A DNA stretch of 48,532 nucleotides. Source: an uncultured Candidatus Saccharibacteria bacterium. Lineage in GTDB: Bacteria; Patescibacteriota; Minisyncoccia; UBA6257; 1-14-0-10-44-23. The position numbers and the translations under genes were made by a program. Positions 1 to 48,532 of this stretch are shown here, piece by piece. The notes below the pieces were generated by a model that searched no databases, was not told where the DNA came from, and saw only the letters and a list, made by a program, of their open reading frames with translations. The DNA is taken from the NCBI GenBank assembly GCA_964560145.1, contig CAZLKS010000002.1:1-48532 (forward strand), written 5' to 3'. The number at the start of each line of letters is the position of its first letter. Positions within the stretch are counted from its first letter, which is position 1.

Positions 1-1
1 C

Positions 2-1222
2 TTGAATTCGGCAGTAAGTGAATCAAACTATCCGACAAATAATATGTCGATGGCTGGCAATGTGCTTTTGATGCATATGAATGATACCAGTGGAGCCGTT
101 ACTGACACCTCCGGTAACGCAAACAATGGCACGATATATGGCACAGTGGCATACAACGCCCCTGGACTACTCAGAACCTCGCTTCTATTCAGCGGCACTT
201 CGAACAGCTACGTGCGAGCGAACAACGCGACGAACCTCAACCTGCCAAACACGGGAGGGACGGTAATGCTCTGGATAAAGCCAACCATCACGAACACCTC
301 CCTACCGCAAAACAGCGGCATGGGAATTCTGCGTAAGCCAGACTATAACGGCAACCTTGCCGCCCCCGGCGGATACGGCTTAGAAATTTATAGAAACCTC
401 ACTACAAGTCCAGCTAACATTAAAATGTCACTCGGATGGAATAGCGGACTCGCCAACTCTACCCAATCACTGACTGGCGCGACGAATATTCAATCAGGAA
501 ACTGGTACCACGTCGCTATGACCTGGAACGCGACCACGATGAACATCTACGTTAATGGCGTACTTGATGCAACAGCCGCTCGTACAACTGGTCCGCTCAA
601 CTGGGCGAATGGAACCGAGAAGCTCTACATTGGCCACGCCAACGCCGCCGTATCATCTGGCTATTATTGGTACAACGGCTGGATGGATGAAATAGCATTC
701 TTCAGCCGTCAGCTCTCCCCCGCCGAAATCATGTCTTCCTATCAACGCGGAGCATTCCACCCTAAGATTCGCATTCGTAGCTGCAATGACGCCGCTTGCT
801 CTGGTGAAACATTTGTTGGCCCCGATGGCACCGCGAACACCTACTTCAGTGACGAAAACAACACAACACCCACGCCACCCTCTTCTTCTCCAAGCGTGCC
901 CGCTAACCAGTACTTCCAGTATCAAGCAATTCTCGATACTGATTCAACGCTCTACGGACCAGAAATCACCAATGTTAGCGGTGCCAATGACGGTGACGGT
1001 GCAGTAGTCATAAGCGGAACAAGCACGACCGATACTACCGCTGAGGCCTGCCTTGATTTAACCTCACAGCTTGTACCAACGTTTATTACATCGCTTCCGT
1101 TTGACCCACAAACCGGCTCACTCGCAAAAAGTTATTACGCAGTCAGAAAAGTCGGCATGGACGGCATCACCGTTCGCGCCTGCTCCCCCGAACTCGGAAA
1201 GAGCATTCAAGTCGTGCAGTAG
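2..1222 (+). CDS. LamG/concanavalin-A-like lectin domain surface protein, 5' end cut by window edge
   Basis: The ORF is open to the window start. It has the LamG-type pattern (GNANNGTIYG..LFSGTSNSYV..WYHVAMTW..MNIYVNG..WMDEIAFFSRQLSPAEI), paralogous to the N-terminal repeats of the 1874-aa protein at 16195..21819. Confidence 0.7.
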   Translation: MNSAVSESNYPTNNMSMAGNVLLMHMNDTSGAVTDTSGNANNGTIYGTVAYNAPGLLRTSLLFSGTSNSYVRANNATNLNLPNTGGTVMLWIKPTITNTSLPQNSGMGILRKPDYNGNLAAPGGYGLEIYRNLTTSPANIKMSLGWNSGLANSTQSLTGATNIQSGNWYHVAMTWNATTMNIYVNGVLDATAARTTGPLNWANGTEKLYIGHANAAVSSGYYWYNGWMDEIAFFSRQLSPAEIMSSYQRGAFHPKIRIRSCNDAACSGETFVGPDGTANTYFSDENNTTPTPPSSSPSVPANQYFQYQAILDTDSTLYGPEITNVSGANDGDGAVVISGTSTTDTTAEACLDLTSQLVPTFITSLPFDPQTGSLAKSYYAVRKVGMDGITVRACSPELGKSIQVVQ

Positions 1223-1403
1223 CAAGTAATTGTAGTTGGTAGTACACCAGCACAATATTGGGTGGCCAGTAGGCGAGGATTTTTGCGCAAGGGCAAGGCC
1301 TGCCGGCAGGCAGGAATCAAGCCGTGAGTCGTAGGTCAAATCCTACGACGGAACGGGTAGCGCAGCGCCAGCGATAAAGATAGAACGCAGAAAGACAAGT
1401 TTA

Positions 1404-1531
1404 TGGTGCTCTCGCTAGGAATCGCCCTCGACTCAACTGCGTGCCGTCGCACTCAGTTGGTCTGGGTACCGCCTCATTCATTTTTCTTGGTAGAAAAATG
1501 AACTCCGGCGATTCGATTCCTAGCGAGAGCA
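1404..1531. repeat. Inverted repeat built from copies of the tRNA-Arg 3' end (T-loop/acceptor fragment)
   Basis: 1407..1424 (tgctctcgctaggaatcg, preceded by tgg, which reads CCA on the minus strand) is identical to 1562..1579 of the intact tRNA. 1512..1531 (ttcgattcctagcgagagca) is the exact reverse complement of 1562..1581. An internal 10-bp hairpin lies at 1477..1502. No complete cloverleaf can be folded from either copy. Confidence 0.6.
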
Positions 1532-1535
1532 AAGC

Positions 1536-1560
1536 AAAAACCGGCCTATGCCGGTCTTTT
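1536..1560. terminator. Bidirectional intrinsic-terminator-like hairpin
   Basis: aaaaa-ccggc-ctat-gccgg-tctttt: the stem is flanked by an A-run and a T-run, directly 3' of the minus-strand tRNA. Confidence 0.6.
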
Positions 1561-1561
1561 G

Positions 1562-1633
1562 TGCTCTCGCTAGGAATCGAACCTAGATTTGCCACTTCGC
1601 AGGCGGCTGTCCTATCCATTGAACGACAAGAGC
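1562..1633 (-). tRNA. tRNA-Arg, anticodon GCG (72 nt, CCA not encoded)
   Basis: Hand-folded cloverleaf on the minus strand: acceptor GCTCTTG/CGAGAGC, D-stem GTTC/GGAC, anticodon stem GCCGC/GTGGC with loop CTGCGAA, T-arm CTAGG-TTCGATT-CCTAG, discriminator A. Confidence 0.85.
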
Positions 1634-1688
1634 GTTTGAATATTATCCATGATTATGGCATAAAAATCAAATGTATTACCCGTATCCG

Positions 1689-2156
1689 TTACAAACGAAG
1701 CCACCTTGCCATAGTATCAGCAATCGCCGGCGTATATTCAAACGGATGCATCTTTGTTGATAAAAGCTGCCGCATCTGATCCATCTTGTCCCGCGGAACA
1801 AGCACTTTTGAATACTGCTGGAACTTTTTTGCCGGACGCATAACAAGCTCAACGTGCTGCCCACCTAAATCAAAAAATGCATAACCGTTCACGTCCGTAA
1901 AAGGCCGAACCAACTTATCATCAAACAAGAGACCCTCATCGGTAAATGCATACACGTGCTCTGCTGGCCCGGCGTGGCCAAGAAGTAAGATTACTACTTC
2001 GGCGATAACAATGAAAAGTGCGAATAAAATATTTTCTTGAATGAAAGCAACCACCACCAGTAGCAGTGCAATTACCATACTCCAAAGATACCAGGCCGAA
2101 CTACGCTCAGCCTCTTCAAATTCGGGAGCCTGCCACGAAATAATGCGAGAACTCAT
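1689..2156 (-). CDS. Hypothetical membrane protein (two N-terminal TM helices plus a soluble C-terminal domain)
   Basis: 155-aa ORF with a hydrophobic stretch WYLWSMVIALLLVVVAFIQENILFALFIVIAEVVILLL. I recognise no family motif. Confidence 0.55.
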   Translation of the reverse strand: MSSRIISWQAPEFEEAERSSAWYLWSMVIALLLVVVAFIQENILFALFIVIAEVVILLLGHAGPAEHVYAFTDEGLLFDDKLVRPFTDVNGYAFFDLGGQHVELVMRPAKKFQQYSKVLVPRDKMDQMRQLLSTKMHPFEYTPAIADTMARWLRL

Positions 2157-2214
2157 AGAGACATTCTACCACCAAACTTAGACAAGCCATAGACGACTGC
2201 GGTAATATTACTGC

Positions 2215-3387
2215 ATGGACACTAAACCATCTCGCTGCGAGTATTGCGGCAATAATCAAGTCTCTCATATTGGCACCCTCACGAACGACTACTTAAGCTT
2301 AATGAACAAGCCGCTTGAGTGGCTTGGCACCAGCGAGCTTGGGCGATTGCTCGAGAAATACTTGATACGCCTAGCTCCGCCACTCGTCGCCATTGGCGAA
2401 CGTTTTGGCATTCTTCGTTTTAGCGACGATATCGAAAAAGCACCAAATGATCGCTCGCGTGTCATTTGGGAAGAAGCACAGCGTCGAGGCATCAAAATGC
2501 GACAATTCATGGTCGGCAAAAGACCGATTGATTTCTATGAAGCGAAACTGCCGAACCGAACAATTCTTTTCGAGAGTCTCCCCGTCCCAACCGAGCTACA
2601 AACATCGGCTATTCGCTGGATGGACGACAAGCTCAAGCTAAAAAAGAAACTTATGGAGGCAGGTATCCCTGTTGCTCGCGGCGACGCTTTCACCACATTC
2701 GCAGCAATGCGAAATCTGTTCCGCAAAATCGACAAACCCGTCATCGTCAAACCCGCAGTTGGTTCGCGCGGACGACACACCACCACCTTCATCTACACCG
2801 AAAATCAACTCAAAAAAGCTTTTGATATTGGTAAGCAAATTTCGCGACGCCTCGTCATGGAAGAGCACCTTATCGGCAGCGTGTATCGTGCCACGATTAT
2901 CGGTGGCAAACTCGTTGGCGTACTACGTGGCGATCCGCCGCGTATCACCGGCGATGGCACAAGCACCGTCACTGAACTAATCAAGATAAAAAACGATACA
3001 CGACACCCAGAGGTAAAAGAGTTCAAACCAACTGACCACACCAAAGAATTCTTAGCACGTAACAACATCACCCTCGAAACTGTTTTACCCAAAGGAAAAA
3101 CAATTGATTTAACTGAAAAGATTGGTGCTAGCTACGGTGGCTATCGCGCCGAAGAGTCCCACATTTGCCATCCGAAAATTAAAGCCACGCTCGAAGCAGC
3201 TGGCCGCGTCGTTGATTACCCGACTATGGGCTTCGACTTCATCATCAAAGACGTCACCAAAGACCCCGATACGCAAAAATGGGGCATCATCGAGTGCAAC
3301 TCGCTCCCCTTCATTGATTTACACCACCACCCGTTCGAAGGACCAGCCATAAACGTCGCTGCCTACGTTTGGGACTTCTGGAAATAA
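2215..3387 (+). CDS. ATP-grasp domain ligase (RimK/cyanophycin-synthetase-like)
   Basis: ATP-grasp pattern KPVIVKPAVGSRGRHTT..EEHLIGSVYRATIIGGKLVGVLRGDPPRITGDGTSTV..WGIIECNSLPFIDLHH, with an N-terminal CxxC (CEYCG). Confidence 0.75.
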   Translation: MDTKPSRCEYCGNNQVSHIGTLTNDYLSLMNKPLEWLGTSELGRLLEKYLIRLAPPLVAIGERFGILRFSDDIEKAPNDRSRVIWEEAQRRGIKMRQFMVGKRPIDFYEAKLPNRTILFESLPVPTELQTSAIRWMDDKLKLKKKLMEAGIPVARGDAFTTFAAMRNLFRKIDKPVIVKPAVGSRGRHTTTFIYTENQLKKAFDIGKQISRRLVMEEHLIGSVYRATIIGGKLVGVLRGDPPRITGDGTSTVTELIKIKNDTRHPEVKEFKPTDHTKEFLARNNITLETVLPKGKTIDLTEKIGASYGGYRAEESHICHPKIKATLEAAGRVVDYPTMGFDFIIKDVTKDPDTQKWGIIECNSLPFIDLHHHPFEGPAINVAAYVWDFWK

Positions 3388-3401
3388 CTTTCTCCGCCAA
3401 G

Positions 3402-4169
3402 ATGCCGCTTCCCTATTCCGACAAGGCTCTACCGAACTTCACAGCGCAGAGAGCACGGCTGAGCCAACCACTACCACCAATCAAAGATACTGGCGAAGGC
3501 TGCCAAGATGCAGACAGCGCCCCCTGGAACATAGCCGGCTCCTGTTATTACGCCGAGACAAATAATCCACCGTATTTTGCGGCGGCACCTGGAGCAGAAA
3601 AACAAATACTCCTGCGAACCGGTGTGCTAAACCGACTACAACTCGTCAATCAGGAGTTTAACAAAAGTGGCCTTGAAATTTTCTGTTATGACGGCTGGCG
3701 ACCGCAAAGTGTCCAACGGTACTATCGCAACATCTGGGTTCCGAATTACTTACGACACAAAAATCCGGCTCTTTCAGAGAGCGAGATACAGCAACAGGCA
3801 AGTATCTACTGGTCTACCGCCTACCCCTCCGAAGACGAAGTACCGAAAGATAATCCACCACCACACTCAACGGGCGGAGCCGTCGATGTAACGATTCGCA
3901 CGATTAAAACAGGTGAGATGCTCTTTATGGGCTCCACCTTCGACGACCCATCCCCAATTTCGATGACTGAGCATTTTGAAATCGATTCTGGTAACCCGTC
4001 TTCGACCAAGCTGGCTCGTGCCAACAGACGCCTCTTATACTGGGCAATGATCGAAGCCGGATTCGTTAATTATCCAAACGAGTGGTGGCACTACTCGTAC
4101 GGCGACCAAGAATGGGCGGCACAAACCAACTCCCCGTTCGCCATCTACGGTAAGCGAACCACAACCTAA
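3402..4169 (+). CDS. D-alanyl-D-alanine dipeptidase, VanX/DdpX family (peptidase M15)
   Basis: Zinc and catalytic signatures H-x6-D (PHSTGGAVD) and ExxH (NEWWHYSYGD). The ATG at 3402 is preferred over the TTG at 3369, which overlaps the upstream gene. Confidence 0.85.
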   Translation: MPLPYSDKALPNFTAQRARLSQPLPPIKDTGEGCQDADSAPWNIAGSCYYAETNNPPYFAAAPGAEKQILLRTGVLNRLQLVNQEFNKSGLEIFCYDGWRPQSVQRYYRNIWVPNYLRHKNPALSESEIQQQASIYWSTAYPSEDEVPKDNPPPHSTGGAVDVTIRTIKTGEMLFMGSTFDDPSPISMTEHFEIDSGNPSSTKLARANRRLLYWAMIEAGFVNYPNEWWHYSYGDQEWAAQTNSPFAIYGKRTTT

Positions 4170-4212
4170 TCATCCTGACTGCATTGCCCCCGCATCATCC
4201 CGCCCTCTTCGT

Positions 4213-4266
4213 GTCATCCTGCTTATCCTGAACCTGCTAAAGGAAGCTCGTCGAAGGAACTTATCC
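4213..4266 (+). repeat. Small hairpin element of the GTCATYC...GAAnnATCC type (copy 1)
   Basis: gtcatcctg...cgaaggaacttatcc. It shares termini with the copies at 4594, 29276 (minus strand) and 32723. Confidence 0.4.
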
Positions 4267-4280
4267 ACCATATTGTCCCG

Positions 4281-4309
4281 TTGACGTTATACCCCCTAGG
4301 GGGTATACT
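4281..4309 (+). promoter_or_regulatory. csoR/cop promoter with a CsoR-type operator palindrome
   Basis: The arrangement is TTGACG (4281..4286), a 17-nt spacer, then TATACT (4304..4309). The spacer is filled by the perfect palindrome tataccccctagggggtata (4288..4307), a G/C tract flanked by AT as in known CsoR operators. Confidence 0.65.
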
Positions 4310-4317
4310 AATGGCAT

Positions 4318-4578
4318 ATGCAAAAACAACCACCGCTTATTCGTCGTCTTAAAATTATCGAGGGTCAGGTTCGTGGCCTACAGCGCATGGTAGAAGAAGA
4401 TAAGTACTGCATCGACATCATCACGCAAACCTCCGCCATCAAACAGTCACTTTCCAATATCGAAGACGTACTTATGGAGGGACACTTGGGACACTGTGCT
4501 GTGAATCAAATCAAAGCCGGTAAAACAGAGAAGGCTGTCAGCGAGATTCTTAAAGTATATAAATTAAAACGGAGGTAA
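4318..4578 (+). CDS. csoR: CsoR/RcnR-family metal-sensing transcriptional repressor
   Basis: IEGQVRGLQRMVEEDKYCIDIITQTSAIKQSL..GHLGHC is the typical CsoR helix bundle with Cys/His ligands. The gene lies upstream of copA. Confidence 0.9.
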   Translation: MQKQPPLIRRLKIIEGQVRGLQRMVEEDKYCIDIITQTSAIKQSLSNIEDVLMEGHLGHCAVNQIKAGKTEKAVSEILKVYKLKRR

Positions 4579-4593
4579 CTTTGCGAAGGCAAA

Positions 4594-4653
4594 GTTATCC
4601 TGCTCGCCCGCCGTATCCATAGGCGAAGGCGGGAGTCACCAGACGAAGAATCC
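4594..4653 (+). repeat. Small hairpin element of the GTCATYC...GAAnnATCC type (copy 2)
   Basis: gttatcctgctcg-cccgcc...ggcggg-...cgaagaatcc, with an inner 6-bp hairpin. Confidence 0.4.
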
Positions 4654-4672
4654 ATTCAATAAAAACAAATCC

Positions 4673-5239
4673 ATGAAAACAATCTCACTCCCCCTTTCGC
4701 TATCGTTCATAGCTGTCGCCCTTATCGCCGGTATCGCCATCGGTTACTTTGCCACGCCGGAGTATCGACAAAACATGTATGCAAGCGCTCAAATGAATCT
4801 TGGTCCGGCAGACCGCTGGATAGACGAGCGATATATCGATGCGATGATTGCTCATCACCGTGGCGCCATTTTAGTGGCGGAGCAGGCTTCAAAAAACTCA
4901 ACCCATAGTGAAATAAAGAATCTGGCCTCTGAAATCATCGCCAACGAGCCAAAGCTAATTACCGAACTCTATCAGTGGAAAAAGGACTGGTACGGCAGCG
5001 ACCGTACCGTTAAAGACCCCATTATGCCGAATCTTGGCTCAGCCGACAGCACCTTTGACCTGCGTTTCTTAAATGCAGTTATCTCCCACCACGAGGCAGG
5101 TATCATAATGACCAAAGAGGTTCGCCTTAAATCCACTCGCAGCGAAGTGTTAAATAATGCTGATGCCGTAGAGCAGTTCTTGGCTGGTGGCATTACGATG
5201 CTCAAGGGCTGGCGGACTAGCTGGTACAACGTTCAATAA
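4673..5239 (+). CDS. DUF305 family protein (copper-associated, duplicated HH motif)
   Basis: N-terminal TM/signal segment. Two repeats carry AHHRGAI and SHHEAGI, as in DUF305. Confidence 0.85.
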
Positions 5240-5250
5240 CCGCTTCGCAC

Positions 5251-7509
5251 ATGTATATGGAACAAAAAAATATTAAGGTTCACGGCATGCATTGTGCCAG
5301 TTGCGAACAAATCATCGCCAAGAAAGTCGGTAAGTTGCCCGGCGTAACAAGCGTGAGCGCAAGCTTTGCCAGCGAAACAGCCAGTATCTCTTTTGACCCT
5401 ACGCAGACGAGCATTGAATCGATGAACGAAACGCTTAAACAATACGGTTACTCTTTTGACGCGCCCAAACATGTTGACCATGCAGGTAACACAACTACCG
5501 GCACAGACCCCCATGCGAATCACGACTCGTCGCATGCACACACGCAGTTTGCCACGCCGATAACCGTCGCCGTTTTTCTCGCGATGGTCTGGGATATAGG
5601 ACACCGCTTCTATCCGGCAACTATTCCCGCCTTCCCTATCCCGATGGGCATTTTTAACCCAACCTCGCTTGCCCTCTCTACCGTCTTCCTCTTCTGGATT
5701 GGCCAGCCGTTCCTAGTCGCCGTCGGTCGCTTCATCCGCTACGGCACTGCTGGCATGGACACGCTCGTTGGCATCGGTACATCAGTCGCCTACCTCTACA
5801 GTGCGCTCGTTCTCCTCTTCCCCGCTTTTGGCAAACTGATTAACGCACCTGAAGGACTCTATTTTGATGTCACCATCGTTGTCATTGGTTTCATCACGCT
5901 TGGAAAATATTTAGAAGCAAACGCCAAACGTCGTACGGGAGATGCAATCAAGAAGCTGCTCGGTCTGCAGGTAAAGACCGCGCTCGTGCTTCGTAATGGT
6001 AAAGAACAAGAGCTGCCAATTGACCAGGTGGTTGCTGGTGACCTTGTACTTGTTCGACCTGGCATGAAGATTCCGGTGGACGGAGTCATCACCGAAGGCA
6101 GTTCGTCGATTGACGAGGCGATGCTCACTGGCGAACCAATGCCGGTAGACAAAAAATCTGGTGACAAGGTTTCCGCCGGAACGATTAATACGACTGGCTC
6201 GTTTACCATCAGAGCAATCGGCGTCGGCAATGACACGCTCCTCGCCCACATCATTAAGTTGGTGCAGGAGTCGCAAAGCTCTAAGGCACTGATTCAGCGC
6301 CTTGTCGACAGAATCTCTGGCATCTTCGTTCCAACTGTTCTAGTTATCGCCGCACTCACCCTCATCGCCTGGCTCGTTATTGGTAGCCAGTTCATGCCCT
6401 TTGGCAGTGCTCTTTCGCTCGGCATCATCTGCATGGTCGGCATTCTAGTCATCGCCTGCCCGTGTGCACTCGGACTTGCTACCCCAACCGCCATAATCGT
6501 TGGTGTCGGCAAAGGTGCCACCAGCGGCATTCTTATCAAGAACGCTGAAGCGCTAGAAAAACTGCACCACGTACGCGCTCTCATCATAGACAAAACTGGC
6601 ACGCTTACCGTCGGCAAACCATCAGTCACACACATCAATACGGATGGACTGACCGAAATCGAAGCACTAACGATTCTTGCCTCACTCGAAAAGTCGTCAG
6701 AGCATCCACTAGCACAGAGCATTGTTATCTATGCAGCCAGTAAAAACATACCGCTAAAATCAATAAGCAACTTTGAAAATCTTCCGGGTCGCGGCGTGCG
6801 TGGAATATTTGATGGCACACAGTACAGCGCCGGTGGCCCCGCTCTACTCGCAGAACTCGGGATAGCACTACCCGTAGCCGACGAAGCCACAAATCATGAG
6901 ACCCTCATATTCCTCGTTAAAGACAAAATGATTCTCGCCACTGCCAGCATTAGCGACACCGTGAAACCGGAGGCAAAAGAGGCGGTTCGCACTCTAACCA
7001 GTGCCGGCATCCGCGTGATTATGGCCACCGGCGATCACGAAGGCGCAGCCAAGCATGTTGCCGCTAAGCTAGGCATTACCGAATACATTGCTCAGGCACT
7101 TCCCGCCGACAAGCTCGCTAAGGTACGAGGTTTGCAAGCCGAAGGACTCTCCGTTGCAGTCGCAGGTGACGGCGTAAATGATGCACCCGCCCTGGCTGGA
7201 GCCGACGTGAGTATTGCCATGTCTACCGGCACCGATGTTTCGATTGAAGCCAGCGACATCACATTGCTTCGTGGCGACATCGCCAAAATCAGCCAGGCCA
7301 TTCGCCTTTCTCGCAGTACGATGCGCACAATCAAACAGAACCTCTTCTGGGCTTTCGCATATAATGTTATAGGCATCCCCCTCGCCGCTGGTCTGCTTTA
7401 CCCATTCCTCGGCATCCTACTCTCCCCTGCTTTCGCCGGCCTAGCCATGGCCTTCTCCTCAGTCTCGGTAGTCGCCAACTCACTTCGATTAAAAAGCGCT
7501 AAACTCTAA
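5251..7509 (+). CDS. copA: Copper-translocating P1B-type ATPase
   Basis: HMA domain [11 protein letters not shown] in the TM helix, DKTGTLT phosphorylation site, TGDH and GDGVNDAP. Confidence 0.95.
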
Positions 7510-7516
7510 TCATCTT

Positions 7517-8524
7517 ATGAAAACCCACATACTTCATGTTAATGGTATGCACTGCGCCTCCTGCGTTGTCCTAACCGAAGATGCACTCAAGGAGGTATCT
7601 GGCGTAAGCAACGTGCGTGTTGATTTAACCGGGCGAACCGCAACCGTCACCGGCGAGCTACCAGAAACCGCCACCGAGACCGCCGCTCTACTCTCCCCGC
7701 ACATGCCCGCCGGATATTCGTTGTCTATAGAACCGGCAGCCAAAGCGGTTAAGTGGAATGAGTTCATATACGCCCTACCAATCGCCATACTCTTCTTTGT
7801 CGGCTTTTACGCATTACAAAAAACAGGCCTTGTCGAAATTAACGCCGGTAGTGGCATGAGCGTTGGCACGGCACTCGTTATTGGTCTTATCGCATCAGTC
7901 TCAACCTGTCTCGCCGTCGTCGGAGGACTCGTCTTGTCGGTTTCCGTTGCATACGCAAAAACCGGTGACACAAAAAAGCCACAAATCTATTTCCACATCA
8001 GTCGCCTTGTTGCCTTCTTCGTTCTCGGTGGCGTACTCGGTCTTGTCGGAAAGTCACTACAACTCGAATCAACAGGCACTACTATACTGACGACCCTAGT
8101 AGCAGTCATCATGCTTATTCTCGGAGTCAATCTATTGGACATTTTTCATTCTTCCAGTAAGTTCCAGCTGAGCCTACCAAGACACTTCAGCACCCTTATT
8201 CACCGCCTGAAGAATTCGACCAACGCCGCCATGCCGCTACTCCTCGGCGCAGCCACCTTCTTCCTCCCCTGTGGCTTTACTCAGTCAATGCAGGCCTACA
8301 CCCTTACAACCGGCAGCTTCATGACCGGCGGCCTGACCATGCTCGTCTTCGCACTCGGCACGCTACCAGTGCTCGCCCTACTTTCATTCAGTTCGTTTAG
8401 TATTAGCAACAAGCCGTGGCGTGGAGTATTCTTTAAAACAGCCGGAGTCATCGTTATAACCCTCGCCGTAATCAACCTACTCACAACGCTCGCCGTTACT
8501 GGTATCATTGAACCAATCTTCTAA
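7517..8524 (+). CDS. HMA-domain fusion to a DsbD_2/TauE-like multi-pass membrane protein
   Basis: N-terminal GMHCASCV metal-binding domain followed by about 6 TM helices, with FFLPCGFTQSMQ. Confidence 0.75.
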   Translation: MKTHILHVNGMHCASCVVLTEDALKEVSGVSNVRVDLTGRTATVTGELPETATETAALLSPHMPAGYSLSIEPAAKAVKWNEFIYALPIAILFFVGFYALQKTGLVEINAGSGMSVGTALVIGLIASVSTCLAVVGGLVLSVSVAYAKTGDTKKPQIYFHISRLVAFFVLGGVLGLVGKSLQLESTGTTILTTLVAVIMLILGVNLLDIFHSSSKFQLSLPRHFSTLIHRLKNSTNAAMPLLLGAATFFLPCGFTQSMQAYTLTTGSFMTGGLTMLVFALGTLPVLALLSFSSFSISNKPWRGVFFKTAGVIVITLAVINLLTTLAVTGIIEPIF

Positions 8525-8528
8525 CGAC

Positions 8529-8924
8529 ATGAACAAAAACATTATCACGGCAATTATTATCGGGTTCGTTGTCGTTAGTGCGGCAGTATTTTACTCTGGT
8601 GACCGAACTGCGACCACCGAAATCAATCCACCGATTACCGCCGTCATCGATGCCAGCGACAAACAAATCATTGATATCGCCGCCCGTGGCGGCTACTCTC
8701 CCCGCCTCGTCGTAGCCAAGGCTGGTATTGAAACTATCATCCGCGTAGTCACCAAAGACACCTATGACTGCTCCGTGAGCCTCGTCATCCCGAAACTAGA
8801 GTATCGAAAGTTCTTAACTTCAAACGGCACCGAAGACATTATCGTCCCAGCCGAAAAAGCCAAAGGTACCTTGAACGGCCTTTGCAGTATGGGCATGTAC
8901 AGCTTCAAGGTCGTGTTTCAGTAG
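8529..8924 (+). CDS. Cupredoxin-like domain protein (membrane-anchored)
   Basis: TM anchor plus a beta-rich domain ending ..GLCSMGMYSFKVVF. It is the last gene of the copper cluster. The ATG at 8529 is preferred over the overlapping upstream start at 8508. Confidence 0.55.
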   Translation: MNKNIITAIIIGFVVVSAAVFYSGDRTATTEINPPITAVIDASDKQIIDIAARGGYSPRLVVAKAGIETIIRVVTKDTYDCSVSLVIPKLEYRKFLTSNGTEDIIVPAEKAKGTLNGLCSMGMYSFKVVFQ

Positions 8925-8957
8925 CTACAGAAAACGCATTCCGTCCCCAAAACAAAA

Positions 8958-8980
8958 ACAGCCCGTGGGGCTGTTTTTTT
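8958..8980 (+). terminator. Rho-independent terminator of the copper operon
   Basis: cagccc-gtg-gggctg followed by ttttttt. Confidence 0.75.
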
Positions 8981-9136
8981 GACACAAGCTTGGCTTCGCT
9001 TTAGTGTCCCTTCAAGTGTCCAATCATACATACAGTATACCACGCACATATGTATGGTTGTGGATTACTTTAAGTAGCTTCATTGAAGCTAACAGAAGTA
9101 TCAATAACCACACTTTAACGAAGGACCTTTCCTCGC

Positions 9137-9457
9137 CTACTCCCGTATCTGACCTGCTCGACTCAACCACTTTTTCTCAATCGCCGCATCAAGGTCAACT
9201 CCGAGCAGTTTTGCATTGGTAATCAAAAGCCCGAGAACATCGGCCATCTCCTCGGCCAACTTCTCTTTTGCAACAGAATCACCAGGATACTTCTCCGGAC
9301 GACACTTTTTTCGGCTAATAAGAACTGCTTGAGATAACTCCCCCATCTCTTCATAGAGTTTCAACAAGGCATACTCCTCATCGATAGTAATGCCATACTT
9401 TTCTCCATAACTCATCTCCACCTCCAAAATTTTCTCCTGTAATTCTTTAAATTGCAT
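9137..9457 (-). CDS. MazG-like nucleotide pyrophosphohydrolase
   Basis: LYEEMGELSQAV...LAEEMADVLGLLITNAKLLGVDLD is the typical MazG EExxE/D helix pair. Confidence 0.8.
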   Translation of the reverse strand: MQFKELQEKILEVEMSYGEKYGITIDEEYALLKLYEEMGELSQAVLISRKKCRPEKYPGDSVAKEKLAEEMADVLGLLITNAKLLGVDLDAAIEKKWLSRAGQIRE

Positions 9458-9460
9458 AAT

Positions 9461-10162
9461 ATGAAAATTCTAACATATAATGAGCACATGCAAGCAAATC
9501 TCGGCAAAATCGAAGCATCCTGGAAAGCGGCCCTTAGTGACGAACTGTTTATGCAGTATTTTCACAATCTTACTGAGTTTGTAGAAAAAGAGTGTCAAGA
9601 AGGTGTTATCTACCCCGCTCCCGAAAATATCTTCGCGGCATTTGCTGCCTGCCCGTTTGAGAGCGTAAAAGTAGTTATCATCGGCCAAGACCCCTATCAC
9701 GGCAAAGGGCAAGCCAATGGCCTCTGCTTCGCCGTGCCCGAAGGAGTAACCATCCCACCATCACTGCGAAATATCTTCAAAGAAATCGAAAGTGACCTTG
9801 GCATTAATCCAGTACAAAATGGCGATCTAACTCGTTGGGCCAAGCAAGGCGTCCTACTACTGAACGCGACGCTCACGGTTCGTGCCAATGCTGCTGGGTC
9901 ACACCAGAAAAAAGGATGGGAAGAATTCACCGATGCTGTCATCAAGGCGCTCTCCGAGAAACGTGAGGGCCTCGTCTTTTTGCTTTGGGGAAACTACGCC
10001 CGCAAAAAAGGTACTCACATAGACCGAAACAAGCATGTAGTTTTAGAAAGCGCCCACCCCTCCCCGCTCTCTGCTCACGCCGGCTTTTTCGGCAACAAGC
10101 ATTTCAGCAAAGCGAATGAATATCTAAAAAAGCAAAATAAGCCCGAGATTAACTGGCGATAA
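9461..10162 (+). CDS. ung: Uracil-DNA glycosylase (family 1)
   Basis: GQDPYHG, GLCFAV and HPSPLSA motifs. The start is uncertain: TTG 9452, ATG 9461 or ATG 9488. Confidence 0.9.
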   Translation: MKILTYNEHMQANLGKIEASWKAALSDELFMQYFHNLTEFVEKECQEGVIYPAPENIFAAFAACPFESVKVVIIGQDPYHGKGQANGLCFAVPEGVTIPPSLRNIFKEIESDLGINPVQNGDLTRWAKQGVLLLNATLTVRANAAGSHQKKGWEEFTDAVIKALSEKREGLVFLLWGNYARKKGTHIDRNKHVVLESAHPSPLSAHAGFFGNKHFSKANEYLKKQNKPEINWR

Positions 10163-10170
10163 CTCTGGGT

Positions 10171-10617
10171 TTATTTTACGTGACGACTCGAATGAATCTT
10201 CTCTTCGAGTTGATCCAGCTTGAGCGTCATGTCCTTGAGTCCCTTTTTCATCTCAGCAATCGCCAGAAACTCGCTCTCAATCTCTAGTTCAGTCTTTTGG
10301 TTCAACTTCTTTTCACCTCGCAAACCAGAAAGAATGAGCTCATTACCAATGAAGCTTGAAGTAAAGGCACCGGTGAAATACAGCATCGCCGTTCCAACAA
10401 CAAAGGACCACGGACCGTCCCACCATGGATAATTAACAAGGTCGATGGTTAGGCTATTTTGATAATGATTCCAGAACTCATGCACCATATCCGCCGTATG
10501 CCAAACACCCCGCCAGAACAGCACAATGCCAATACCAACGATAAGTGCATACCACTTCGGATGGTGGCTTAAATAGGCCCGAACCCGCTCTTCCCACCGA
10601 GCAAATATTGTTTTCAT
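10171..10617 (-). CDS. Hypothetical membrane protein with a C-terminal coiled coil
   Basis: 148-aa ORF with two to three hydrophobic helices and a charged heptad-like tail. No family recognised. Confidence 0.5.
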   Translation of the reverse strand: MKTIFARWEERVRAYLSHHPKWYALIVGIGIVLFWRGVWHTADMVHEFWNHYQNSLTIDLVNYPWWDGPWSFVVGTAMLYFTGAFTSSFIGNELILSGLRGEKKLNQKTELEIESEFLAIAEMKKGLKDMTLKLDQLEEKIHSSRHVK

Positions 10618-10705
10618 AACTCCTCTATTCTACCTACCCGAAGACCAGATGCCAAGAGCAGCTCATTAATGATAGAATCTCGATATACCTTATCACACCA
10701 CTCGT

Positions 10706-11242
10706 ATGACATACGTAGCTCTACTTCGCGGCATTAACGTTGGTGGCAACAACAAGGTGGAAATGAAAAAACTCAAAGCTACATTTGAGTCGCTCGGATT
10801 CACCGATGTCTTAACATACATCAATTCTGGCAACGTCATCTTTACCTCTGACAAGAAAAGCCTTGACTCCCTTGCCCTAGAAATAGAAGAAGCAATCGAA
10901 AAAGTCTTCAGCCTAACCATTCGCGTACTAGTACGCGATAGCAAGAATATTCAAAAACTCATCCAGGTGACGCCCACCACATTCAGCAATGATGAGTCAC
11001 AGAGGACCGACGTTCTCTTCCTCTGGGATGAATTTGATAGTAAAAAGACCCTTGGCATCATCAAGCATAACCCGAAGGTTGATACCCTACTCTACACCCC
11101 TGGCGCTATTGTCTGGAGCATAAAACGAACTGACTATACTCGTAGTGGCATGCACGACCTCATCAAATCACCAGTCTATAAAAAGATGACTGGACGCAAC
11201 ATCAACACGGTCCGTAAGATAGCTGAACTCATGCGCGTTTAA
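10706..11242 (+). CDS. DUF1697 family protein
   Basis: The N-terminus YVALLRGINVGGNNKVEMKKLK..GF..V.TYINSGNVIF is diagnostic of DUF1697. Confidence 0.85.
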   Translation: MTYVALLRGINVGGNNKVEMKKLKATFESLGFTDVLTYINSGNVIFTSDKKSLDSLALEIEEAIEKVFSLTIRVLVRDSKNIQKLIQVTPTTFSNDESQRTDVLFLWDEFDSKKTLGIIKHNPKVDTLLYTPGAIVWSIKRTDYTRSGMHDLIKSPVYKKMTGRNINTVRKIAELMRV

Positions 11243-11263
11243 AGCCCAAACACTGAACAGTGT

Positions 11264-12055
11264 CTATTTGCTGACGTGCCGTTTAAATAAACGAGCGGAC
11301 AAAGGCATGGCAAAGACAATGATGGCGAGGCACCAGATGAAAGACACCATAACATGACTACCTGTTGGCTGGCCGGTCATGAGTGCACGAATCGCTTCAA
11401 TAACGTGAGTAACGGGTTGATTCTCGGCAAAAATCCTGAGTACGGCCGGCATCGTGGCGGTTGGCACAAATGCTGCACTAGCAAAGGTCAACGGAAAGAC
11501 GACGAGGAATCCAAGCCACTGCACCGCCTCAACACTTTTCGCTAGGAGTCCCATTATTGCCGCAATCCAGCTAAACGCGAAGGTAAACACAAGCAGAATA
11601 CCAACGATAAGTAACCAGTCGGTGAATGATGCTTCGGGTCGAAAGCCAACAAAGAAAGCCGCGACAATCATCACCGTGGCTGAGATAGTATTCCGGAACA
11701 AGTCACCCACCACGTGACCAATGACAACCGAGAAGCTCGCTATTGGCAACGATTTAAAGCGGTCAACGATTCCCCGACGAACATCCGTCGCAACAGAAAG
11801 TGAAGTTGTCAGAGCGCCAAACGCTGCCGTCTGAACAAGAATGCCGGCAACCAGAAAGTTTACATACGACGTGCCACCCGTCTGAATTGCACCACCAAAA
11901 ACGTAGCGAAAAAGCAACATAAACATAATGGGCTGAATAGTCAGTCCCAAAAGTTGATCCGGGTTCTTGGTAATGTGTTTGAGACTTCGCCCGATGAGCA
12001 CTGCTACATCGGAAAGAAGCCAGTAGGACTTTGAGTGTGTGGTTGGATTTTTCAT
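11264..12055 (-). CDS. ABC-2 type transporter permease (DrrB-like)
   Basis: 263 aa with six TM helices, immediately downstream of a DrrA-like ATPase. Confidence 0.85.
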   Translation of the reverse strand: MKNPTTHSKSYWLLSDVAVLIGRSLKHITKNPDQLLGLTIQPIMFMLLFRYVFGGAIQTGGTSYVNFLVAGILVQTAAFGALTTSLSVATDVRRGIVDRFKSLPIASFSVVIGHVVGDLFRNTISATVMIVAAFFVGFRPEASFTDWLLIVGILLVFTFAFSWIAAIMGLLAKSVEAVQWLGFLVVFPLTFASAAFVPTATMPAVLRIFAENQPVTHVIEAIRALMTGQPTGSHVMVSFIWCLAIIVFAMPLSARLFKRHVSK

Positions 12056-12067
12056 AGAATAGTATAG

Positions 12068-13027
12068 CTATGAGACATCACTTGCTTCAGCGGCTACGGC
12101 ACCGTGTCCAGTAAGCTGCAAAAACACGTCGTCAAGAGTTGGTTTATGTACCGACATTGTGTCAATTTCGATAGCTGCACTACTGAGCGTATCGAGAATT
12201 GCTTTCACTGCTTTGACGCTTCCGTCAGTGGGGATACTGATACTGCGGCGCGCCTCATCATGAACAACACCAGGAGCCGGAAAAAGCCTAACAGCGCCAG
12301 CAAAATCGGCGGATTGCTCAATCATTATCTCTGTTCGCTCGTTGCCGACCTTCGCCTTGAGCTCATGTGCAGTGCCATAGGCAATTATCTTTCCCTTATC
12401 AAGCACCGCTATTTTATCTGCAAGCTTATCCGCCTCCTCAAGGTACTGCGTAGTGAGAAGAATAGTCGCTCCTTTCTTTTTAAGCTCTTCAATAACGGCC
12501 CACATGGTAAGCCGGCTTCGAGGATCGAGACCGGTCGTTGGCTCATCAAGAAAAATAACCGGCGGTGTTGCAACTAAACTAACCGCCAAATCAAGACGAC
12601 GACGCATGCCGCCGGAATAGGTTTTCACTGAACGGTCGGCAGCATCCACTAAATCGAATTGCGTAAGCAGCTCCGTCGCCCGCACGATACTCTGCTCCTT
12701 GCTTAGGTGATACAGTCGCCCCATCATTACCAAATTCTCCCTGCCCGTTAATAGCTCATCGAGCGCGGCATACTGACCCGTTAAACCAATAGAGTGCCGA
12801 ACCGCGTCCGCATCAGCGACAACATTGAACCCATTTACCAAAACGTCACCCGAATCGGGCAAAAGAAGCGTGCTCAAAATCCGAACAGTAGTTGTTTTCC
12901 CCGCACCGTTTGGTCCAAGCAGTGCCAGCATCGTCCCCTTTTCAATCGCAAGATTGATACCATCGAGTACGGCAACCTTCCCAAACGACTTCTTAAGATT
13001 AGTAATCTGAATAGTTGATTTTTCCAT
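12068..13027 (-). CDS. ABC transporter ATP-binding protein (DrrA-like)
   Basis: Walker A GPNGAGKTT, signature SGGMRRR, Walker B IFLDEPTTGLD. Confidence 0.9.
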   Translation of the reverse strand: MEKSTIQITNLKKSFGKVAVLDGINLAIEKGTMLALLGPNGAGKTTTVRILSTLLLPDSGDVLVNGFNVVADADAVRHSIGLTGQYAALDELLTGRENLVMMGRLYHLSKEQSIVRATELLTQFDLVDAADRSVKTYSGGMRRRLDLAVSLVATPPVIFLDEPTTGLDPRSRLTMWAVIEELKKKGATILLTTQYLEEADKLADKIAVLDKGKIIAYGTAHELKAKVGNERTEIMIEQSADFAGAVRLFPAPGVVHDEARRSISIPTDGSVKAVKAILDTLSSAAIEIDTMSVHKPTLDDVFLQLTGHGAVAAEASDVS

Positions 13028-13146
13028 ATAGGTACATTAGCTGGAATAGTATAGCAAAAAGTTGATACTGAACACCAAGTAGTGGCGCTTCGCAAAAAAA
13101 TAACATATTGGATGAATCGAGCTGGCGCCACCGCTTTGCCGCTGGC

Positions 13147-14388
13147 CTACTTACGTACGAAGGCCTCTTTAGGTGAAAGCAATGCAGCTCGCTTCGCCGG
13201 CCAAAAACCGGAAATCATACCAATAAAGAACGAAGTTATTATGATGAAAATGACGAACCACCAAGGAGTCAGGAACAGATTGATAGCGGCGCCTCCGAAA
13301 TGCTCCGCAACCAGGGAAAGTATGATGTTAATAGCCTTGCCGCCGCCAACGCCGATAATCACACCGCATATACCACCAAGGAGTCCCATAAGGGACGCCT
13401 CCATCAGGAACATTTTTTTAATATCTCTGTCGGTTGCACCAAGCGATTTCATAACGCCCACTTCGTAAATGCGCTCCATAAACCCGACAATCATAGTGTT
13501 GAGCATACCAAGCGATGAAACGATGAGTGCAGTAATACCGAATACGCCGAGAATAATCGTGAAAATATTAGTCACCTGCTTCGCCTGATTTACAAGGTCA
13601 ATGCGAGCCATCACCGAAAAATCTTTTGATAGTAGAGTGTCGCGCAGAGGCACAACCTCATCAATCGTACGCGCCTTAACCAATAGCGATTTAAAATAGG
13701 GCGGAATCTTCTTCATTTGAACGAGCGGTACCAGTGCCGTTGGCGGCTGCGAATCATCAACAATCACGCCGGTAATCGGTAGCGGCGTAAGCAACCCGAC
13801 CTGCTCAATTTTTGATCCACGATTCTCATCATAGTCTGCATTAACAGTAGCCACCGCTCCTACCGGTGAGGTACTAGCCGAAAATCCAAGCAGCTTAATC
13901 GCCTGACTGTTCAGCATTATCCCCGCCTCGCCTTCCATGATATTCTCACCTATCCCCGCCTTAAGACCGGTCAGCCTAAAATAGTTTGGTTCAATGATTC
14001 GCACGCCGACAAGACCCGTCGTCGATGCCATTTTAACCTCGCCAGAAAACTCACCAATCGGAGAGACTTCAGAAGTCTGAGGCAATGCGGATATCTCCTT
14101 CATTACCTCGGCGGTGAGTTGTAGATTACTTTCAGCAGTATACGAAACCTCCATCGTTATAAGCGAGTCCTCCGTGGTCACCAACTTCCCGATCAAAATA
14201 TATTGCAAGCCGTAACCAAGTGACACCAGAAAAAGCACCGTCGCGATACCAATCGACATACCAAAGATGGTCAAGGTAGTTCGAAGGGGTTTCGTCTTAA
14301 ACACGCGTAGCGAAAGACGCAAAATATCGAGAAATTGCAGTCCTCCACTCTTAAAAGGTGCGTCTGGATCAATAATTGGCTCAGTCAT
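13147..14388 (-). CDS. FtsX/MacB-type ABC transporter permease
   Basis: N-terminal TM helix, a large extracytoplasmic domain, and a C-terminal FtsX-like 3-TM bundle (..GVMKSLGATDRDIKKMFLMEA..). Confidence 0.85.
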   Translation of the reverse strand: MTEPIIDPDAPFKSGGLQFLDILRLSLRVFKTKPLRTTLTIFGMSIGIATVLFLVSLGYGLQYILIGKLVTTEDSLITMEVSYTAESNLQLTAEVMKEISALPQTSEVSPIGEFSGEVKMASTTGLVGVRIIEPNYFRLTGLKAGIGENIMEGEAGIMLNSQAIKLLGFSASTSPVGAVATVNADYDENRGSKIEQVGLLTPLPITGVIVDDSQPPTALVPLVQMKKIPPYFKSLLVKARTIDEVVPLRDTLLSKDFSVMARIDLVNQAKQVTNIFTIILGVFGITALIVSSLGMLNTMIVGFMERIYEVGVMKSLGATDRDIKKMFLMEASLMGLLGGICGVIIGVGGGKAINIILSLVAEHFGGAAINLFLTPWWFVIFIIITSFFIGMISGFWPAKRAALLSPKEAFVRK

Positions 14389-14399
14389 ATAAAAGCATG

Positions 14400-15725
14400 T
14401 TAGGCGCTACTAAATTGCGGGCCAATCGTGTATCCATTTTGTAATACAAAGGCCATTCTTTCTGATACAATTCGACTCTCGTGTAACGACAAACCAACAC
14501 CACTCTTTGCACATGAAAGATTCAGAATCTCACGAAAATCATCCGCGCTAATCATGTTTCGCAGGCGATTATTGAGAATTTCATCCAGTCGAATCTTCTG
14601 CTCCTCATCTATTTTTCCATGGTAATCCTTCAAAAGCCAGTCACGCAAAGCGGCGATTTCGGCAGCGAGTGAAGCATAGGGGTTTGCCTCCAGCTCCTTA
14701 ATCATCGAAGCGATATCTTTGCGATGTGTCAGCAGATCGTCAATGAGCGTGGCAATTTGTTGCGCTCGCTGTGCATACAAACCAACGCCACCCTTCTTAT
14801 ATGGACGGTCGAGCAACTCCTTGAATGTAGGTGTGTCTATCTCGTTCGCAAGTCGCTGAATAATAAAAGTTTCACACCGGCGTATCTCTTCTCCCGTGTA
14901 GCCACGCATTAGGAGCATAGATAGGCTACGAGCGGCGAGTTCTTGTCCAGGGAGTGAGGGCTCCAACTGCTGCATAACCTCCGTGGAAATAGAGGCAACG
15001 CGCTCCGAAGAGGCCTTTCCCTGCTGTTCGGCGACCTTCACGATGGTTCCATCCTTCATGTAGAAAATTCTCTTCGCATCACGCAGACTCCACACCTCGT
15101 GCGTAACCATGATGATAGTCCGACCATCCTTTTCATTGAGCTCCTTTAAGAACGCGAGTACGTTATTTGCATTTTCCGAGTCAAGGTTACCAAGTGGCTC
15201 ATCAGCAATAATAATCGGTGGATTATTTGCGAGCGCACGAGCAATACCAACGCGCTGTTGTTGTCCACCGGAAAGCTCAGAAGGAAAACGAGCAGCAAGA
15301 TGCCCAATTGCAAGTCGTTCTAAAAGTCGCTGTGCCTCCGCATGCCTTCGACTAAGCGAAATACCGAAAAATGACATCGGCAAAGCGACGTTGTCGAGAA
15401 CGGTGAGCGACGGCACAAGGTTGAATTGTTGAAAAACGATGCCGATGCCCAACTGACGGAATACCGCCAGCTCCTGCGAAGAGAACTTACTAATATCACG
15501 CCCATTCACGTTCACCTCTCCTTCCGACAAATGGTCCACGTCAATGCCAGCCATTAAATAGAGCAGTGTCGTCTTACCGCAGCCGGATGGCCCGAAGAAT
15601 GTTACGTAATCTCCCTGTTTAATATCGAAATTCAAATTCTTAAGAGCCCAGGTCTCTGACGACGCGTGGCGCTGATAATAAAAGTTTACATTTTTCAGCT
15701 CAATAGCTGATCGGGTAGTATCCAT
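14400..15725 (-). CDS. ABC transporter ATP-binding protein (MacB/LolD-like) with a roughly 200-aa C-terminal extension
   Basis: GPSGCGKTT, LSGGQQQRVGIARAL and IIIADEPLGNLD, followed by a helical extension with no recognised motif. Confidence 0.85.
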   Translation of the reverse strand: MDTTRSAIELKNVNFYYQRHASSETWALKNLNFDIKQGDYVTFFGPSGCGKTTLLYLMAGIDVDHLSEGEVNVNGRDISKFSSQELAVFRQLGIGIVFQQFNLVPSLTVLDNVALPMSFFGISLSRRHAEAQRLLERLAIGHLAARFPSELSGGQQQRVGIARALANNPPIIIADEPLGNLDSENANNVLAFLKELNEKDGRTIIMVTHEVWSLRDAKRIFYMKDGTIVKVAEQQGKASSERVASISTEVMQQLEPSLPGQELAARSLSMLLMRGYTGEEIRRCETFIIQRLANEIDTPTFKELLDRPYKKGGVGLYAQRAQQIATLIDDLLTHRKDIASMIKELEANPYASLAAEIAALRDWLLKDYHGKIDEEQKIRLDEILNNRLRNMISADDFREILNLSCAKSGVGLSLHESRIVSERMAFVLQNGYTIGPQFSSA

Positions 15726-15730
15726 GAAAT

Positions 15731-16195
15731 TTATGAATCTTTTGCACTACCTTTCTGTACTGCGACGTGCTCAGTATGCAAATCCTTTAGAAGTTTCAAG
15801 ATGTCCTGCGGAAGGTTGTCAGACTTATATATATACATATCCACTCCCCGATCCTTCGCAAGTGCTCCATATTTTTCCTCGGGATAGCTCGAATACACAA
15901 TCACTTTGACTCCCTTGAGCTCAGGGTCATTTTTTATCCGCGAAATAAAATCAAGACCAACCTCCGGCGAGGTCTTAAACGAATCATCATGCTCTTTCTG
16001 CTTCATCACTAAGTCCAAGAAAACAAAGTCTGGACGCATTTTCTCATCAGACAAAAACCGCTCTGCAGCTTCTACGCCATCAGCAACGAGCAGGTCAAAC
16101 TCATTTCCCAAGTTATGCAACCAAAAAACATCGGTAAAAAACAACCGTGAAGTCACGTTACTTTCTACGAGTAAAAGCCTCGCTTTTGTATCCAT
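15731..16195 (-). CDS. Stand-alone response-regulator receiver (CheY-like) domain protein
   Basis: LLLVES..FVFLDLVM..VIVYSS is a receiver-fold pattern with no output domain. Its start overlaps the upstream stop (TAATG at 16193..16197). Confidence 0.7.
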   Translation of the reverse strand: MDTKARLLLVESNVTSRLFFTDVFWLHNLGNEFDLLVADGVEAAERFLSDEKMRPDFVFLDLVMKQKEHDDSFKTSPEVGLDFISRIKNDPELKGVKVIVYSSYPEEKYGALAKDRGVDMYIYKSDNLPQDILKLLKDLHTEHVAVQKGSAKDS

Positions 16196-19100
16196 TATGG
16201 GTTGATGTTCTTAATAAACTTAAAGGTATCGTTGAAGTTACCCAAGATTACGTCGAGGATTGATTGTGCCTCCTGCGGAGTGATGAGCGTTCGTGGACCA
16301 AGCTTCGCTTTGTTGCCGAACTTATCAACCGAGGTGATTAACATAGTATACACAGTTTTTGGCTTCAAGTTCAAAAGTGCAACGGTGTGGTTAAGGGACA
16401 AATTCTTAGTATCTTCGTAGCGACTCGTTAAATCGTTCACATCCTGAAGCGAACCCTCGCTATAGTCGACAATCGATGTCGCTGGTTCATCGGTGAGCCA
16501 CGAAACAACCGTTTGGATTCTGTCAGTTCTCCCTGGCACCACAAAGCTCTCTGCTTTAAAGTTTGAGATAACCGGCATACTCACATCACGCTTAATAACC
16601 ACCTTTACGGGTTCAGCTGAAAGAACATTGTCATCCGCGTTAACACCAGATACTCGAACTTCATAAGTCGCTCCCTGTGGAAGATTCTCGATGAGCATCT
16701 CGTGCTTGGTCACCATCGCAGCAGTATCTTTTTTATTTACTGCACCAGTCACCACGTCTTTATATTCAACGATTGAAGTCGCTGGAGCATCAGTAGTCCA
16801 AGAAACGATGAATGATGAGTTTGTCGTACCGCTGATAAATGGCTTTATCTTACCCGCTTTAGTCGTAAATGTTCTGTCGAGGCTCTTACCAAGCGTACCC
16901 ACGAGAGTTTTACTGCGTACTTGGTAATGATACAGCGTGTTTGGCGTCAAACCAGTTACAACTACTGAGTGCTCCTTAACCGCCTCTTCCTGTCCACTCT
17001 GTTCAACAGGGTACGGCTTATCCGCCTCTTCGCGATACTCCCCTTTTGTTGCAAGCCCAACGAGCGAAGATCCTTTTATGTTTGTCTTCCAACTTATCTT
17101 CGCCTCTGTTTCGGCAACTTCACTCACGCTGATATCAGAAATAGTTGGTGGCAACAATGAAGGCAGCGAGGACTCGATAATGTCACTGAGCTTACTCTGA
17201 AGATCGGCGATGTCTGATATTTGTTCTAAGTCCTCGTTAGCCTCTGCCACAAATCGAGTCGCAAAAATCTGAGATGGTGCAACACCAAGATTTCCTGCCG
17301 CATCAAAAGACTTCGCCACAAACGAGTACTGCCCGCCAAGTCTCAAGTTCGGTAAAACAATTACCGGGTCGCCGCTTAATTCCGTAGATCCAATAGTAAC
17401 AACCTTACCCAGCTCATCCCTGAGCTCCACGAAGGAACGTGACATTTCGTCGGTATGCCACGTCACCGTTGCCTGAAAACCTTTAATGTCTTTAACCTTA
17501 ACATTTGTTAATACTGGCGGCGTTGTGTCTCCTCTTGTTACGCCACCACCACCGCCATTATTGATGGCGTTCGTCAGACTTGATACAAGCACTACATAGT
17601 CTTGCGTTGTCGACACGGTCTGCGTAGACGATATTCCTTCATTCGAAGCTTGGTCTACCGAATGAGCTGCATAGAAATAATCCGTCTGCGCCGTTAAACC
17701 AGTGAGGGTAACGATGTGATAAATGGAAGGAGTCGAATCAAGCGTCGTGAGTGTCGAAAGACTGGTTGACGCGGTGCCATAGGCGACTTGCGAAGTCGAC
17801 AGTTCATCTGTCTGCCAGACAATGACTGCCGTGTTCGCTGCTACGACTGGTGTAGAAATATTAGAGATAACCGGTGCTTTTACGTCTTCTGTAGTGTTGA
17901 ATGAATAATACGATCTACCGTTATTATCAGTAGTGGTGTTACTCGATGCATCAGTTGACTCAACGTAGTAGTAATAGGTTGTTCCAGCAGTAAGTCCTGT
18001 CAGATTAACCTGGTGATGATACACCGTTGTCGAAGTTGGCCCACCAACCAAGCTCCCGGTGCCAGCAGTCTGTAGGTTTGATAAGAGTGCATTATCGGCG
18101 TACTTCACGATTGAGCTTGAGTCAATATTGGTGTCCCAAGAAATAGTAGCAATACTGTCGCTGATACTTGGCGTTGTAACGTTGCTGATAATCGGGCCAC
18201 CAGCGGTTGTGATAGTATACCCTGCTCCACCATTGCTATCGGTCGAGGCATTATCCAAAATGTCTGAAGAACGAACGCGATAATGATACAGCGTGTTCGG
18301 CGTTAAACCGGTAACCGTAACCACGTGACTCGTCACCATCGTACTCACCGTTTTTGACGAACCAAAACCGACATCGGGATCGGCGGAATACTGCACGACA
18401 GAGTCAGAAAGCTCATCGGTGTTCCAAAGAATAGTAAACCAGGTGCTCTGGGTTGTTGAGGCGGTAACCCCAGAAATAACTGGAGCAGCAAGGTCAGAGC
18501 CACCCTGTCCGTTAGGCAAATCACTCACCGCAGAGGTAAACGCCGAAGAATCACCATCACTATCAATGGCCTGAATCTTGTAATAGTAGGTTGTCGACGA
18601 TGCAAGGCCAGAATCGAGGTAGTAGTTGTAATTTGCGTCATTGATTGTGGTATAGAGACTATACGTCGAACCGCTATCAGTGGACCTGTATATCTTATAC
18701 GACGAGAACGCTGCACCAGATGCCGCAGAATACGCCTGCCAATAAACGAATTCCTTAAAATCGCTCGATGTCACACTCGAAACATCCTGAATTTCAAAAT
18801 TCTGTGGCGTTTGCGGCACCACGCCAGTTCTATTAGTTTGATTACTAAAAACGTCTTTGGCCTGCAAATACACTGTCGGATTAGAAACGTTTGCAAACGT
18901 CCAGTTGATAGTCTGACTTGTCGTTGAAGCGTTCACCGTTTGCCACTGACCACTAATTGCATTCAAGCCATCAGCTGACAAATCGGAATTATTAGAAAGT
19001 CGATACGTAATGTTGCTATTGTCGGTTATTGCAAGCGATAGCGTCCCCGAAGCCTGGTTGAGCGTATAGGTGCCCACCGACGGTGCCGCGGTATCCACCG

Positions 19101-21819
19101 TGAAGGCTGCAGACGTTGCCGAGGCGGTATTATTTGCTCCCTCGTTATCATTCGCAGTCACGCGTACTTTTGTCAGAGGCTTAAAAAGATTCGATATAGA
19201 ACTGGTTGCAGTCCAAGCAACGGTATACGTCGTATAAGAACTCTGATCAACCACCTTATTGCTCGTCGCCGCAGCAGCCAGAGCCCCGCTCGAGATTGCC
19301 GACCACGTACTGCCGTTGTCTACTGAATACTCGAAAGACGGAGTGATGTATCCGGGGTTCGCTGAGCCGCTTGAGGTATCTTGGTCGCGCACTGAATAAC
19401 TAATCGTTGCCGTGCCATCGCTGTTTTGCACACCGGAAACACCGCCAGCAGATGCAGTGGGATAATTCGCATCGAAATCAGGCGCAGCATTCACAACGTA
19501 CTTCACCAGTACGGACGAAAGAATTGCGGTTTGAGCCGAGTCTGTAGAAGCAAAGAATGCCTTGTACTGGAACCACTGATCACTTGACCCATCACGCAGT
19601 GTCGATGGAAACGTTTCGCTACCAGTCGGACTTACAAAATAAGAACCACTTGTGCCATCAGGCCCCATCCAGCCCGTGTAGGTCCCTGGAGATCCGCCAC
19701 TATCCGGTGCCGTGCGAAATTGAAACTTAACCGTCGCCTCTGAACTACTAGCAGCAGTCCAAATGATTTGAGAAAGGACGTTCGAGGAATCTCCACTGTT
19801 GTATGCCGATGAAGTCAGTGTAGTGCTCGCCGGCGTGTAACTAATCGTAATACTATCAAGCGATGGATTCGTAACACCATCGGAGCTGGTCATGTTGACG
19901 CGGTACTGAACATATCTATTGGTTCCTAACCCAGAAATCGAACCACCCGAAGCAACGCTAGTTTGCCAGCTGGTCCAGGTACCATCAGGAGTCGCCGTAT
20001 TCCCCGCCCGAACATCAACAGTAAGAGCTGAATAAGTTGGAACGCTGGAGGTATACGAAATAGTAGTTAATGGACTTGCCGTCGTCGCATCAAGCACTGC
20101 GGACGTATAGGTACCAGTCGTTGTATTTTGATACAGCATAGTAACTTCAGCGGCCGATAACGCACGCTTAAAGATACGCACTTCATCCTGCTTACCATTG
20201 AAGTACAGAGCGTCACTGCCTCCCTGACAAAGATACAACGGTATATTTGTAGCAGTGAGATTTCCCGAAGCGCTCGTCCAGGTCTGCGTCTGTGTTCCAT
20301 TTATATACAGACGTGTCGTGGCCCCGTCATAGGTGACAGTCATATGGGTCCAGGTTGCCTCTGGAAAAGTTGCAGTTGATGACAAGGTGACTCCTGCAAA
20401 CTGCATCTGTACGACTCGCTCCCCTGCAGTTCCACCGTTAAGAAGAATTCGGAAGGCTGCATCACCATATTGGCTTCTTGTCACAACCGACATCTGATTC
20501 AGACTCGAAGTTTTATACAGCCACGCGGAGTACGTAAAATCCCGCGTGATGCTATCAAGTGATGCAGAGTCCGGTGCGGTGACATAATCATTCGTTCCAT
20601 CACACACGAGTGCCTGCCCGACTACACCAGTAGTAAAGGTTGCACCATTTGTGAGTGTTCCAGTGTTACTATTACCACTTGCATCATTGGCTGTCGTGCC
20701 GCTGCCCTCGTCAAAGGTATACTCTACCACCTCTCCGTTCGCAGCAAACAATCTTGATACCTCAGTACTCGTGAGTGCGCGATTATAAATCCTTGCTTCA
20801 TCTATTGTTCCGGCAAATCCAGCGCTCGTGCCAGCCCCTCCCAACTTAAACGCCGTCATCGCCTCTGAATACATCGTCGTCGTACTCGCCACTTGCGCTC
20901 CATCAAAATAAACAGCCGTCGTACCGGTGTTACTGCCGGCATCATTCCACGTAAAAGCAAGATGATGCCACGTGCCGCTGGCAAAAGGTGTCAGCGAGTC
21001 ATTGAAGGTCATCTGTGCACCGGTATTTGCTGTATACGTCCATCCGAATTGCCAGGTGTTATTCGCCAGTCTGGTTCCTTTAATGCTGCTTCCGTTTCCA
21101 TTAGTGATACTCCAAAGACTGTGTGCCGTACTATCACCAGAAGCAAACGCCGGTTTCACCCAAAGCGAAATCGTACCTCCCTGCCCGGTACCATAGTTAA
21201 TCTGTGAAGCAGGTATACTCACGTAATCGTCGCCACCATCAAAAATCAGACCAGTCCCAATTTTACCGGAGCTCGTCCATCCACTACTGGCGGTTGCGGG
21301 GCTGGCTATTCCGTTCAGTGTGCCAGTATTTCCATTTCCTGTTCCATCGGCAACCGAAGTACCCGTATTCTCGCTAAACGTGAACTGACTCGTCATATCA
21401 GGAATCGCTCCCGAAAACCCAACGCTTCCAGCAGAACCCGATCCGTTAACAATCGTCGTACTATTCGTGCCAAGGTTAAAGTCCGTAGCCGTAGTCTGAG
21501 CTAGGCCAGAGCTCGAACTGGTAGCAGTATATATTCCGGTCGCACCGGCAGTAACCGTTGAATCCTTGCTGTCATACTTCGTCCAACCGCTTTGGTTAGA
21601 AGCATTCGTCGGCCGCGTCCCTCCATCTAATCCCCCCGCCCAACTCGTCTGCGTCCAAGTAAGCGTCGCAGCCTGAGCGAGTTCAAACTTAAAAACATCG
21701 GTAAGAACAATGCCGACGATTAAACTACCGACAAGAAGAGAACCAAAAACAGACCGCGTATGTTTATGCAGTAAAAATCGCCTTAAACGATGAGCTGAAC
21801 CAATGCGTATTCGGTGCAT
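16195..21819 (-). CDS. Giant (1874-aa) surface protein: N-terminal TM/signal, LamG domains, many Fn3-like repeats
   Basis: There are three LamG-like units (..GNGNTGTLNG..WHHLAFTW..VYFDGAQV..IDEARIYNRALTSTEV..). A long series of repeats of about 90-100 aa carries the motifs W.TDE.S.S.V.YG and LTGLTP.T.YHY.V.S.D (Fn3/purple-acid-phosphatase N-terminal type). Confidence 0.85.
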   Translation of the reverse strand: MHRIRIGSAHRLRRFLLHKHTRSVFGSLLVGSLIVGIVLTDVFKFELAQAATLTWTQTSWAGGLDGGTRPTNASNQSGWTKYDSKDSTVTAGATGIYTATSSSSGLAQTTATDFNLGTNSTTIVNGSGSAGSVGFSGAIPDMTSQFTFSENTGTSVADGTGNGNTGTLNGIASPATASSGWTSSGKIGTGLIFDGGDDYVSIPASQINYGTGQGGTISLWVKPAFASGDSTAHSLWSITNGNGSSIKGTRLANNTWQFGWTYTANTGAQMTFNDSLTPFASGTWHHLAFTWNDAGSNTGTTAVYFDGAQVASTTTMYSEAMTAFKLGGAGTSAGFAGTIDEARIYNRALTSTEVSRLFAANGEVVEYTFDEGSGTTANDASGNSNTGTLTNGATFTTGVVGQALVCDGTNDYVTAPDSASLDSITRDFTYSAWLYKTSSLNQMSVVTRSQYGDAAFRILLNGGTAGERVVQMQFAGVTLSSTATFPEATWTHMTVTYDGATTRLYINGTQTQTWTSASGNLTATNIPLYLCQGGSDALYFNGKQDEVRIFKRALSAAEVTMLYQNTTTGTYTSAVLDATTASPLTTISYTSSVPTYSALTVDVRAGNTATPDGTWTSWQTSVASGGSISGLGTNRYVQYRVNMTSSDGVTNPSLDSITISYTPASTTLTSSAYNSGDSSNVLSQIIWTAASSSEATVKFQFRTAPDSGGSPGTYTGWMGPDGTSGSYFVSPTGSETFPSTLRDGSSDQWFQYKAFFASTDSAQTAILSSVLVKYVVNAAPDFDANYPTASAGGVSGVQNSDGTATISYSVRDQDTSSGSANPGYITPSFEYSVDNGSTWSAISSGALAAAATSNKVVDQSSYTTYTVAWTATSSISNLFKPLTKVRVTANDNEGANNTASATSAAFTVDTAAPSVGTYTLNQASGTLSLAITDNSNITYRLSNNSDLSADGLNAISGQWQTVNASTTSQTINWTFANVSNPTVYLQAKDVFSNQTNRTGVVPQTPQNFEIQDVSSVTSSDFKEFVYWQAYSAASGAAFSSYKIYRSTDSGSTYSLYTTINDANYNYYLDSGLASSTTYYYKIQAIDSDGDSSAFTSAVSDLPNGQGGSDLAAPVISGVTASTTQSTWFTILWNTDELSDSVVQYSADPDVGFGSSKTVSTMVTSHVVTVTGLTPNTLYHYRVRSSDILDNASTDSNGGAGYTITTAGGPIISNVTTPSISDSIATISWDTNIDSSSIVKYADNALLSNLQTAGTGSLVGGPTSTTVYHHQVNLTGLTAGTTYYYYVESTDASSNTTTDNNGRSYYSFNTTEDVKAPVISNISTPVVAANTAVIVWQTDELSTSQVAYGTASTSLSTLTTLDSTPSIYHIVTLTGLTAQTDYFYAAHSVDQASNEGISSTQTVSTTQDYVVLVSSLTNAINNGGGGGVTRGDTTPPVLTNVKVKDIKGFQATVTWHTDEMSRSFVELRDELGKVVTIGSTELSGDPVIVLPNLRLGGQYSFVAKSFDAAGNLGVAPSQIFATRFVAEANEDLEQISDIADLQSKLSDIIESSLPSLLPPTISDISVSEVAETEAKISWKTNIKGSSLVGLATKGEYREEADKPYPVEQSGQEEAVKEHSVVVTGLTPNTLYHYQVRSKTLVGTLGKSLDRTFTTKAGKIKPFISGTTNSSFIVSWTTDAPATSIVEYKDVVTGAVNKKDTAAMVTKHEMLIENLPQGATYEVRVSGVNADDNVLSAEPVKVVIKRDVSMPVISNFKAESFVVPGRTDRIQTVVSWLTDEPATSIVDYSEGSLQDVNDLTSRYEDTKNLSLNHTVALLNLKPKTVYTMLITSVDKFGNKAKLGPRTLITPQEAQSILDVILGNFNDTFKFIKNINP

Positions 21820-21910
21820 TAAAATATCCTTAAAACCAAACTTCTCATATAAAGTATATCATTAAAAACACCCCACCGGTTAACGGAGTCAGTCCCCTTT
21901 AAATCGAAAT

Positions 21911-21960
21911 TCGGGACATCGTAAGTCCCAAAATGAATCTCGGGACTTACGATGTCCCGA
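21911..21960 (-). terminator. Strong hairpin (19-bp perfect stem) downstream of the tRNA-Ser pair
   Basis: tcgggacatcgtaagtccc (21911..21929) and gggacttacgatgtcccga (21942..21960) are exact reverse complements. On the minus strand the hairpin is followed by a T-rich stretch. Confidence 0.6.
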
Positions 21961-21996
21961 GATGCGAACAAAGCCCTTATTGCGACGAACCGAAGG

Positions 21997-22083
21997 CGGA
22001 GGGGGTGAGATTCGAACTCACGAGACCTATTAGAGTCCAGCGGTTTAGTAAACCGCCGCATTCGACCGCTCTGCCACCCCTCC
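21997..22083 (-). tRNA. Class-II tRNA, Ser-like (G73, long variable arm), apparent anticodon ACU
   Basis: Acceptor GGAGGGG/CCCCTCC, D-arm GCA-GAGCGGTCGAA-TGC, anticodon stem GCGGT/ACCGC with loop TTACTAA, a 19-nt variable arm, T-arm GTGAG-TTCGAAT-CTCAC. Confidence 0.8.
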
Positions 22084-22147
22084 ATTTTCTACGGAACAAA
22101 CACTGCGGAGCCTGAAGGATTCCTTCGATGCTCATGCCAGTTCTTTG

Positions 22148-22234
22148 CGGAGGCGGAAGGATTCGAACCTTCGGACCGGTTTCCCGGTCAACTTCTTAGC
22201 AGGAAGCTGCATTCGACCGCTCTGCCACGCCTCC
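22148..22234 (-). tRNA. tRNA-Ser, anticodon GCU
   Basis: Acceptor GGAGGCG/CGCCTCC, anticodon stem GCTTC/GAAGT with loop CTGCTAA, a long variable arm, T-arm GAAGG-TTCGAAT-CCTTC, discriminator G. Confidence 0.9.
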
Positions 22235-22350
22235 TCCGCTTAACCTGTTCTTACCGTAGTAGAATACTTTATTGCTGACCTTGGGTCAATCGCCGATGCT
22301 TCAGCCAGAGACTGGTGTAACAAAATCATGTTCCATGCGGCTTAAGTTGC

Positions 22351-23988
22351 ATGAAACACCTCGCACGATTACCTCTTTTCTCGACCTGGGCGATTTTGTC
22401 CGGCCTTCTTTTTATAGGGCCACTCACCTCTTTCGCGGCCACCGCGCCTAGCCTTGGCACGGCAGAGACCTTCGGCGTTATCTCAAGTACATTTACAAAC
22501 TCGAACACCGTCCCCCAGTCCATTATCACTGGCGACGTTTGTTATACAACGGCCCCCGTCACGCCACCGCTCAGTATATCTGGAGCCGTTACCACCCCTT
22601 GCGATCCAGACCTTGGCTCGTCACAGGTCGCGGCACTCGCTGATATCAATGGCCAGCTCTGCGTTTCACTTGGTAGCGGTGCTGTTGACCTTGACTCAAT
22701 TGTTGTTGGCCTTAATCCTCCAGGCACTTTTCCTCCTGGTTGTTACTCAAGCGGCGGGGCGATGAACATTACCGTATCAACTTCTATCACCTTGAATGGT
22801 CTGGGCGTCTTCATATTCAAACCAACTGGCGCACTTACAACTGGTGCGAACTCGAGCGTCTTACTAACTGGCGGCGCTAATGCGGCTGACGTTTTTTGGG
22901 CCCCGATTGCCGCGGCAACGCTCGGTGCCAATGCCGCCCCTTCGATTACGCCTACGTTCATCGGAACCATCATTGATGCCGCCGGCGTTTCACTCGGACA
23001 CTTCGCAAACCTCACCGGCCGAATTCTCACATTTGGTGGCACAGTTACAACCGACGCCAACACTATCACCGTCCCAAGCGCATCTTCGCTTGCAACTCTA
23101 CGAGTCATAAAGCAGGTGGTGAATACAAGTGGCGGTAGTGCAACTGCTGCATCATTCTCATTGCACGTGAAGCTCACCGGTAGTGATGTTTCTGGCAGTC
23201 CACAAATTGGTGCAGCTTCCCCTGGAACATCCTACACGCTAGCCGCCGACACATATATCGTGAGCGAGGATACATTCTCTGGTTACGCAGCTGTATTTAG
23301 TGGTGACTGTGACGCGACTGGTAGCGTAACACTCATCGCAGGCGGCACAAAAACCTGCACAATCACCAACACCGACTCGCCGGCGACCCTTCGCATTATC
23401 AAAGAAGTGATCAATACGGGTGGTGGTAGTGCTGTTCCGCTCGACTTCACTCTTCACGTCAAAACCGCTGGTAGCGACGTTACTGGTAGTCCGCAGGTTG
23501 GCGTCGTCACCCCGGGAACTTCCTATACCCTCTCAGCTGGCTCATACACCGTCAGTGAAGATGCCAATAGCTCCTACTCACCGGCATTTAGTGGTGATTG
23601 TAATTCAAGCGGCGTAGTCGCTCTTTCAAACGGAGAAAGCAAATCCTGCACCATAACGAATACTTATATCGTAGTCACACCACCAGCAGCACTAAGCAGT
23701 TCATTCGTCGGAGCTGGCACCAGTTACTTTCTCCCCGCTCCAACAGTTGCAACTTCAACACAGACTCAAGTTCTCGTTTCCGCAATTACACTGAGTAGTC
23801 CAGCAACCAGCTCGCCAATGATTCTGGCGGTACTCACGCCGATGCCATTCCTCGCAACGTCAGACCCGCTCTTGCCGAATACTGGGCTACCACCGCGTAC
23901 CAAGAATAATCTATCCGCGATTAGTATAATCTTAGGATCGCTATTCTTAATCGGCTTGTCGTGGACAGCCGTAAAGGTCAGGGCATAA
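22351..23988 (+). CDS. Sortase-anchored surface protein: signal peptide, ice-binding-like (DUF3494) beta-solenoid, two Ig-like repeats, LPNTG sorting signal
   Basis: The N-terminal domain begins LGTAETFGVISSTFTNSNT..ITGDV (DUF3494 type). A module is duplicated (TLR[VI]IK.V.NT.GGSA....F.LHVK..GSDV[ST]GSPQ..G..TPGTSYTL...Y.VSED....Y...FSGDC). The C-terminus has LPNTG, a TM helix and a KVRA tail. Confidence 0.8.
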   Translation: MKHLARLPLFSTWAILSGLLFIGPLTSFAATAPSLGTAETFGVISSTFTNSNTVPQSIITGDVCYTTAPVTPPLSISGAVTTPCDPDLGSSQVAALADINGQLCVSLGSGAVDLDSIVVGLNPPGTFPPGCYSSGGAMNITVSTSITLNGLGVFIFKPTGALTTGANSSVLLTGGANAADVFWAPIAAATLGANAAPSITPTFIGTIIDAAGVSLGHFANLTGRILTFGGTVTTDANTITVPSASSLATLRVIKQVVNTSGGSATAASFSLHVKLTGSDVSGSPQIGAASPGTSYTLAADTYIVSEDTFSGYAAVFSGDCDATGSVTLIAGGTKTCTITNTDSPATLRIIKEVINTGGGSAVPLDFTLHVKTAGSDVTGSPQVGVVTPGTSYTLSAGSYTVSEDANSSYSPAFSGDCNSSGVVALSNGESKSCTITNTYIVVTPPAALSSSFVGAGTSYFLPAPTVATSTQTQVLVSAITLSSPATSSPMILAVLTPMPFLATSDPLLPNTGLPPRTKNNLSAISIILGSLFLIGLSWTAVKVRA

Positions 23989-24008
23989 CCAGGGAGTTCA
24001 CCACCCAC

Positions 24009-24596
24009 ATGCATACACTGACTTCAGTGAGACAGCGTTTACTTGTCCTAATTTGCGTCGGAACAAGTCTGACTGCCATGCTACTTTTTATCGGCGTAAG
24101 CAGTCTGCTCCCTGCAGCCATCCGAAAAGCTACCGCTGCAAGTGCTGCGTCCGTGAATCCACCGGCGACTATCAAAATCCCAAGCCTCGGTATTGACGCA
24201 AAGATTGAACAGGTGGGACTAACTATTGCCGGTGCAATCCACTCACCACGCAACCCAAGTAATGCTGCCTGGTACACCCAAAGCTCCGCACCTGGCTCCA
24301 TCGGAAACTCCATCATCGTCGGCCATTATGGTTGGGGCGAAAACCGTGCTGCAATTTTTGACACGCTACACTCAATTCAAAAAGACGCATTTATCTTTAT
24401 CACGGATCAAGAAGGGGTACTACGCAGGTTCATCGTGCGCGACATAAAAACTTTTAATGCATCTTCAGAAACTGAAATAATTTTCTCAAGCACCGACAAA
24501 AAATCCCACCTCAACCTCATCACCTGTGCCGGAAATTGGAATAAGGACCTGCAGCAATATCCAGACCGTCTCGTCGTTTTCGCCGAACTTGAATAA
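24009..24596 (+). CDS. Sortase family transpeptidase
   Basis: TM anchor, catalytic His (IIVGHYGW), the TLxTC-type motif LNLITCAG, and a conserved Arg near the C-terminus. It is adjacent to the LPNTG substrate. Confidence 0.85.
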   Translation: MHTLTSVRQRLLVLICVGTSLTAMLLFIGVSSLLPAAIRKATAASAASVNPPATIKIPSLGIDAKIEQVGLTIAGAIHSPRNPSNAAWYTQSSAPGSIGNSIIVGHYGWGENRAAIFDTLHSIQKDAFIFITDQEGVLRRFIVRDIKTFNASSETEIIFSSTDKKSHLNLITCAGNWNKDLQQYPDRLVVFAELE

Positions 24597-24680
24597 GAGC
24601 GGATTGGTGATTGCATTGATTTTCAGATATAACCCGAGTAGGTTTACGATGTCACTCTAACAATCAACAGAGGAGGTCTC

Positions 24681-25577
24681 GTGTCCAACATGTTCCAGTT
24701 GATGTGGGCTGTGCGCCTCTCGCCGTTCTACCGCCTGAACTTTCAGAGTTCAAAGGATGGAATGAAGTTCGTTCTTGAGATAAAGGCTGATTCAGCAGAG
24801 ATTGTTCTCGAGAGATTGTCTAATATCCTCGTCAGAATAACGACTGTTTCTGGCATGCCAGCCTTCATTCCCCCAAGCCAAGGACTCGCCGGCTGGGGCT
24901 ACGGTACCATTGTCGTGGAAACGAAGTCCAAGGACCCCGCATGGCGCGCCTTCGAAATCGTTCTTCCCCGCGGCATCCGTGAACCGCTAAAATACGTTTC
25001 TATGTATGCCATAACCGAAGCCGAGCGAACTACGGCTTCCGACACGACGGTAATGGCGACCAAGTGCATCTCGGGAACTCTCGCATGGATCTTCGATATG
25101 CTCGACTTTGACTGCAAGACTACTGAGAGCGAGGACTCGTCTTCGTCGCAGGGCTTCTTCATTCAGAGTCTCGGTCACGCCGGAATGGCTACGAACCGAG
25201 GACAATGTGGTTTCACCGTTTTGCTAGACCCACCCGCCACTGAATGGCTAAGGTCCCTGTCTCAAGACGACAGAATCAAGCTTGAACAGAAAGCAATCAG
25301 GGCTATCGTTGCTTCGTACTCCCATCTGATGGGCTACCGAGTGACTACGGATCATAGCCACTGGAGCTGCGGAATTAGCACCGAAGGTGGCCGCATTCAA
25401 ATGCGGACCAGAGGCGACTGTGCCTGTTTGGGCGTCGATGGAGGATGGGATCCCGAAACCGATAGCATCCAAGTCCTAACCTCGCACAACATCGACGATG
25501 CCATCCAGCAGCTCTCGCTGCTCGCCGGCATCGCAGTAATCTGGAAGGCCTTCACTCAGCGCCTCCAGGTCAAATAG
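24681..25577 (+). CDS. Hypothetical protein, compositionally deviant (island a)
   Basis: GTG start 7 nt after AGGAGG, with the promoter-like TTGATT-17-TAGGTT at 24615..24643. It is richer in G+C and GC3 than its neighbours. A hairpin follows at 25591..25616. No family motif recognised. Confidence 0.6.
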   Translation: MSNMFQLMWAVRLSPFYRLNFQSSKDGMKFVLEIKADSAEIVLERLSNILVRITTVSGMPAFIPPSQGLAGWGYGTIVVETKSKDPAWRAFEIVLPRGIREPLKYVSMYAITEAERTTASDTTVMATKCISGTLAWIFDMLDFDCKTTESEDSSSSQGFFIQSLGHAGMATNRGQCGFTVLLDPPATEWLRSLSQDDRIKLEQKAIRAIVASYSHLMGYRVTTDHSHWSCGISTEGGRIQMRTRGDCACLGVDGGWDPETDSIQVLTSHNIDDAIQQLSLLAGIAVIWKAFTQRLQVK

Positions 25578-25652
25578 CGCGAACACATTCGAGCCGGTCC
25601 CCCGCGGGGCCGGCTCGCACTAGTTATAGATTAATTTCTCAAAGTAATCGAG

Positions 25653-27506
25653 GTGCGATATGCTTATATAATGTCATCATTTGAAAAGCAAAATCCCCTA
25701 CCCGCCGAGACTCAGACCGACATTGTCATTGGTAGACAACCCGTCGTTGGCGAAGCCCTCAAAGACACGGATAAAAAAGTACCCCGGATAACACCGAAAG
25801 AGGCACCCGACCCCGAGCTGGTCGAGCTTCTCAAAAACTTTAAGAAAAAATATGGAGGCGTCACTGGCTATCGCAATCTCTCAGAATCCGAACGATATAA
25901 GCGTCGAGCTGCTTTTGCTGAAATTCGCCAAAAGATACGACAACAAAGGGAAGGTATAGCAACTATCCTGCGCGACATCAGAGCAACGGTTGATAAGAAT
26001 CCCACTATCTTGTTCGAAGAACTACGCGCTTCGGTAATGCAAACTGCCGACCAACTAGGAATCACTGAGCAGCAAAAACAAAAGATTGACGAAGGTCTGA
26101 CTAAATTCGCCGAAAGAAATGAACGCGTCAAAAAATGCCGGAAAGAGTATCCCCGTAAGGAAGATTTATTCAAGGCAGCCTTCGGTTTTCAACCAACAGG
26201 AAACATTGACCTCGTGTGGGGCCCCATTAGCTTCTGCTTCCGCTGCCATAACGCAGAAGATTACATTGCAGCGTATCGAGCAGTAGCACCGTATTTCAAC
26301 CCCGAAAGAGAAGCCGCTATTATGCATCGAAGTGGCGGCCTAGCTCTCGCTAAGGTAAAAGCTCCGAAACTAAACGATCTTGTCACACTAGAAAAAGCTC
26401 AAATCGATTGGGCTCCCGCCGAGCCGATGATTACCGTTCCCCGCCCCGTAGAATATCTCGCCCCCATTAAACAGGGCGAACAATTATTGTTTACGAATGA
26501 AGCGGGGAAACGTTCAATGGTAAATATACGAATGCTCGACAAGAGCAACTTCTACATTTCGCAACTCCCAAGCGGAATCACCATTTACCAAAGAGTGTCC
26601 GACGAAGACCAAAGTAGCGATGTATTCAAGGCTCGCACAGTGGCTACAGCCGGCCGGGAGGTTCGCTTCGAAAGCCTCCTAGAAAAGTCCGGTGCAACCT
26701 ATGGATCGCTCCGGTATACTTTGGCTGGCGAAGGCAAGAAACGTCTCTCAGTACTGCTTGATAGTCGCGGCGTGCATCTCGTTAATTCATCACCCAAGCC
26801 ACTTGGCCAGATTGTAGAAATGCGTCTTGAGAACAAACTTGTTCCGCCCGAACGGTCACAACGAATCATCGAGCACGAAGAACAGCATCAGTTTAATAAG
26901 CTCTTCATGCCACTCGAAGAAGAACGGGATTACCTCACTATACTTCAACAAGCGGCTCAAGCTTCAGGCTCACCAGAAAAAATAGTCGAGAGAATCATTC
27001 GAGCCCTGGCAATCAAGACGCGCCAAGAGTTTACCGTCGATGCATCTGCTCGGGATGAAATACTAGCTTTTTATCGCGAAGGACGACCAATCAGTGAGAT
27101 TCGCACTATCTTAAAGGATAGCCCGCTGTACGATTACCAGAACCTACTCCGCGATGCCATCCACGAACAAATAGCAGCTATTCGAAAAAAAATAGAGAAC
27201 TGTTTCGCCCTAGTCACCTCCTCTCTCATTGCCACCGAAGAAGGCAAAAGCGAAACTCGAGTTCGAAAACTCAGTGTGCTACCCGTTACTGATGCTGCTG
27301 TTGAAAGCGGCCTTAATTTCGCCTTTGGACCGCTCTACAAAGAACAAATCGACGAGTGGCTATCTGCCATCGAGATTCTTGAGAAAAAAGGATACACGAA
27401 TGAAATAATTCTCGGTCTTCTCACGCAGCAACCACTCAAACGCTGGAAACGCCTTGCCGATCAACTCGCCTATCCGACCAAATCAGACAGAAGGTACAAT
27501 CTGTAA
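25653..27506 (+). CDS. Hypothetical 611-617-aa protein with an HExxH motif
   Basis: Long ORF with backbone-like composition, one HEEQH motif (..RIIEHEEQHQFNKLF..), and no signal peptide or TM helix. The start is uncertain (GTG 25653 or ATG 25671). Confidence 0.6.
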   Translation: MRYAYIMSSFEKQNPLPAETQTDIVIGRQPVVGEALKDTDKKVPRITPKEAPDPELVELLKNFKKKYGGVTGYRNLSESERYKRRAAFAEIRQKIRQQREGIATILRDIRATVDKNPTILFEELRASVMQTADQLGITEQQKQKIDEGLTKFAERNERVKKCRKEYPRKEDLFKAAFGFQPTGNIDLVWGPISFCFRCHNAEDYIAAYRAVAPYFNPEREAAIMHRSGGLALAKVKAPKLNDLVTLEKAQIDWAPAEPMITVPRPVEYLAPIKQGEQLLFTNEAGKRSMVNIRMLDKSNFYISQLPSGITIYQRVSDEDQSSDVFKARTVATAGREVRFESLLEKSGATYGSLRYTLAGEGKKRLSVLLDSRGVHLVNSSPKPLGQIVEMRLENKLVPPERSQRIIEHEEQHQFNKLFMPLEEERDYLTILQQAAQASGSPEKIVERIIRALAIKTRQEFTVDASARDEILAFYREGRPISEIRTILKDSPLYDYQNLLRDAIHEQIAAIRKKIENCFALVTSSLIATEEGKSETRVRKLSVLPVTDAAVESGLNFAFGPLYKEQIDEWLSAIEILEKKGYTNEIILGLLTQQPLKRWKRLADQLAYPTKSDRRYNL

Positions 27507-27517
27507 ATAATCAGGCG

Positions 27518-27823
27518 CTACCGGACTAAGCTCAACACGAATACCAGCAGGGCAACGGTAATCACCGCAAAAGCTCCGACTGTTTGAGCGAATAACCGAA
27601 TAGCGGCTTTCTTCTCTCCGTCGATATACATCTTGAGTGGCTCGTAAACAAAGAGGTAACTCATCACGGCAGCTGACAAAACAAAAAGTGCCAGCATAAA
27701 AATCGGAATGAGAAGTGGTGCTTTTTCCTCTACTGGCCCATCAGCAAACTGACTCATACCTAAAACAATCAGTCCGATATAGCCGATAGCAAATGCTGCA
27801 TTGCGAAGTGGTTTGATATTCAT
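27518..27823 (-). CDS. Small membrane protein (3 TM helices)
   Basis: 101-aa ORF that is almost entirely hydrophobic helices. Confidence 0.5.
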   Translation of the reverse strand: MNIKPLRNAAFAIGYIGLIVLGMSQFADGPVEEKAPLLIPIFMLALFVLSAAVMSYLFVYEPLKMYIDGEKKAAIRLFAQTVGAFAVITVALLVFVLSLVR

Positions 27824-27919
27824 AGCACCATTATACCAGAGCCAACGACAACCCCAACCATCCGCTCGATTAAAGTTCCGTGCTAGAGCCCCGAATATTA
27901 GAATGTAAACCCCTAAGCC

Positions 27920-27955
27920 CCCTATTTACCTATTCGTACGAATAGGTAAATAGGG
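27920..27955. promoter_or_regulatory. Perfect 36-bp palindrome (candidate operator) upstream of the ydeI-like gene
   Basis: ccctatttacctattcgt|acgaataggtaaataggg is exactly self-complementary. It ends about 15 nt before an extended -10 (tgcTAGAAT, 27971..27979) that sits 6 nt before the ATG at 27986. A 21-nt identical copy lies at 48433..48453. Confidence 0.6.
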
Positions 27956-27985
27956 TGGAACTCGGGGAAATGCTAGAATAGCCCT

Positions 27986-28237
27986 ATGGCCAAGCAACAG
28001 CTCGCTGGTGGGACGATTCACAAACTACCCGCAGACCTACAAAAGGCGCTTATTGGATTAGCCACCGTGCAAGCGCTCTGGAAAGACATCACTCCCCTCG
28101 CCAGAAATGAGTGGATTTGTTGGATTACCTCCGGCAAAAAAGCAGAAACGAGAAGCATCCGCATAAAGAAGGCTCTTTCAAAACTCAAGAGTGGTATGCG
28201 CAGACCCTGCTGTTGGGCAGGATGCACTCACCGCTAG
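27986..28237 (+). CDS. YdeI/OmpD-associated family protein
   Basis: ..ARNEWICWITSGKKAETRSIRIKKALSKLKSGMRRPCCWAGCTHR is the typical YdeI C-terminal signature. Confidence 0.8.
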   Translation: MAKQQLAGGTIHKLPADLQKALIGLATVQALWKDITPLARNEWICWITSGKKAETRSIRIKKALSKLKSGMRRPCCWAGCTHR

Positions 28238-28297
28238 AATAGCCAAATCATACACTGGGTCAGCGATAACCAATCCACTCGCCGCCGAAATCAAAAT

Positions 28298-28543
28298 TTA
28301 CTGCGCGGTCTTCTTCCAGCGCGGGGCGAAAAGACGAATCAGTAAAATAAAGAACTTCGCCTTCCACTTTGGAATATGATGCTCTGTCGTCATGCCCTTG
28401 TAACACATATCCAAAAACTCCTGCTTTGTCCCTTTGAAACAAAAATCCCCGTTCTGCCAGCACAAACTGCAATACTTCTCACTCGTCCGATTTCCTGGAT
28501 CCTGATTAAATGGCAACAAGCACGATTCGCATTGGTTTTTCAT
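28298..28543 (-). CDS. Zinc-ribbon domain protein
   Basis: CESC..17 aa..CSLC followed by a short helical domain. Confidence 0.65.
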   Translation of the reverse strand: MKNQCESCLLPFNQDPGNRTSEKYCSLCWQNGDFCFKGTKQEFLDMCYKGMTTEHHIPKWKAKFFILLIRLFAPRWKKTAQ

Positions 28544-28565
28544 ATGGAAATTATATCATAGGCGT

Positions 28566-28609
28566 TAAAAACACGAAGGCCCCAGGGCGACCTTCGGTCA
28601 ACTGGGGCC
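28566..28609 (-). terminator. Intrinsic terminator of island-b gene
   Basis: On the minus strand: ggccccag-(gacc gaa ggtc nested)-ctggggcc followed by ttcgtgttttt. Confidence 0.65.
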
Positions 28610-28613
28610 AGGG

Positions 28614-29144
28614 CTACGGCTGCCTGACAGCGGAGAAGCGATCAGCTAGGAACCTGTCCTTCTCGTCTCCGTAGGGGTCAACGAGAGGAGTCATGGTCAA
28701 GCGAACACCATTATTGGAACAGTAGACCTCTTGCGTCGTCGCTGTCGGGATGACGGTGCAACGACACGAGAGCACCTGTCCAGCTGCCACCAGCTCGCGT
28801 ACCACCGTATCGAGCCCCTGGACATACCCCATGGCGGCTTGGCTGATGTACGAAGGCTGATACCTATGGCGACCTAGCCTTCGGATGAGAACACTCTCCA
28901 TGGCAGAGGTGGCAAAGTACATCTCATCTCCGTCCTGGAGCGCGGACTCACTCGGCCCGCGGTAGATGAGGTGCCTGGGCTGTCCAGGGACCGACAGCGC
29001 CATGAACATCTCACAGTCCAAGGCGGCGAAGCAACTCTCAATCGCCTCGACGAGCTTGACCGGCAGAGTGTTCCGGCGATGCATCGGAAGCTGACATGCT
29101 CCCATCTGACTTCCTTTCCGACCAGCACACTGTGCCAGTACCAT
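28614..29144 (-). CDS. Hypothetical protein, G+C-rich (island b)
   Basis: This is the only long ORF with high GC3 in the G+C-rich patch. The promoter-like TTGATT-17-TAGGAT lies on the minus strand at 29176..29148. The ATG at 29105 (preceded by GGAAAGGAAG) may be the true start, because the ATG at 29144 sits only 3 nt after the -10. Confidence 0.55.
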   Translation of the reverse strand: MVLAQCAGRKGSQMGACQLPMHRRNTLPVKLVEAIESCFAALDCEMFMALSVPGQPRHLIYRGPSESALQDGDEMYFATSAMESVLIRRLGRHRYQPSYISQAAMGYVQGLDTVVRELVAAGQVLSCRCTVIPTATTQEVYCSNNGVRLTMTPLVDPYGDEKDRFLADRFSAVRQP

Positions 29145-29275
29145 TCCATCCTACCCTTTTCATTTGATTAAATCAATAAAATCTGGTATTTTAAGGTAAT
29201 CGCAGAATAAGGGAACGAAATCCCTCCCCGCCTATGGGCGGTACTCCCTTTAGGAAAGGGAGAATAAGACGGGGT

Positions 29276-29302
29276 GGATTCCGGCTCATAGGCCGGAATG
29301 AC
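29276..29302 (-). repeat. Small hairpin element of the GTCATYC...GAAnnATCC type (copy 3, minimal)
   Basis: The minus strand reads gtcattccggcc-tatgag-ccggaatcc. It is part of a run of four short hairpins at 29212..29302, upstream of infB. Confidence 0.4.
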
Positions 29303-29310
29303 AAGAAAAT

Positions 29311-30759
29311 ATGACTACTTCTTCAAACAAAAACAAACGGCCGCCAGTTGTTGTCGTCATGGGTCACGTTGACCATGGCAAGACAACGCTACTCGACTAC
29401 ATTCGTAAATCAAACACCGCAGCTCGTGAGGCTGGCGGTATTACGCAGGCCGTCGGAGCATACACCATTAGTCATGATGGCCAAGCAATCACCTTCATCG
29501 ACACCCCAGGACATGAGGCTTTTTCAAAGATGCGTGCTCGTGGCGCGACCATCGCCGACATTGCCATTCTCGTGGTTGCCGCCGATGATGGTGTGAGCGC
29601 ACAAACGAAAGAAGCTATAAAGACTATCACCGATGCCAAGCTAAACTATATCGTCGCTATCAACAAAATCGATATCGCCGGTGCCAACATCGAAAAAACC
29701 AAGTCCTCTCTTTTGCAAGCTGGCGTACTTCTCGAAGGTATGGGTGGCGACATTAGTTTCCAGGCCGTCTCAGCCAAAACCGGCGAAGGTGTTAGTGAGC
29801 TACTAGAACTCATCAGCTTAACCGCCGACGTTAACGACCTCACCTGTGACACAACCGAACCAGCCGAAGGTTTTGTGCTTGAGGCACACATGGGCAGTGG
29901 TGGTGGCACCGTTACCGTCGTCATTAAGAATGGCACCTTGCGTGTTGGCGACGAGATTGCAACTCCGACAGCCAAAGGGCGAGTTAAAGGATTAAAAGAC
30001 TTCGAGGGCAAGATGGCCAAAGAGCTGACCCCGTGTAGTCCAGCTGTTATCCTAGGATTCGAAGCACTCCCCTCTGTCGGCGACCCATTCGCCTGTGGTT
30101 CAAAAATCGCCAGCCTGCCAAAGCCAAAAGCAGCCAGTGCTGTACAAGGTGGTGCAGCCGTAATCGCCGGCAAAACGAAAATGAACTTGATTCTCAAAGC
30201 TGGCGTAGCTGGTGCACTCGAAGCCTTGTCTGACGCCGTAAAGAAACTCAAGGTACCAGACAACACCAACCTCGTCGTTGCCAGCGAAGGTGTTGGCGAT
30301 ATCACCGATGGCGACGTGAAACAAGCCTCGACTTTAAACGGCATCATCATCGGATTCAAGGTGAAGTCCACGCCAGCTGCTAAAACGCTCATCACCGCCA
30401 AACACGTTAAGGTCTTTCAATCCGACATCATCTACGAACTCCTTGAATCAGTCGAAACCGAGCTCAGCGGTAAAAAGAAATTGATGATTGCCGCTGAACT
30501 AGAAATTCTGGCCGTCTTCGACCAAAAGAATAACGGCGCTCAAATTATCGGAGGTAAAGTATTGACTGGTGAGCTCCGCAACCAGAGTGAAGTCGAAATT
30601 CACCGCAAAGGACTGCAAGTCGGAACCGGCAAGATAACCAATCTGCAGCAGTCGAAGAAAGATGCCGCGACAGTTGCTGAAGGTCTCGAATGCGGAATGC
30701 TCTTTAGTTCCTCAATTCTCGTCGTCAAAGGTGACCACCTCATTTCTCGCCCTTTGTAG
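29311..30759 (+). CDS. infB: Translation initiation factor IF-2, minimal form starting at the G domain
   Basis: [25 protein letters not shown] and NKID. The C-terminal domains are present, but there is no N-terminal extension (482 aa). Confidence 0.9.
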
Positions 30760-30785
30760 GCCGAGAAATGAGTGAGTAGAGTATA

Positions 30786-30801
30786 GTTGGTAGTGAGTAG
30801 T
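30786..30801. repeat. Left inverted repeat flanking the four-helix-bundle gene
   Basis: gttggtagtgagtagt matches 15 of 16 positions of the reverse complement of 31207..31222. Its last 12 nt are the exact reverse complement of 31193..31204. Confidence 0.6.
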
Positions 30802-30808
30802 AAAATAC

Positions 30809-31168
30809 ATGGAAACAATACAGTCGTATAAAGATTTGCTCGTTTGGCAGAAAGGCATGTCGCTAACGAAAGAGATCTATCAGCTCACATCACAGCTTCC
30901 AAGAGACGAACAATACGGACTAATTTCACAAATGCGTCGTGCTGCAATATCGGTTCCCTGTAATATAGCCGAAGGTAGCCGGCGTAGCTCAAAAAAAGAT
31001 TTCCGTAACTTTATTCTCATAGCGTATGGTTCCGGGGCCGAGTTAGAAACGCAACTTGAACTCGTAAAAGTACTCGGTCTAATCGCAGAAGAAAAAACTA
31101 AGGCATCAGAAAAGATACTAGACGAGGTAATGCGAATGTTAAACTCTTTTGAAAAAAGTCTCTTATGA
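30809..31168 (+). CDS. Four-helix-bundle protein (23S rRNA intervening-sequence protein / Avd-like family)
   Basis: YKDLLVWQKGMSLTKEIYQLT..LPRDEQYGLISQMRRAAISVPCNIAEGS.R.S.KDF..F..IAYGSGAELETQL is the family signature. Confidence 0.9.
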   Translation: METIQSYKDLLVWQKGMSLTKEIYQLTSQLPRDEQYGLISQMRRAAISVPCNIAEGSRRSSKKDFRNFILIAYGSGAELETQLELVKVLGLIAEEKTKASEKILDEVMRMLNSFEKSLL

Positions 31169-31192
31169 TCTAAGTCCTGCCTCTCTTTCCCC

Positions 31193-31222
31193 ACTACTCA
31201 CTACAAACTACTCACCACCAAC
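31193..31222. repeat. Right inverted repeat(s) flanking the four-helix-bundle gene
   Basis: actactcactac (31193..31204) and actactcaccaccaac (31207..31222), followed by low-complexity caactat/caaacta repeats up to about 31270. Confidence 0.6.
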
Positions 31223-31273
31223 CCCCCCTTCCCCCACTATCAACTATCAACTACAAACTATTCACTTCCCCTT

Positions 31274-31648
31274 ATGGAACACGCACCAAAGCCCTACAAA
31301 AGAAATGTTCGTGTCAGTGAGCTTGTTCGTAACGAGCTGGCGAAACTCGTCCTGCGCGACGTCGAACTCACCGGTGGCATCATCACCATCATGGACGTTG
31401 ATGTGACCGAGAAGCTCGATTACGCTCGCGTAAAAGTAAGCGTCCTCCCCTCCGCTAAGTCCAAAGAAGCACTCGGCTTGCTCCAAAATGCCGCCGGCCG
31501 GTTGCAGCACGACCTGCTGAGAAAAATAAACATCAAACCGATGCCATACTTACAATTCATGATTGATGACGGCGTAGAAGCAGCCGCCAAGCTCGAAAAA
31601 GTCTTTATTGAAGGCGAAAAGGAGGGACTGATTGAAAAATCCGAATAA
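31274..31648 (+). CDS. rbfA: Ribosome-binding factor A
   Basis: RVSELVRNELAKLV.. ..IITIMDVDVT.DL..A.V.VSVL is an RbfA KH-like pattern, in the canonical position after infB. Confidence 0.85.
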   Translation: MEHAPKPYKRNVRVSELVRNELAKLVLRDVELTGGIITIMDVDVTEKLDYARVKVSVLPSAKSKEALGLLQNAAGRLQHDLLRKINIKPMPYLQFMIDDGVEAAAKLEKVFIEGEKEGLIEKSE

Positions 31649-31668
31649 AATCGGTATCCTTTCTAAAC

Positions 31669-31742
31669 GGCGCAGTGGTGAAGTAGTCTAACACCGCGGT
31701 CTGCAAAACCGCTATTCGTGGGTGCAAATCCCACCTGCGCCT
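31669..31742 (+). tRNA. tRNA-Cys, anticodon GCA (non-canonical D and T loops)
   Basis: Acceptor GGCGCAG/CTGCGCC, anticodon stem GCGGT/ACCGC with loop CTGCAAA, T-arm GTGGG-TGCAAAT-CCCAC, discriminator U73 (a Cys identity element). The D-loop lacks an obvious GG, and the T-loop reads TGC rather than TTC. Confidence 0.8.
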
Positions 31743-31774
31743 CAATGGTTCGCTCTTAGCGGCCAGAAATATCT

Positions 31775-31858
31775 GCCCGGGTGGCGAAATTGGTATACGC
31801 AGGAGACTTAAGATCTCCCGCTCGCAAGAGCGTGCCGGTTCGAGTCCGGCCCTGGGCA
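31775..31858 (+). tRNA. tRNA-Leu, anticodon UAA
   Basis: Acceptor GCCCGGG/CCTGGGC, anticodon stem GGAGA/TCTCC with loop CTTAAGA, a long variable arm, T-arm GCCGG-TTCGAGT-CCGGC, discriminator A. Confidence 0.9.
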
Positions 31859-31929
31859 CAATTTGGAGAAATCAGAGAACACCGAAATCCATTGGCTCCA
31901 CCACATTATTATTAAAAAGCTCTCATTCT

Positions 31930-32622
31930 ATGAAAAATGATCAAATAATGACTAATCGATTTCGACCGAGTCGCGGAATACTTTTAGGGGGAATCGTTTT
32001 GATTTTATGCTCGATAATTGCTTGGAACTTTTTTCCCCTCAGCCTTAGCGGAGACGTCGTAATGAAGAATCCAAATGGTAAACTCGTGCCTGATGCAAGC
32101 AACCAAGCGGCCCCGTCACAACCGCAGCAAGTTGCAATCGGAGACTCATCAAGCGACTGGCTCACCGAGACTGACACAACTCAAGGCATCACCTTTAAGT
32201 ACCCAAAAGACATCTCACTATTTCATTCGCTCTATGTGCGTGACGCAAAATTCCCGTGGCCCCCACGCATTATAATAAGAAATGAAAACTTTACGTGTGC
32301 GGCTAAATCACTATCGCCAAGTAATCACATTACCGTGACACCGAAAAACGTAAACGGTCATACCTATTGCGTTAGCAGATCGACTGAAGGTGCTGCCGGA
32401 TCGACCTACGAAACGTATAACTACACAACGATGGTTGCCGGTAAATCAGTAACCGCAAGCTTCATAATGTTCGGCCCAACGAATTGCAGCGTTTACGACA
32501 ACGGCACTGGAAATGCTCCCGATAACCAGACATTCAATTCCTGCCAAAAAGAGCTTTCAACCTATAGCACTGATTTAGACAACCTAATTGCCGCAATGAT
32601 GCAGAGCGTTACATTCAACTAA
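31930..32622 (+). CDS. Hypothetical membrane-anchored or secreted protein
   Basis: 230 aa with one N-terminal TM helix. No family recognised. Confidence 0.5.
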   Translation: MKNDQIMTNRFRPSRGILLGGIVLILCSIIAWNFFPLSLSGDVVMKNPNGKLVPDASNQAAPSQPQQVAIGDSSSDWLTETDTTQGITFKYPKDISLFHSLYVRDAKFPWPPRIIIRNENFTCAAKSLSPSNHITVTPKNVNGHTYCVSRSTEGAAGSTYETYNYTTMVAGKSVTASFIMFGPTNCSVYDNGTGNAPDNQTFNSCQKELSTYSTDLDNLIAAMMQSVTFN

Positions 32623-32722
32623 TCGATATCTGTACTATCAATACAGTAAACACTATGTGGATGTTCTTATTGGGTCTCGTACGTGGCGACTTTCCGAAGT
32701 AGATACGGATTTTTCGTTCCCT

Positions 32723-32769
32723 GTCATTGCGAGTACCTGCCTACCGTACAGGCAGGCTCGAAGCAATCC
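32723..32769 (+). repeat. Small hairpin element of the GTCATYC...GAAnnATCC type (copy 4)
   Basis: gtcattgcgag-tacctgcctaccgtacaggcagg-ctcgaagcaatcc, a nested hairpin. Confidence 0.45.
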
Positions 32770-32838
32770 AGAGTAATTTTAAATTGTATCGGATTGCTGC
32801 GGAACACCTTGCAACGACAAGTACATTAACCTATCTCT

Positions 32839-33525
32839 ATGACCAAATTACTCTACTTAGAAAACTGGAATCTACTCACTGGCGAAGCGAAAGTTACCGA
32901 AGTCACGACGTACAAAGAAAAACAAGCCATCGTTCTCGACCAGACCATCTTCTATCCCCAAGGTGGCGGACAACCCTGGGACACCGGCAGTATCATAAAA
33001 AATGCGAACGCGGGCTTCATGATAACCGAGGTGCGGTTTGAGAATGGAGTCGTGTATCATATCGGCACAATGACTGGCGACATCAAATCTGGCGACACGG
33101 TCACCTGCTCAGTTGATGAGCCGCGGCGTAAACTACACTCGCGATTACACTCTGCAGGTCACGTCATTGATATGGCGGTTCGACAGCTTGGGCTGGATTG
33201 GAAGCCGGGCAAAGGCTACCACTTCCCAGAAGGGCCGTATATTGAATACGCCGGCGTTCTGGACGAATCAACGAAAGAGAACTTAAAGACAGAGATTGAA
33301 CGAATCTCAAACGAGATTATTCAAAAGAATATTCCCGTCACCATAAGATTCATCTCAGATCAAATCGTAAACGGCAAACCAGCACGGGTTGTAATGTATG
33401 GTGACTTTTCTGTCCCCTGTGGGGGCACGCACGTCAATGTGCTTGGTGAAATTGGGCAACTCACCATTCGTAAGATTAAACAGGACAAAGACGCCGTTCG
33501 TATATCCTACGACGTGAGTCGATAA
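32839..33525 (+). CDS. Alanyl-tRNA editing protein AlaX (free-standing AlaRS editing domain)
   Basis: QTIFYPQGGGQP.D.G, HSAGH and CGGTH zinc and editing-site motifs. Confidence 0.85.
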   Translation: MTKLLYLENWNLLTGEAKVTEVTTYKEKQAIVLDQTIFYPQGGGQPWDTGSIIKNANAGFMITEVRFENGVVYHIGTMTGDIKSGDTVTCSVDEPRRKLHSRLHSAGHVIDMAVRQLGLDWKPGKGYHFPEGPYIEYAGVLDESTKENLKTEIERISNEIIQKNIPVTIRFISDQIVNGKPARVVMYGDFSVPCGGTHVNVLGEIGQLTIRKIKQDKDAVRISYDVSR

Positions 33526-33578
33526 AAAGAACGCAGGAGCTCACTAAAACAGCAGGTTGCCAGTTACGCAAAAAGCCC

Positions 33579-34670
33579 TTATCGATTAAGGGCTTTTTGC
33601 TCTGGAGTCAAGGTTTTATGAAAATCTTTCTTTGATTCGTAAGCAAGACAACTCCAGAGAACTGACTTACTCTCCGATCCCGAACAATGACTAAAGAAAT
33701 CAATCAGCGAATTAGAATCCTCATATTGAGAATACGGCGAAATAGCCACCCTCTCTCCCTCAATCTTTCTGAAATTTCCATACTCGTCGATGCCACCCCG
33801 ATAAACAACATAGGGATACGCCGATTCTAGCTTTTCTTTAAGAGGTAGATGAGGTGGTACCTGGTCAAAGGGGCCGTCATAATGATCGTTCGCGTAGACT
33901 GAAAATGCGGAAACGCCGACTAATAGCCTTCGTTGGTACTGCTCATCGAGAAAATAGATAAATCCTGTCTTATCTCCTTTAGCAAAGGAACTTACCGGAC
34001 GAGTCGTCATCTCGACTGGAGTCTCGTCCTCGTTGACCACGTAATAGAATGAGGCAGTACGGCGATTATAAATCAGTAGGAACTTAACGCCGGATTCGTC
34101 AAATATGCGGGTTACGAACTCCTCTTCCGGTAGCAGTTTGAAGCCCAAAGGAAGACCGAGTGCGGCTGGTAAAACAAAACGCACTGTCTTCGTCTCGTAT
34201 GAAACATCAAAGACGCCGTCTTCGACCTGCTTGATTAATACACCGTCCGGGACCCCTAAATCAGCGCTCCAGCTCCGCCCCCCCGCGTCGTCTTTGATAA
34301 AATATCCTATATGGAGGATACCTTTCTCAGCATCCAGTAATCGTAAATTACCGGAGATTTCGACCCCACTAGGCATGCGAACATTATAGTAGTAATACGT
34401 TTCTGTGGGATACACAACCGCGAAGGTCGGCAGCTTTTTGAATATGTAAGAGAAAAAATCTTTTGGATGACTATATGAAACGGACTTGTCGCTATCTAGA
34501 AAAAGATTGTTTATTCCAAGCGAATAGCGACTTCGGACAGTATTCCATATGTCGGAGCCGGAAATTTCATATTGATTAAATCGGATATCCTCGGGGTAAG
34601 CAAAAAAGAATGGTACCGATAGACCAACTATGACGATTAGGCTAGCGATTTTTATAAGAACAATTCTCAT
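33579..34670 (-). CDS. Hypothetical secreted protein
   Basis: 363 aa with an N-terminal signal or TM segment. No family recognised. Hairpins flank it at 33570..33598 and 34681..34707. Confidence 0.5.
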   Translation of the reverse strand: MRIVLIKIASLIVIVGLSVPFFFAYPEDIRFNQYEISGSDIWNTVRSRYSLGINNLFLDSDKSVSYSHPKDFFSYIFKKLPTFAVVYPTETYYYYNVRMPSGVEISGNLRLLDAEKGILHIGYFIKDDAGGRSWSADLGVPDGVLIKQVEDGVFDVSYETKTVRFVLPAALGLPLGFKLLPEEEFVTRIFDESGVKFLLIYNRRTASFYYVVNEDETPVEMTTRPVSSFAKGDKTGFIYFLDEQYQRRLLVGVSAFSVYANDHYDGPFDQVPPHLPLKEKLESAYPYVVYRGGIDEYGNFRKIEGERVAISPYSQYEDSNSLIDFFSHCSGSESKSVLWSCLAYESKKDFHKTLTPEQKALNR

Positions 34671-34721
34671 ACATCAGGCCAAATGACGCCCTTACGGGCG
34701 TCATTTGACTTTGGGTGTCTA

Positions 34722-35420
34722 CTATAGCTGCGGACTAACCTTATCTCCTGGAAGTTTAGGTAAGGGGTCCGGCACTGTCGTCCCTCCATTATTCGCGGGT
34801 TTAGGCGGATTGGTATTGCTCATGTTGAGACTGTGGTTGGCGGGCCATTTCGTACCCTTCGGCCACCAGCGACTCAAATCGTACATATGACCTGCTGGCC
34901 AAGAGCTTGGATCGGAGTTTTCGCTCAAGTAGAGACTGTGGTTGGCGGGCCATTTCGTACCCTTCGGCCACCAGCGACTCAAATCGTACATATGACCTGC
35001 TGGCCAAGAGCTTGGATCGGAGTTTTCGCTCAAGTAGAGACTGTGGTTGGCGGGCCAACTACCAGTTCCATCTTTAGGCCACCAACGACTGAAATCGTAC
35101 ATATGACCTGCTGGCCACGAACCTTTGTTCGAATTATTACTGAGAGATGGTGCCAAGTCGCTTCCAAGCCCCGAAAAATTCGTTGGGTACATCCCAGCTG
35201 TATCAGGCACGGTAATCCTACTGACTGGCCGAGGTGCTGCTGCTTGCGATGAAGTGAATGTCGCTGAACGATTAGCTACGTAAACAATCCCGATTGCCAT
35301 ACCAAAGACGATGCCAACGATCGCCCAAGCATACCAGCCATGAATACGAGACGTTCCGACTATTTTGAAATCTCTCTGCAGACTACTTACAACTTTATCG
35401 CCTACGTTTAAATCAGGCAT
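34722..35420 (-). CDS. Membrane-anchored Trp-rich repeat protein
   Basis: N-terminal TM helix, then three 35-aa units SWPAGHMYD.SRWWPKGTKWPANHSLYLSENSDPS. Confidence 0.6.
   Translation of the reverse strand: MPDLNVGDKVVSSLQRDFKIVGTSRIHGWYAWAIVGIVFGMAIGIVYVANRSATFTSSQAAAPRPVSRITVPDTAGMYPTNFSGLGSDLAPSLSNNSNKGSWPAGHMYDFSRWWPKDGTGSWPANHSLYLSENSDPSSWPAGHMYDLSRWWPKGTKWPANHSLYLSENSDPSSWPAGHMYDLSRWWPKGTKWPANHSLNMSNTNPPKPANNGGTTVPDPLPKLPGDKVSPQL
34831..35145. repeat. 105-bp tandem repeat: two identical copies plus one diverged copy, in frame within the CDS
   Basis: 34831..34935 and 34936..35040 are identical by direct comparison. The third unit starts at 35041 and diverges after about 17 nt. Confidence 0.9.
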
Positions 35421-35502
35421 ATGTATTATTAATAATTATGAACATCACTGTTAAGTATAATTGATTGCATGGATAAGACAATGCTCCTTTGTACTCGAAT
35501 TT

Positions 35503-36699
35503 CTAAGTCTGTGGGGGTTCTACTGGAGGCATTCCATCTTTCTTCATTGAACGCGCGGTTAGGGCGAAGAGGACGATGAGCACGACACCCGCGAAACCGA
35601 TACCTGCCCATGGCAGCCACTTATACTTCTCGGTGACGCGGCTCTCTTCATCGTCACAGGCGTCGCCGATTTTATCGCTATCAACGTCAGCCTGATTCGC
35701 ATTGGTGATAGCCGGACAATTATCAACGGAGTTCATGAGTCCATCCTTGTCGAAATCATCGCAGGCATCACCACGGCCGTTGCCATCAATGTCTACCTGA
35801 TCTGGATTAGCAAGTTGAACGCAGTTGTCGCGAAGGTCTGGGATGCCATCCGAATCGCTATCAGCCATGCGATAGAATGGGTTTGGTCGACGAGGGGTTG
35901 TTCCGTCTAATCTGAGAATATCCTGGTTCGCGCTAAGGTTCGGCATCTCCCCCGTTGCAATGCTTGCCGCTCTGTCGGCGTTTGAATATATGCGGTACAG
36001 ATGATTTACCTGACCAAGAAAACGGATGGAGCGCGTGCTTTCGCCGCTATACTTTTCCTGGCCAAGTCGAAGCTCGGCAATGCGCAGTGGTTGACCGTAG
36101 GTAAAAGATATACGCCAGGTGCTTGCTGTTGTCTTCGGGAACTGCGTAAGTACACCAGACATTGCTCGCCGAGCAACAACAATCTTTTCGGAGCCGCCCA
36201 CGACTGCGCTGATTTCAATCGAAGTTGGTAGAGCAACGAATTCATCCAAAAAAGTACTAATAGCATCGCTCGTGATTGGAGCTGTCGAAGTAAGTGTTAT
36301 GACCGCCATACCGATGCCGGTTGCTGGCAAATCAAACTGCACCGAGCTGCTCAGATTATTGTCAATCAGAGCGCCTGCATCGACTGGCAAGCTCGCTATC
36401 GCAACGGCAGTAATCGGCAGCGTTTTGTAGATTGTAGTCTGCCTGACAAGGTTCGGTACAAATACATTGCCGGTTATATCGTAGACCGCGAACTGCGAAC
36501 GCTCCCAGTCACCGCCGGCGACTGGCACTTCGATGACCGTCGGAACTTTAACGGAAAATGCTGGCACATCCTGCACCTCACCGAATGCCGAGGTAGCAGA
36601 CTCACCATTGCTACCCTGCTGAGCGACCGCCACGCTGCTCGTGAGCAGTAAAACGGCAGCCCCAAAACTAACTCCGCGACTGAGTGACGATAGACGCAT
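35503..36699 (-). CDS. Secreted protein with thrombospondin type-3 (calcium-binding) repeats and a C-terminal TM anchor
   Basis: DSDSDGIPDLRDNCVQLANPDQVDIDGNGRGDACDDFDKDGLMNSVDNCPAITNANQADVDSDKIGDACD, with a signal peptide at the N-terminus and a TM helix near the C-terminus. Confidence 0.75.
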   Translation of the reverse strand: MRLSSLSRGVSFGAAVLLLTSSVAVAQQGSNGESATSAFGEVQDVPAFSVKVPTVIEVPVAGGDWERSQFAVYDITGNVFVPNLVRQTTIYKTLPITAVAIASLPVDAGALIDNNLSSSVQFDLPATGIGMAVITLTSTAPITSDAISTFLDEFVALPTSIEISAVVGGSEKIVVARRAMSGVLTQFPKTTASTWRISFTYGQPLRIAELRLGQEKYSGESTRSIRFLGQVNHLYRIYSNADRAASIATGEMPNLSANQDILRLDGTTPRRPNPFYRMADSDSDGIPDLRDNCVQLANPDQVDIDGNGRGDACDDFDKDGLMNSVDNCPAITNANQADVDSDKIGDACDDEESRVTEKYKWLPWAGIGFAGVVLIVLFALTARSMKKDGMPPVEPPQT

Positions 36700-36700
36700 A

Positions 36701-38455
36701 CTAGAAAGTTGTAGTTATTTTTTTCTTGCGGCCGATAAATGCCGTTGCCATAAGGAGTGCTCCGACGAGGAAGAAGGTAATGATTCTGCCACCCATCTCC
36801 ATATCCCAAACTTCAACGAGCAGCAGTCGTCCGACAACAAAGCCAAGCAAGATGCCACCATGGGTCTTAACCGCTTTGACATCGTTCAACTTGCCGTAGA
36901 AGTAGGTACTAACACCAATCAGGGTATAGGTCACGAGCGACATCATAGTCGCAACGTCCCCTATCGGTGCAAAGTAGTGGAAGGCGCCCCAGATGATGAT
37001 ATAGAGGAATGCTAGACCAACAACGATATATCCGTTGTGAAGTACCAGTGGAGTAACTGATTCAGCTCGACGTGACCGGAAGAACAGCCCGATAAAGAGA
37101 AGTGCAGCTGCCACAACCAAGAGTACAGAAACACTCCGAGCAAATGAGGAGCTGGAATCCCAGCCAAGCACACGAAATACGTAGGGTGTTGATAAAATGA
37201 GCGGAGCAATGAGAAGTAGTCCGGTGCCCTCAGCAAGGACAAGGTCGCGCACAAGGTAATACACCAGCAGCGGAATAACGGCAGCTTCGATAGTAAACGC
37301 AATAACCAGTGCAGCACCTTCGAGCTGAATCGCCGTTGCCGCAGCAAGGAACATCGTCGCCACACCCGCATAGAGTAAGAACGGCGCTGGTTGGCGTGTA
37401 ACCCGGAAAACCATGAATCCTCCACCAGCAAAAACAATCATCCAGGCAGAGATAATCAAAGTCTGCCACTCTGGCAAGATTCCGCACTTAATCCAAAGCA
37501 ATAGGAATATGCCGTTGCCCGCTGCAACTAACAGGTCCGCCTTTCGCTCTTTAACTGAGGACTTAAGTATGCCCAAAATGCCGACGACAAAGAACACGGC
37601 AGCAAAAGCGAAGGCAAACATCATGAGTGGACTCGTTGTTTGCAATGAGCCGAATATCCAAAACGAAGCACTGTACATCGAAACAATCATCAAGACTGCA
37701 AAAACAAGCGAACGCCAACCGGTTATAGCCACTACCCAGACCGTGCCGAGGGTTATGAGCAGTAGATAGCTAAATAACCCGACATTGTTTATCTGGCCCG
37801 AGTGAATCAAAACTGGAGTGAGTCCCGCGAGCACCATACTAATCAAGGCGAGACTCTGAACACGATACCGCACGCTCGCAAGGGCAACGAAAGCGGCCGT
37901 CAAGAACATAATTCCCAGCGCCGAAAATGGCGTAAAGAAATCATAGGTGACTCGTGCGGCAAAGATAGTCAGAATAACCGTCGCCGAACCAAGCACCAGG
38001 AAGATACCTCCCTGCTTTACGTACTGGCGCATACGATAGAATCCAAGGCCCATAAAAGCACATCCAGCAACGACTCCCAAAACAATTCTGCCAACCGGTC
38101 CAATCCAGTTGTTCATGAAAGCGTACGTCGTCAACCAGCTAAATCCGAGAAGCAACATAAACGCACCGAGCTTGACCAACCAGTCCTCCTTAATCCAAGC
38201 TGCAAAACTCTCCCCAGCTGTCGGTGTCGCCGGTTTGAGTTCGATTGGCGTAGCAGCACTCGACATGCTTGGCATAGGAGTGGCCGACTCAGCCACCGCT
38301 GACACCGGAGTAGCTACCGGTCGAACCGGAGAAGACTGAGTGAGCACACCAGCCTTCTTTTCTAATTCACGCACCCGTTTCGAGAGACTCGAGAGAGACA
38401 CCGCGATAACAACGAAAATAATAATTTCTATAAAAAAGAACATATGGTTAATCAT
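36701..38455 (-). CDS. DUF2339-like polytopic membrane protein
   Basis: 584 aa. An N-terminal helix with a charged linker (LSKRVRELEKKAG) and a low-complexity Pro/Ala/Ser spacer is followed by about 16 TM helices. Confidence 0.7.
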   Translation of the reverse strand: MINHMFFFIEIIIFVVIAVSLSSLSKRVRELEKKAGVLTQSSPVRPVATPVSAVAESATPMPSMSSAATPIELKPATPTAGESFAAWIKEDWLVKLGAFMLLLGFSWLTTYAFMNNWIGPVGRIVLGVVAGCAFMGLGFYRMRQYVKQGGIFLVLGSATVILTIFAARVTYDFFTPFSALGIMFLTAAFVALASVRYRVQSLALISMVLAGLTPVLIHSGQINNVGLFSYLLLITLGTVWVVAITGWRSLVFAVLMIVSMYSASFWIFGSLQTTSPLMMFAFAFAAVFFVVGILGILKSSVKERKADLLVAAGNGIFLLLWIKCGILPEWQTLIISAWMIVFAGGGFMVFRVTRQPAPFLLYAGVATMFLAAATAIQLEGAALVIAFTIEAAVIPLLVYYLVRDLVLAEGTGLLLIAPLILSTPYVFRVLGWDSSSSFARSVSVLLVVAAALLFIGLFFRSRRAESVTPLVLHNGYIVVGLAFLYIIIWGAFHYFAPIGDVATMMSLVTYTLIGVSTYFYGKLNDVKAVKTHGGILLGFVVGRLLLVEVWDMEMGGRIITFFLVGALLMATAFIGRKKKITTTF

Positions 38456-38508
38456 ACACCCGACTCCCCCAATGCAAAAGCCGCCCGAAGGCGGCTTTCA
38501 CGAAATTC

Positions 38509-39003
38509 TTAGTTATACAGGACGGTAACCGTCACGCTGCGACGGCCCCATTGGCGAGCATCAGCAAGGCTTTCCATCCAGATGTCGAAGCGAGGCTTCT
38601 TGAGACTCAAGTTTACGGCGTGGTCATTCTTCTGAGCCATGCGGTCACCACACGTATACGTACGGTCATTGATGATGACTTTAGTACCGAATGGGTACTC
38701 ACGAGAACATGCCAAGAGACCATCATAGACGTATTCGCCGTTCGCAGCGATAAACGGATCACTGTCGGTTTCCCCTACGCGAGAGGTGTAGGCGGTGAGC
38801 TCAGCGACGAACTTCTCTTCCTTCGGACGCTGAATATTCACCAAGGCGACGGTTGAGGCAGCGTTAAGCTGTGCAAATGAGCTAAACGGCTCAATTACCG
38901 GCTGCGCAACAGCCACGGGAGCCACCAAGGAAGACGCAAGAACAAGACCAAGGGCTATCTTTTTAAGGAACATAGTGCGACGAGGAACAGCAATGAATGT
39001 CAT
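38509..39003 (-). CDS. 3D-domain (MltA/YabE-like) cell-wall protein
   Basis: Signal peptide; ..LTAYTS..GETDSDPFIAANGE...GLLACS.EYPFGTKVII.DRTYTCGDRM is a 3D-domain pattern. Confidence 0.7.
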   Translation of the reverse strand: MTFIAVPRRTMFLKKIALGLVLASSLVAPVAVAQPVIEPFSSFAQLNAASTVALVNIQRPKEEKFVAELTAYTSRVGETDSDPFIAANGEYVYDGLLACSREYPFGTKVIINDRTYTCGDRMAQKNDHAVNLSLKKPRFDIWMESLADARQWGRRSVTVTVLYN

Positions 39004-39202
39004 AGTTCTTTGTTTTGCTACATTACTTAACGATTTAGGACGTTTCCTTCCTAAACAAAAACCCCCACTTCTGGAGATTTATAGGTACATTATAGCATAC
39101 TACGACCAGCTTGTCAATACCCCACAATATTCATAGAAATATGTCAATATTGAGTAGATTCTGAGCCCGTAAAGCCGCATTAAACATGCCTTCCCTGAAA
39201 TA

Positions 39203-39231
39203 TTGACTTTTAAGTGTTTAAATGATATAAT
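39203..39231 (+). promoter_or_regulatory. Near-consensus sigma-70 promoter of the helicase island
   Basis: TTGACT (39203..39208), a 17-nt spacer, then TATAAT (39226..39231), with a TG at the extended -10 position. A roughly 170-nt G+C-rich leader follows. Confidence 0.6.
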
Positions 39232-39407
39232 ATATGCGTCTTTTTGCCCTTTGAAAACCTACCAGACCACCCTGTCTGCACCGAGCGCAGCGTCTGTGCA
39301 TCGGGAGCTCCCCCGTCAAGGGAGCGACACATAGGGTGGGCTGAAGCTCCCTGTGTGATTAACGGGCCCATTGGGCTTTCAACACCTCACACGGGAGGGA
39401 CAACACA

Positions 39408-41690
39408 GTGTCGCAGAATGAAGATGAGAAGGTTGCTCTGAGTCTCGAGGCTCTTCCCATCACCGCGTTCCGGGATGAGATCGTCACGACGATCCGGGAG
39501 AACCCGGTCACCATCATCGTCGCCGACACCGGCGCCGGCAAGTCCACGCAGATTCCGAAGTACCTCCTCAAGGAGGGAGCGACGGTTCTCGTGACACAGC
39601 CCCGGCGTCTGGCGGCTCGAACGGTCTCCGCGCGCATCGCGTGGGAGATCAATCAGGAGCTGGGAGAGGAGGTCGGCTTCCGTACGGCGCACGAGCACCG
39701 ACACGGACCGCTGACTCGCTGCCTCTTCGTCACCGATGGACTCGCACTCGTGCGCAGTCTCCTCGGCCGGGGGCAGACCGATGTCCTCGTAATCGACGAG
39801 GTCCACGAACAGAACCTCAACGTCGAGGTGCTGCTCGCCTGGGCCAAGCTCCAGCTCTCGCAAGAATCGAAGTTCCGGGTCGTGGTGATGAGCGCAACGA
39901 TGGAGGCCGAGAAGATTGCGGCCTACTTCGATGGCGCCCCCATCATGAACATCCCGGGGCGGCTGTTCCCAGTGGAAGAGCGAGATCCAAGCCCGGACAT
40001 CCTGGACGATGTCGTCGCACTCCTCAAGGAGGGACGAAATGTCCTCGTGTTCCAGCCTGGAAAACAGGAAATCCAGGTGATGGTGGAGAAGATCCGGGAA
40101 CAAATTCCGGGCATCGCAGAGATTCTCCCCCTGCACGGCGAACTCGAACCGAACGAACAGGCGAAGGCCTTCCGTTCCTACGACAAGCCCAAGTGCGTGG
40201 TGTCAACCAACGTGGCACAGACCAGTGTCACGATTCCCGACATCGACGCCGTCGTCGACGGTGGCGAGGAGAAGCGTATCGAGGTGCGAGATGGCGTGGA
40301 GGGACTCTATCTCCGGCCTATCTCGCTCGCGGACAGCAAGCAGCGCAAGGGTCGGGCCGGACGTACCAAGCCCGGCATCTACGTGAACCACTGCCCGCAC
40401 CGCGAACAACCCGATTACCCGACGCCGGAGATCGAGCGGCTCCTACTCGATCACGTCGTCCTGCGTCTTGCCGAAGCTGGCCTCGACGCAGCGGAGTTGG
40501 AGTTCCTCCACCAGCCGAACCACGAGAAAATCGTGGAGGCGAAGGAGACTCTGCGGGCTCTCGGATGTCTCGACCACGAGGGCGCCGTGACCGAGATGGG
40601 CAGCGTCATCGCGCGTATGCCAGTCTCGGTTCAGTACGGCCGCATGATCATCGAAGCCGACCGCCTCGGCGTGGTCGACGACGTGATCACCATCGCTGCG
40701 TTGCTCGAAAGCGGTGCGATCACCGCTCGCGACAATGAGCGCTGGCAGGATCTGTGCCGAAACGAGCACACGAGCGACGTACTGGCTCAGCTCGCGATCG
40801 TCCACGCGATCTACGGCAAGAAACACAACCACGAGAGGCTCGTGGAGCTGGGCATCCACCCCAAGGCCTACGGTCGGTTCCTCGAGACGCGCAAGCACCT
40901 CCAGGAAATCGTTCGCCCTCTGGTGCGGAACCCAGGCTCCACCCAGGACCGCGAAGCGATCATCCAGTGCATCGTCACCGGAATGATCAACCACCTCTTC
41001 ACGCGGGTGCAATACTCGCGGCGGGGAGCGTCGTACGTGAACGGTACGAGTACAGCGATGCGGCGCATCGATCGCCGCTCGGTCCTGCAGTACGATAGCC
41101 CCGAACTCTTGGTCGGGGTGCCGTTCGACCTGAACGTGCGCGACCGCGACTTCGCGGAATTGACGAACACGATCAACCTCATCACCTGGGGAACGGCCGT
41201 GACCGTCGAACAACTTCTCGCAACCGCCCCGCACCTGCTGCGGATTGCGGAAAGTGAGATTCGCTACGAGTACTACGGAGACTCGATTTCCTGGACCCGC
41301 AGTGTCTACTTCGGGGACAGGGTAATCAAGACCGAGTACATGGTGAGCAAGACGCACCCGGAAAAGCAGCGCCTCAAGGCAGCCTGGCTGGCGGATCCGA
41401 TAAACCGCCGTGCATACAACCTTGATGCCCTGCCGGAACCGGCGAGGACCCCCTGGACGGAGACGCAGGAGGTGGTGCCGAGCTACGCACCCGCATCGCG
41501 CCCCGCCTACCAGCCGGTCGTGACCACCCACACCCTCACCCACGCCCAAAAGCGCACCTACCAGTGCGCCTGCGGACAGACGGTGGAGATGGGAGTCATC
41601 GCCTACGCCGACCTCAAGTCGGGCCGCATCAAGACGACGAAGCTCCGCTGCCCCAAGAGCAGTCAGGAATTCGTCGTTTCGCTGGAGTAG
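39408..41690 (+). CDS. DEAH/RHA-family ATP-dependent helicase (HrpA/HrpB-like, with HA2 and OB regions), G+C-rich (island c)
   Basis: Motif I ADTGAGKST, motif II VIDEVHEQ, SAT (MSAT), and motif VI QRKGRAGR. HA2-like segment LRALGCLDHEGAVTEMGSVIARMPVSVQYGRMII. C-terminal Cys pairs (CACG...CPKS). GTG start after GGGAGGG. GC3 is very high. Confidence 0.9.
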   Translation: MSQNEDEKVALSLEALPITAFRDEIVTTIRENPVTIIVADTGAGKSTQIPKYLLKEGATVLVTQPRRLAARTVSARIAWEINQELGEEVGFRTAHEHRHGPLTRCLFVTDGLALVRSLLGRGQTDVLVIDEVHEQNLNVEVLLAWAKLQLSQESKFRVVVMSATMEAEKIAAYFDGAPIMNIPGRLFPVEERDPSPDILDDVVALLKEGRNVLVFQPGKQEIQVMVEKIREQIPGIAEILPLHGELEPNEQAKAFRSYDKPKCVVSTNVAQTSVTIPDIDAVVDGGEEKRIEVRDGVEGLYLRPISLADSKQRKGRAGRTKPGIYVNHCPHREQPDYPTPEIERLLLDHVVLRLAEAGLDAAELEFLHQPNHEKIVEAKETLRALGCLDHEGAVTEMGSVIARMPVSVQYGRMIIEADRLGVVDDVITIAALLESGAITARDNERWQDLCRNEHTSDVLAQLAIVHAIYGKKHNHERLVELGIHPKAYGRFLETRKHLQEIVRPLVRNPGSTQDREAIIQCIVTGMINHLFTRVQYSRRGASYVNGTSTAMRRIDRRSVLQYDSPELLVGVPFDLNVRDRDFAELTNTINLITWGTAVTVEQLLATAPHLLRIAESEIRYEYYGDSISWTRSVYFGDRVIKTEYMVSKTHPEKQRLKAAWLADPINRRAYNLDALPEPARTPWTETQEVVPSYAPASRPAYQPVVTTHTLTHAQKRTYQCACGQTVEMGVIAYADLKSGRIKTTKLRCPKSSQEFVVSLE

Positions 41691-41714
41691 TCTTCCAGCC
41701 CCCACAGACCCAAA

Positions 41715-41755
41715 GGCCCGGCAGCGGTTCATTCCGCTGCCGGGCCTCTCTTTTT
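41715..41755 (+). terminator. Rho-independent terminator after the helicase (convergent with hsp20)
   Basis: ggcccggcagcgg-ttcatt-ccgctgccgggcc followed by tctcttttt. Confidence 0.8.
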
Positions 41756-41765
41756 ATGCACTTTC

Positions 41766-42230
41766 TTATTCAAGCTTCACATGCACCTTCTTACCTCCCT
41801 GGTGGTGCAACTTCGGCATCGTTATACGCAAAACGCCGTTTTTGATGGTCGCCTCAGCTCGATCAGCGTCAATCTCCTCGGGAAGGATGAGCGAACGACT
41901 AAATCTGCCCCAATAGCACTCTTGAAAGAAATAGTCCTTGTCTTTAACGGTATGCTCACGATGCCTTTTACCACGAATAGTCACCGACTCATTCGTAATG
42001 TGAATATCCAAATCATCGCTGTTCACTCCCGCAATCGGAGCTTCAACAACAATGTTCGTCCCCCGCTCGTAGACATCGATAGCAAGCTGTCCATCCCGCT
42101 CATCAGTGAGCTCAGAAGCGTCTGCCCCACGCAATTCATCACTGGTGCCGTGCACGTGCGTTGCCAGTGGACCGCCGTCATCGGCGGATTCAGATAATTC
42201 TGCAAAAAACTGTTTTACATCGCTGTCCAT
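41766..42230 (-). CDS. Hsp20/alpha-crystallin family small heat-shock protein
   Basis: ..AIDVYERGTNIVVEAPIAGV...L.I.....VTIRG.R........DYFFQECYWGRFSRS..LP..ID...A.A...NGVL.I..PK. Confidence 0.9.
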   Translation of the reverse strand: MDSDVKQFFAELSESADDGGPLATHVHGTSDELRGADASELTDERDGQLAIDVYERGTNIVVEAPIAGVNSDDLDIHITNESVTIRGKRHREHTVKDKDYFFQECYWGRFSRSLILPEEIDADRAEATIKNGVLRITMPKLHHQGGKKVHVKLE

Positions 42231-42245
42231 AGTAATAATGTCGTT

Positions 42246-42992
42246 TTAAATTAAATCATCGGGAGGCCCATTGAATATAATACCACCGGCCTTCTGTTCT
42301 TGTTCCTCTGCGCGCAACTCTTCGAAATCAACGAGCACGAAAAAAGCGATAGTAGCGACAAAAGCCAGTGCCCAACTCGCTGGACCTGTCGTTAGTATAA
42401 GGTAGTTGAATATGGAGTGCAATAAAACGGCGATAATTAATCCAGCAAGAATATGCAGCCAGAAATACCGCCGACGTACCCAACCGATTGCCCAGTGAAA
42501 ACCAATAATGCCAGCCGTTACACAATGCAGCAATGTTGCACCGAGAAACCGCAGCACGACAACTTCTAGAGATTTTGCACTCATGATTGCTCCATCAAGA
42601 CCGCCCTGATTAATCAATGAAGCGATGTTCTCAACAGCAGCGAAACCAAGTGCAACAGTAATCATATAAATCATTGCATCAATAGGCTCCTTAAATGAAG
42701 AGCGCCGACTGACCAAGAAGAAAACTGCAGCAAACTTTAACACCTCTTCAATCGCCGCCAAGATTGAAACACCATACATATCGTGCGATGAAATACCCCA
42801 GTCCGGCAGATATTTAAGTATTGTGACTTGTGCTAAAAGAGCAACGAAAGTAGTCACTGAACCGACCACAAAAGCGAAGATAATGTCTGGAATCGGCTCG
42901 GCGTGTTCACTCTCCTCAACGTCAAAAAAAATCAGCCAAATGATGCTGGGTAAGAGCCCGAGACCAAAAACTAAAGCATATTGAAGCAACAT
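42246..42992 (-). CDS. PrsW-family intramembrane metalloprotease
   Basis: AAIEEVLKFAAV (EExxK), ..FAAVEN.. and LHSIFN motifs in a protein with about 8 TM helices. Confidence 0.8.
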   Translation of the reverse strand: MLLQYALVFGLGLLPSIIWLIFFDVEESEHAEPIPDIIFAFVVGSVTTFVALLAQVTILKYLPDWGISSHDMYGVSILAAIEEVLKFAAVFFLVSRRSSFKEPIDAMIYMITVALGFAAVENIASLINQGGLDGAIMSAKSLEVVVLRFLGATLLHCVTAGIIGFHWAIGWVRRRYFWLHILAGLIIAVLLHSIFNYLILTTGPASWALAFVATIAFFVLVDFEELRAEEQEQKAGGIIFNGPPDDLI

Positions 42993-43003
42993 ACCCTTTC
43001 ATT

Positions 43004-45808
43004 CTACCACTTCTCAACAATCAGCATCCTCTTCCCTTGCCACTCCGGCAACTTACTCCAAATCTCTTCGGTCACAAACGGCATAAATGGGTGAAGTGTC
43101 TTAAGTGAGCCCGTTAAAATATACCAGAGCATCGCCTGAGCACTTGCGCGAGTAGTAGGGTCAACCAACCGTGGCTTCGCCTCCTCAATGACTTTATCGG
43201 CGAAGGTGTGCCAGACGTAGTGATACATACCCTCGGCTGAGGCATGGAAGTTAAACGCCTCAATACCTGCGGTGCACTCCGCCTTAGCCTTTTCAAACTC
43301 GGCAACTGCTGCCTTGTCGGTTTCATTGGTTATCTCCCCTGCTGCATCTGGATTAAATCCATCAAAGTTCATCAGCACGAACCGGCTGATGTTCCAAATC
43401 TTGTTAGCAAAATTCTTATAACCACGCACTTTATCCTCCGAAAGCTTCTGGTCATTGCCAGCAGAGGTACCAATAATCAGCGACAAACGCGTGGCGTCTG
43501 CACCATACTTGTCAGCCAGTTCTAGCGGATCAAGAGCATTGCCCAGTGACTTACTCATCTTCTGCCCTTTAGCATCACGAACCAGCCCATGCAGGTATAC
43601 CTGCTTGAAAGGCACCTCGCCGAGCAGGAATCCACTCATGAGAATCATGCGTGCCACCCAGAAGAACAAAATATCATAGCCGGTCTCGAGCACCGCCGTT
43701 GGATGAAACTTACCCAAATCACTTTCGGGATTAATGCTTCCATCTGCCAACAAGGTAGGCTTGCCCTGAGCATCGCCGAAGGGCCAACCGAGCGTTGAGA
43801 ACGTCCAAAGTCCGGAACTGAACCAGGTGTCGAGAGTGTCCGGGTCCTGCTCAAACAAATCGCTGCCACACTTCGCACACTCGTGATGCACATCAAACGA
43901 AAGCACTGCACCATTCTTGACCGAATCTCGCGCAAGCATTTCGTCCGGCGTCAAACCATGAATGTTCTTGAGAACCGTTCGAAGAGTTCCAGCGTGTGTA
44001 ACTATCAATACATTCTTTGCATGATGGTCGCCCTTATACTTCTTGATTGCTTCCCAGGCTCGCTTCTCCACATCAGCATAACTCTCGCCATTTGGTGCTT
44101 TTTTATCATAGAAGAACAATCCGCCGTACAACGCATCAACATCGGTGTGCGGCACTCCTTCGGCGTCGCCGTAGTTACGCTCGCGTAGCGCTGCATCAAA
44201 AATTATCTTCTCTTTTGGAAAACCAATCTTCTCAGCGATAATCTCAGCAGTTTCACGCGTACGCTTTAAATCAGAAGAAATAATAATATCTATATTTTTC
44301 GCCTTAAGCTGATCCGCCGTAGCAGCCGCCTGTGCCCGGCCGTTCTCGTTGAGTCCCTCCTGTGCATGCCCGATAAAACGTTTCTGCACATTCCAATCAG
44401 TCTCGCCATGTCGAACGAAGAACCATCTACCCTTCACCTCTGGCAAAATTTTTGCTGCACCACAGCCGGCACAGTACCACACCGGAATCCGGTGTCCGTA
44501 CCAAATCTGTCGGCTAATACACCAATCTCGTAGGTTATTTATCCAGTGGAAGTAAACGGCATTAAATCGGTCTGGTGTAATTGAAATATCACCTCCCTGC
44601 ACCGCTGCCAGCATTAATTCCTTCAAGGTAACCTCACTACCCGAGGCGATACCCTTGATGTTGGAATGCGGAATCTTAAATTTTTTATTAACCGCCACAA
44701 ACCATTGCAGTTTCGGAAGTGGCTCAATAATACCACCCGTTCGTTCGGCGGTAGAAACATTCTGCTTAATCTTTTCTTCTTTAATCAAAAGCCCTTTGTC
44801 ACGAAGCCACTGTGCCACGAGTTCGCGTGCCTCGGTTGTTTTTTTGCCAACTAAAAGCGGACCAGCGAGCTCGGTCATCTTTGCGTACCCGTTAATTACC
44901 ACGCGGTCGGTCGGCAGATTATTCTTTTGTGCAATATCCCAGTCAGTCGTACTATGCGCCGGGGTCACACCAAGTGCGCCCGTGCCAAACTCTGGATCAA
45001 CTCCCTCGTCGCCTACCACGGCAATCGTAAGCGGAACGCCAGCGAAGTCAGCAATGGTAAACGTCTGGCCGATATACTGCTTCCACTTCCCTTCCGGATG
45101 TACGGCAATGGCTACGTCGCCCACTTTTGTTTCTAAGCGAGTCGTTGCAATTTCAATCGGACACTCCGGTCCGTACCGAAAGGTGTACAGCGTCGCCTCA
45201 CGCTCCTCATACACAATCTCGTCATCAGAAATAGTCGTCTGCCCTTTCGGATCCCAGTTTACGATGCGATGACCACGATAAATGAGTCCGGCCTCGTACA
45301 TCCGCTTAAACGCCTCGTGCACGGCTTTCGTGCGTGGTTCGTCTAACGTAAACGCCTCACGACTCCAATCCAGCGAGGCACCCATGCGCTTCATCTGATT
45401 AACAATAGTGTTGTGGCTTCGCGTTGCAAATTCATTCACGCGACGCAAAAGCTCCTCGCGACCTAAATCATACCGACTCTTGCCCTCTTTTTTGGAAATC
45501 TCTTTTTCAACTTTGGACTGCGTCGCAATAGCCGCGTGGTCGGTGCCTGGTAGCCAGAGCGTGGCGTCCCCCTTCATGCGATGATAACGAATTAAAATAT
45601 CCTGAATCGCGAGCATTGCAGCGTGACCCATGTGCAGAGTGCCAGTGACGTTGGGCGGAGGCAGAATAATAGCAAATGGCTTATGGCTTATGGCGGATGG
45701 CAAGTCACTAGAAGACTTGTCGGGATTAAAAAATCCGGACTCCTCCCACTTCTTATAGAGAGGCCCTTCGGCGTCTTTTGGTTCGTAGTTTTTAGGTAAT
45801 TCAGTCAT
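43004..45808 (-). CDS. valS: Valyl-tRNA synthetase with an inserted histidine-phosphatase domain
   Basis: PPPNVTGTLHMGHA (HIGH), TTRLETKVGD, WCISRQIWYGHRIP, DTLDTWFSS and KMSKSLGN. Residues about 461-642 are a PGM/PhoE-like domain (see findings). Confidence 0.95.
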   Translation of the reverse strand: MTELPKNYEPKDAEGPLYKKWEESGFFNPDKSSSDLPSAISHKPFAIILPPPNVTGTLHMGHAAMLAIQDILIRYHRMKGDATLWLPGTDHAAIATQSKVEKEISKKEGKSRYDLGREELLRRVNEFATRSHNTIVNQMKRMGASLDWSREAFTLDEPRTKAVHEAFKRMYEAGLIYRGHRIVNWDPKGQTTISDDEIVYEEREATLYTFRYGPECPIEIATTRLETKVGDVAIAVHPEGKWKQYIGQTFTIADFAGVPLTIAVVGDEGVDPEFGTGALGVTPAHSTTDWDIAQKNNLPTDRVVINGYAKMTELAGPLLVGKKTTEARELVAQWLRDKGLLIKEEKIKQNVSTAERTGGIIEPLPKLQWFVAVNKKFKIPHSNIKGIASGSEVTLKELMLAAVQGGDISITPDRFNAVYFHWINNLRDWCISRQIWYGHRIPVWYCAGCGAAKILPEVKGRWFFVRHGETDWNVQKRFIGHAQEGLNENGRAQAAATADQLKAKNIDIIISSDLKRTRETAEIIAEKIGFPKEKIIFDAALRERNYGDAEGVPHTDVDALYGGLFFYDKKAPNGESYADVEKRAWEAIKKYKGDHHAKNVLIVTHAGTLRTVLKNIHGLTPDEMLARDSVKNGAVLSFDVHHECAKCGSDLFEQDPDTLDTWFSSGLWTFSTLGWPFGDAQGKPTLLADGSINPESDLGKFHPTAVLETGYDILFFWVARMILMSGFLLGEVPFKQVYLHGLVRDAKGQKMSKSLGNALDPLELADKYGADATRLSLIIGTSAGNDQKLSEDKVRGYKNFANKIWNISRFVLMNFDGFNPDAAGEITNETDKAAVAEFEKAKAECTAGIEAFNFHASAEGMYHYVWHTFADKVIEEAKPRLVDPTTRASAQAMLWYILTGSLKTLHPFMPFVTEEIWSKLPEWQGKRMLIVEKW

Positions 45809-45849
45809 GCGATAGATAGATTCTAGCGGAAAAAGTGTAACTCGGATAC

Positions 45850-45878
45850 TTGACAGATAAGCAAAATATATATAAGAT
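45850..45878 (+). promoter_or_regulatory. Promoter-like element of island d
   Basis: TTGACA (45850..45855), a 17-nt spacer, then TAAGAT (45873..45878), in AT-rich DNA between the valS start and the G+C-rich ORF. Confidence 0.5.
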
Positions 45879-46751
45879 ATGTTCCATCACTACCGTGAGA
45901 TGCCGATCAGACGGCTTAAGCAAATGCATCTGAAAAACGTGCCGGTTTGGCACACGAGGTCTCCCATGATCGGTGAAACGAGTGGCGTCGCAAAGACCGT
46001 CTCGCCCCCCAACACGGGGAACGCACTCCTCATGATGAGCGGTCTCAAGCAGTTCGAGCTGGATCAGCTCGCTCTCGAGCTGAAGGATCCGAGCGCCAAG
46101 CACCGTCTGGGCCGCGTCGACGACGCGATTCGGACCGACCTGCTCTACCCCGAGGATGCAGATACGCAGGAGCTCCGGGCCATCATGGGGCTCAACTTCA
46201 TCGGCCGGCGCGAGATGGCGATGCTCACCAACCAGATGGGCGATCCGGTGATGGCGCGCAAGCCGCTCTACCCGAAGGCGCTCGTCCTCGCCCACAAGGA
46301 CGACCACCTCCTCATCTGCTTCCCGCGAATGTCGGGGGAGGAGCTGGAGAAGTACGTGGGGCCGCTGATGGCTCCCAACCAGGACCTCGCAGGCATCCTG
46401 GCGAAGGACGGAGGCTACGGCGTCTACAACGGATGGAAGCTCATCCGTAAGACGCCGATTCCGGGCTCGGCGAAGAAGACAGCCGAACAGCAGATCTCCA
46501 TGAAGGATGGCCTGCGATACGCAACTCCCTCCCTCACCCAGACGCTCTTCGTGATGGCGACGGTTCACAAGCTGAACCAAGGGCAGATGTTCGCGAAGCA
46601 GTTCGTGAGAGTCGGGCTCAACCATCGCGATGACGAATTCTACGCCGTCGGCTGGCCCACGCCGGCGGGAATCGAGGTCCGCCAGTTCTGGGCGGACGAC
46701 CGCAAGAACAACCTCTTCGCGACCGGCTTCTTTCACGAACCGTCTCGATAG
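45879..46751 (+). CDS. Hypothetical protein, G+C-rich (island d)
   Basis: High GC3 in this frame, and the protein composition is balanced. The antisense 311-aa ORF is Arg/Leu/His-rich and looks like an artefact. The likely true start is the ATG at 45966 (GAGG 8 nt upstream), where the composition shifts. No family recognised. Confidence 0.6.
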   Translation: MFHHYREMPIRRLKQMHLKNVPVWHTRSPMIGETSGVAKTVSPPNTGNALLMMSGLKQFELDQLALELKDPSAKHRLGRVDDAIRTDLLYPEDADTQELRAIMGLNFIGRREMAMLTNQMGDPVMARKPLYPKALVLAHKDDHLLICFPRMSGEELEKYVGPLMAPNQDLAGILAKDGGYGVYNGWKLIRKTPIPGSAKKTAEQQISMKDGLRYATPSLTQTLFVMATVHKLNQGQMFAKQFVRVGLNHRDDEFYAVGWPTPAGIEVRQFWADDRKNNLFATGFFHEPSR

Positions 46752-46805
46752 AGAGAAAGTCGCAACAGTCGGCCGTGCCCCACCTGGGCCCGGTCGATTC
46801 GCTTT

Positions 46806-47837
46806 TTATAACGTCATCGTGGAGTCAGCCTCCATTTTGTACTTCTTTTTACTGAGTTTAGCGAGGTAGGCAGCGGGGGCAATCATGGCGGCGTTGTCAG
46901 TGTTGTACTCGTTTGCCGGGGCGGTAAAGGCAATCCCCCACTTCTCACAATCGGCAGAGAGCTGACGACGAAGTTCTTTGTTGGCTGCCACGCCACCGCA
47001 AACGAAAACCGTCTGCGCACCAAATTCTTTGGCAGCACGCATTGTCTTTTTTACGAGCACGTCAATGACGGCCTGCTGGAAGCTCGCAGCTACATCGTTC
47101 TTATTAAACTTCTTGTGGTCACGGAGATAGTAAAGAACCGAGGTTTTAATACCAGAGAAACTGAATTCATAGCCTTTATCCTTCAGCATCGGGCGCGGAA
47201 AATCTATCGCCTTTGGGTTCCCCTTGAGCGCCAATTTTGAAATCTCCGGCCCTCCTGGGTATGGCAACTTGAGCATGCGCGCCACCTTATCAAAAGCCTC
47301 CCCTGCCGCATCGTCACGCGTCTCGCCAAGATTCGTCCACTTTGTATACGAAGTCATCTTTACTAAAATCGTATGCCCGCCACTAACCACGAGCCCAATT
47401 GCAGGAAACTGGAGCGGCGTATGGTCAGAGCTATTTGCCGTATTCAGCAGAACGCTGAACATGTGCCCCTCCATGTGATTAGCACCGAGAAGTGGCTTTT
47501 TGAGATCTTTGGCTAACTGCTCAGCAAACGTAATCCCCGCCCAGAGCGCCGGCTCGAGTCCCGGCCCCACCGTGACAGCGATAGCATCGATTTCTGACCA
47601 TAGGCCATTTGCTATAGGCCATTTGCCAAAAATCTTCGCGAACAATCGCGGAAGATTTTTAATGTGCTCACGCTTAGCAATATTCGGTACCACCCCACCC
47701 CATTCACGATGCAGTTCGATTTGAGAGTTCGTCAAAAGTTTCAAAACGTTAAAAGACGGCTTTTTTGCCGTGCCAGTGCACTCAACGAGTGCCAGCGATG
47801 TTTCATCGCAACTTGTTTCGATTGATAAGATTTTCAT
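46806..47837 (-). CDS. tsaD: tRNA N6-adenosine threonylcarbamoyltransferase TsaD (Kae1/Qri7 family)
   Basis: MKILSIETSCDETS.., GGVVP..A.R.H, ..VTVGPGL.. and ..VSGGHT.. motifs. The start is set at the ATG at 47837; the longer ORF to 48002 runs into the neighbouring gene. Confidence 0.9.
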   Translation of the reverse strand: MKILSIETSCDETSLALVECTGTAKKPSFNVLKLLTNSQIELHREWGGVVPNIAKREHIKNLPRLFAKIFGKWPIANGLWSEIDAIAVTVGPGLEPALWAGITFAEQLAKDLKKPLLGANHMEGHMFSVLLNTANSSDHTPLQFPAIGLVVSGGHTILVKMTSYTKWTNLGETRDDAAGEAFDKVARMLKLPYPGGPEISKLALKGNPKAIDFPRPMLKDKGYEFSFSGIKTSVLYYLRDHKKFNKNDVAASFQQAVIDVLVKKTMRAAKEFGAQTVFVCGGVAANKELRRQLSADCEKWGIAFTAPANEYNTDNAAMIAPAAYLAKLSKKKYKMEADSTMTL

Positions 47838-47886
47838 ATATATCAATACTCTTTCGGGTACCATGCAGTGCACGGTACCCGAGAAG

Positions 47887-48324
47887 TTAGCTTTCGATTT
47901 GCAAGGCACAACGCGCCGCCTCAAGACGGCGTCCACACTGTGCCGCACGCTCTGCGTAGTCGGGATTGGCCCCGATGTCAGCAAGCGTACGCTGCATCTC
48001 AACGAGATACCCGCGAATACCCTTTAGCCTCACCTCCTTGTTCGGCAAAAGCAGGAGCTCGTCGAGATCGTCGCGATCCTCGAGCGGAAGACTCGCTAGC
48101 AACTGAACGCGCGCAATCTCATTTCGCACCATCGCGAGCCACTGCTGTCGATTCTGCTCGACGACCACGAGAGCTGCCAGGTACGCATCGCCAGTCGTAG
48201 CGAGTTGCGAAGCAGGCGCCTTCCCTCGCATGGAGCAATAGAGCTGCCGAGCGACATCGAGCCGTGCAGCATCGAGCACGTCTCGAGTGCAGAACCTATT
48301 CTCGTCGCTTTCGGTGATGGCCAC
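47887..48324 (-). CDS. Hypothetical helical protein, G+C-rich (island e)
   Basis: GTG start 7 nt after GGAGG. The promoter-like TTGACG-17-TAGGGT lies on the minus strand at 48393..48365. A hairpin (cgggtacc..ggtacccg) follows the stop. No family recognised. Confidence 0.55.
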   Translation of the reverse strand: MAITESDENRFCTRDVLDAARLDVARQLYCSMRGKAPASQLATTGDAYLAALVVVEQNRQQWLAMVRNEIARVQLLASLPLEDRDDLDELLLLPNKEVRLKGIRGYLVEMQRTLADIGANPDYAERAAQCGRRLEAARCALQIES

Positions 48325-48336
48325 GAGGCACCTCCG

Positions 48337-48376
48337 TTTTACCCCACTGATTGTCAGCCCTTATACCCTACTGATT
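48337..48376. promoter_or_regulatory. Two 16-nt direct repeats overlapping the island-e promoter and leader
   Basis: ttttaccccactgatt (48337..48352) and ttataccctactgatt (48361..48376) match at 14 of 16 positions, 24 nt apart start to start. The second overlaps the putative -10. Confidence 0.5.
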
Positions 48377-48432
48377 ATTCGCTCGCCCGTCAATTGACCT
48401 CCCCCGAAAGGAGAGAAGAAAGAAAATCCTCC

Positions 48433-48453
48433 ATTTACCTATTCGTACGAATA
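48433..48453. promoter_or_regulatory. Second copy of the palindrome core found at 27920..27955
   Basis: atttacctattcgtacgaata is identical over 21 nt to 27924..27944. The right half-site is degenerate (cgaataagccaataag versus cgaataggtaaatagg). Confidence 0.6.
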
Positions 48454-48477
48454 AGCCAATAAGAACACATAAAAAGC

Positions 48478-48505
48478 AAAAGGTTCGCCGTTTGGCGAAC
48501 CTTTT
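48478..48505. terminator. Bidirectional intrinsic terminator
   Basis: aaaaggttcgcc-gttt-ggcgaacctttt. Confidence 0.7.
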
Positions 48506-48532
48506 GTAACTTCTTTAACGCTTGGCCCACTG

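Follow-up and report, generated by a model that had tools for sequence, protein, structure and literature searches.

Compositional islands, also described as genomic islets, have been reported in Patescibacteria as horizontally acquired segments of atypical composition that are lineage-specific, lie between conserved genes and carry accessory genes or genes of no assigned function (PMC12455944). Intra-phylum exchange is the most probable source of such islets; in the same study, other Patescibacteria were the donors in 83% of the individual transfers that it inferred into the group. GC-biased gene conversion (gBGC) has been proposed in bacteria, and under it frequently recombining genes are expected to have a raised GC3 whatever the composition of the donor (Lassalle et al. 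2015, PMC4450053). Five GC-rich islands (a to e) in the 48,532-nucleotide contig analysed here (the window) resemble the islets in all the properties listed above, and exchange within the phylum is likewise the source we regard as most probable for them. Unlike the islets, they hold one gene each and are GC-richer than their host, and no integrase, transposase, adjacent tRNA gene or flanking direct or inverted repeat was found as a signature of mobility in the window. Acquired DNA is usually AT-richer than the genome that receives it.

The window has a GC content of 0.499, and its 39 backbone ORFs have a GC of 0.481±0.031 and a GC3 of 0.509±0.050 (range 0.375-0.604). All five island ORFs exceed the backbone maximum in GC3, islands a and e just marginally so, and a maximal-scoring-segment scan of the whole window returned exactly the five islands as its top five GC-rich segments, the next-best segments scoring 14-15. 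The five G+C- and GC3-rich patches delineated in a first-pass annotation are therefore real as single-gene compositional outliers, of which island e is weak to moderate and island a weak. The codon usage described there also holds for the islands, in which AAG greatly outnumbers AAA, CTC is frequent and TTA is never used, but the dominance of AT-rich codons in the backbone was overstated, since usage there is balanced (AAG 340 and AAA 372, CTC 330 and TTA 120). The third-position composition of islands c and d is almost identical, and a preference for CTC over CTG is common to these two islands and the backbone.

Each island is a monocistronic cassette that consists of a promoter-like site, a Shine-Dalgarno sequence, a single ORF and a stable hairpin (Table 1). 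The promoter-like strings quoted in the annotation are all present; the hairpins it listed behind a, b, c and e were borne out, but its count of four was too low, as all five islands have one (z from -3.2 to -6.4). The promoter of island c sits in AT-rich DNA outside the GC-rich segment, and its structured 5' leader matched no Rfam family. The window contains three copies of TTGA-N19-TAGGNT (0.32 expected), all of them in front of a, b or e; this count is post hoc, as the motif was derived from those same sites. Because a motif of this type is also located directly upstream of tsaD in a related genome (L044), the TAGGNT-type promoter is a native type and not island-specific.

Table 1. Coordinates of the five GC-rich islands and their elements in the window.
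Feature	Position	Strand	Remarks
Island a promoter-like TTGATT-N17-TAGGTT	24616..24644	+	Motif match
Island a ORF	24681..25577	+	298 aa from GTG after GGAGG, or 295 aa from ATG 24690; GC 0.538, GC3 0.632, z=2.4 (computed over 24690-25577)
Island a GC-rich segment	24852-25618		Score 19
Island a 3' GC-rich hairpin	25590..25617	+	-26.9 kcal/mol, z=-4.3
Island b 3' hairpin, then T-run	28578..28609	-	-25.1 kcal/mol, z=-3.5
Island b GC-rich segment	28578-29136		Score 31
Island b ORF	28614..29144	-	176 aa, or 163 aa from ATG 29105; divergent from infB; GC 0.591, GC3 0.707, z=3.9 (computed over 28614-29105)
Island b promoter-like TTGATT-N17-TAGGAT	29148..29176	-	Motif match
Island c sigma-70-like promoter TTGACT-17-TATAAT	39203..39231	+	11/12 consensus positions, TG extension
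Island c GC-rich structured 5' leader	39238..39407	+	MFE -69.2 kcal/mol, z=-3.2
Island c GC-rich segment	39262-41746		Score 200
Island c ORF	39408..41690	+	Predicted DEAH/RHA-type helicase of 760 aa; hsp20 and the 3D gene on either side run antisense to it; GC 0.624, GC3 0.808, z=5.9 (39408-41690)
Island c intrinsic-terminator-like hairpin	41714..41747	+	14-bp stem (12 G-C pairs), T-run; -34.2 kcal/mol, z=-6.2
Island d promoter-like TTGACA-17-TAAGAT	45850..45878	+	
Island d ORF	45879..46751	+	261 aa from ATG 45966 (NCBI call), 290 aa if started at 45879; antisense to flanking valS and tsaD; GC 0.625, GC3 0.851, z=6.8 (computed over 45966-46751)
Island d GC-rich segment	45938-46796		Score 73
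Island d 3' hairpin, then GCTTTTT	46767..46799	+	-25.3 kcal/mol, z=-3.2
Island e 3' hairpin, between e and tsaD start (ATG 47837)	47851..47886	-	-24.5 kcal/mol, z=-6.4
Island e ORF	47887..48324	-	145 aa, GTG start after GGAGG; GC 0.594, GC3 0.644, z=2.7 (47887-48324)
Island e GC-rich segment	47905-48336		Score 28
Island e promoter-like TTGACG-N16-GTAGGGT	48365..48393	-	Motif match

Profile searches recovered infB, the 3D-domain gene, hsp20 and tsaD around the islands, as had been described. The best TsaD match (70%) comes from the nearest named relative, a Parcubacteria-group MAG assigned to Candidatus Harrisonbacteria, and loci with Saccharibacteria-level TsaD similarity reach just ~40-43%. 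The organism is a Parcubacteria-group (Harrisonbacteria-like) CPR bacterium, and Saccharibacteria membership is not demonstrable here; with such a TsaD match, the actinobacteria-associated episymbiont considered earlier does not follow. In the locus of the nearest relative (L001), a gap of 18 nt separates tsaD from valS, with d absent, and one of ~130 nt separates hsp20 from the 3D gene, with c absent. Three further loci (L003, L005, L006) have the order tsaD-valS-prsW-hsp20 with d absent between tsaD and valS, and neither c nor d is present in any of the 28 tsaD loci examined. Because both gene pairs are directly adjacent in L001, c and d represent insertions into the conserved order tsaD-valS-prsW-hsp20-3D gene, and both are lineage-specific; this comparison covers c and d, since the sequence of the relative stops at infB. 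L001 also has neither the low-GC Avd-like gene located between infB and rbfA nor the block of four genes with backbone GC at 33579-38455, and the region turns over genes in general.

Island c encodes a predicted, intact NTP-dependent RNA (or nucleic-acid) helicase of the DEAH/RHA type. Like other SF2 helicases of this type (HrpA, HrpB, Prp43/DHX15, Prp22/DHX8, Prp16), it possesses motif I GAGKST, motif II DEVH, motif III SAT, motif V TNVAQTSVT and motif VI QRKGRAGR, together with RecA1 and RecA2 (Pfam DEAD and Helicase_C) and HA2 winged-helix/ratchet matches near the Pfam cut-offs. At 760 aa, it is devoid of the long C-terminal regions of HrpA, has a unique ~95-aa C-terminal extension, and scores far below the NCBIfam cut-offs for the HrpA and HrpB equivalogs (289.7 vs 722.75 and 264.4 vs 546.15). 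By sequence it is slightly closer to the eukaryotic spliceosomal DEAH helicases than to HrpA/HrpB, the best PDB matches being Prp22/Prp16/DHX8/Prp43 (~1e-73), then HrpA (1e-65). It belongs to a compact CPR clade of roughly 650-760 aa, whose members are ~64% identical to each other and 50-56% identical to c, which forms a long branch. The contigs that carry its relatives are CPR-type (28-57% GC), some with infB, rpsP, trmD and tsaD (L029/L030) or fmt, def, murA, mreB and frr (L040); one match is named Pacebacteria, while for most the taxonomy was deduced from the genes on the contig and not from a named record.

The product of island d is predicted to fold as an alpha/beta protein, and the family to which it belongs is sparse and unannotated. 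Its AF2 model has a pLDDT of 82 and no fold match in PDB or BFVD; a k-mer search returned no match but the gene itself, and a full phmmer search of 1.84 billion representatives yielded 12 distant relatives, with His114 and Trp157 invariant in the family alignment. L044 has a homolog at the same valS-tsaD site, likewise in antisense orientation, with 37% identity (75% for TsaD) and a GC3 of 0.843 vs 0.851 for island d. The valS gene next to it is divergent (43-49%, against 72-78% for L001), and its GC is slightly raised. Vertical inheritance of d followed by its loss in L001 would explain this homolog equally well.

Islands a, b and e would encode small proteins with no detectable relatives in the searches run, which comprised a full protein search for b and family and phage libraries for a and e. 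Island b is an ORFan, as homologs other than its own 90% cluster were not found among 5.8 billion proteins; variants with a few different residues occur in JGI metagenomes. The protein of island a had no match in Pfam, NCBIfam, PADLOC, INPHARED or PDB, and its AF2 single-sequence model has a pLDDT of 44. Island e, immediately upstream of tsaD in the same orientation, matched no family and shows no similarity to the GC-rich ORF that L001 has in its place.

Elevated GC is found across the families of c and d. The c-like helicase gene was GC-richer than DNA at least 3 kb away in 17 of 17 loci (median +0.117), compared with an excess of +0.038 for distant homologs (Mann-Whitney p=1.8e-7). Its GC3 tracks that of the backbone (r=0.87, slope 1.13) with a constant offset of about +0.12 to +0.18 (mean +0.18 over the loci compared) and lies above the highest backbone GC3 of the set in 10 of 18 loci, where flank GC3 in metagenome loci derives from crude longest-ORF calls, with which a frame-independent GC test agrees. 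No locus examined held a c-like helicase compositionally at home at GC3 of at least 0.8. For the d family, GC3 exceeded that of the neighbours in four of four genomes, including the 37%-identical copy (GC3 0.84) at the valS-tsaD site. Since both families are GC-richer than host DNA in every genome examined, high GC here should not be taken as a sign of simple recent import from a high-GC source; the usual model, in which recently imported DNA ameliorates with time, predicts neither a GC excess across many homologs nor a syntenic copy of this divergence.

We consider that the five patches have about an even chance of being accessory, lineage-specific cassettes drawn, most likely, from a GC-elevated flexible gene pool of Patescibacteria. 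Conserved housekeeping genes of a Parcubacteria-group CPR bacterium flank the intergenic gaps that hold the cassettes, which would have been inserted by DNA uptake and recombination at gene-turnover hot spots. Because the c and d families occur GC-elevated in other CPR genomes, the source would most likely be a pool that Patescibacteria exchange with one another and not the genome of a high-GC host; the searches yielded no donor sequence for any of the five islands.

It is also possible, though rather unlikely in our view, that c, d and perhaps others are old resident genes of Patescibacteria, mostly inherited vertically and lost in some lineages, whose GC3 is held far above the genomic equilibrium by gBGC at loci that recombine often or by selection on mRNA or DNA. 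So old a pair as island d and its L044 homolog, in the same slot and orientation, should have relaxed to ~0.5 GC3 under simple amelioration, and the helicase GC3 that follows the host backbone, the lack of a compositionally matching helicase locus and the CTC over CTG choice common to islands and backbone all favour long residence. As a candidate drive, gBGC would fit the family-wide, host-tracking GC excess of c and d, but the island GC3 shifts are large (+0.2 to +0.34); to our knowledge, gBGC-associated shifts reported for bacteria are smaller than an offset of +0.2 to +0.3. Moreover, c and d are absent at the syntenic sites of L001, L003, L005 and L006, and the divergent, slightly GC-raised valS of L044 suggests exchange of the whole segment and not inheritance.

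Repeated independent acquisition from a high-GC donor outside the CPR, for example the actinobacterial host of an episymbiont as first proposed, is improbable and already disfavoured by the evidence. In its favour, composition is strongly atypical (GC 0.59-0.63 in islands b to e, with GC3 up to 0.85), the GC3>GC1>GC2 pattern is typical of genes from ~60-65% GC genomes, the near-identical composition of c and d would fit one source, and the ORFans could derive from unsampled donors. However, searches for such a donor found none: c had at most 56% identity to anything known among 5.8 billion proteins, where the well-sampled Actinobacteria should give closer matches, and its matches lie in CPR-type contigs; d had just its distant relatives and b had none. 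The nearest relatives of the organism are Harrisonbacteria and other Parcubacteria-group MAGs, and a single host-to-symbiont event leaves the GC elevation in many host genomes unexplained. Actinomycetota were the donor in just 1 of 131 tabulated transfers (PMC12455944).

Still less probable is that the islands are remnants or cargo of a phage, plasmid or other high-GC mobile element that integrates into CPR genomes. Like phage morons, the islands form autonomous units of transcription, in which a single ORF has a promoter and a terminator hairpin of its own; their composition is atypical, and c and d are likewise inserted antisense between co-directional conserved genes. Elsewhere, c-like helicases occur in GC-rich blocks made up of several hypothetical genes (L029 7854-14189; L042 761-9904), near genes for PIF1 helicase, thymidine kinase, T4-type RNA ligase, HicB and Csx3-like proteins, and a conserved partner gene of no assigned function follows the helicase in 10 of 24 loci. 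Unlike morons, however, the islands have cellular housekeeping genes and not a prophage as neighbours, and the five genes are dispersed singly over 24 kb. No convincing phage-specific PHROG match was obtained, as c falls in a generic DNA-helicase family and the sole match of a is weak and partial (integrase phrog_21421, E=0.0034, 38 aa); INPHARED (a, d), IMG/VR (c, d) and BFVD (d model) returned nothing, PADLOC detected only a weak Cas3-type helicase similarity in c, and integrase, capsid, terminase and relaxase genes are absent from the window.

An assembly or binning chimera, in which GC-rich reads of another organism were spliced into the contig, can be practically dismissed despite the metagenome-assembled origin of the contig and a low coverage in one assembly (~3-4x judging by contig names), because the islands start and stop in intergenic gaps with the flanking genes intact, a genome obtained in a separate project has a d homolog at this site too, and other assemblies reproduce the junctions of a (L035, L036), b (L039), c (L129, L130) and d (L037, L038). 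The assemblies with these junctions are an ENA assembly made with SPAdes (ERZ4216102) and Logan assemblies from two runs, of which one represents a 99.2%-identical variant strain carrying d; L037, from another run, differs at 16 positions in valS and has d at the same site. The samples concerned are SRR12487035, SRR12487046 and ERZ4216102, and strain comparisons revealed no SNPs inside the islands.

If the cassettes do come from a pool exchanged among Patescibacteria, candidates for their persistent GC3 richness are continual exchange from GC-richer lineages and a gene-specific drive such as gBGC. Should c and d instead be old resident genes, their high GC would be no mark of foreign origin.

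A total of 44 ORFs were defined in the window, including five island candidates (a to e) and 39 backbone genes. The GC content of the window is 0.499, while the backbone ORFs have a GC of 0.481±0.031 and a GC3 of 0.509±0.050 (range 0.375-0.604). The first-pass annotation had described five GC- and GC3-rich patches, and this was borne out: GC3 of all five island genes exceeds the backbone maximum, and when the entire window was scanned for maximal-scoring segments, the five highest-scoring GC-rich ones were exactly islands a to e (background segments scored 14-15 in the same scan). The outlier status is graded, being extreme for c and d, clear for b, and marginal for a and e. The codon usage described at the same time was right for the islands, where AAG far exceeds AAA, CTC is frequent and TTA is absent, but exaggerated the AT bias of the backbone, which is balanced. 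Because backbone codon usage is nearly unbiased, the log-likelihood of synonymous codons under that usage is uninformative. Third-position composition is near-identical in c and d, and both retain the CTC>CTG preference of the backbone.

Features of the window (z of islands is against the 39 backbone genes; segments are those of the maximal-scoring-segment scan)
Feature	Position (strand)	Setting or content	GC	GC3	z	GC-rich segment (score)	Junction in other assemblies
Island a	24681-25577	between sortase gene and 611/617-aa gene	0.538	0.632	2.4	24852-25618 (19)	reproduced
Island b	28614-29144 (-)	between OmdA-like gene and infB	0.591	0.707	3.9	28578-29136 (31)	reproduced
Island c	39408-41690	between 3D gene and hsp20	0.624	0.808	5.9	39262-41746 (200)	reproduced
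Island d	45879 or 45966-46751	between valS and tsaD	0.625	0.851	6.8	45938-46796 (73)	reproduced
Island e	47887-48324 (-)		0.594	0.644	2.7	47905-48336 (28)	
Leader of c	39238-39407						
Surface-protein region	16195-24596	three genes					
Surface-protein gene	22351-23988	indel					
tRNA-Ser pair	21995-22234 (-)						
Strain-difference tracts	24044-24290; 25703-25758; 27275-27425; 45298-45362	the last in valS					
Palindrome, copy 1	27920-27955	between divergent genes 27518-27823 and 27986-28237					
Palindrome, copy 2	48428-48461	~40 nt upstream of promoter-like site of e					
Avd-like ORF	30809-31168 (+)	within locus 30784-31265	0.41	0.375	-2.7		
18-nt inverted repeat	30784-30801 / 31193-31210	flanks Avd-like gene					
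23-nt direct repeat	31193-31215 / 31243-31265	3' of Avd-like gene					
Four-gene block	33579-38455						
105-nt tandem repeats	34818-35138	in 232-aa protein of the block					
ValRS gene	43004-45808 (-)						

Chimeric assembly is effectively excluded, since the junctions recur elsewhere: identical island proteins and junctions (a-d) were found in ENA assembly ERZ4216102 and in the Logan assemblies of two runs, and a variant strain (contig L037, from SRR12487035) carries d at the same site, with 16 differences clustered in valS. Strain differences of the window from L037 and from L035, a contig of ERZ4216102, sit in short tracts, the valS tract holding 16 SNPs in 65 bp; such clustering suggests homologous recombination between strains. 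No SNPs fall inside islands a, b and d in these comparisons. The surface-protein region comprises a giant 1874-aa ORF, then an Ice_binding/SpaA_2-like surface protein, then a sortase; comparison of the window with L035 shows an indel of ~134 bp in the surface-protein gene.

Host-derived transfer from Actinobacteria to Saccharibacteria would call for a saccharibacterial recipient and for actinobacterial closest homologs, which is not what was found. Among GTDB species representatives, the closest TsaD (70% identical) comes from a MAG of Candidatus Harrisonbacteria (Parcubacteria group; locus L001), TsaD at Saccharibacteria- or Dojkabacteria-level loci reaches ~40-43% at most, and the closest homologs of c and d are located in CPR-type contigs. 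L001 has the gene order tsaD, valS, prsW-like, hsp20, and 3D gene, with 18 nt between tsaD and valS and ~130 nt between hsp20 and the 3D gene; three further loci (L003, L005, L006) hold tsaD-valS-prsW-hsp20 without d, and neither c nor d is present in any of 28 tsaD loci. The two genes are missing between the same flanks in relatives, and the conserved array without them indicates that c and d are insertions into it. The site of e is occupied by unrelated sequence both in L001 and in L044, a related genome locus with a d homolog. At the position of e, between rpsI and tsaD, L001 (600-1090) has a 98-aa ORF with a GC of 0.67 and no homology to e, while in L044 (4016-6232) a 141-aa ORF (GC3 0.70) and a destabilase-like lysozyme (GC3 0.81) adjoin the d homolog; each locus has GC-rich patches of its own at these hot spots. 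A general surplus of GC-rich outlier ORFs near tsaD was not seen in other CPR genomes, which argues that the GC effect is specific to families and not to the region.

The region shows general gene turnover. L001 lacks a four-gene block that is backbone-like in composition, so turnover here is not confined to GC-rich DNA. The block encodes a 363-aa protein, a 232-aa protein with tandem repeats, a TSP_3-repeat protein, and a DUF2339 membrane protein. The genes infB and rbfA are adjacent in L001; of the two, only the window has between them a low-GC gene encoding a 23S-rRNA-IVS/Avd-like four-helix protein. With its inverted and direct repeats, this locus resembles a small cassette of mobile or IVS-like type; the window contains no DGR reverse transcriptase. 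The ValRS contains an inserted PGAM-like histidine-phosphatase domain with an RHG motif (residues ~463-644; Pfam His_Phos_1, 1.9e-47), backbone-like in composition and missing in L001, L003, L005, L006, and L044, where tblastn segments abut within ~45 nt. Two adjacent tRNA-Ser genes were also identified, to one of which ARAGORN assigned the anticodon ACT, beside the expected GCT. The anticodon ACT is unusual in bacteria.

Each of the islands is a monocistronic cassette, and the conserved neighbors named in the first-pass annotation (infB, a weak 3D-domain protein, HSP20, and TsaD) were confirmed. The genes c and d are antisense to co-directional conserved flanking genes. Upstream of c, a predicted near-consensus promoter in AT-rich DNA (TTGACT-17-TATAAT) precedes a structured, GC-rich leader of ~170 nt (-69.2 kcal/mol, z=-3.2 versus shuffled controls), with a GTG start behind a GGGAGGG Shine-Dalgarno sequence; an Rfam search of the leader gave no riboswitch or ncRNA, leaving it generically structured. 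The cassette ends in a 14-bp hairpin (12 G-C pairs) with a T-run. Hairpins had been described behind four of the five islands, and in fact a stable one follows all five (z -3.2 to -6.4). The promoter-like site of d is TTGACA-17-TAAGAT, and a, b, and e have TTGAYK-N16-GTAGGNT in common. The form TTGA-N19-TAGGNT, counted post hoc, occurs three times in the window (0.32 expected), only at a, b, and e. The same TAGGNT-type motif lies upstream of tsaD in L044, pointing to a native promoter type and not an island mark. 'Promoter capture' by e was rejected, as its upstream region and that of L044 tsaD align at the shared motif only. A 28-36-nt perfect palindrome, ATTTACCTATTCGTACGAATAGGTAAAT, is present twice in the window versus zero expected; the two copies probably act as a common operator of a dimeric regulator.

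Island c encodes a 760-aa protein, predicted from its motifs to be an intact DEAH/RHA (SF2) helicase with motifs I, II, III, V, and VI in RecA1 and RecA2. GAGKST, DEVH, SAT, and QRKGRAGR are all present, and the GAGKST, DEVHE, SAT, and QRxGRxGR columns are invariant in a 17-sequence alignment. Pfam detected DEAD (4.5e-07) and Helicase_C (1.3e-13), borderline HA2 (HA2_C 21.7 bits versus a cut-off of 21.3; HA2_N 20.6 versus 21), and no OB_NTP_bind; PDB alignments with Prp22-like chains reach residue ~526. Its whole-protein scores stay far under the curated NCBIfam equivalog cut-offs for HrpA (TIGR01967, 289.7 versus 722.75) and HrpB (TIGR01970, 264.4 versus 546.15), and its sequence resembles Prp22, Prp16, DHX8, and Prp43 (~1e-73) slightly more closely than HrpA (1e-65) and HrpB (1e-52). 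Its best relatives are compact proteins of ~650 aa, on contigs resembling CPR genomes; they are 50-56% identical to c and ~64% to each other, making c a long-branch member.

A metagenome scan with the helicase returned 80 loci. In the c-like clade, helicase GC exceeds that of DNA at least 3 kb away in 17 of 17 loci (median +0.117), whereas the excess is +0.038 for more distant homologs (Mann-Whitney p=1.8e-7). GC3 of the helicase rises with that of the backbone (r=0.87, slope 1.13, mean offset +0.18, 18 loci) and exceeds the highest backbone GC3 of the set (0.609) in 10 of the 18. The helicase is also GC-richer than its neighbors at four further loci recovered by exact protein look-up, and c-like helicases often lie within multi-gene GC-rich blocks of hypothetical genes. 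Given this family-wide excess, the +0.13 GC excess of c in the window is typical of its clade and not a sign of fresh import out of a 60-65% GC genome. Downstream of the helicase and in the same orientation, 10 of 24 c-like loci (L029, L032, L042, L047-L050, L058, L059, L106) encode a conserved 350-655-aa protein, whose gene follows immediately in nine of the ten. The one member scanned, from L042, has no Pfam domain. This partner gene has no counterpart in the window, so c is here the solo version of an often two-gene module.

The product of d belongs to no annotated family. It matched just itself in a k-mer-indexed search, while full phmmer searching of 1.84 billion representatives revealed 12 distant relatives (identity <=37%); a metagenome scan with a three-sequence family alignment added none. 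Gly75, Phe78, His114, and Trp157 are invariant in the family alignment. The AlphaFold2 model, though confident (pLDDT 82), matched nothing in PDB or BFVD at E<0.1, and a PDB profile search was empty. The closest relative, P0134 in L044, is 37% identical and occupies the same valS-tsaD slot in the same antisense orientation, compared with 75% identity for TsaD and 67% for the PrsW-like protein. GC3 of P0134 is 0.843, most L044 genes outside its island lying at ~0.43-0.59, and two more family members have GC3 of 0.714 versus 0.46 and 0.671 versus 0.51-0.59 for their neighbors. As members of a syntenic pair only 37% identical both have GC3 of ~0.84, the excess seems to outlast synonymous saturation.

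For the remaining islands, b has no relatives outside its own 90% cluster, and family libraries returned nothing for a and e, except that a gave one PHROG integrase match, both weak and partial (E=0.0034, 38 aa). A PDB sequence search with a was empty, and its single-sequence AF2 model (pLDDT 44) was unusable. None of a, b, and e showed homology to the GC-rich helicase neighbors or to any fetched locus.

Taken as inserted, compositionally foreign single genes, as first proposed, the islands divide: the description is supported for c and d, plausible for b, and weak for a and e. The best-supported source is a flexible gene pool of Patescibacteria. The islands would be accessory cassettes taken from this pool, which circulates within the group, and they may have inserted near tsaD, valS, hsp20, and infB, where hot spots of gene turnover lie. 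Such hot spots are supported by the unrelated GC-rich ORF of L001 at the position of e and by the divergence of L044 valS itself, which suggests exchange of the whole segment. According to a previous study, 83% of inferred transfers into Patescibacteria are intra-phylum (PMC12455944), and a pool within Patescibacteria fits this figure.

In the main rival reading, c and d have long been resident and an active process, such as GC-biased gene conversion (PMC4450053), maintains their GC3; the persistent GC3 of the diverged d pair is consistent with it, and the absence of c and d from the syntenic sites of L001, L003, L005, and L006 speaks against it. It is possible, though we consider it doubtful, that some Patescibacteria families are held at GC3 0.1-0.3 above the carrier genome, here the compact DEAH clade of c and the d family, often with neighboring 'dark-matter' genes. 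High GC would then be a stable trait of the gene class, or of a cryptic CPR-specific GC-rich mobile pool, kept through selection, biased gene conversion, or some element not yet recognised, rather than a fading donor mark. If true, a stable family GC3 contradicts the usual reasoning from amelioration by which horizontal transfers are dated and their sources assigned. A high-GC donor, possibly an actinobacterial host, had been suggested and found no support: c is at most 56% and d at most 37% identical to any match, b has none, and an identifiable donor lineage with closely similar genes, as looked for in a genomic islet, was found for none of the three.

A prophage, phage-moron, or anti-phage-defence origin was rejected, with no hallmark or known defence homologs in or next to the islands: PHROGs gave just a generic DNA-helicase match for c besides the partial match of a, PADLOC gave just weak Cas3-type helicase similarity for c and no known defence system, and INPHARED tblastn (a, d), IMG/VR scans (c, d), and the BFVD fold search (d model) gave no match. 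Integration that is tRNA-targeted or repeat-flanked was rejected for lack of flanking repeats and of any adjoining tRNA (window tRNAs lie at 1.6, 22, and 31.7 kb); Pfam showed no integrase or transposase, the PHROG match of a being the sole mobility-related family match.

Acquired islets in CPR genomes are already known. What is unusual here is that the cassettes are GC-rich, autonomous, and single-gene without mobility genes, that the island families are GC-elevated in every genome examined, and that a syntenic, highly diverged copy of d keeps the same GC3. Compositional outliers are routinely taken as recent imports, and their composition is then used to guess the donor, which for episymbiotic CPR bacteria serves to nominate hosts. 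Such reasoning here would indicate a high-GC host, whereas the evidence instead points to GC elevation of whole families across many unrelated CPR genomes, and predicting hosts from horizontal transfer in these bacteria calls for caution. Were the GC excess of these families to hold across whole genomes, it would provide a tractable case for asking whether gene-specific GC3 in bacteria is maintained by selection, by biased conversion, or by a hidden mobile pool. Two recurrent kinds of accessory gene in ultra-small bacteria also come to light in the window: an uncharacterised clade of compact DEAH helicases and, from the predicted structure, a protein family new at the fold level.

Follow-up and report, generated by a model that had tools for sequence, protein, structure and literature searches.

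The valine--tRNA ligase gene (valS) of the window, by which we mean the whole stretch of 48,532 nucleotides analysed here, encodes a valyl-tRNA synthetase (ValRS) in which a complete domain of the histidine-phosphatase superfamily is nested inside the CP3 zinc knuckle. To judge from its sequence, the nested domain behaves as a self-contained, swappable cassette, and the explanation that serves best as a whole, with a probability of roughly one half, is that ValRS carries an active Candidate Phyla Radiation (CPR) cassette phosphatase whose substrate is linked to the synthetase. Few enzymes are as conserved as aminoacyl-tRNA synthetases, which in bacteria are rarely found with unrelated catalytic domains. 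The architecture is visible in databases (PF00133+PF00300) without a published name: the NCBI pipeline calls such proteins 'class I tRNA ligase family protein', and the JGI pipeline labels some isoleucyl-tRNA synthetases (IleRS) 'isoleucyl-tRNA synthetase/bisphosphoglycerate-dependent phosphoglycerate mutase'. The original prediction had stated that no synthetase with such a domain was described, and had allowed that the design might already be common and annotated. Common and generically auto-named it is, and no description of a phosphatase nested in an aminoacyl-tRNA synthetase was found in the searchable full-text literature.

The valS open reading frame occupies positions 43004..45808 of the (-) strand (stop codon at 43004-43006) and codes for 934 amino acids. 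The whole protein passes the curated equivalog cut-offs for valine--tRNA ligase, scoring 840.4 bits with NF004349 (NCBIfam; cut-off 704) and 782.9 bits with TIGR00422 (cut-off 612.1), the latter match falling into two stretches with the insert between them. Residues 1-445 (44474..45808, (-) strand; Pfam tRNA-synt_1 at residues 17-448) comprise the first half of the Rossmann fold, the CP1 editing domain and CP2, up to the sequence GHRIPVWY, and include the HIGH-type motif LHMGHA (residues 58-63, 45620-45637). The second half of the Rossmann fold and the anticodon-binding domain were assigned to residues 648-934 (43007..43867, (-) strand) from the sequence, Pfam matches and the alignment with the Thermus thermophilus (Tth) enzyme; the motifs DTLDTWFSS (residues 657-665, 43814-43840) and KMSKS (residues 750-754, 43547-43561) lie here on the same strand, so that every class-I motif on which the ValRS assignment had first been based was found in its place.

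The reference bacterial ValRS, that of T. thermophilus (1GAX/1IVS), belongs to the same family (phmmer E=1.7e-158, Foldseek TM 0.70-0.75) and has the same HIGH and KMSKS motifs and the same knuckle position (WYCxxC ... CxxCG ... DxDxxDTWFSS). 1GAX is the best PDB match by sequence and 1gax_A ranks first in a Foldseek search with the AF2 model of the full-length window ValRS (mean pLDDT 92.5, pTM 0.88). The window protein ends at a point equivalent to Tth residue 705 of 862 and lacks the C-terminal coiled-coil arm present in the Tth enzyme. The gene order TsaD-ValRS-PrsW-HSP20 is common to the window and three related loci (L001, L002 and L003), insert-less relatives included. Because of this synteny and of the ValRS model scores above curated cut-offs, valS is on comparative grounds the housekeeping, orthologous ValRS of what is probably a bacterium of the Parcubacteria type (CPR). 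The gene content of the window is CPR-like, and the named relatives come from Liptonbacteria, Kaiserbacteria, Colwellbacteria, Nomurabacteria, Sungbacteria and the Parcubacteria and Patescibacteria groups.

The nested domain (His_Phos_1, PhoE/CobC-like) covers residues 461-642, about 182 amino acids, encoded at 43883..44428 of the (-) strand, exactly the limits first proposed for it. Its match to Pfam His_Phos_1 (PF00300) is far beyond chance (E=1.9e-47; 161.9 bits against a cut-off of 21.7) and near full-length, spanning residues 463-644 and profile positions 2-185 of 194. Directly before the insert stands WYCAGCGAAKILPEVKG (residues 444-460), which contains the N-terminal half of the CP3 zinc knuckle, C446-A-G-C449, and an 11-residue linker (AAKILPEVKG...) into the phosphatase (knuckle half and linker at 44429..44473, (-) strand). 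Directly after it, from residue 643, the chain continues as ECAKCGSDLF... with the C-terminal half of the knuckle, C644-A-K-C647 (43868..43879, (-) strand). The alignment with 1GAX is interrupted at Tth residue 425 (WYCEDCQAVNV, aligned with the first half) and restarts at residue 437 (SCEACGS, aligned with the second), which indicates that about 11 residues at the knuckle tip (CxxC...CxxC) have given way to the insert; where the Tth enzyme has this short tip, the window ValRS has a 182-aa enzyme domain. The claim of an in-frame insertion that splits the two CxxC halves is thereby borne out. Most of the insert-bearing relatives retain CxxC in the N-terminal half of the knuckle, and a junction alignment of 87 ValRS sequences places the insert after the ...P.W(Y/F) motif and before the D.(L/W)(D/F).(W/S)... 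motif, at which the Rossmann fold's second half starts. The fold of the nested domain is predicted confidently in the context of the whole chain (AF2 pLDDT 92-98).

The insert has a GC content of 0.48-0.51, matching the remainder of valS, as had been noticed from its composition. An intein was rejected, in agreement with the original prediction: no intein or Hint family was found among the Pfam matches of the window ValRS, and the insert runs from R461 to H642, followed by E643, with termini that are not intein-like. No flanking DNA repeats above chance were detected at the insert. In 86 further protein clusters of independent assembly (NCBI, JGI, ENA, Logan) the junctions are the same, and JGI fragments (P0241) are 100% identical over the insert; together these observations exclude the misassembly that had been named among the possible refutations.

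The domain has a full catalytic set. The RHG motif R466-H467-G468 (44405..44413) lies in FVRHGETDWN (residues 464-473), the second phosphate-binding arginine R516 (44261..44263) in SSDLKRTRETA (residues 511-521), E543 (44180..44182) in LRERNYGDAEG (residues 541-551) and the second catalytic histidine H605 (43994..43996) in LIVTHAGTLR (residues 601-610), all on the (-) strand. By analogy with the superfamily, the phosphate would go onto H467 and be bound by R466 and R516, with help from H605 and with E543 as the general acid/base. The arginine and histidine of RHG and the equivalent of E543 are invariant in the embedded domains (87/87 in ValRS, 120/120 in IleRS-HP1 and 119/119 in IleRS-HP2), the equivalent of R516 is invariant across all embedded classes, and that of H605 is present in 87/87, 120/120 and 118/119 copies, respectively. 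Identity among the 87 ValRS-embedded domains is only about 41%, and the catalytic R/H/R/E/H set is invariant nonetheless. The insert is under purifying selection: comparison with L002 gave pN 0.14 against pS 0.79 (saturated), the same as for the adjoining ValRS body. The invariant catalytic set together with low pN relative to pS gives good support to the prediction that the nested domain is an active phosphomonoesterase; the view of it as a complete branch-1 histidine phosphatase with intact catalytic residues was fully upheld.

Among the characterised members of the superfamily the nearest relatives are small-molecule phosphatases (PhoE, GpgP, CobC, PspA), and the nearest solved structures are 1fzt, 1ebb/1h2e (PhoE), 4pz9 and CobC. 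By profile scores and alignments the domain is closest to PhoE-type phosphatases and is neither a cofactor-dependent phosphoglycerate mutase (dPGM) nor a CobC by curated cut-offs. Geobacillus stearothermophilus PhoE (1EBB/1H2E) shares with it the superfamily, RHG, the second Arg, the Glu, the second His and, approximately, its minimal size, and matches it with E about 5e-19 over 154 residues; PhoE, CobC, GpgP and PspA are free-standing proteins, in contrast to the domain nested in the ValRS loop, which reaches no curated sub-family cut-off. Alpha-ribazole phosphatase CobC was rejected (TIGR03162, 121.8 bits, below the curated cut-off of 162.9), and so was dPGM (TIGR01258, pgm_1, 63.1 bits against 81.7, with only profile positions 4-105 of 245 aligned). 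The RR of 'WRRSYD', the Lys of 'GLNK' and 'HGNSLR' are what we take to be the substrate-binding residues of dPGM; in the alignment with 1fzt the Arg pair of 'RRSYD' is replaced in 'LFFYD', the Lys of 'GLNK' by His, and 'HGNSLR' by 'HAGTLR'. An RNase H/acid phosphatase of the Rv2228c type (NF005567) also has a CobC-like domain fused to a nucleic-acid enzyme, and the insert scores 95.9 bits with the phosphatase half of this model, below the cut-off of 326; that fusion is end-to-end with RNase H and not nested in a synthetase.

The original prediction implied that the arrangement was singular, which did not hold: a nested His_Phos_1 domain is present in 87 of 121 close ValRS sequences (Parcubacteria), and public data contain hundreds of related ValRS and IleRS of the same design, the latter from several CPR lineages. 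In Peregrinibacteria, Saccharibacteria and Paceibacteria the homologous CP3 loop of IleRS, which lies between the ...P(I/V)W and D.WF.S motifs, holds one to three His_Phos domains, with two or three divergent copies per IleRS in Peregrinibacteria; in some ValRS the number is two to at least four. The CPR IleRS (e.g. Ca. Peribacter riflensis, P0457) resembles the window protein in being a class Ia enzyme with intact catalytic residues in the same loop, and differs from it in being a paralogous host (type 2, with DUF5915), usually with two divergent tandem domains and sometimes three, of phosphatase lineages other than those in ValRS. A curated bacterial class Ia synthetase with an accessory enzyme domain does exist, the IleRS with N-acetyltransferase (NF040702, ileS_w_GNAT), in which the accessory fold is GNAT, so that a synthetase with an added catalytic domain is in general a recognised kind; the window ValRS scores 155 with this model against a cut-off of 1999. 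Every long host protein examined in the exhaustive search was a ValRS or an IleRS, nearly always with the domain in the same loop. The embedded domains form at least three lineages, 28-32% identical between lineages as against 29-34% to free-standing phosphatases, so that embedded lineages are no closer to each other than to free-standing enzymes, which suggests independent captures, as far as a crude NJ tree and identity statistics can at about 30% identity. Free-standing homologues of the nested domain are encoded in a CPR-like contig (L004).

The behaviour as a cassette is best seen in a comparison with an insert-less ValRS (P0001) whose body is 93% identical to that of the window protein and in which an unrelated 18-aa linker, RGEELHVGSVPNGDGWIQ, replaces knuckle and domain. 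Residues 1-445 are 85-100% identical to P0001 over most of their length, with 100% in the last segment before the junction, and residues 648-934 are 79-100% identical; DNA homology between the two valS genes ends at residue 445 and restarts at about residue 653. The same presence/absence pattern was found in the pairs P0060/P0113 (body identity 0.91) and P0021/P0100 (0.89), and the cassette states are interleaved on a tree of ValRS bodies. Very similar valS alleles thus have either the knuckle with its phosphatase or a short hairpin without Cys, and across the relatives the CP3 loop contains linkers of 18-45 aa, the knuckle alone, one to four phosphatase domains or, in the P0090 lineage, an ASCH domain, whose fold is PUA-like and RNA-associated. 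Near-identical alleles with and without the domain show that switching takes place by homologous recombination, and that aminoacylation as such can do without the domain.

That the substrate is linked to the synthetase, being a tRNA end, a nucleotide or the enzyme itself, falls just short of an even chance in our estimate. As possible substrates the original prediction had offered a nucleotide, a phosphorylated tRNA end or a metabolite. A functional link is suggested by the presence of the phosphatase at a homologous loop of two paralogous synthetases, by the at least three phosphatase lineages that speak for independent captures, by the tandem arrays of divergent, catalytically intact copies, and by the ASCH domain in the same knuckle. 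In a weakly supported account, the phosphatase would be tethered to ValRS and IleRS since its substrate meets these enzymes; it might free the tRNA 3' end, a nucleotide or the synthetase of a blocking phosphate or pyrophosphate, an accessory repair or counter-toxin role that would fit the patchy, fast-switching and copy-number-variable distribution. Against such coupling stand the near-neutral net charge of the embedded domains (-1.4 to +0.2), unlike that of a strongly basic dedicated RNA binder, the small-molecule phosphatases as nearest characterised relatives, and the ValRS body, which needs no adaptation to hosting the domain and so fits an uncoupled passenger equally. From general Rossmann-fold topology, CP3 may also be placed on the far side from the active site, and we know of no member of the histidine-phosphatase family that acts on RNA ends.

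In the closest competitor, somewhat the less probable of the two, the domain is a passenger: a broad-specificity PhoE-type phosphatase (sugar phosphates, phospho-amino acids, nucleotides) without coupling to aminoacylation, housed in a permissive loop at the surface of a protein whose gene is essential and constitutively expressed, where fusion would only secure its expression in a very small genome. The kinship with small-molecule enzymes, the near-neutral charge and the free-standing homologues in the CPR-like contig agree with this, as do the swapping of a self-contained domain in and out of an unchanged ValRS body, the variety of contents that the loop tolerates, and the description of the CP3 subdomain of class Ia enzymes as peripheral and variable in structure (PMC7191050). 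A passenger leaves unexplained why the hosts so far are only ValRS and IleRS, nearly always with the same loop, why different phosphatase lineages occupy one site and why intact arrays of two to four copies are kept up; rapid on/off switching between close relatives would moreover be unusual for a core metabolic step. All explanations other than a synthetase-linked substrate and an uncoupled passenger are improbable even when taken together.

Some members of the histidine-phosphatase superfamily are protein phosphatases (SixA, Sts, PGAM5), and class I synthetases are inactivated by HipA-family kinases close to the KMSKS region. The nested domain could accordingly be pictured as a protein phosphatase in cis that dephosphorylates the synthetase or a neighbouring translation factor and so cancels HipA-like kinase inhibition, a special case of the synthetase-linked explanation with a different predicted substrate. 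The match of TIGR00249 (SixA) to the tandem copies of P0242 speaks for it, and the patchy, fast-switching, copy-variable distribution resembles that of conflict-related modules. We consider it quite improbable: to our knowledge no kinase targets ValRS or IleRS, none was found in this analysis, the loci examined have no conserved kinase or toxin neighbour, the PADLOC defence models gave no match, and the sequence is closest to small-molecule phosphatases.

Still less credible is the proposal that the domain supplies the missing cofactor-dependent phosphoglycerate mutase of Parcubacteria apparently without PGM. PGM is reported to be apparently absent from several shallow Parcubacteria clades, possibly because its forms there diverge too far (Jaffe et al. 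2020, PMC7304191); the small S. pombe PGM (1fzt) is the best PDB sequence match of the domain, and the JGI name of the IleRS versions mentions this enzyme. Set against this are the sub-threshold, partial match to TIGR01258, the replaced dPGM residues, the switching of presence between near-identical relatives, unlikely for an essential glycolytic step, and the two or three divergent copies per IleRS in Peregrinibacteria. That the domain is catalytically dead and serves as an appendage for structure or tRNA binding, or that it is an artefact of assembly or annotation, is effectively refuted by a catalytic set invariant across about 330 embedded copies (one IleRS-HP2 copy excepted), by the purifying selection on the insert, by the shared junctions and by an intact reading frame with ValRS models above cut-off.

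Within the synthetase-linked explanation, an unlikely but specific possibility is that CPR bacteria have built a repair phosphatase, directed at the tRNA end or at the synthetase, into both ValRS and IleRS. Toxin nucleases or toxSAS-type tRNA pyrophosphokinases leave tRNA with a 3'-phosphate or pyrophosphate. The nested domain, or divergent pairs of domains acting in sequence, would strip this group, or a toxin-added phosphate from the synthetase, the same enzyme would then charge the repaired tRNA at once, and related strains would exchange the repair module as a recombination cassette. If true, this would amount to a previously unknown histidine-phosphatase activity and a new translation-protecting, counter-toxin module.

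CPR bacteria have minimal genomes and depend on hosts, and for large parts of this radiation a phosphatase nested in class Ia synthetases is the rule and not an oddity. The phosphoglycerate mutase label given by the JGI pipeline can lead reconstructions of glycolytic metabolism in CPR astray. Near-identical valS alleles that differ in having or lacking the domain provide a natural experiment toward its function. Recurrent, convergent fusion is classic evidence of a functional link, and here it points to a phosphate-removing step tied to the charging of tRNA-Val and tRNA-Ile, or to the protection of these enzymes.

The valS gene of the window (43004..45808, minus strand) is listed as an ORF of 934 amino acids, in which Pfam recognizes tRNA-synt_1 (E=8.5e-124), Anticodon_1 and the histidine phosphatase domain His_Phos_1 (PF00300). 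The last of these matches residues 463-644 with E=1.9e-47 and 161.9 bits (profile positions 2-185 of 194), as supposed in the original prediction, whose quoted motifs are each present at their assigned places and whose limits, 43883-44428, correspond exactly to residues 461-642. Despite the interruption the protein passes the NCBIfam equivalog models of valyl-tRNA synthetase (ValRS): NF004349 (840.4 against a cut-off of 704) and TIGR00422 (782.9 bits against 612.1). The alignment to Thermus thermophilus ValRS (1GAX) ends at WYCEDCQAVNV (Tth residue 425) and restarts at SCEACGS (residue 437), so that the insert substitutes for about 11 tip residues of the CxxC...CxxC zinc knuckle located in CP3, a subdomain of class Ia synthetases; the two CxxC halves of the knuckle are indeed split by it. 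The GC content of the insert agrees with that of the remainder of the gene, as had been claimed for its composition. The predicted lack of intein character was likewise confirmed: an intein signature is absent from both the Pfam search and the termini, and this reading has been rejected. A mobile element with terminal repeats was rejected as well, since the repeats flanking the insert are only short ones at chance level. The ValRS clade of the window terminates at the equivalent of T. thermophilus residue 705 of 862 (window 43004-43900) and hence has no C-terminal coiled-coil tRNA-binding arm (PF10458), which is kept in a few insert-bearing relatives of ~1,070-1,097 aa. An additional loop of ~16 aa relative to 1GAX follows GWP (~residues 677-692).

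The original prediction implied that this architecture was singular, and that did not hold. A whole-protein search returned 120 close ValRS clusters; among the 121 proteins tallied together with that of the window, the phosphatase is present in 87, a short linker in 33 and a different insert in one, the tallies being drawn from score-ranked lists biased towards insert-bearing proteins. Named records come from Candidatus Liptonbacteria, Kaiserbacteria, Colwellbacteria, Nomurabacteria, Sungbacteria, the 'Parcubacteria group' and the 'Patescibacteria group', and are annotated solely as 'class I tRNA ligase family protein' or 'valyl-tRNA synthetase'. The usual layout is GHRIPVWY-CxxC-~10 aa-[~180-aa domain]-CxxCG-~6 aa-DxDTLDTWFSS; in a few lineages (e.g. 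cluster P0107) the phosphatase domain occurs without the knuckle cysteines. Tandem duplicates were revealed when the insert was used as query in an exhaustive HMMER search, with two copies in the ValRS clusters P0358 and P0392 and at least four in P0242. The set of 5.8 billion proteins, searched with the insert as sole query, yielded free-standing phosphatases only (best 48% identity); having missed the embedded copies, this search is unusable for counting them. In a single-sequence scan of species genomes the patterns were over-specific to the window and matched mainly unrelated free-standing phosphatases. The one different insert, ~130 aa between the CP3 CxxC pairs of the 864-aa ValRS relative P0090, gives a marginal match (E=3e-4; 21.8 bits, cut-off 21.2) to ASCH (PF04266), whose PUA-like fold is associated with RNA, and makes the knuckle tip look like a domain-insertion hot spot in ValRS from Candidate Phyla Radiation (CPR) bacteria.

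The HMMER search with the insert also retrieved true isoleucyl-tRNA synthetases (IleRS) with two phosphatase copies (TIGR00392, 761-857 bits against a cut-off of 621). The best 120 relatives of one such IleRS, proteins of ~1,430-1,650 aa from Peregrinibacteria including the complete Ca. Peribacter riflensis genome, all carry PF00300 and DUF5915 (120/120), and three of them contain three phosphatase copies. Some have been named automatically by JGI as 'isoleucyl-tRNA synthetase/bisphosphoglycerate-dependent phosphoglycerate mutase', '/PhoE' or '/SixA'. WGTPLPIW precedes the array and EVLDCWFESGS follows it, which places it in the loop homologous to the ValRS insertion site. A single nested copy was found by the scan of species-representative genomes in the IleRS of two Saccharibacteria MAGs and one Ca. 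Paceibacter MAG (TIGR00392, 810-906 bits). In P0268, a 1,419-aa IleRS from a Logan assembly, CP3 contains one copy (residues 493-683), and another (residues 870-1055) lies downstream of DCWFESG, separating the catalytic core from the anticodon-binding domain; the latter position is a second insertion site, unlike the tandem CP3 copies of the Peregrinibacteria IleRS.

Comparison of ~210 phosphatase domains by an identity matrix and a neighbour-joining (NJ) tree separated three groups: the ValRS inserts in one main clade, the IleRS first copies in another, and the IleRS second and third copies, adjoining the tandem ValRS copies, in a third. Identity between these classes is 28-32%, and 29-34% to free-standing phosphatases. 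Taken at face value, from a method that is crude at such divergence, this would point to more than one capture by two paralogous enzymes in the same loop.

No other ValRS is as close as P0001 (730 aa, encoded on the Logan contig L001), which shares 93% identity with the window protein in the body, i.e. ValRS minus the insert, and 100% in the final segment compared ahead of the N-terminal junction, and has RGEELHVGSVPNGDGWIQ in place of the knuckle and phosphatase. DNA homology between the window and L001 (85% for the N-terminal and 91% for the C-terminal half) ends at residue 445 and restarts at ~653. The body dS of 0.5-0.7 makes the cassette switch recent in relative terms only. Many other clades possess linkers of 18-19 aa to which this short linker is homologous, e.g. 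KGEEIFVGTEAPQGDGWAQ and RNDELYVGTEAPEGEGWEQ; since such a linker could not be recreated by deletion, the two states must have been exchanged through homologous recombination of valS alleles. The same pattern is seen in two more pairs, P0060/P0113 (0.91 body identity) and P0021/P0100 (0.89), and the cassette states are interleaved throughout the NJ tree of the ValRS body, built, like the domain tree, on uncorrected alignments. The order TsaD-ValRS-PrsW-HSP20 is unchanged with or without the cassette, which identifies the window valS as the housekeeping gene and indicates that the ValRS body requires no adaptation to host the domain. The phosphatase is dispensable for the synthetase and is swapped between alleles. 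Over 42996-45826 of the window, valS is 85-91% identical to L001 in nucleotides and the flanks are less so (tsaD 75%, prsW 66%), while a further relative, contig L003, is roughly equidistant throughout (valS 74-80%, tsaD 75%, prsW 67%); exchange between lineages may have involved the valS body itself.

Residues R466, H467, R516, E543 and H605 are invariant in the 87 ValRS-embedded copies (mean identity ~41%), in which G468, N473, S512, E575 and R583 are nearly so. The five catalytic residues are also invariant in 120/120 IleRS first copies, and four of the five in the second copies (n=119), H605 being present in 118. Against L002, the contig of the closest insert-bearing relative, synonymous sites are saturated (pS 0.79), and pN is the same in the phosphatase domain (0.14) as in the adjoining ValRS body (0.156). 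AlphaFold2 modelling on a 78-sequence alignment gave a mean pLDDT of 92.5 (92-98 in the insert) and a pTM of 0.88, and the top Foldseek match of the whole chain is 1gax_A. We conclude that the nested domain is a folded enzyme under selection, whose activity would be phosphomonoester hydrolysis via phospho-H467. In many CPR lineages the CP3 loop of ValRS and IleRS carries an intact phosphatase fold that is under selection.

As to function, we tentatively favour (with a probability of about 0.45) the view that the nested phosphatase would act on a substrate that meets ValRS and IleRS: a tRNA 3' end bearing a phosphate or pyrophosphate, a nucleotide or the synthetase itself. Four observations incline us this way: one loop in two tRNA-charging paralogues has captured the domain repeatedly and apparently convergently; arrays of divergent, still intact copies are retained; ASCH occurs as an alternative at the same site; and presence, absence and copy number vary as is typical of accessory modules related to conflict. 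Against a linked substrate stand the nearly neutral charge of the domains (net charge, used as a proxy of RNA binding, shows a small shift confounded by taxonomy), the small-molecule enzymes that are their nearest characterised relatives, and a ValRS body unchanged by the presence or absence of the domain. The PADLOC defence models, with zero matches, also speak against it; a defence-system phosphatase was rejected on this ground, the sole PHROG match (12933) being one to which no function is assigned. The main rival, somewhat less probable in our judgement, is a metabolic phosphatase lodged as a passenger in a permissive loop; CP3 is a variable subdomain (PMC7191050) on the side opposite CP2.

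It is very improbable that the domain supplies a missing phosphoglycerate mutase (PGM). By sequence its nearest solved relatives are the small S. pombe PGM (1fzt, 2e-21) and PhoE (1ebb, 1h2e, 5e-19), followed by mycobacterial glucosyl-3-phosphoglycerate phosphatase and CobC. The membership tests failed both for CobC (TIGR03162, 121.8 bits against a curated cut-off of 162.9) and for dPGM (TIGR01258, 63.1 against 81.7, aligned over the first 105 of 245 profile positions only), and the dPGM signatures of 1fzt, RRSYD, the lysine of GLNK and HGNSLR, are replaced in the window insert by LFFYD, histidine and HAGTLR. The missed sub-family cut-offs and these residue changes argue for a generic PhoE/CobC-like phosphomonoesterase rather than a mutase, an assignment that matters because PGM is apparently absent in some Parcubacteria (Jaffe et al. 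2020, PMC7304191) and the JGI names imply a mutase. The neighbourhoods of the closest free-standing homologues, P0121 and P0122, contained nothing informative. P0122 (48% identity), the closest for which contig sequence is available, is encoded on L004 (Logan SRR33270670, CPR-like, rpsB-tsf neighbourhood), which bears free-standing His_Phos_1 genes at 4190-4834 and 6130-6747 and a LAGLIDADG ORF. The evidence effectively rules out both an inactive appendage and an artefact, and misassembly or a frameshift was rejected because 86 other clusters, drawn from four sources, share these junctions.

Elsewhere in the window, two GC-rich islands (39400-41700 and 45850-46750; 60-65% GC against ~49% elsewhere) flank the HSP20-PrsW-valS block and may have been laterally acquired. 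The first contains an ORF for a DEAH/HrpA-like helicase of 760 aa (39408..41690, plus strand), the second a 290-aa ORF with no Pfam match (45879..46751, plus strand) between valS and tsaD, a position occupied by unrelated small ORFs in L001 and L003. ARAGORN identified two adjacent tRNA-Ser genes on the minus strand (21995-22083 and 22147-22234) with anticodons GCU and ACU, A34 of the latter being unusual for a serine tRNA; they have 83% of alignment columns in common and differ chiefly in the anticodon stem, variable arm and T stem. An ORF of 1,874 aa (16195-21819, minus strand) with Laminin_G_3, fibronectin-III and purple-acid-phosphatase N-terminal-type domains probably encodes a large surface protein, and a similar Laminin_G_3 giant gene lies nearby in L002.

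A histidine phosphatase within ValRS or IleRS is nowhere described in the searchable full-text literature, outside which most subscription journals lie; within that scope the original statement that no aminoacyl-tRNA synthetase with an internal phosphatase has been described is consistent with the record. Public protein sets show the architecture plainly, automated pipelines have half-noticed it, and the general kind, a synthetase with an extra catalytic domain, is already recognised in the NCBIfam model ileS_w_GNAT. The window copy belongs to a large and as yet uncharacterised family, and it is at the level of this family, not as an oddity of the window, that follow-up is worthwhile.
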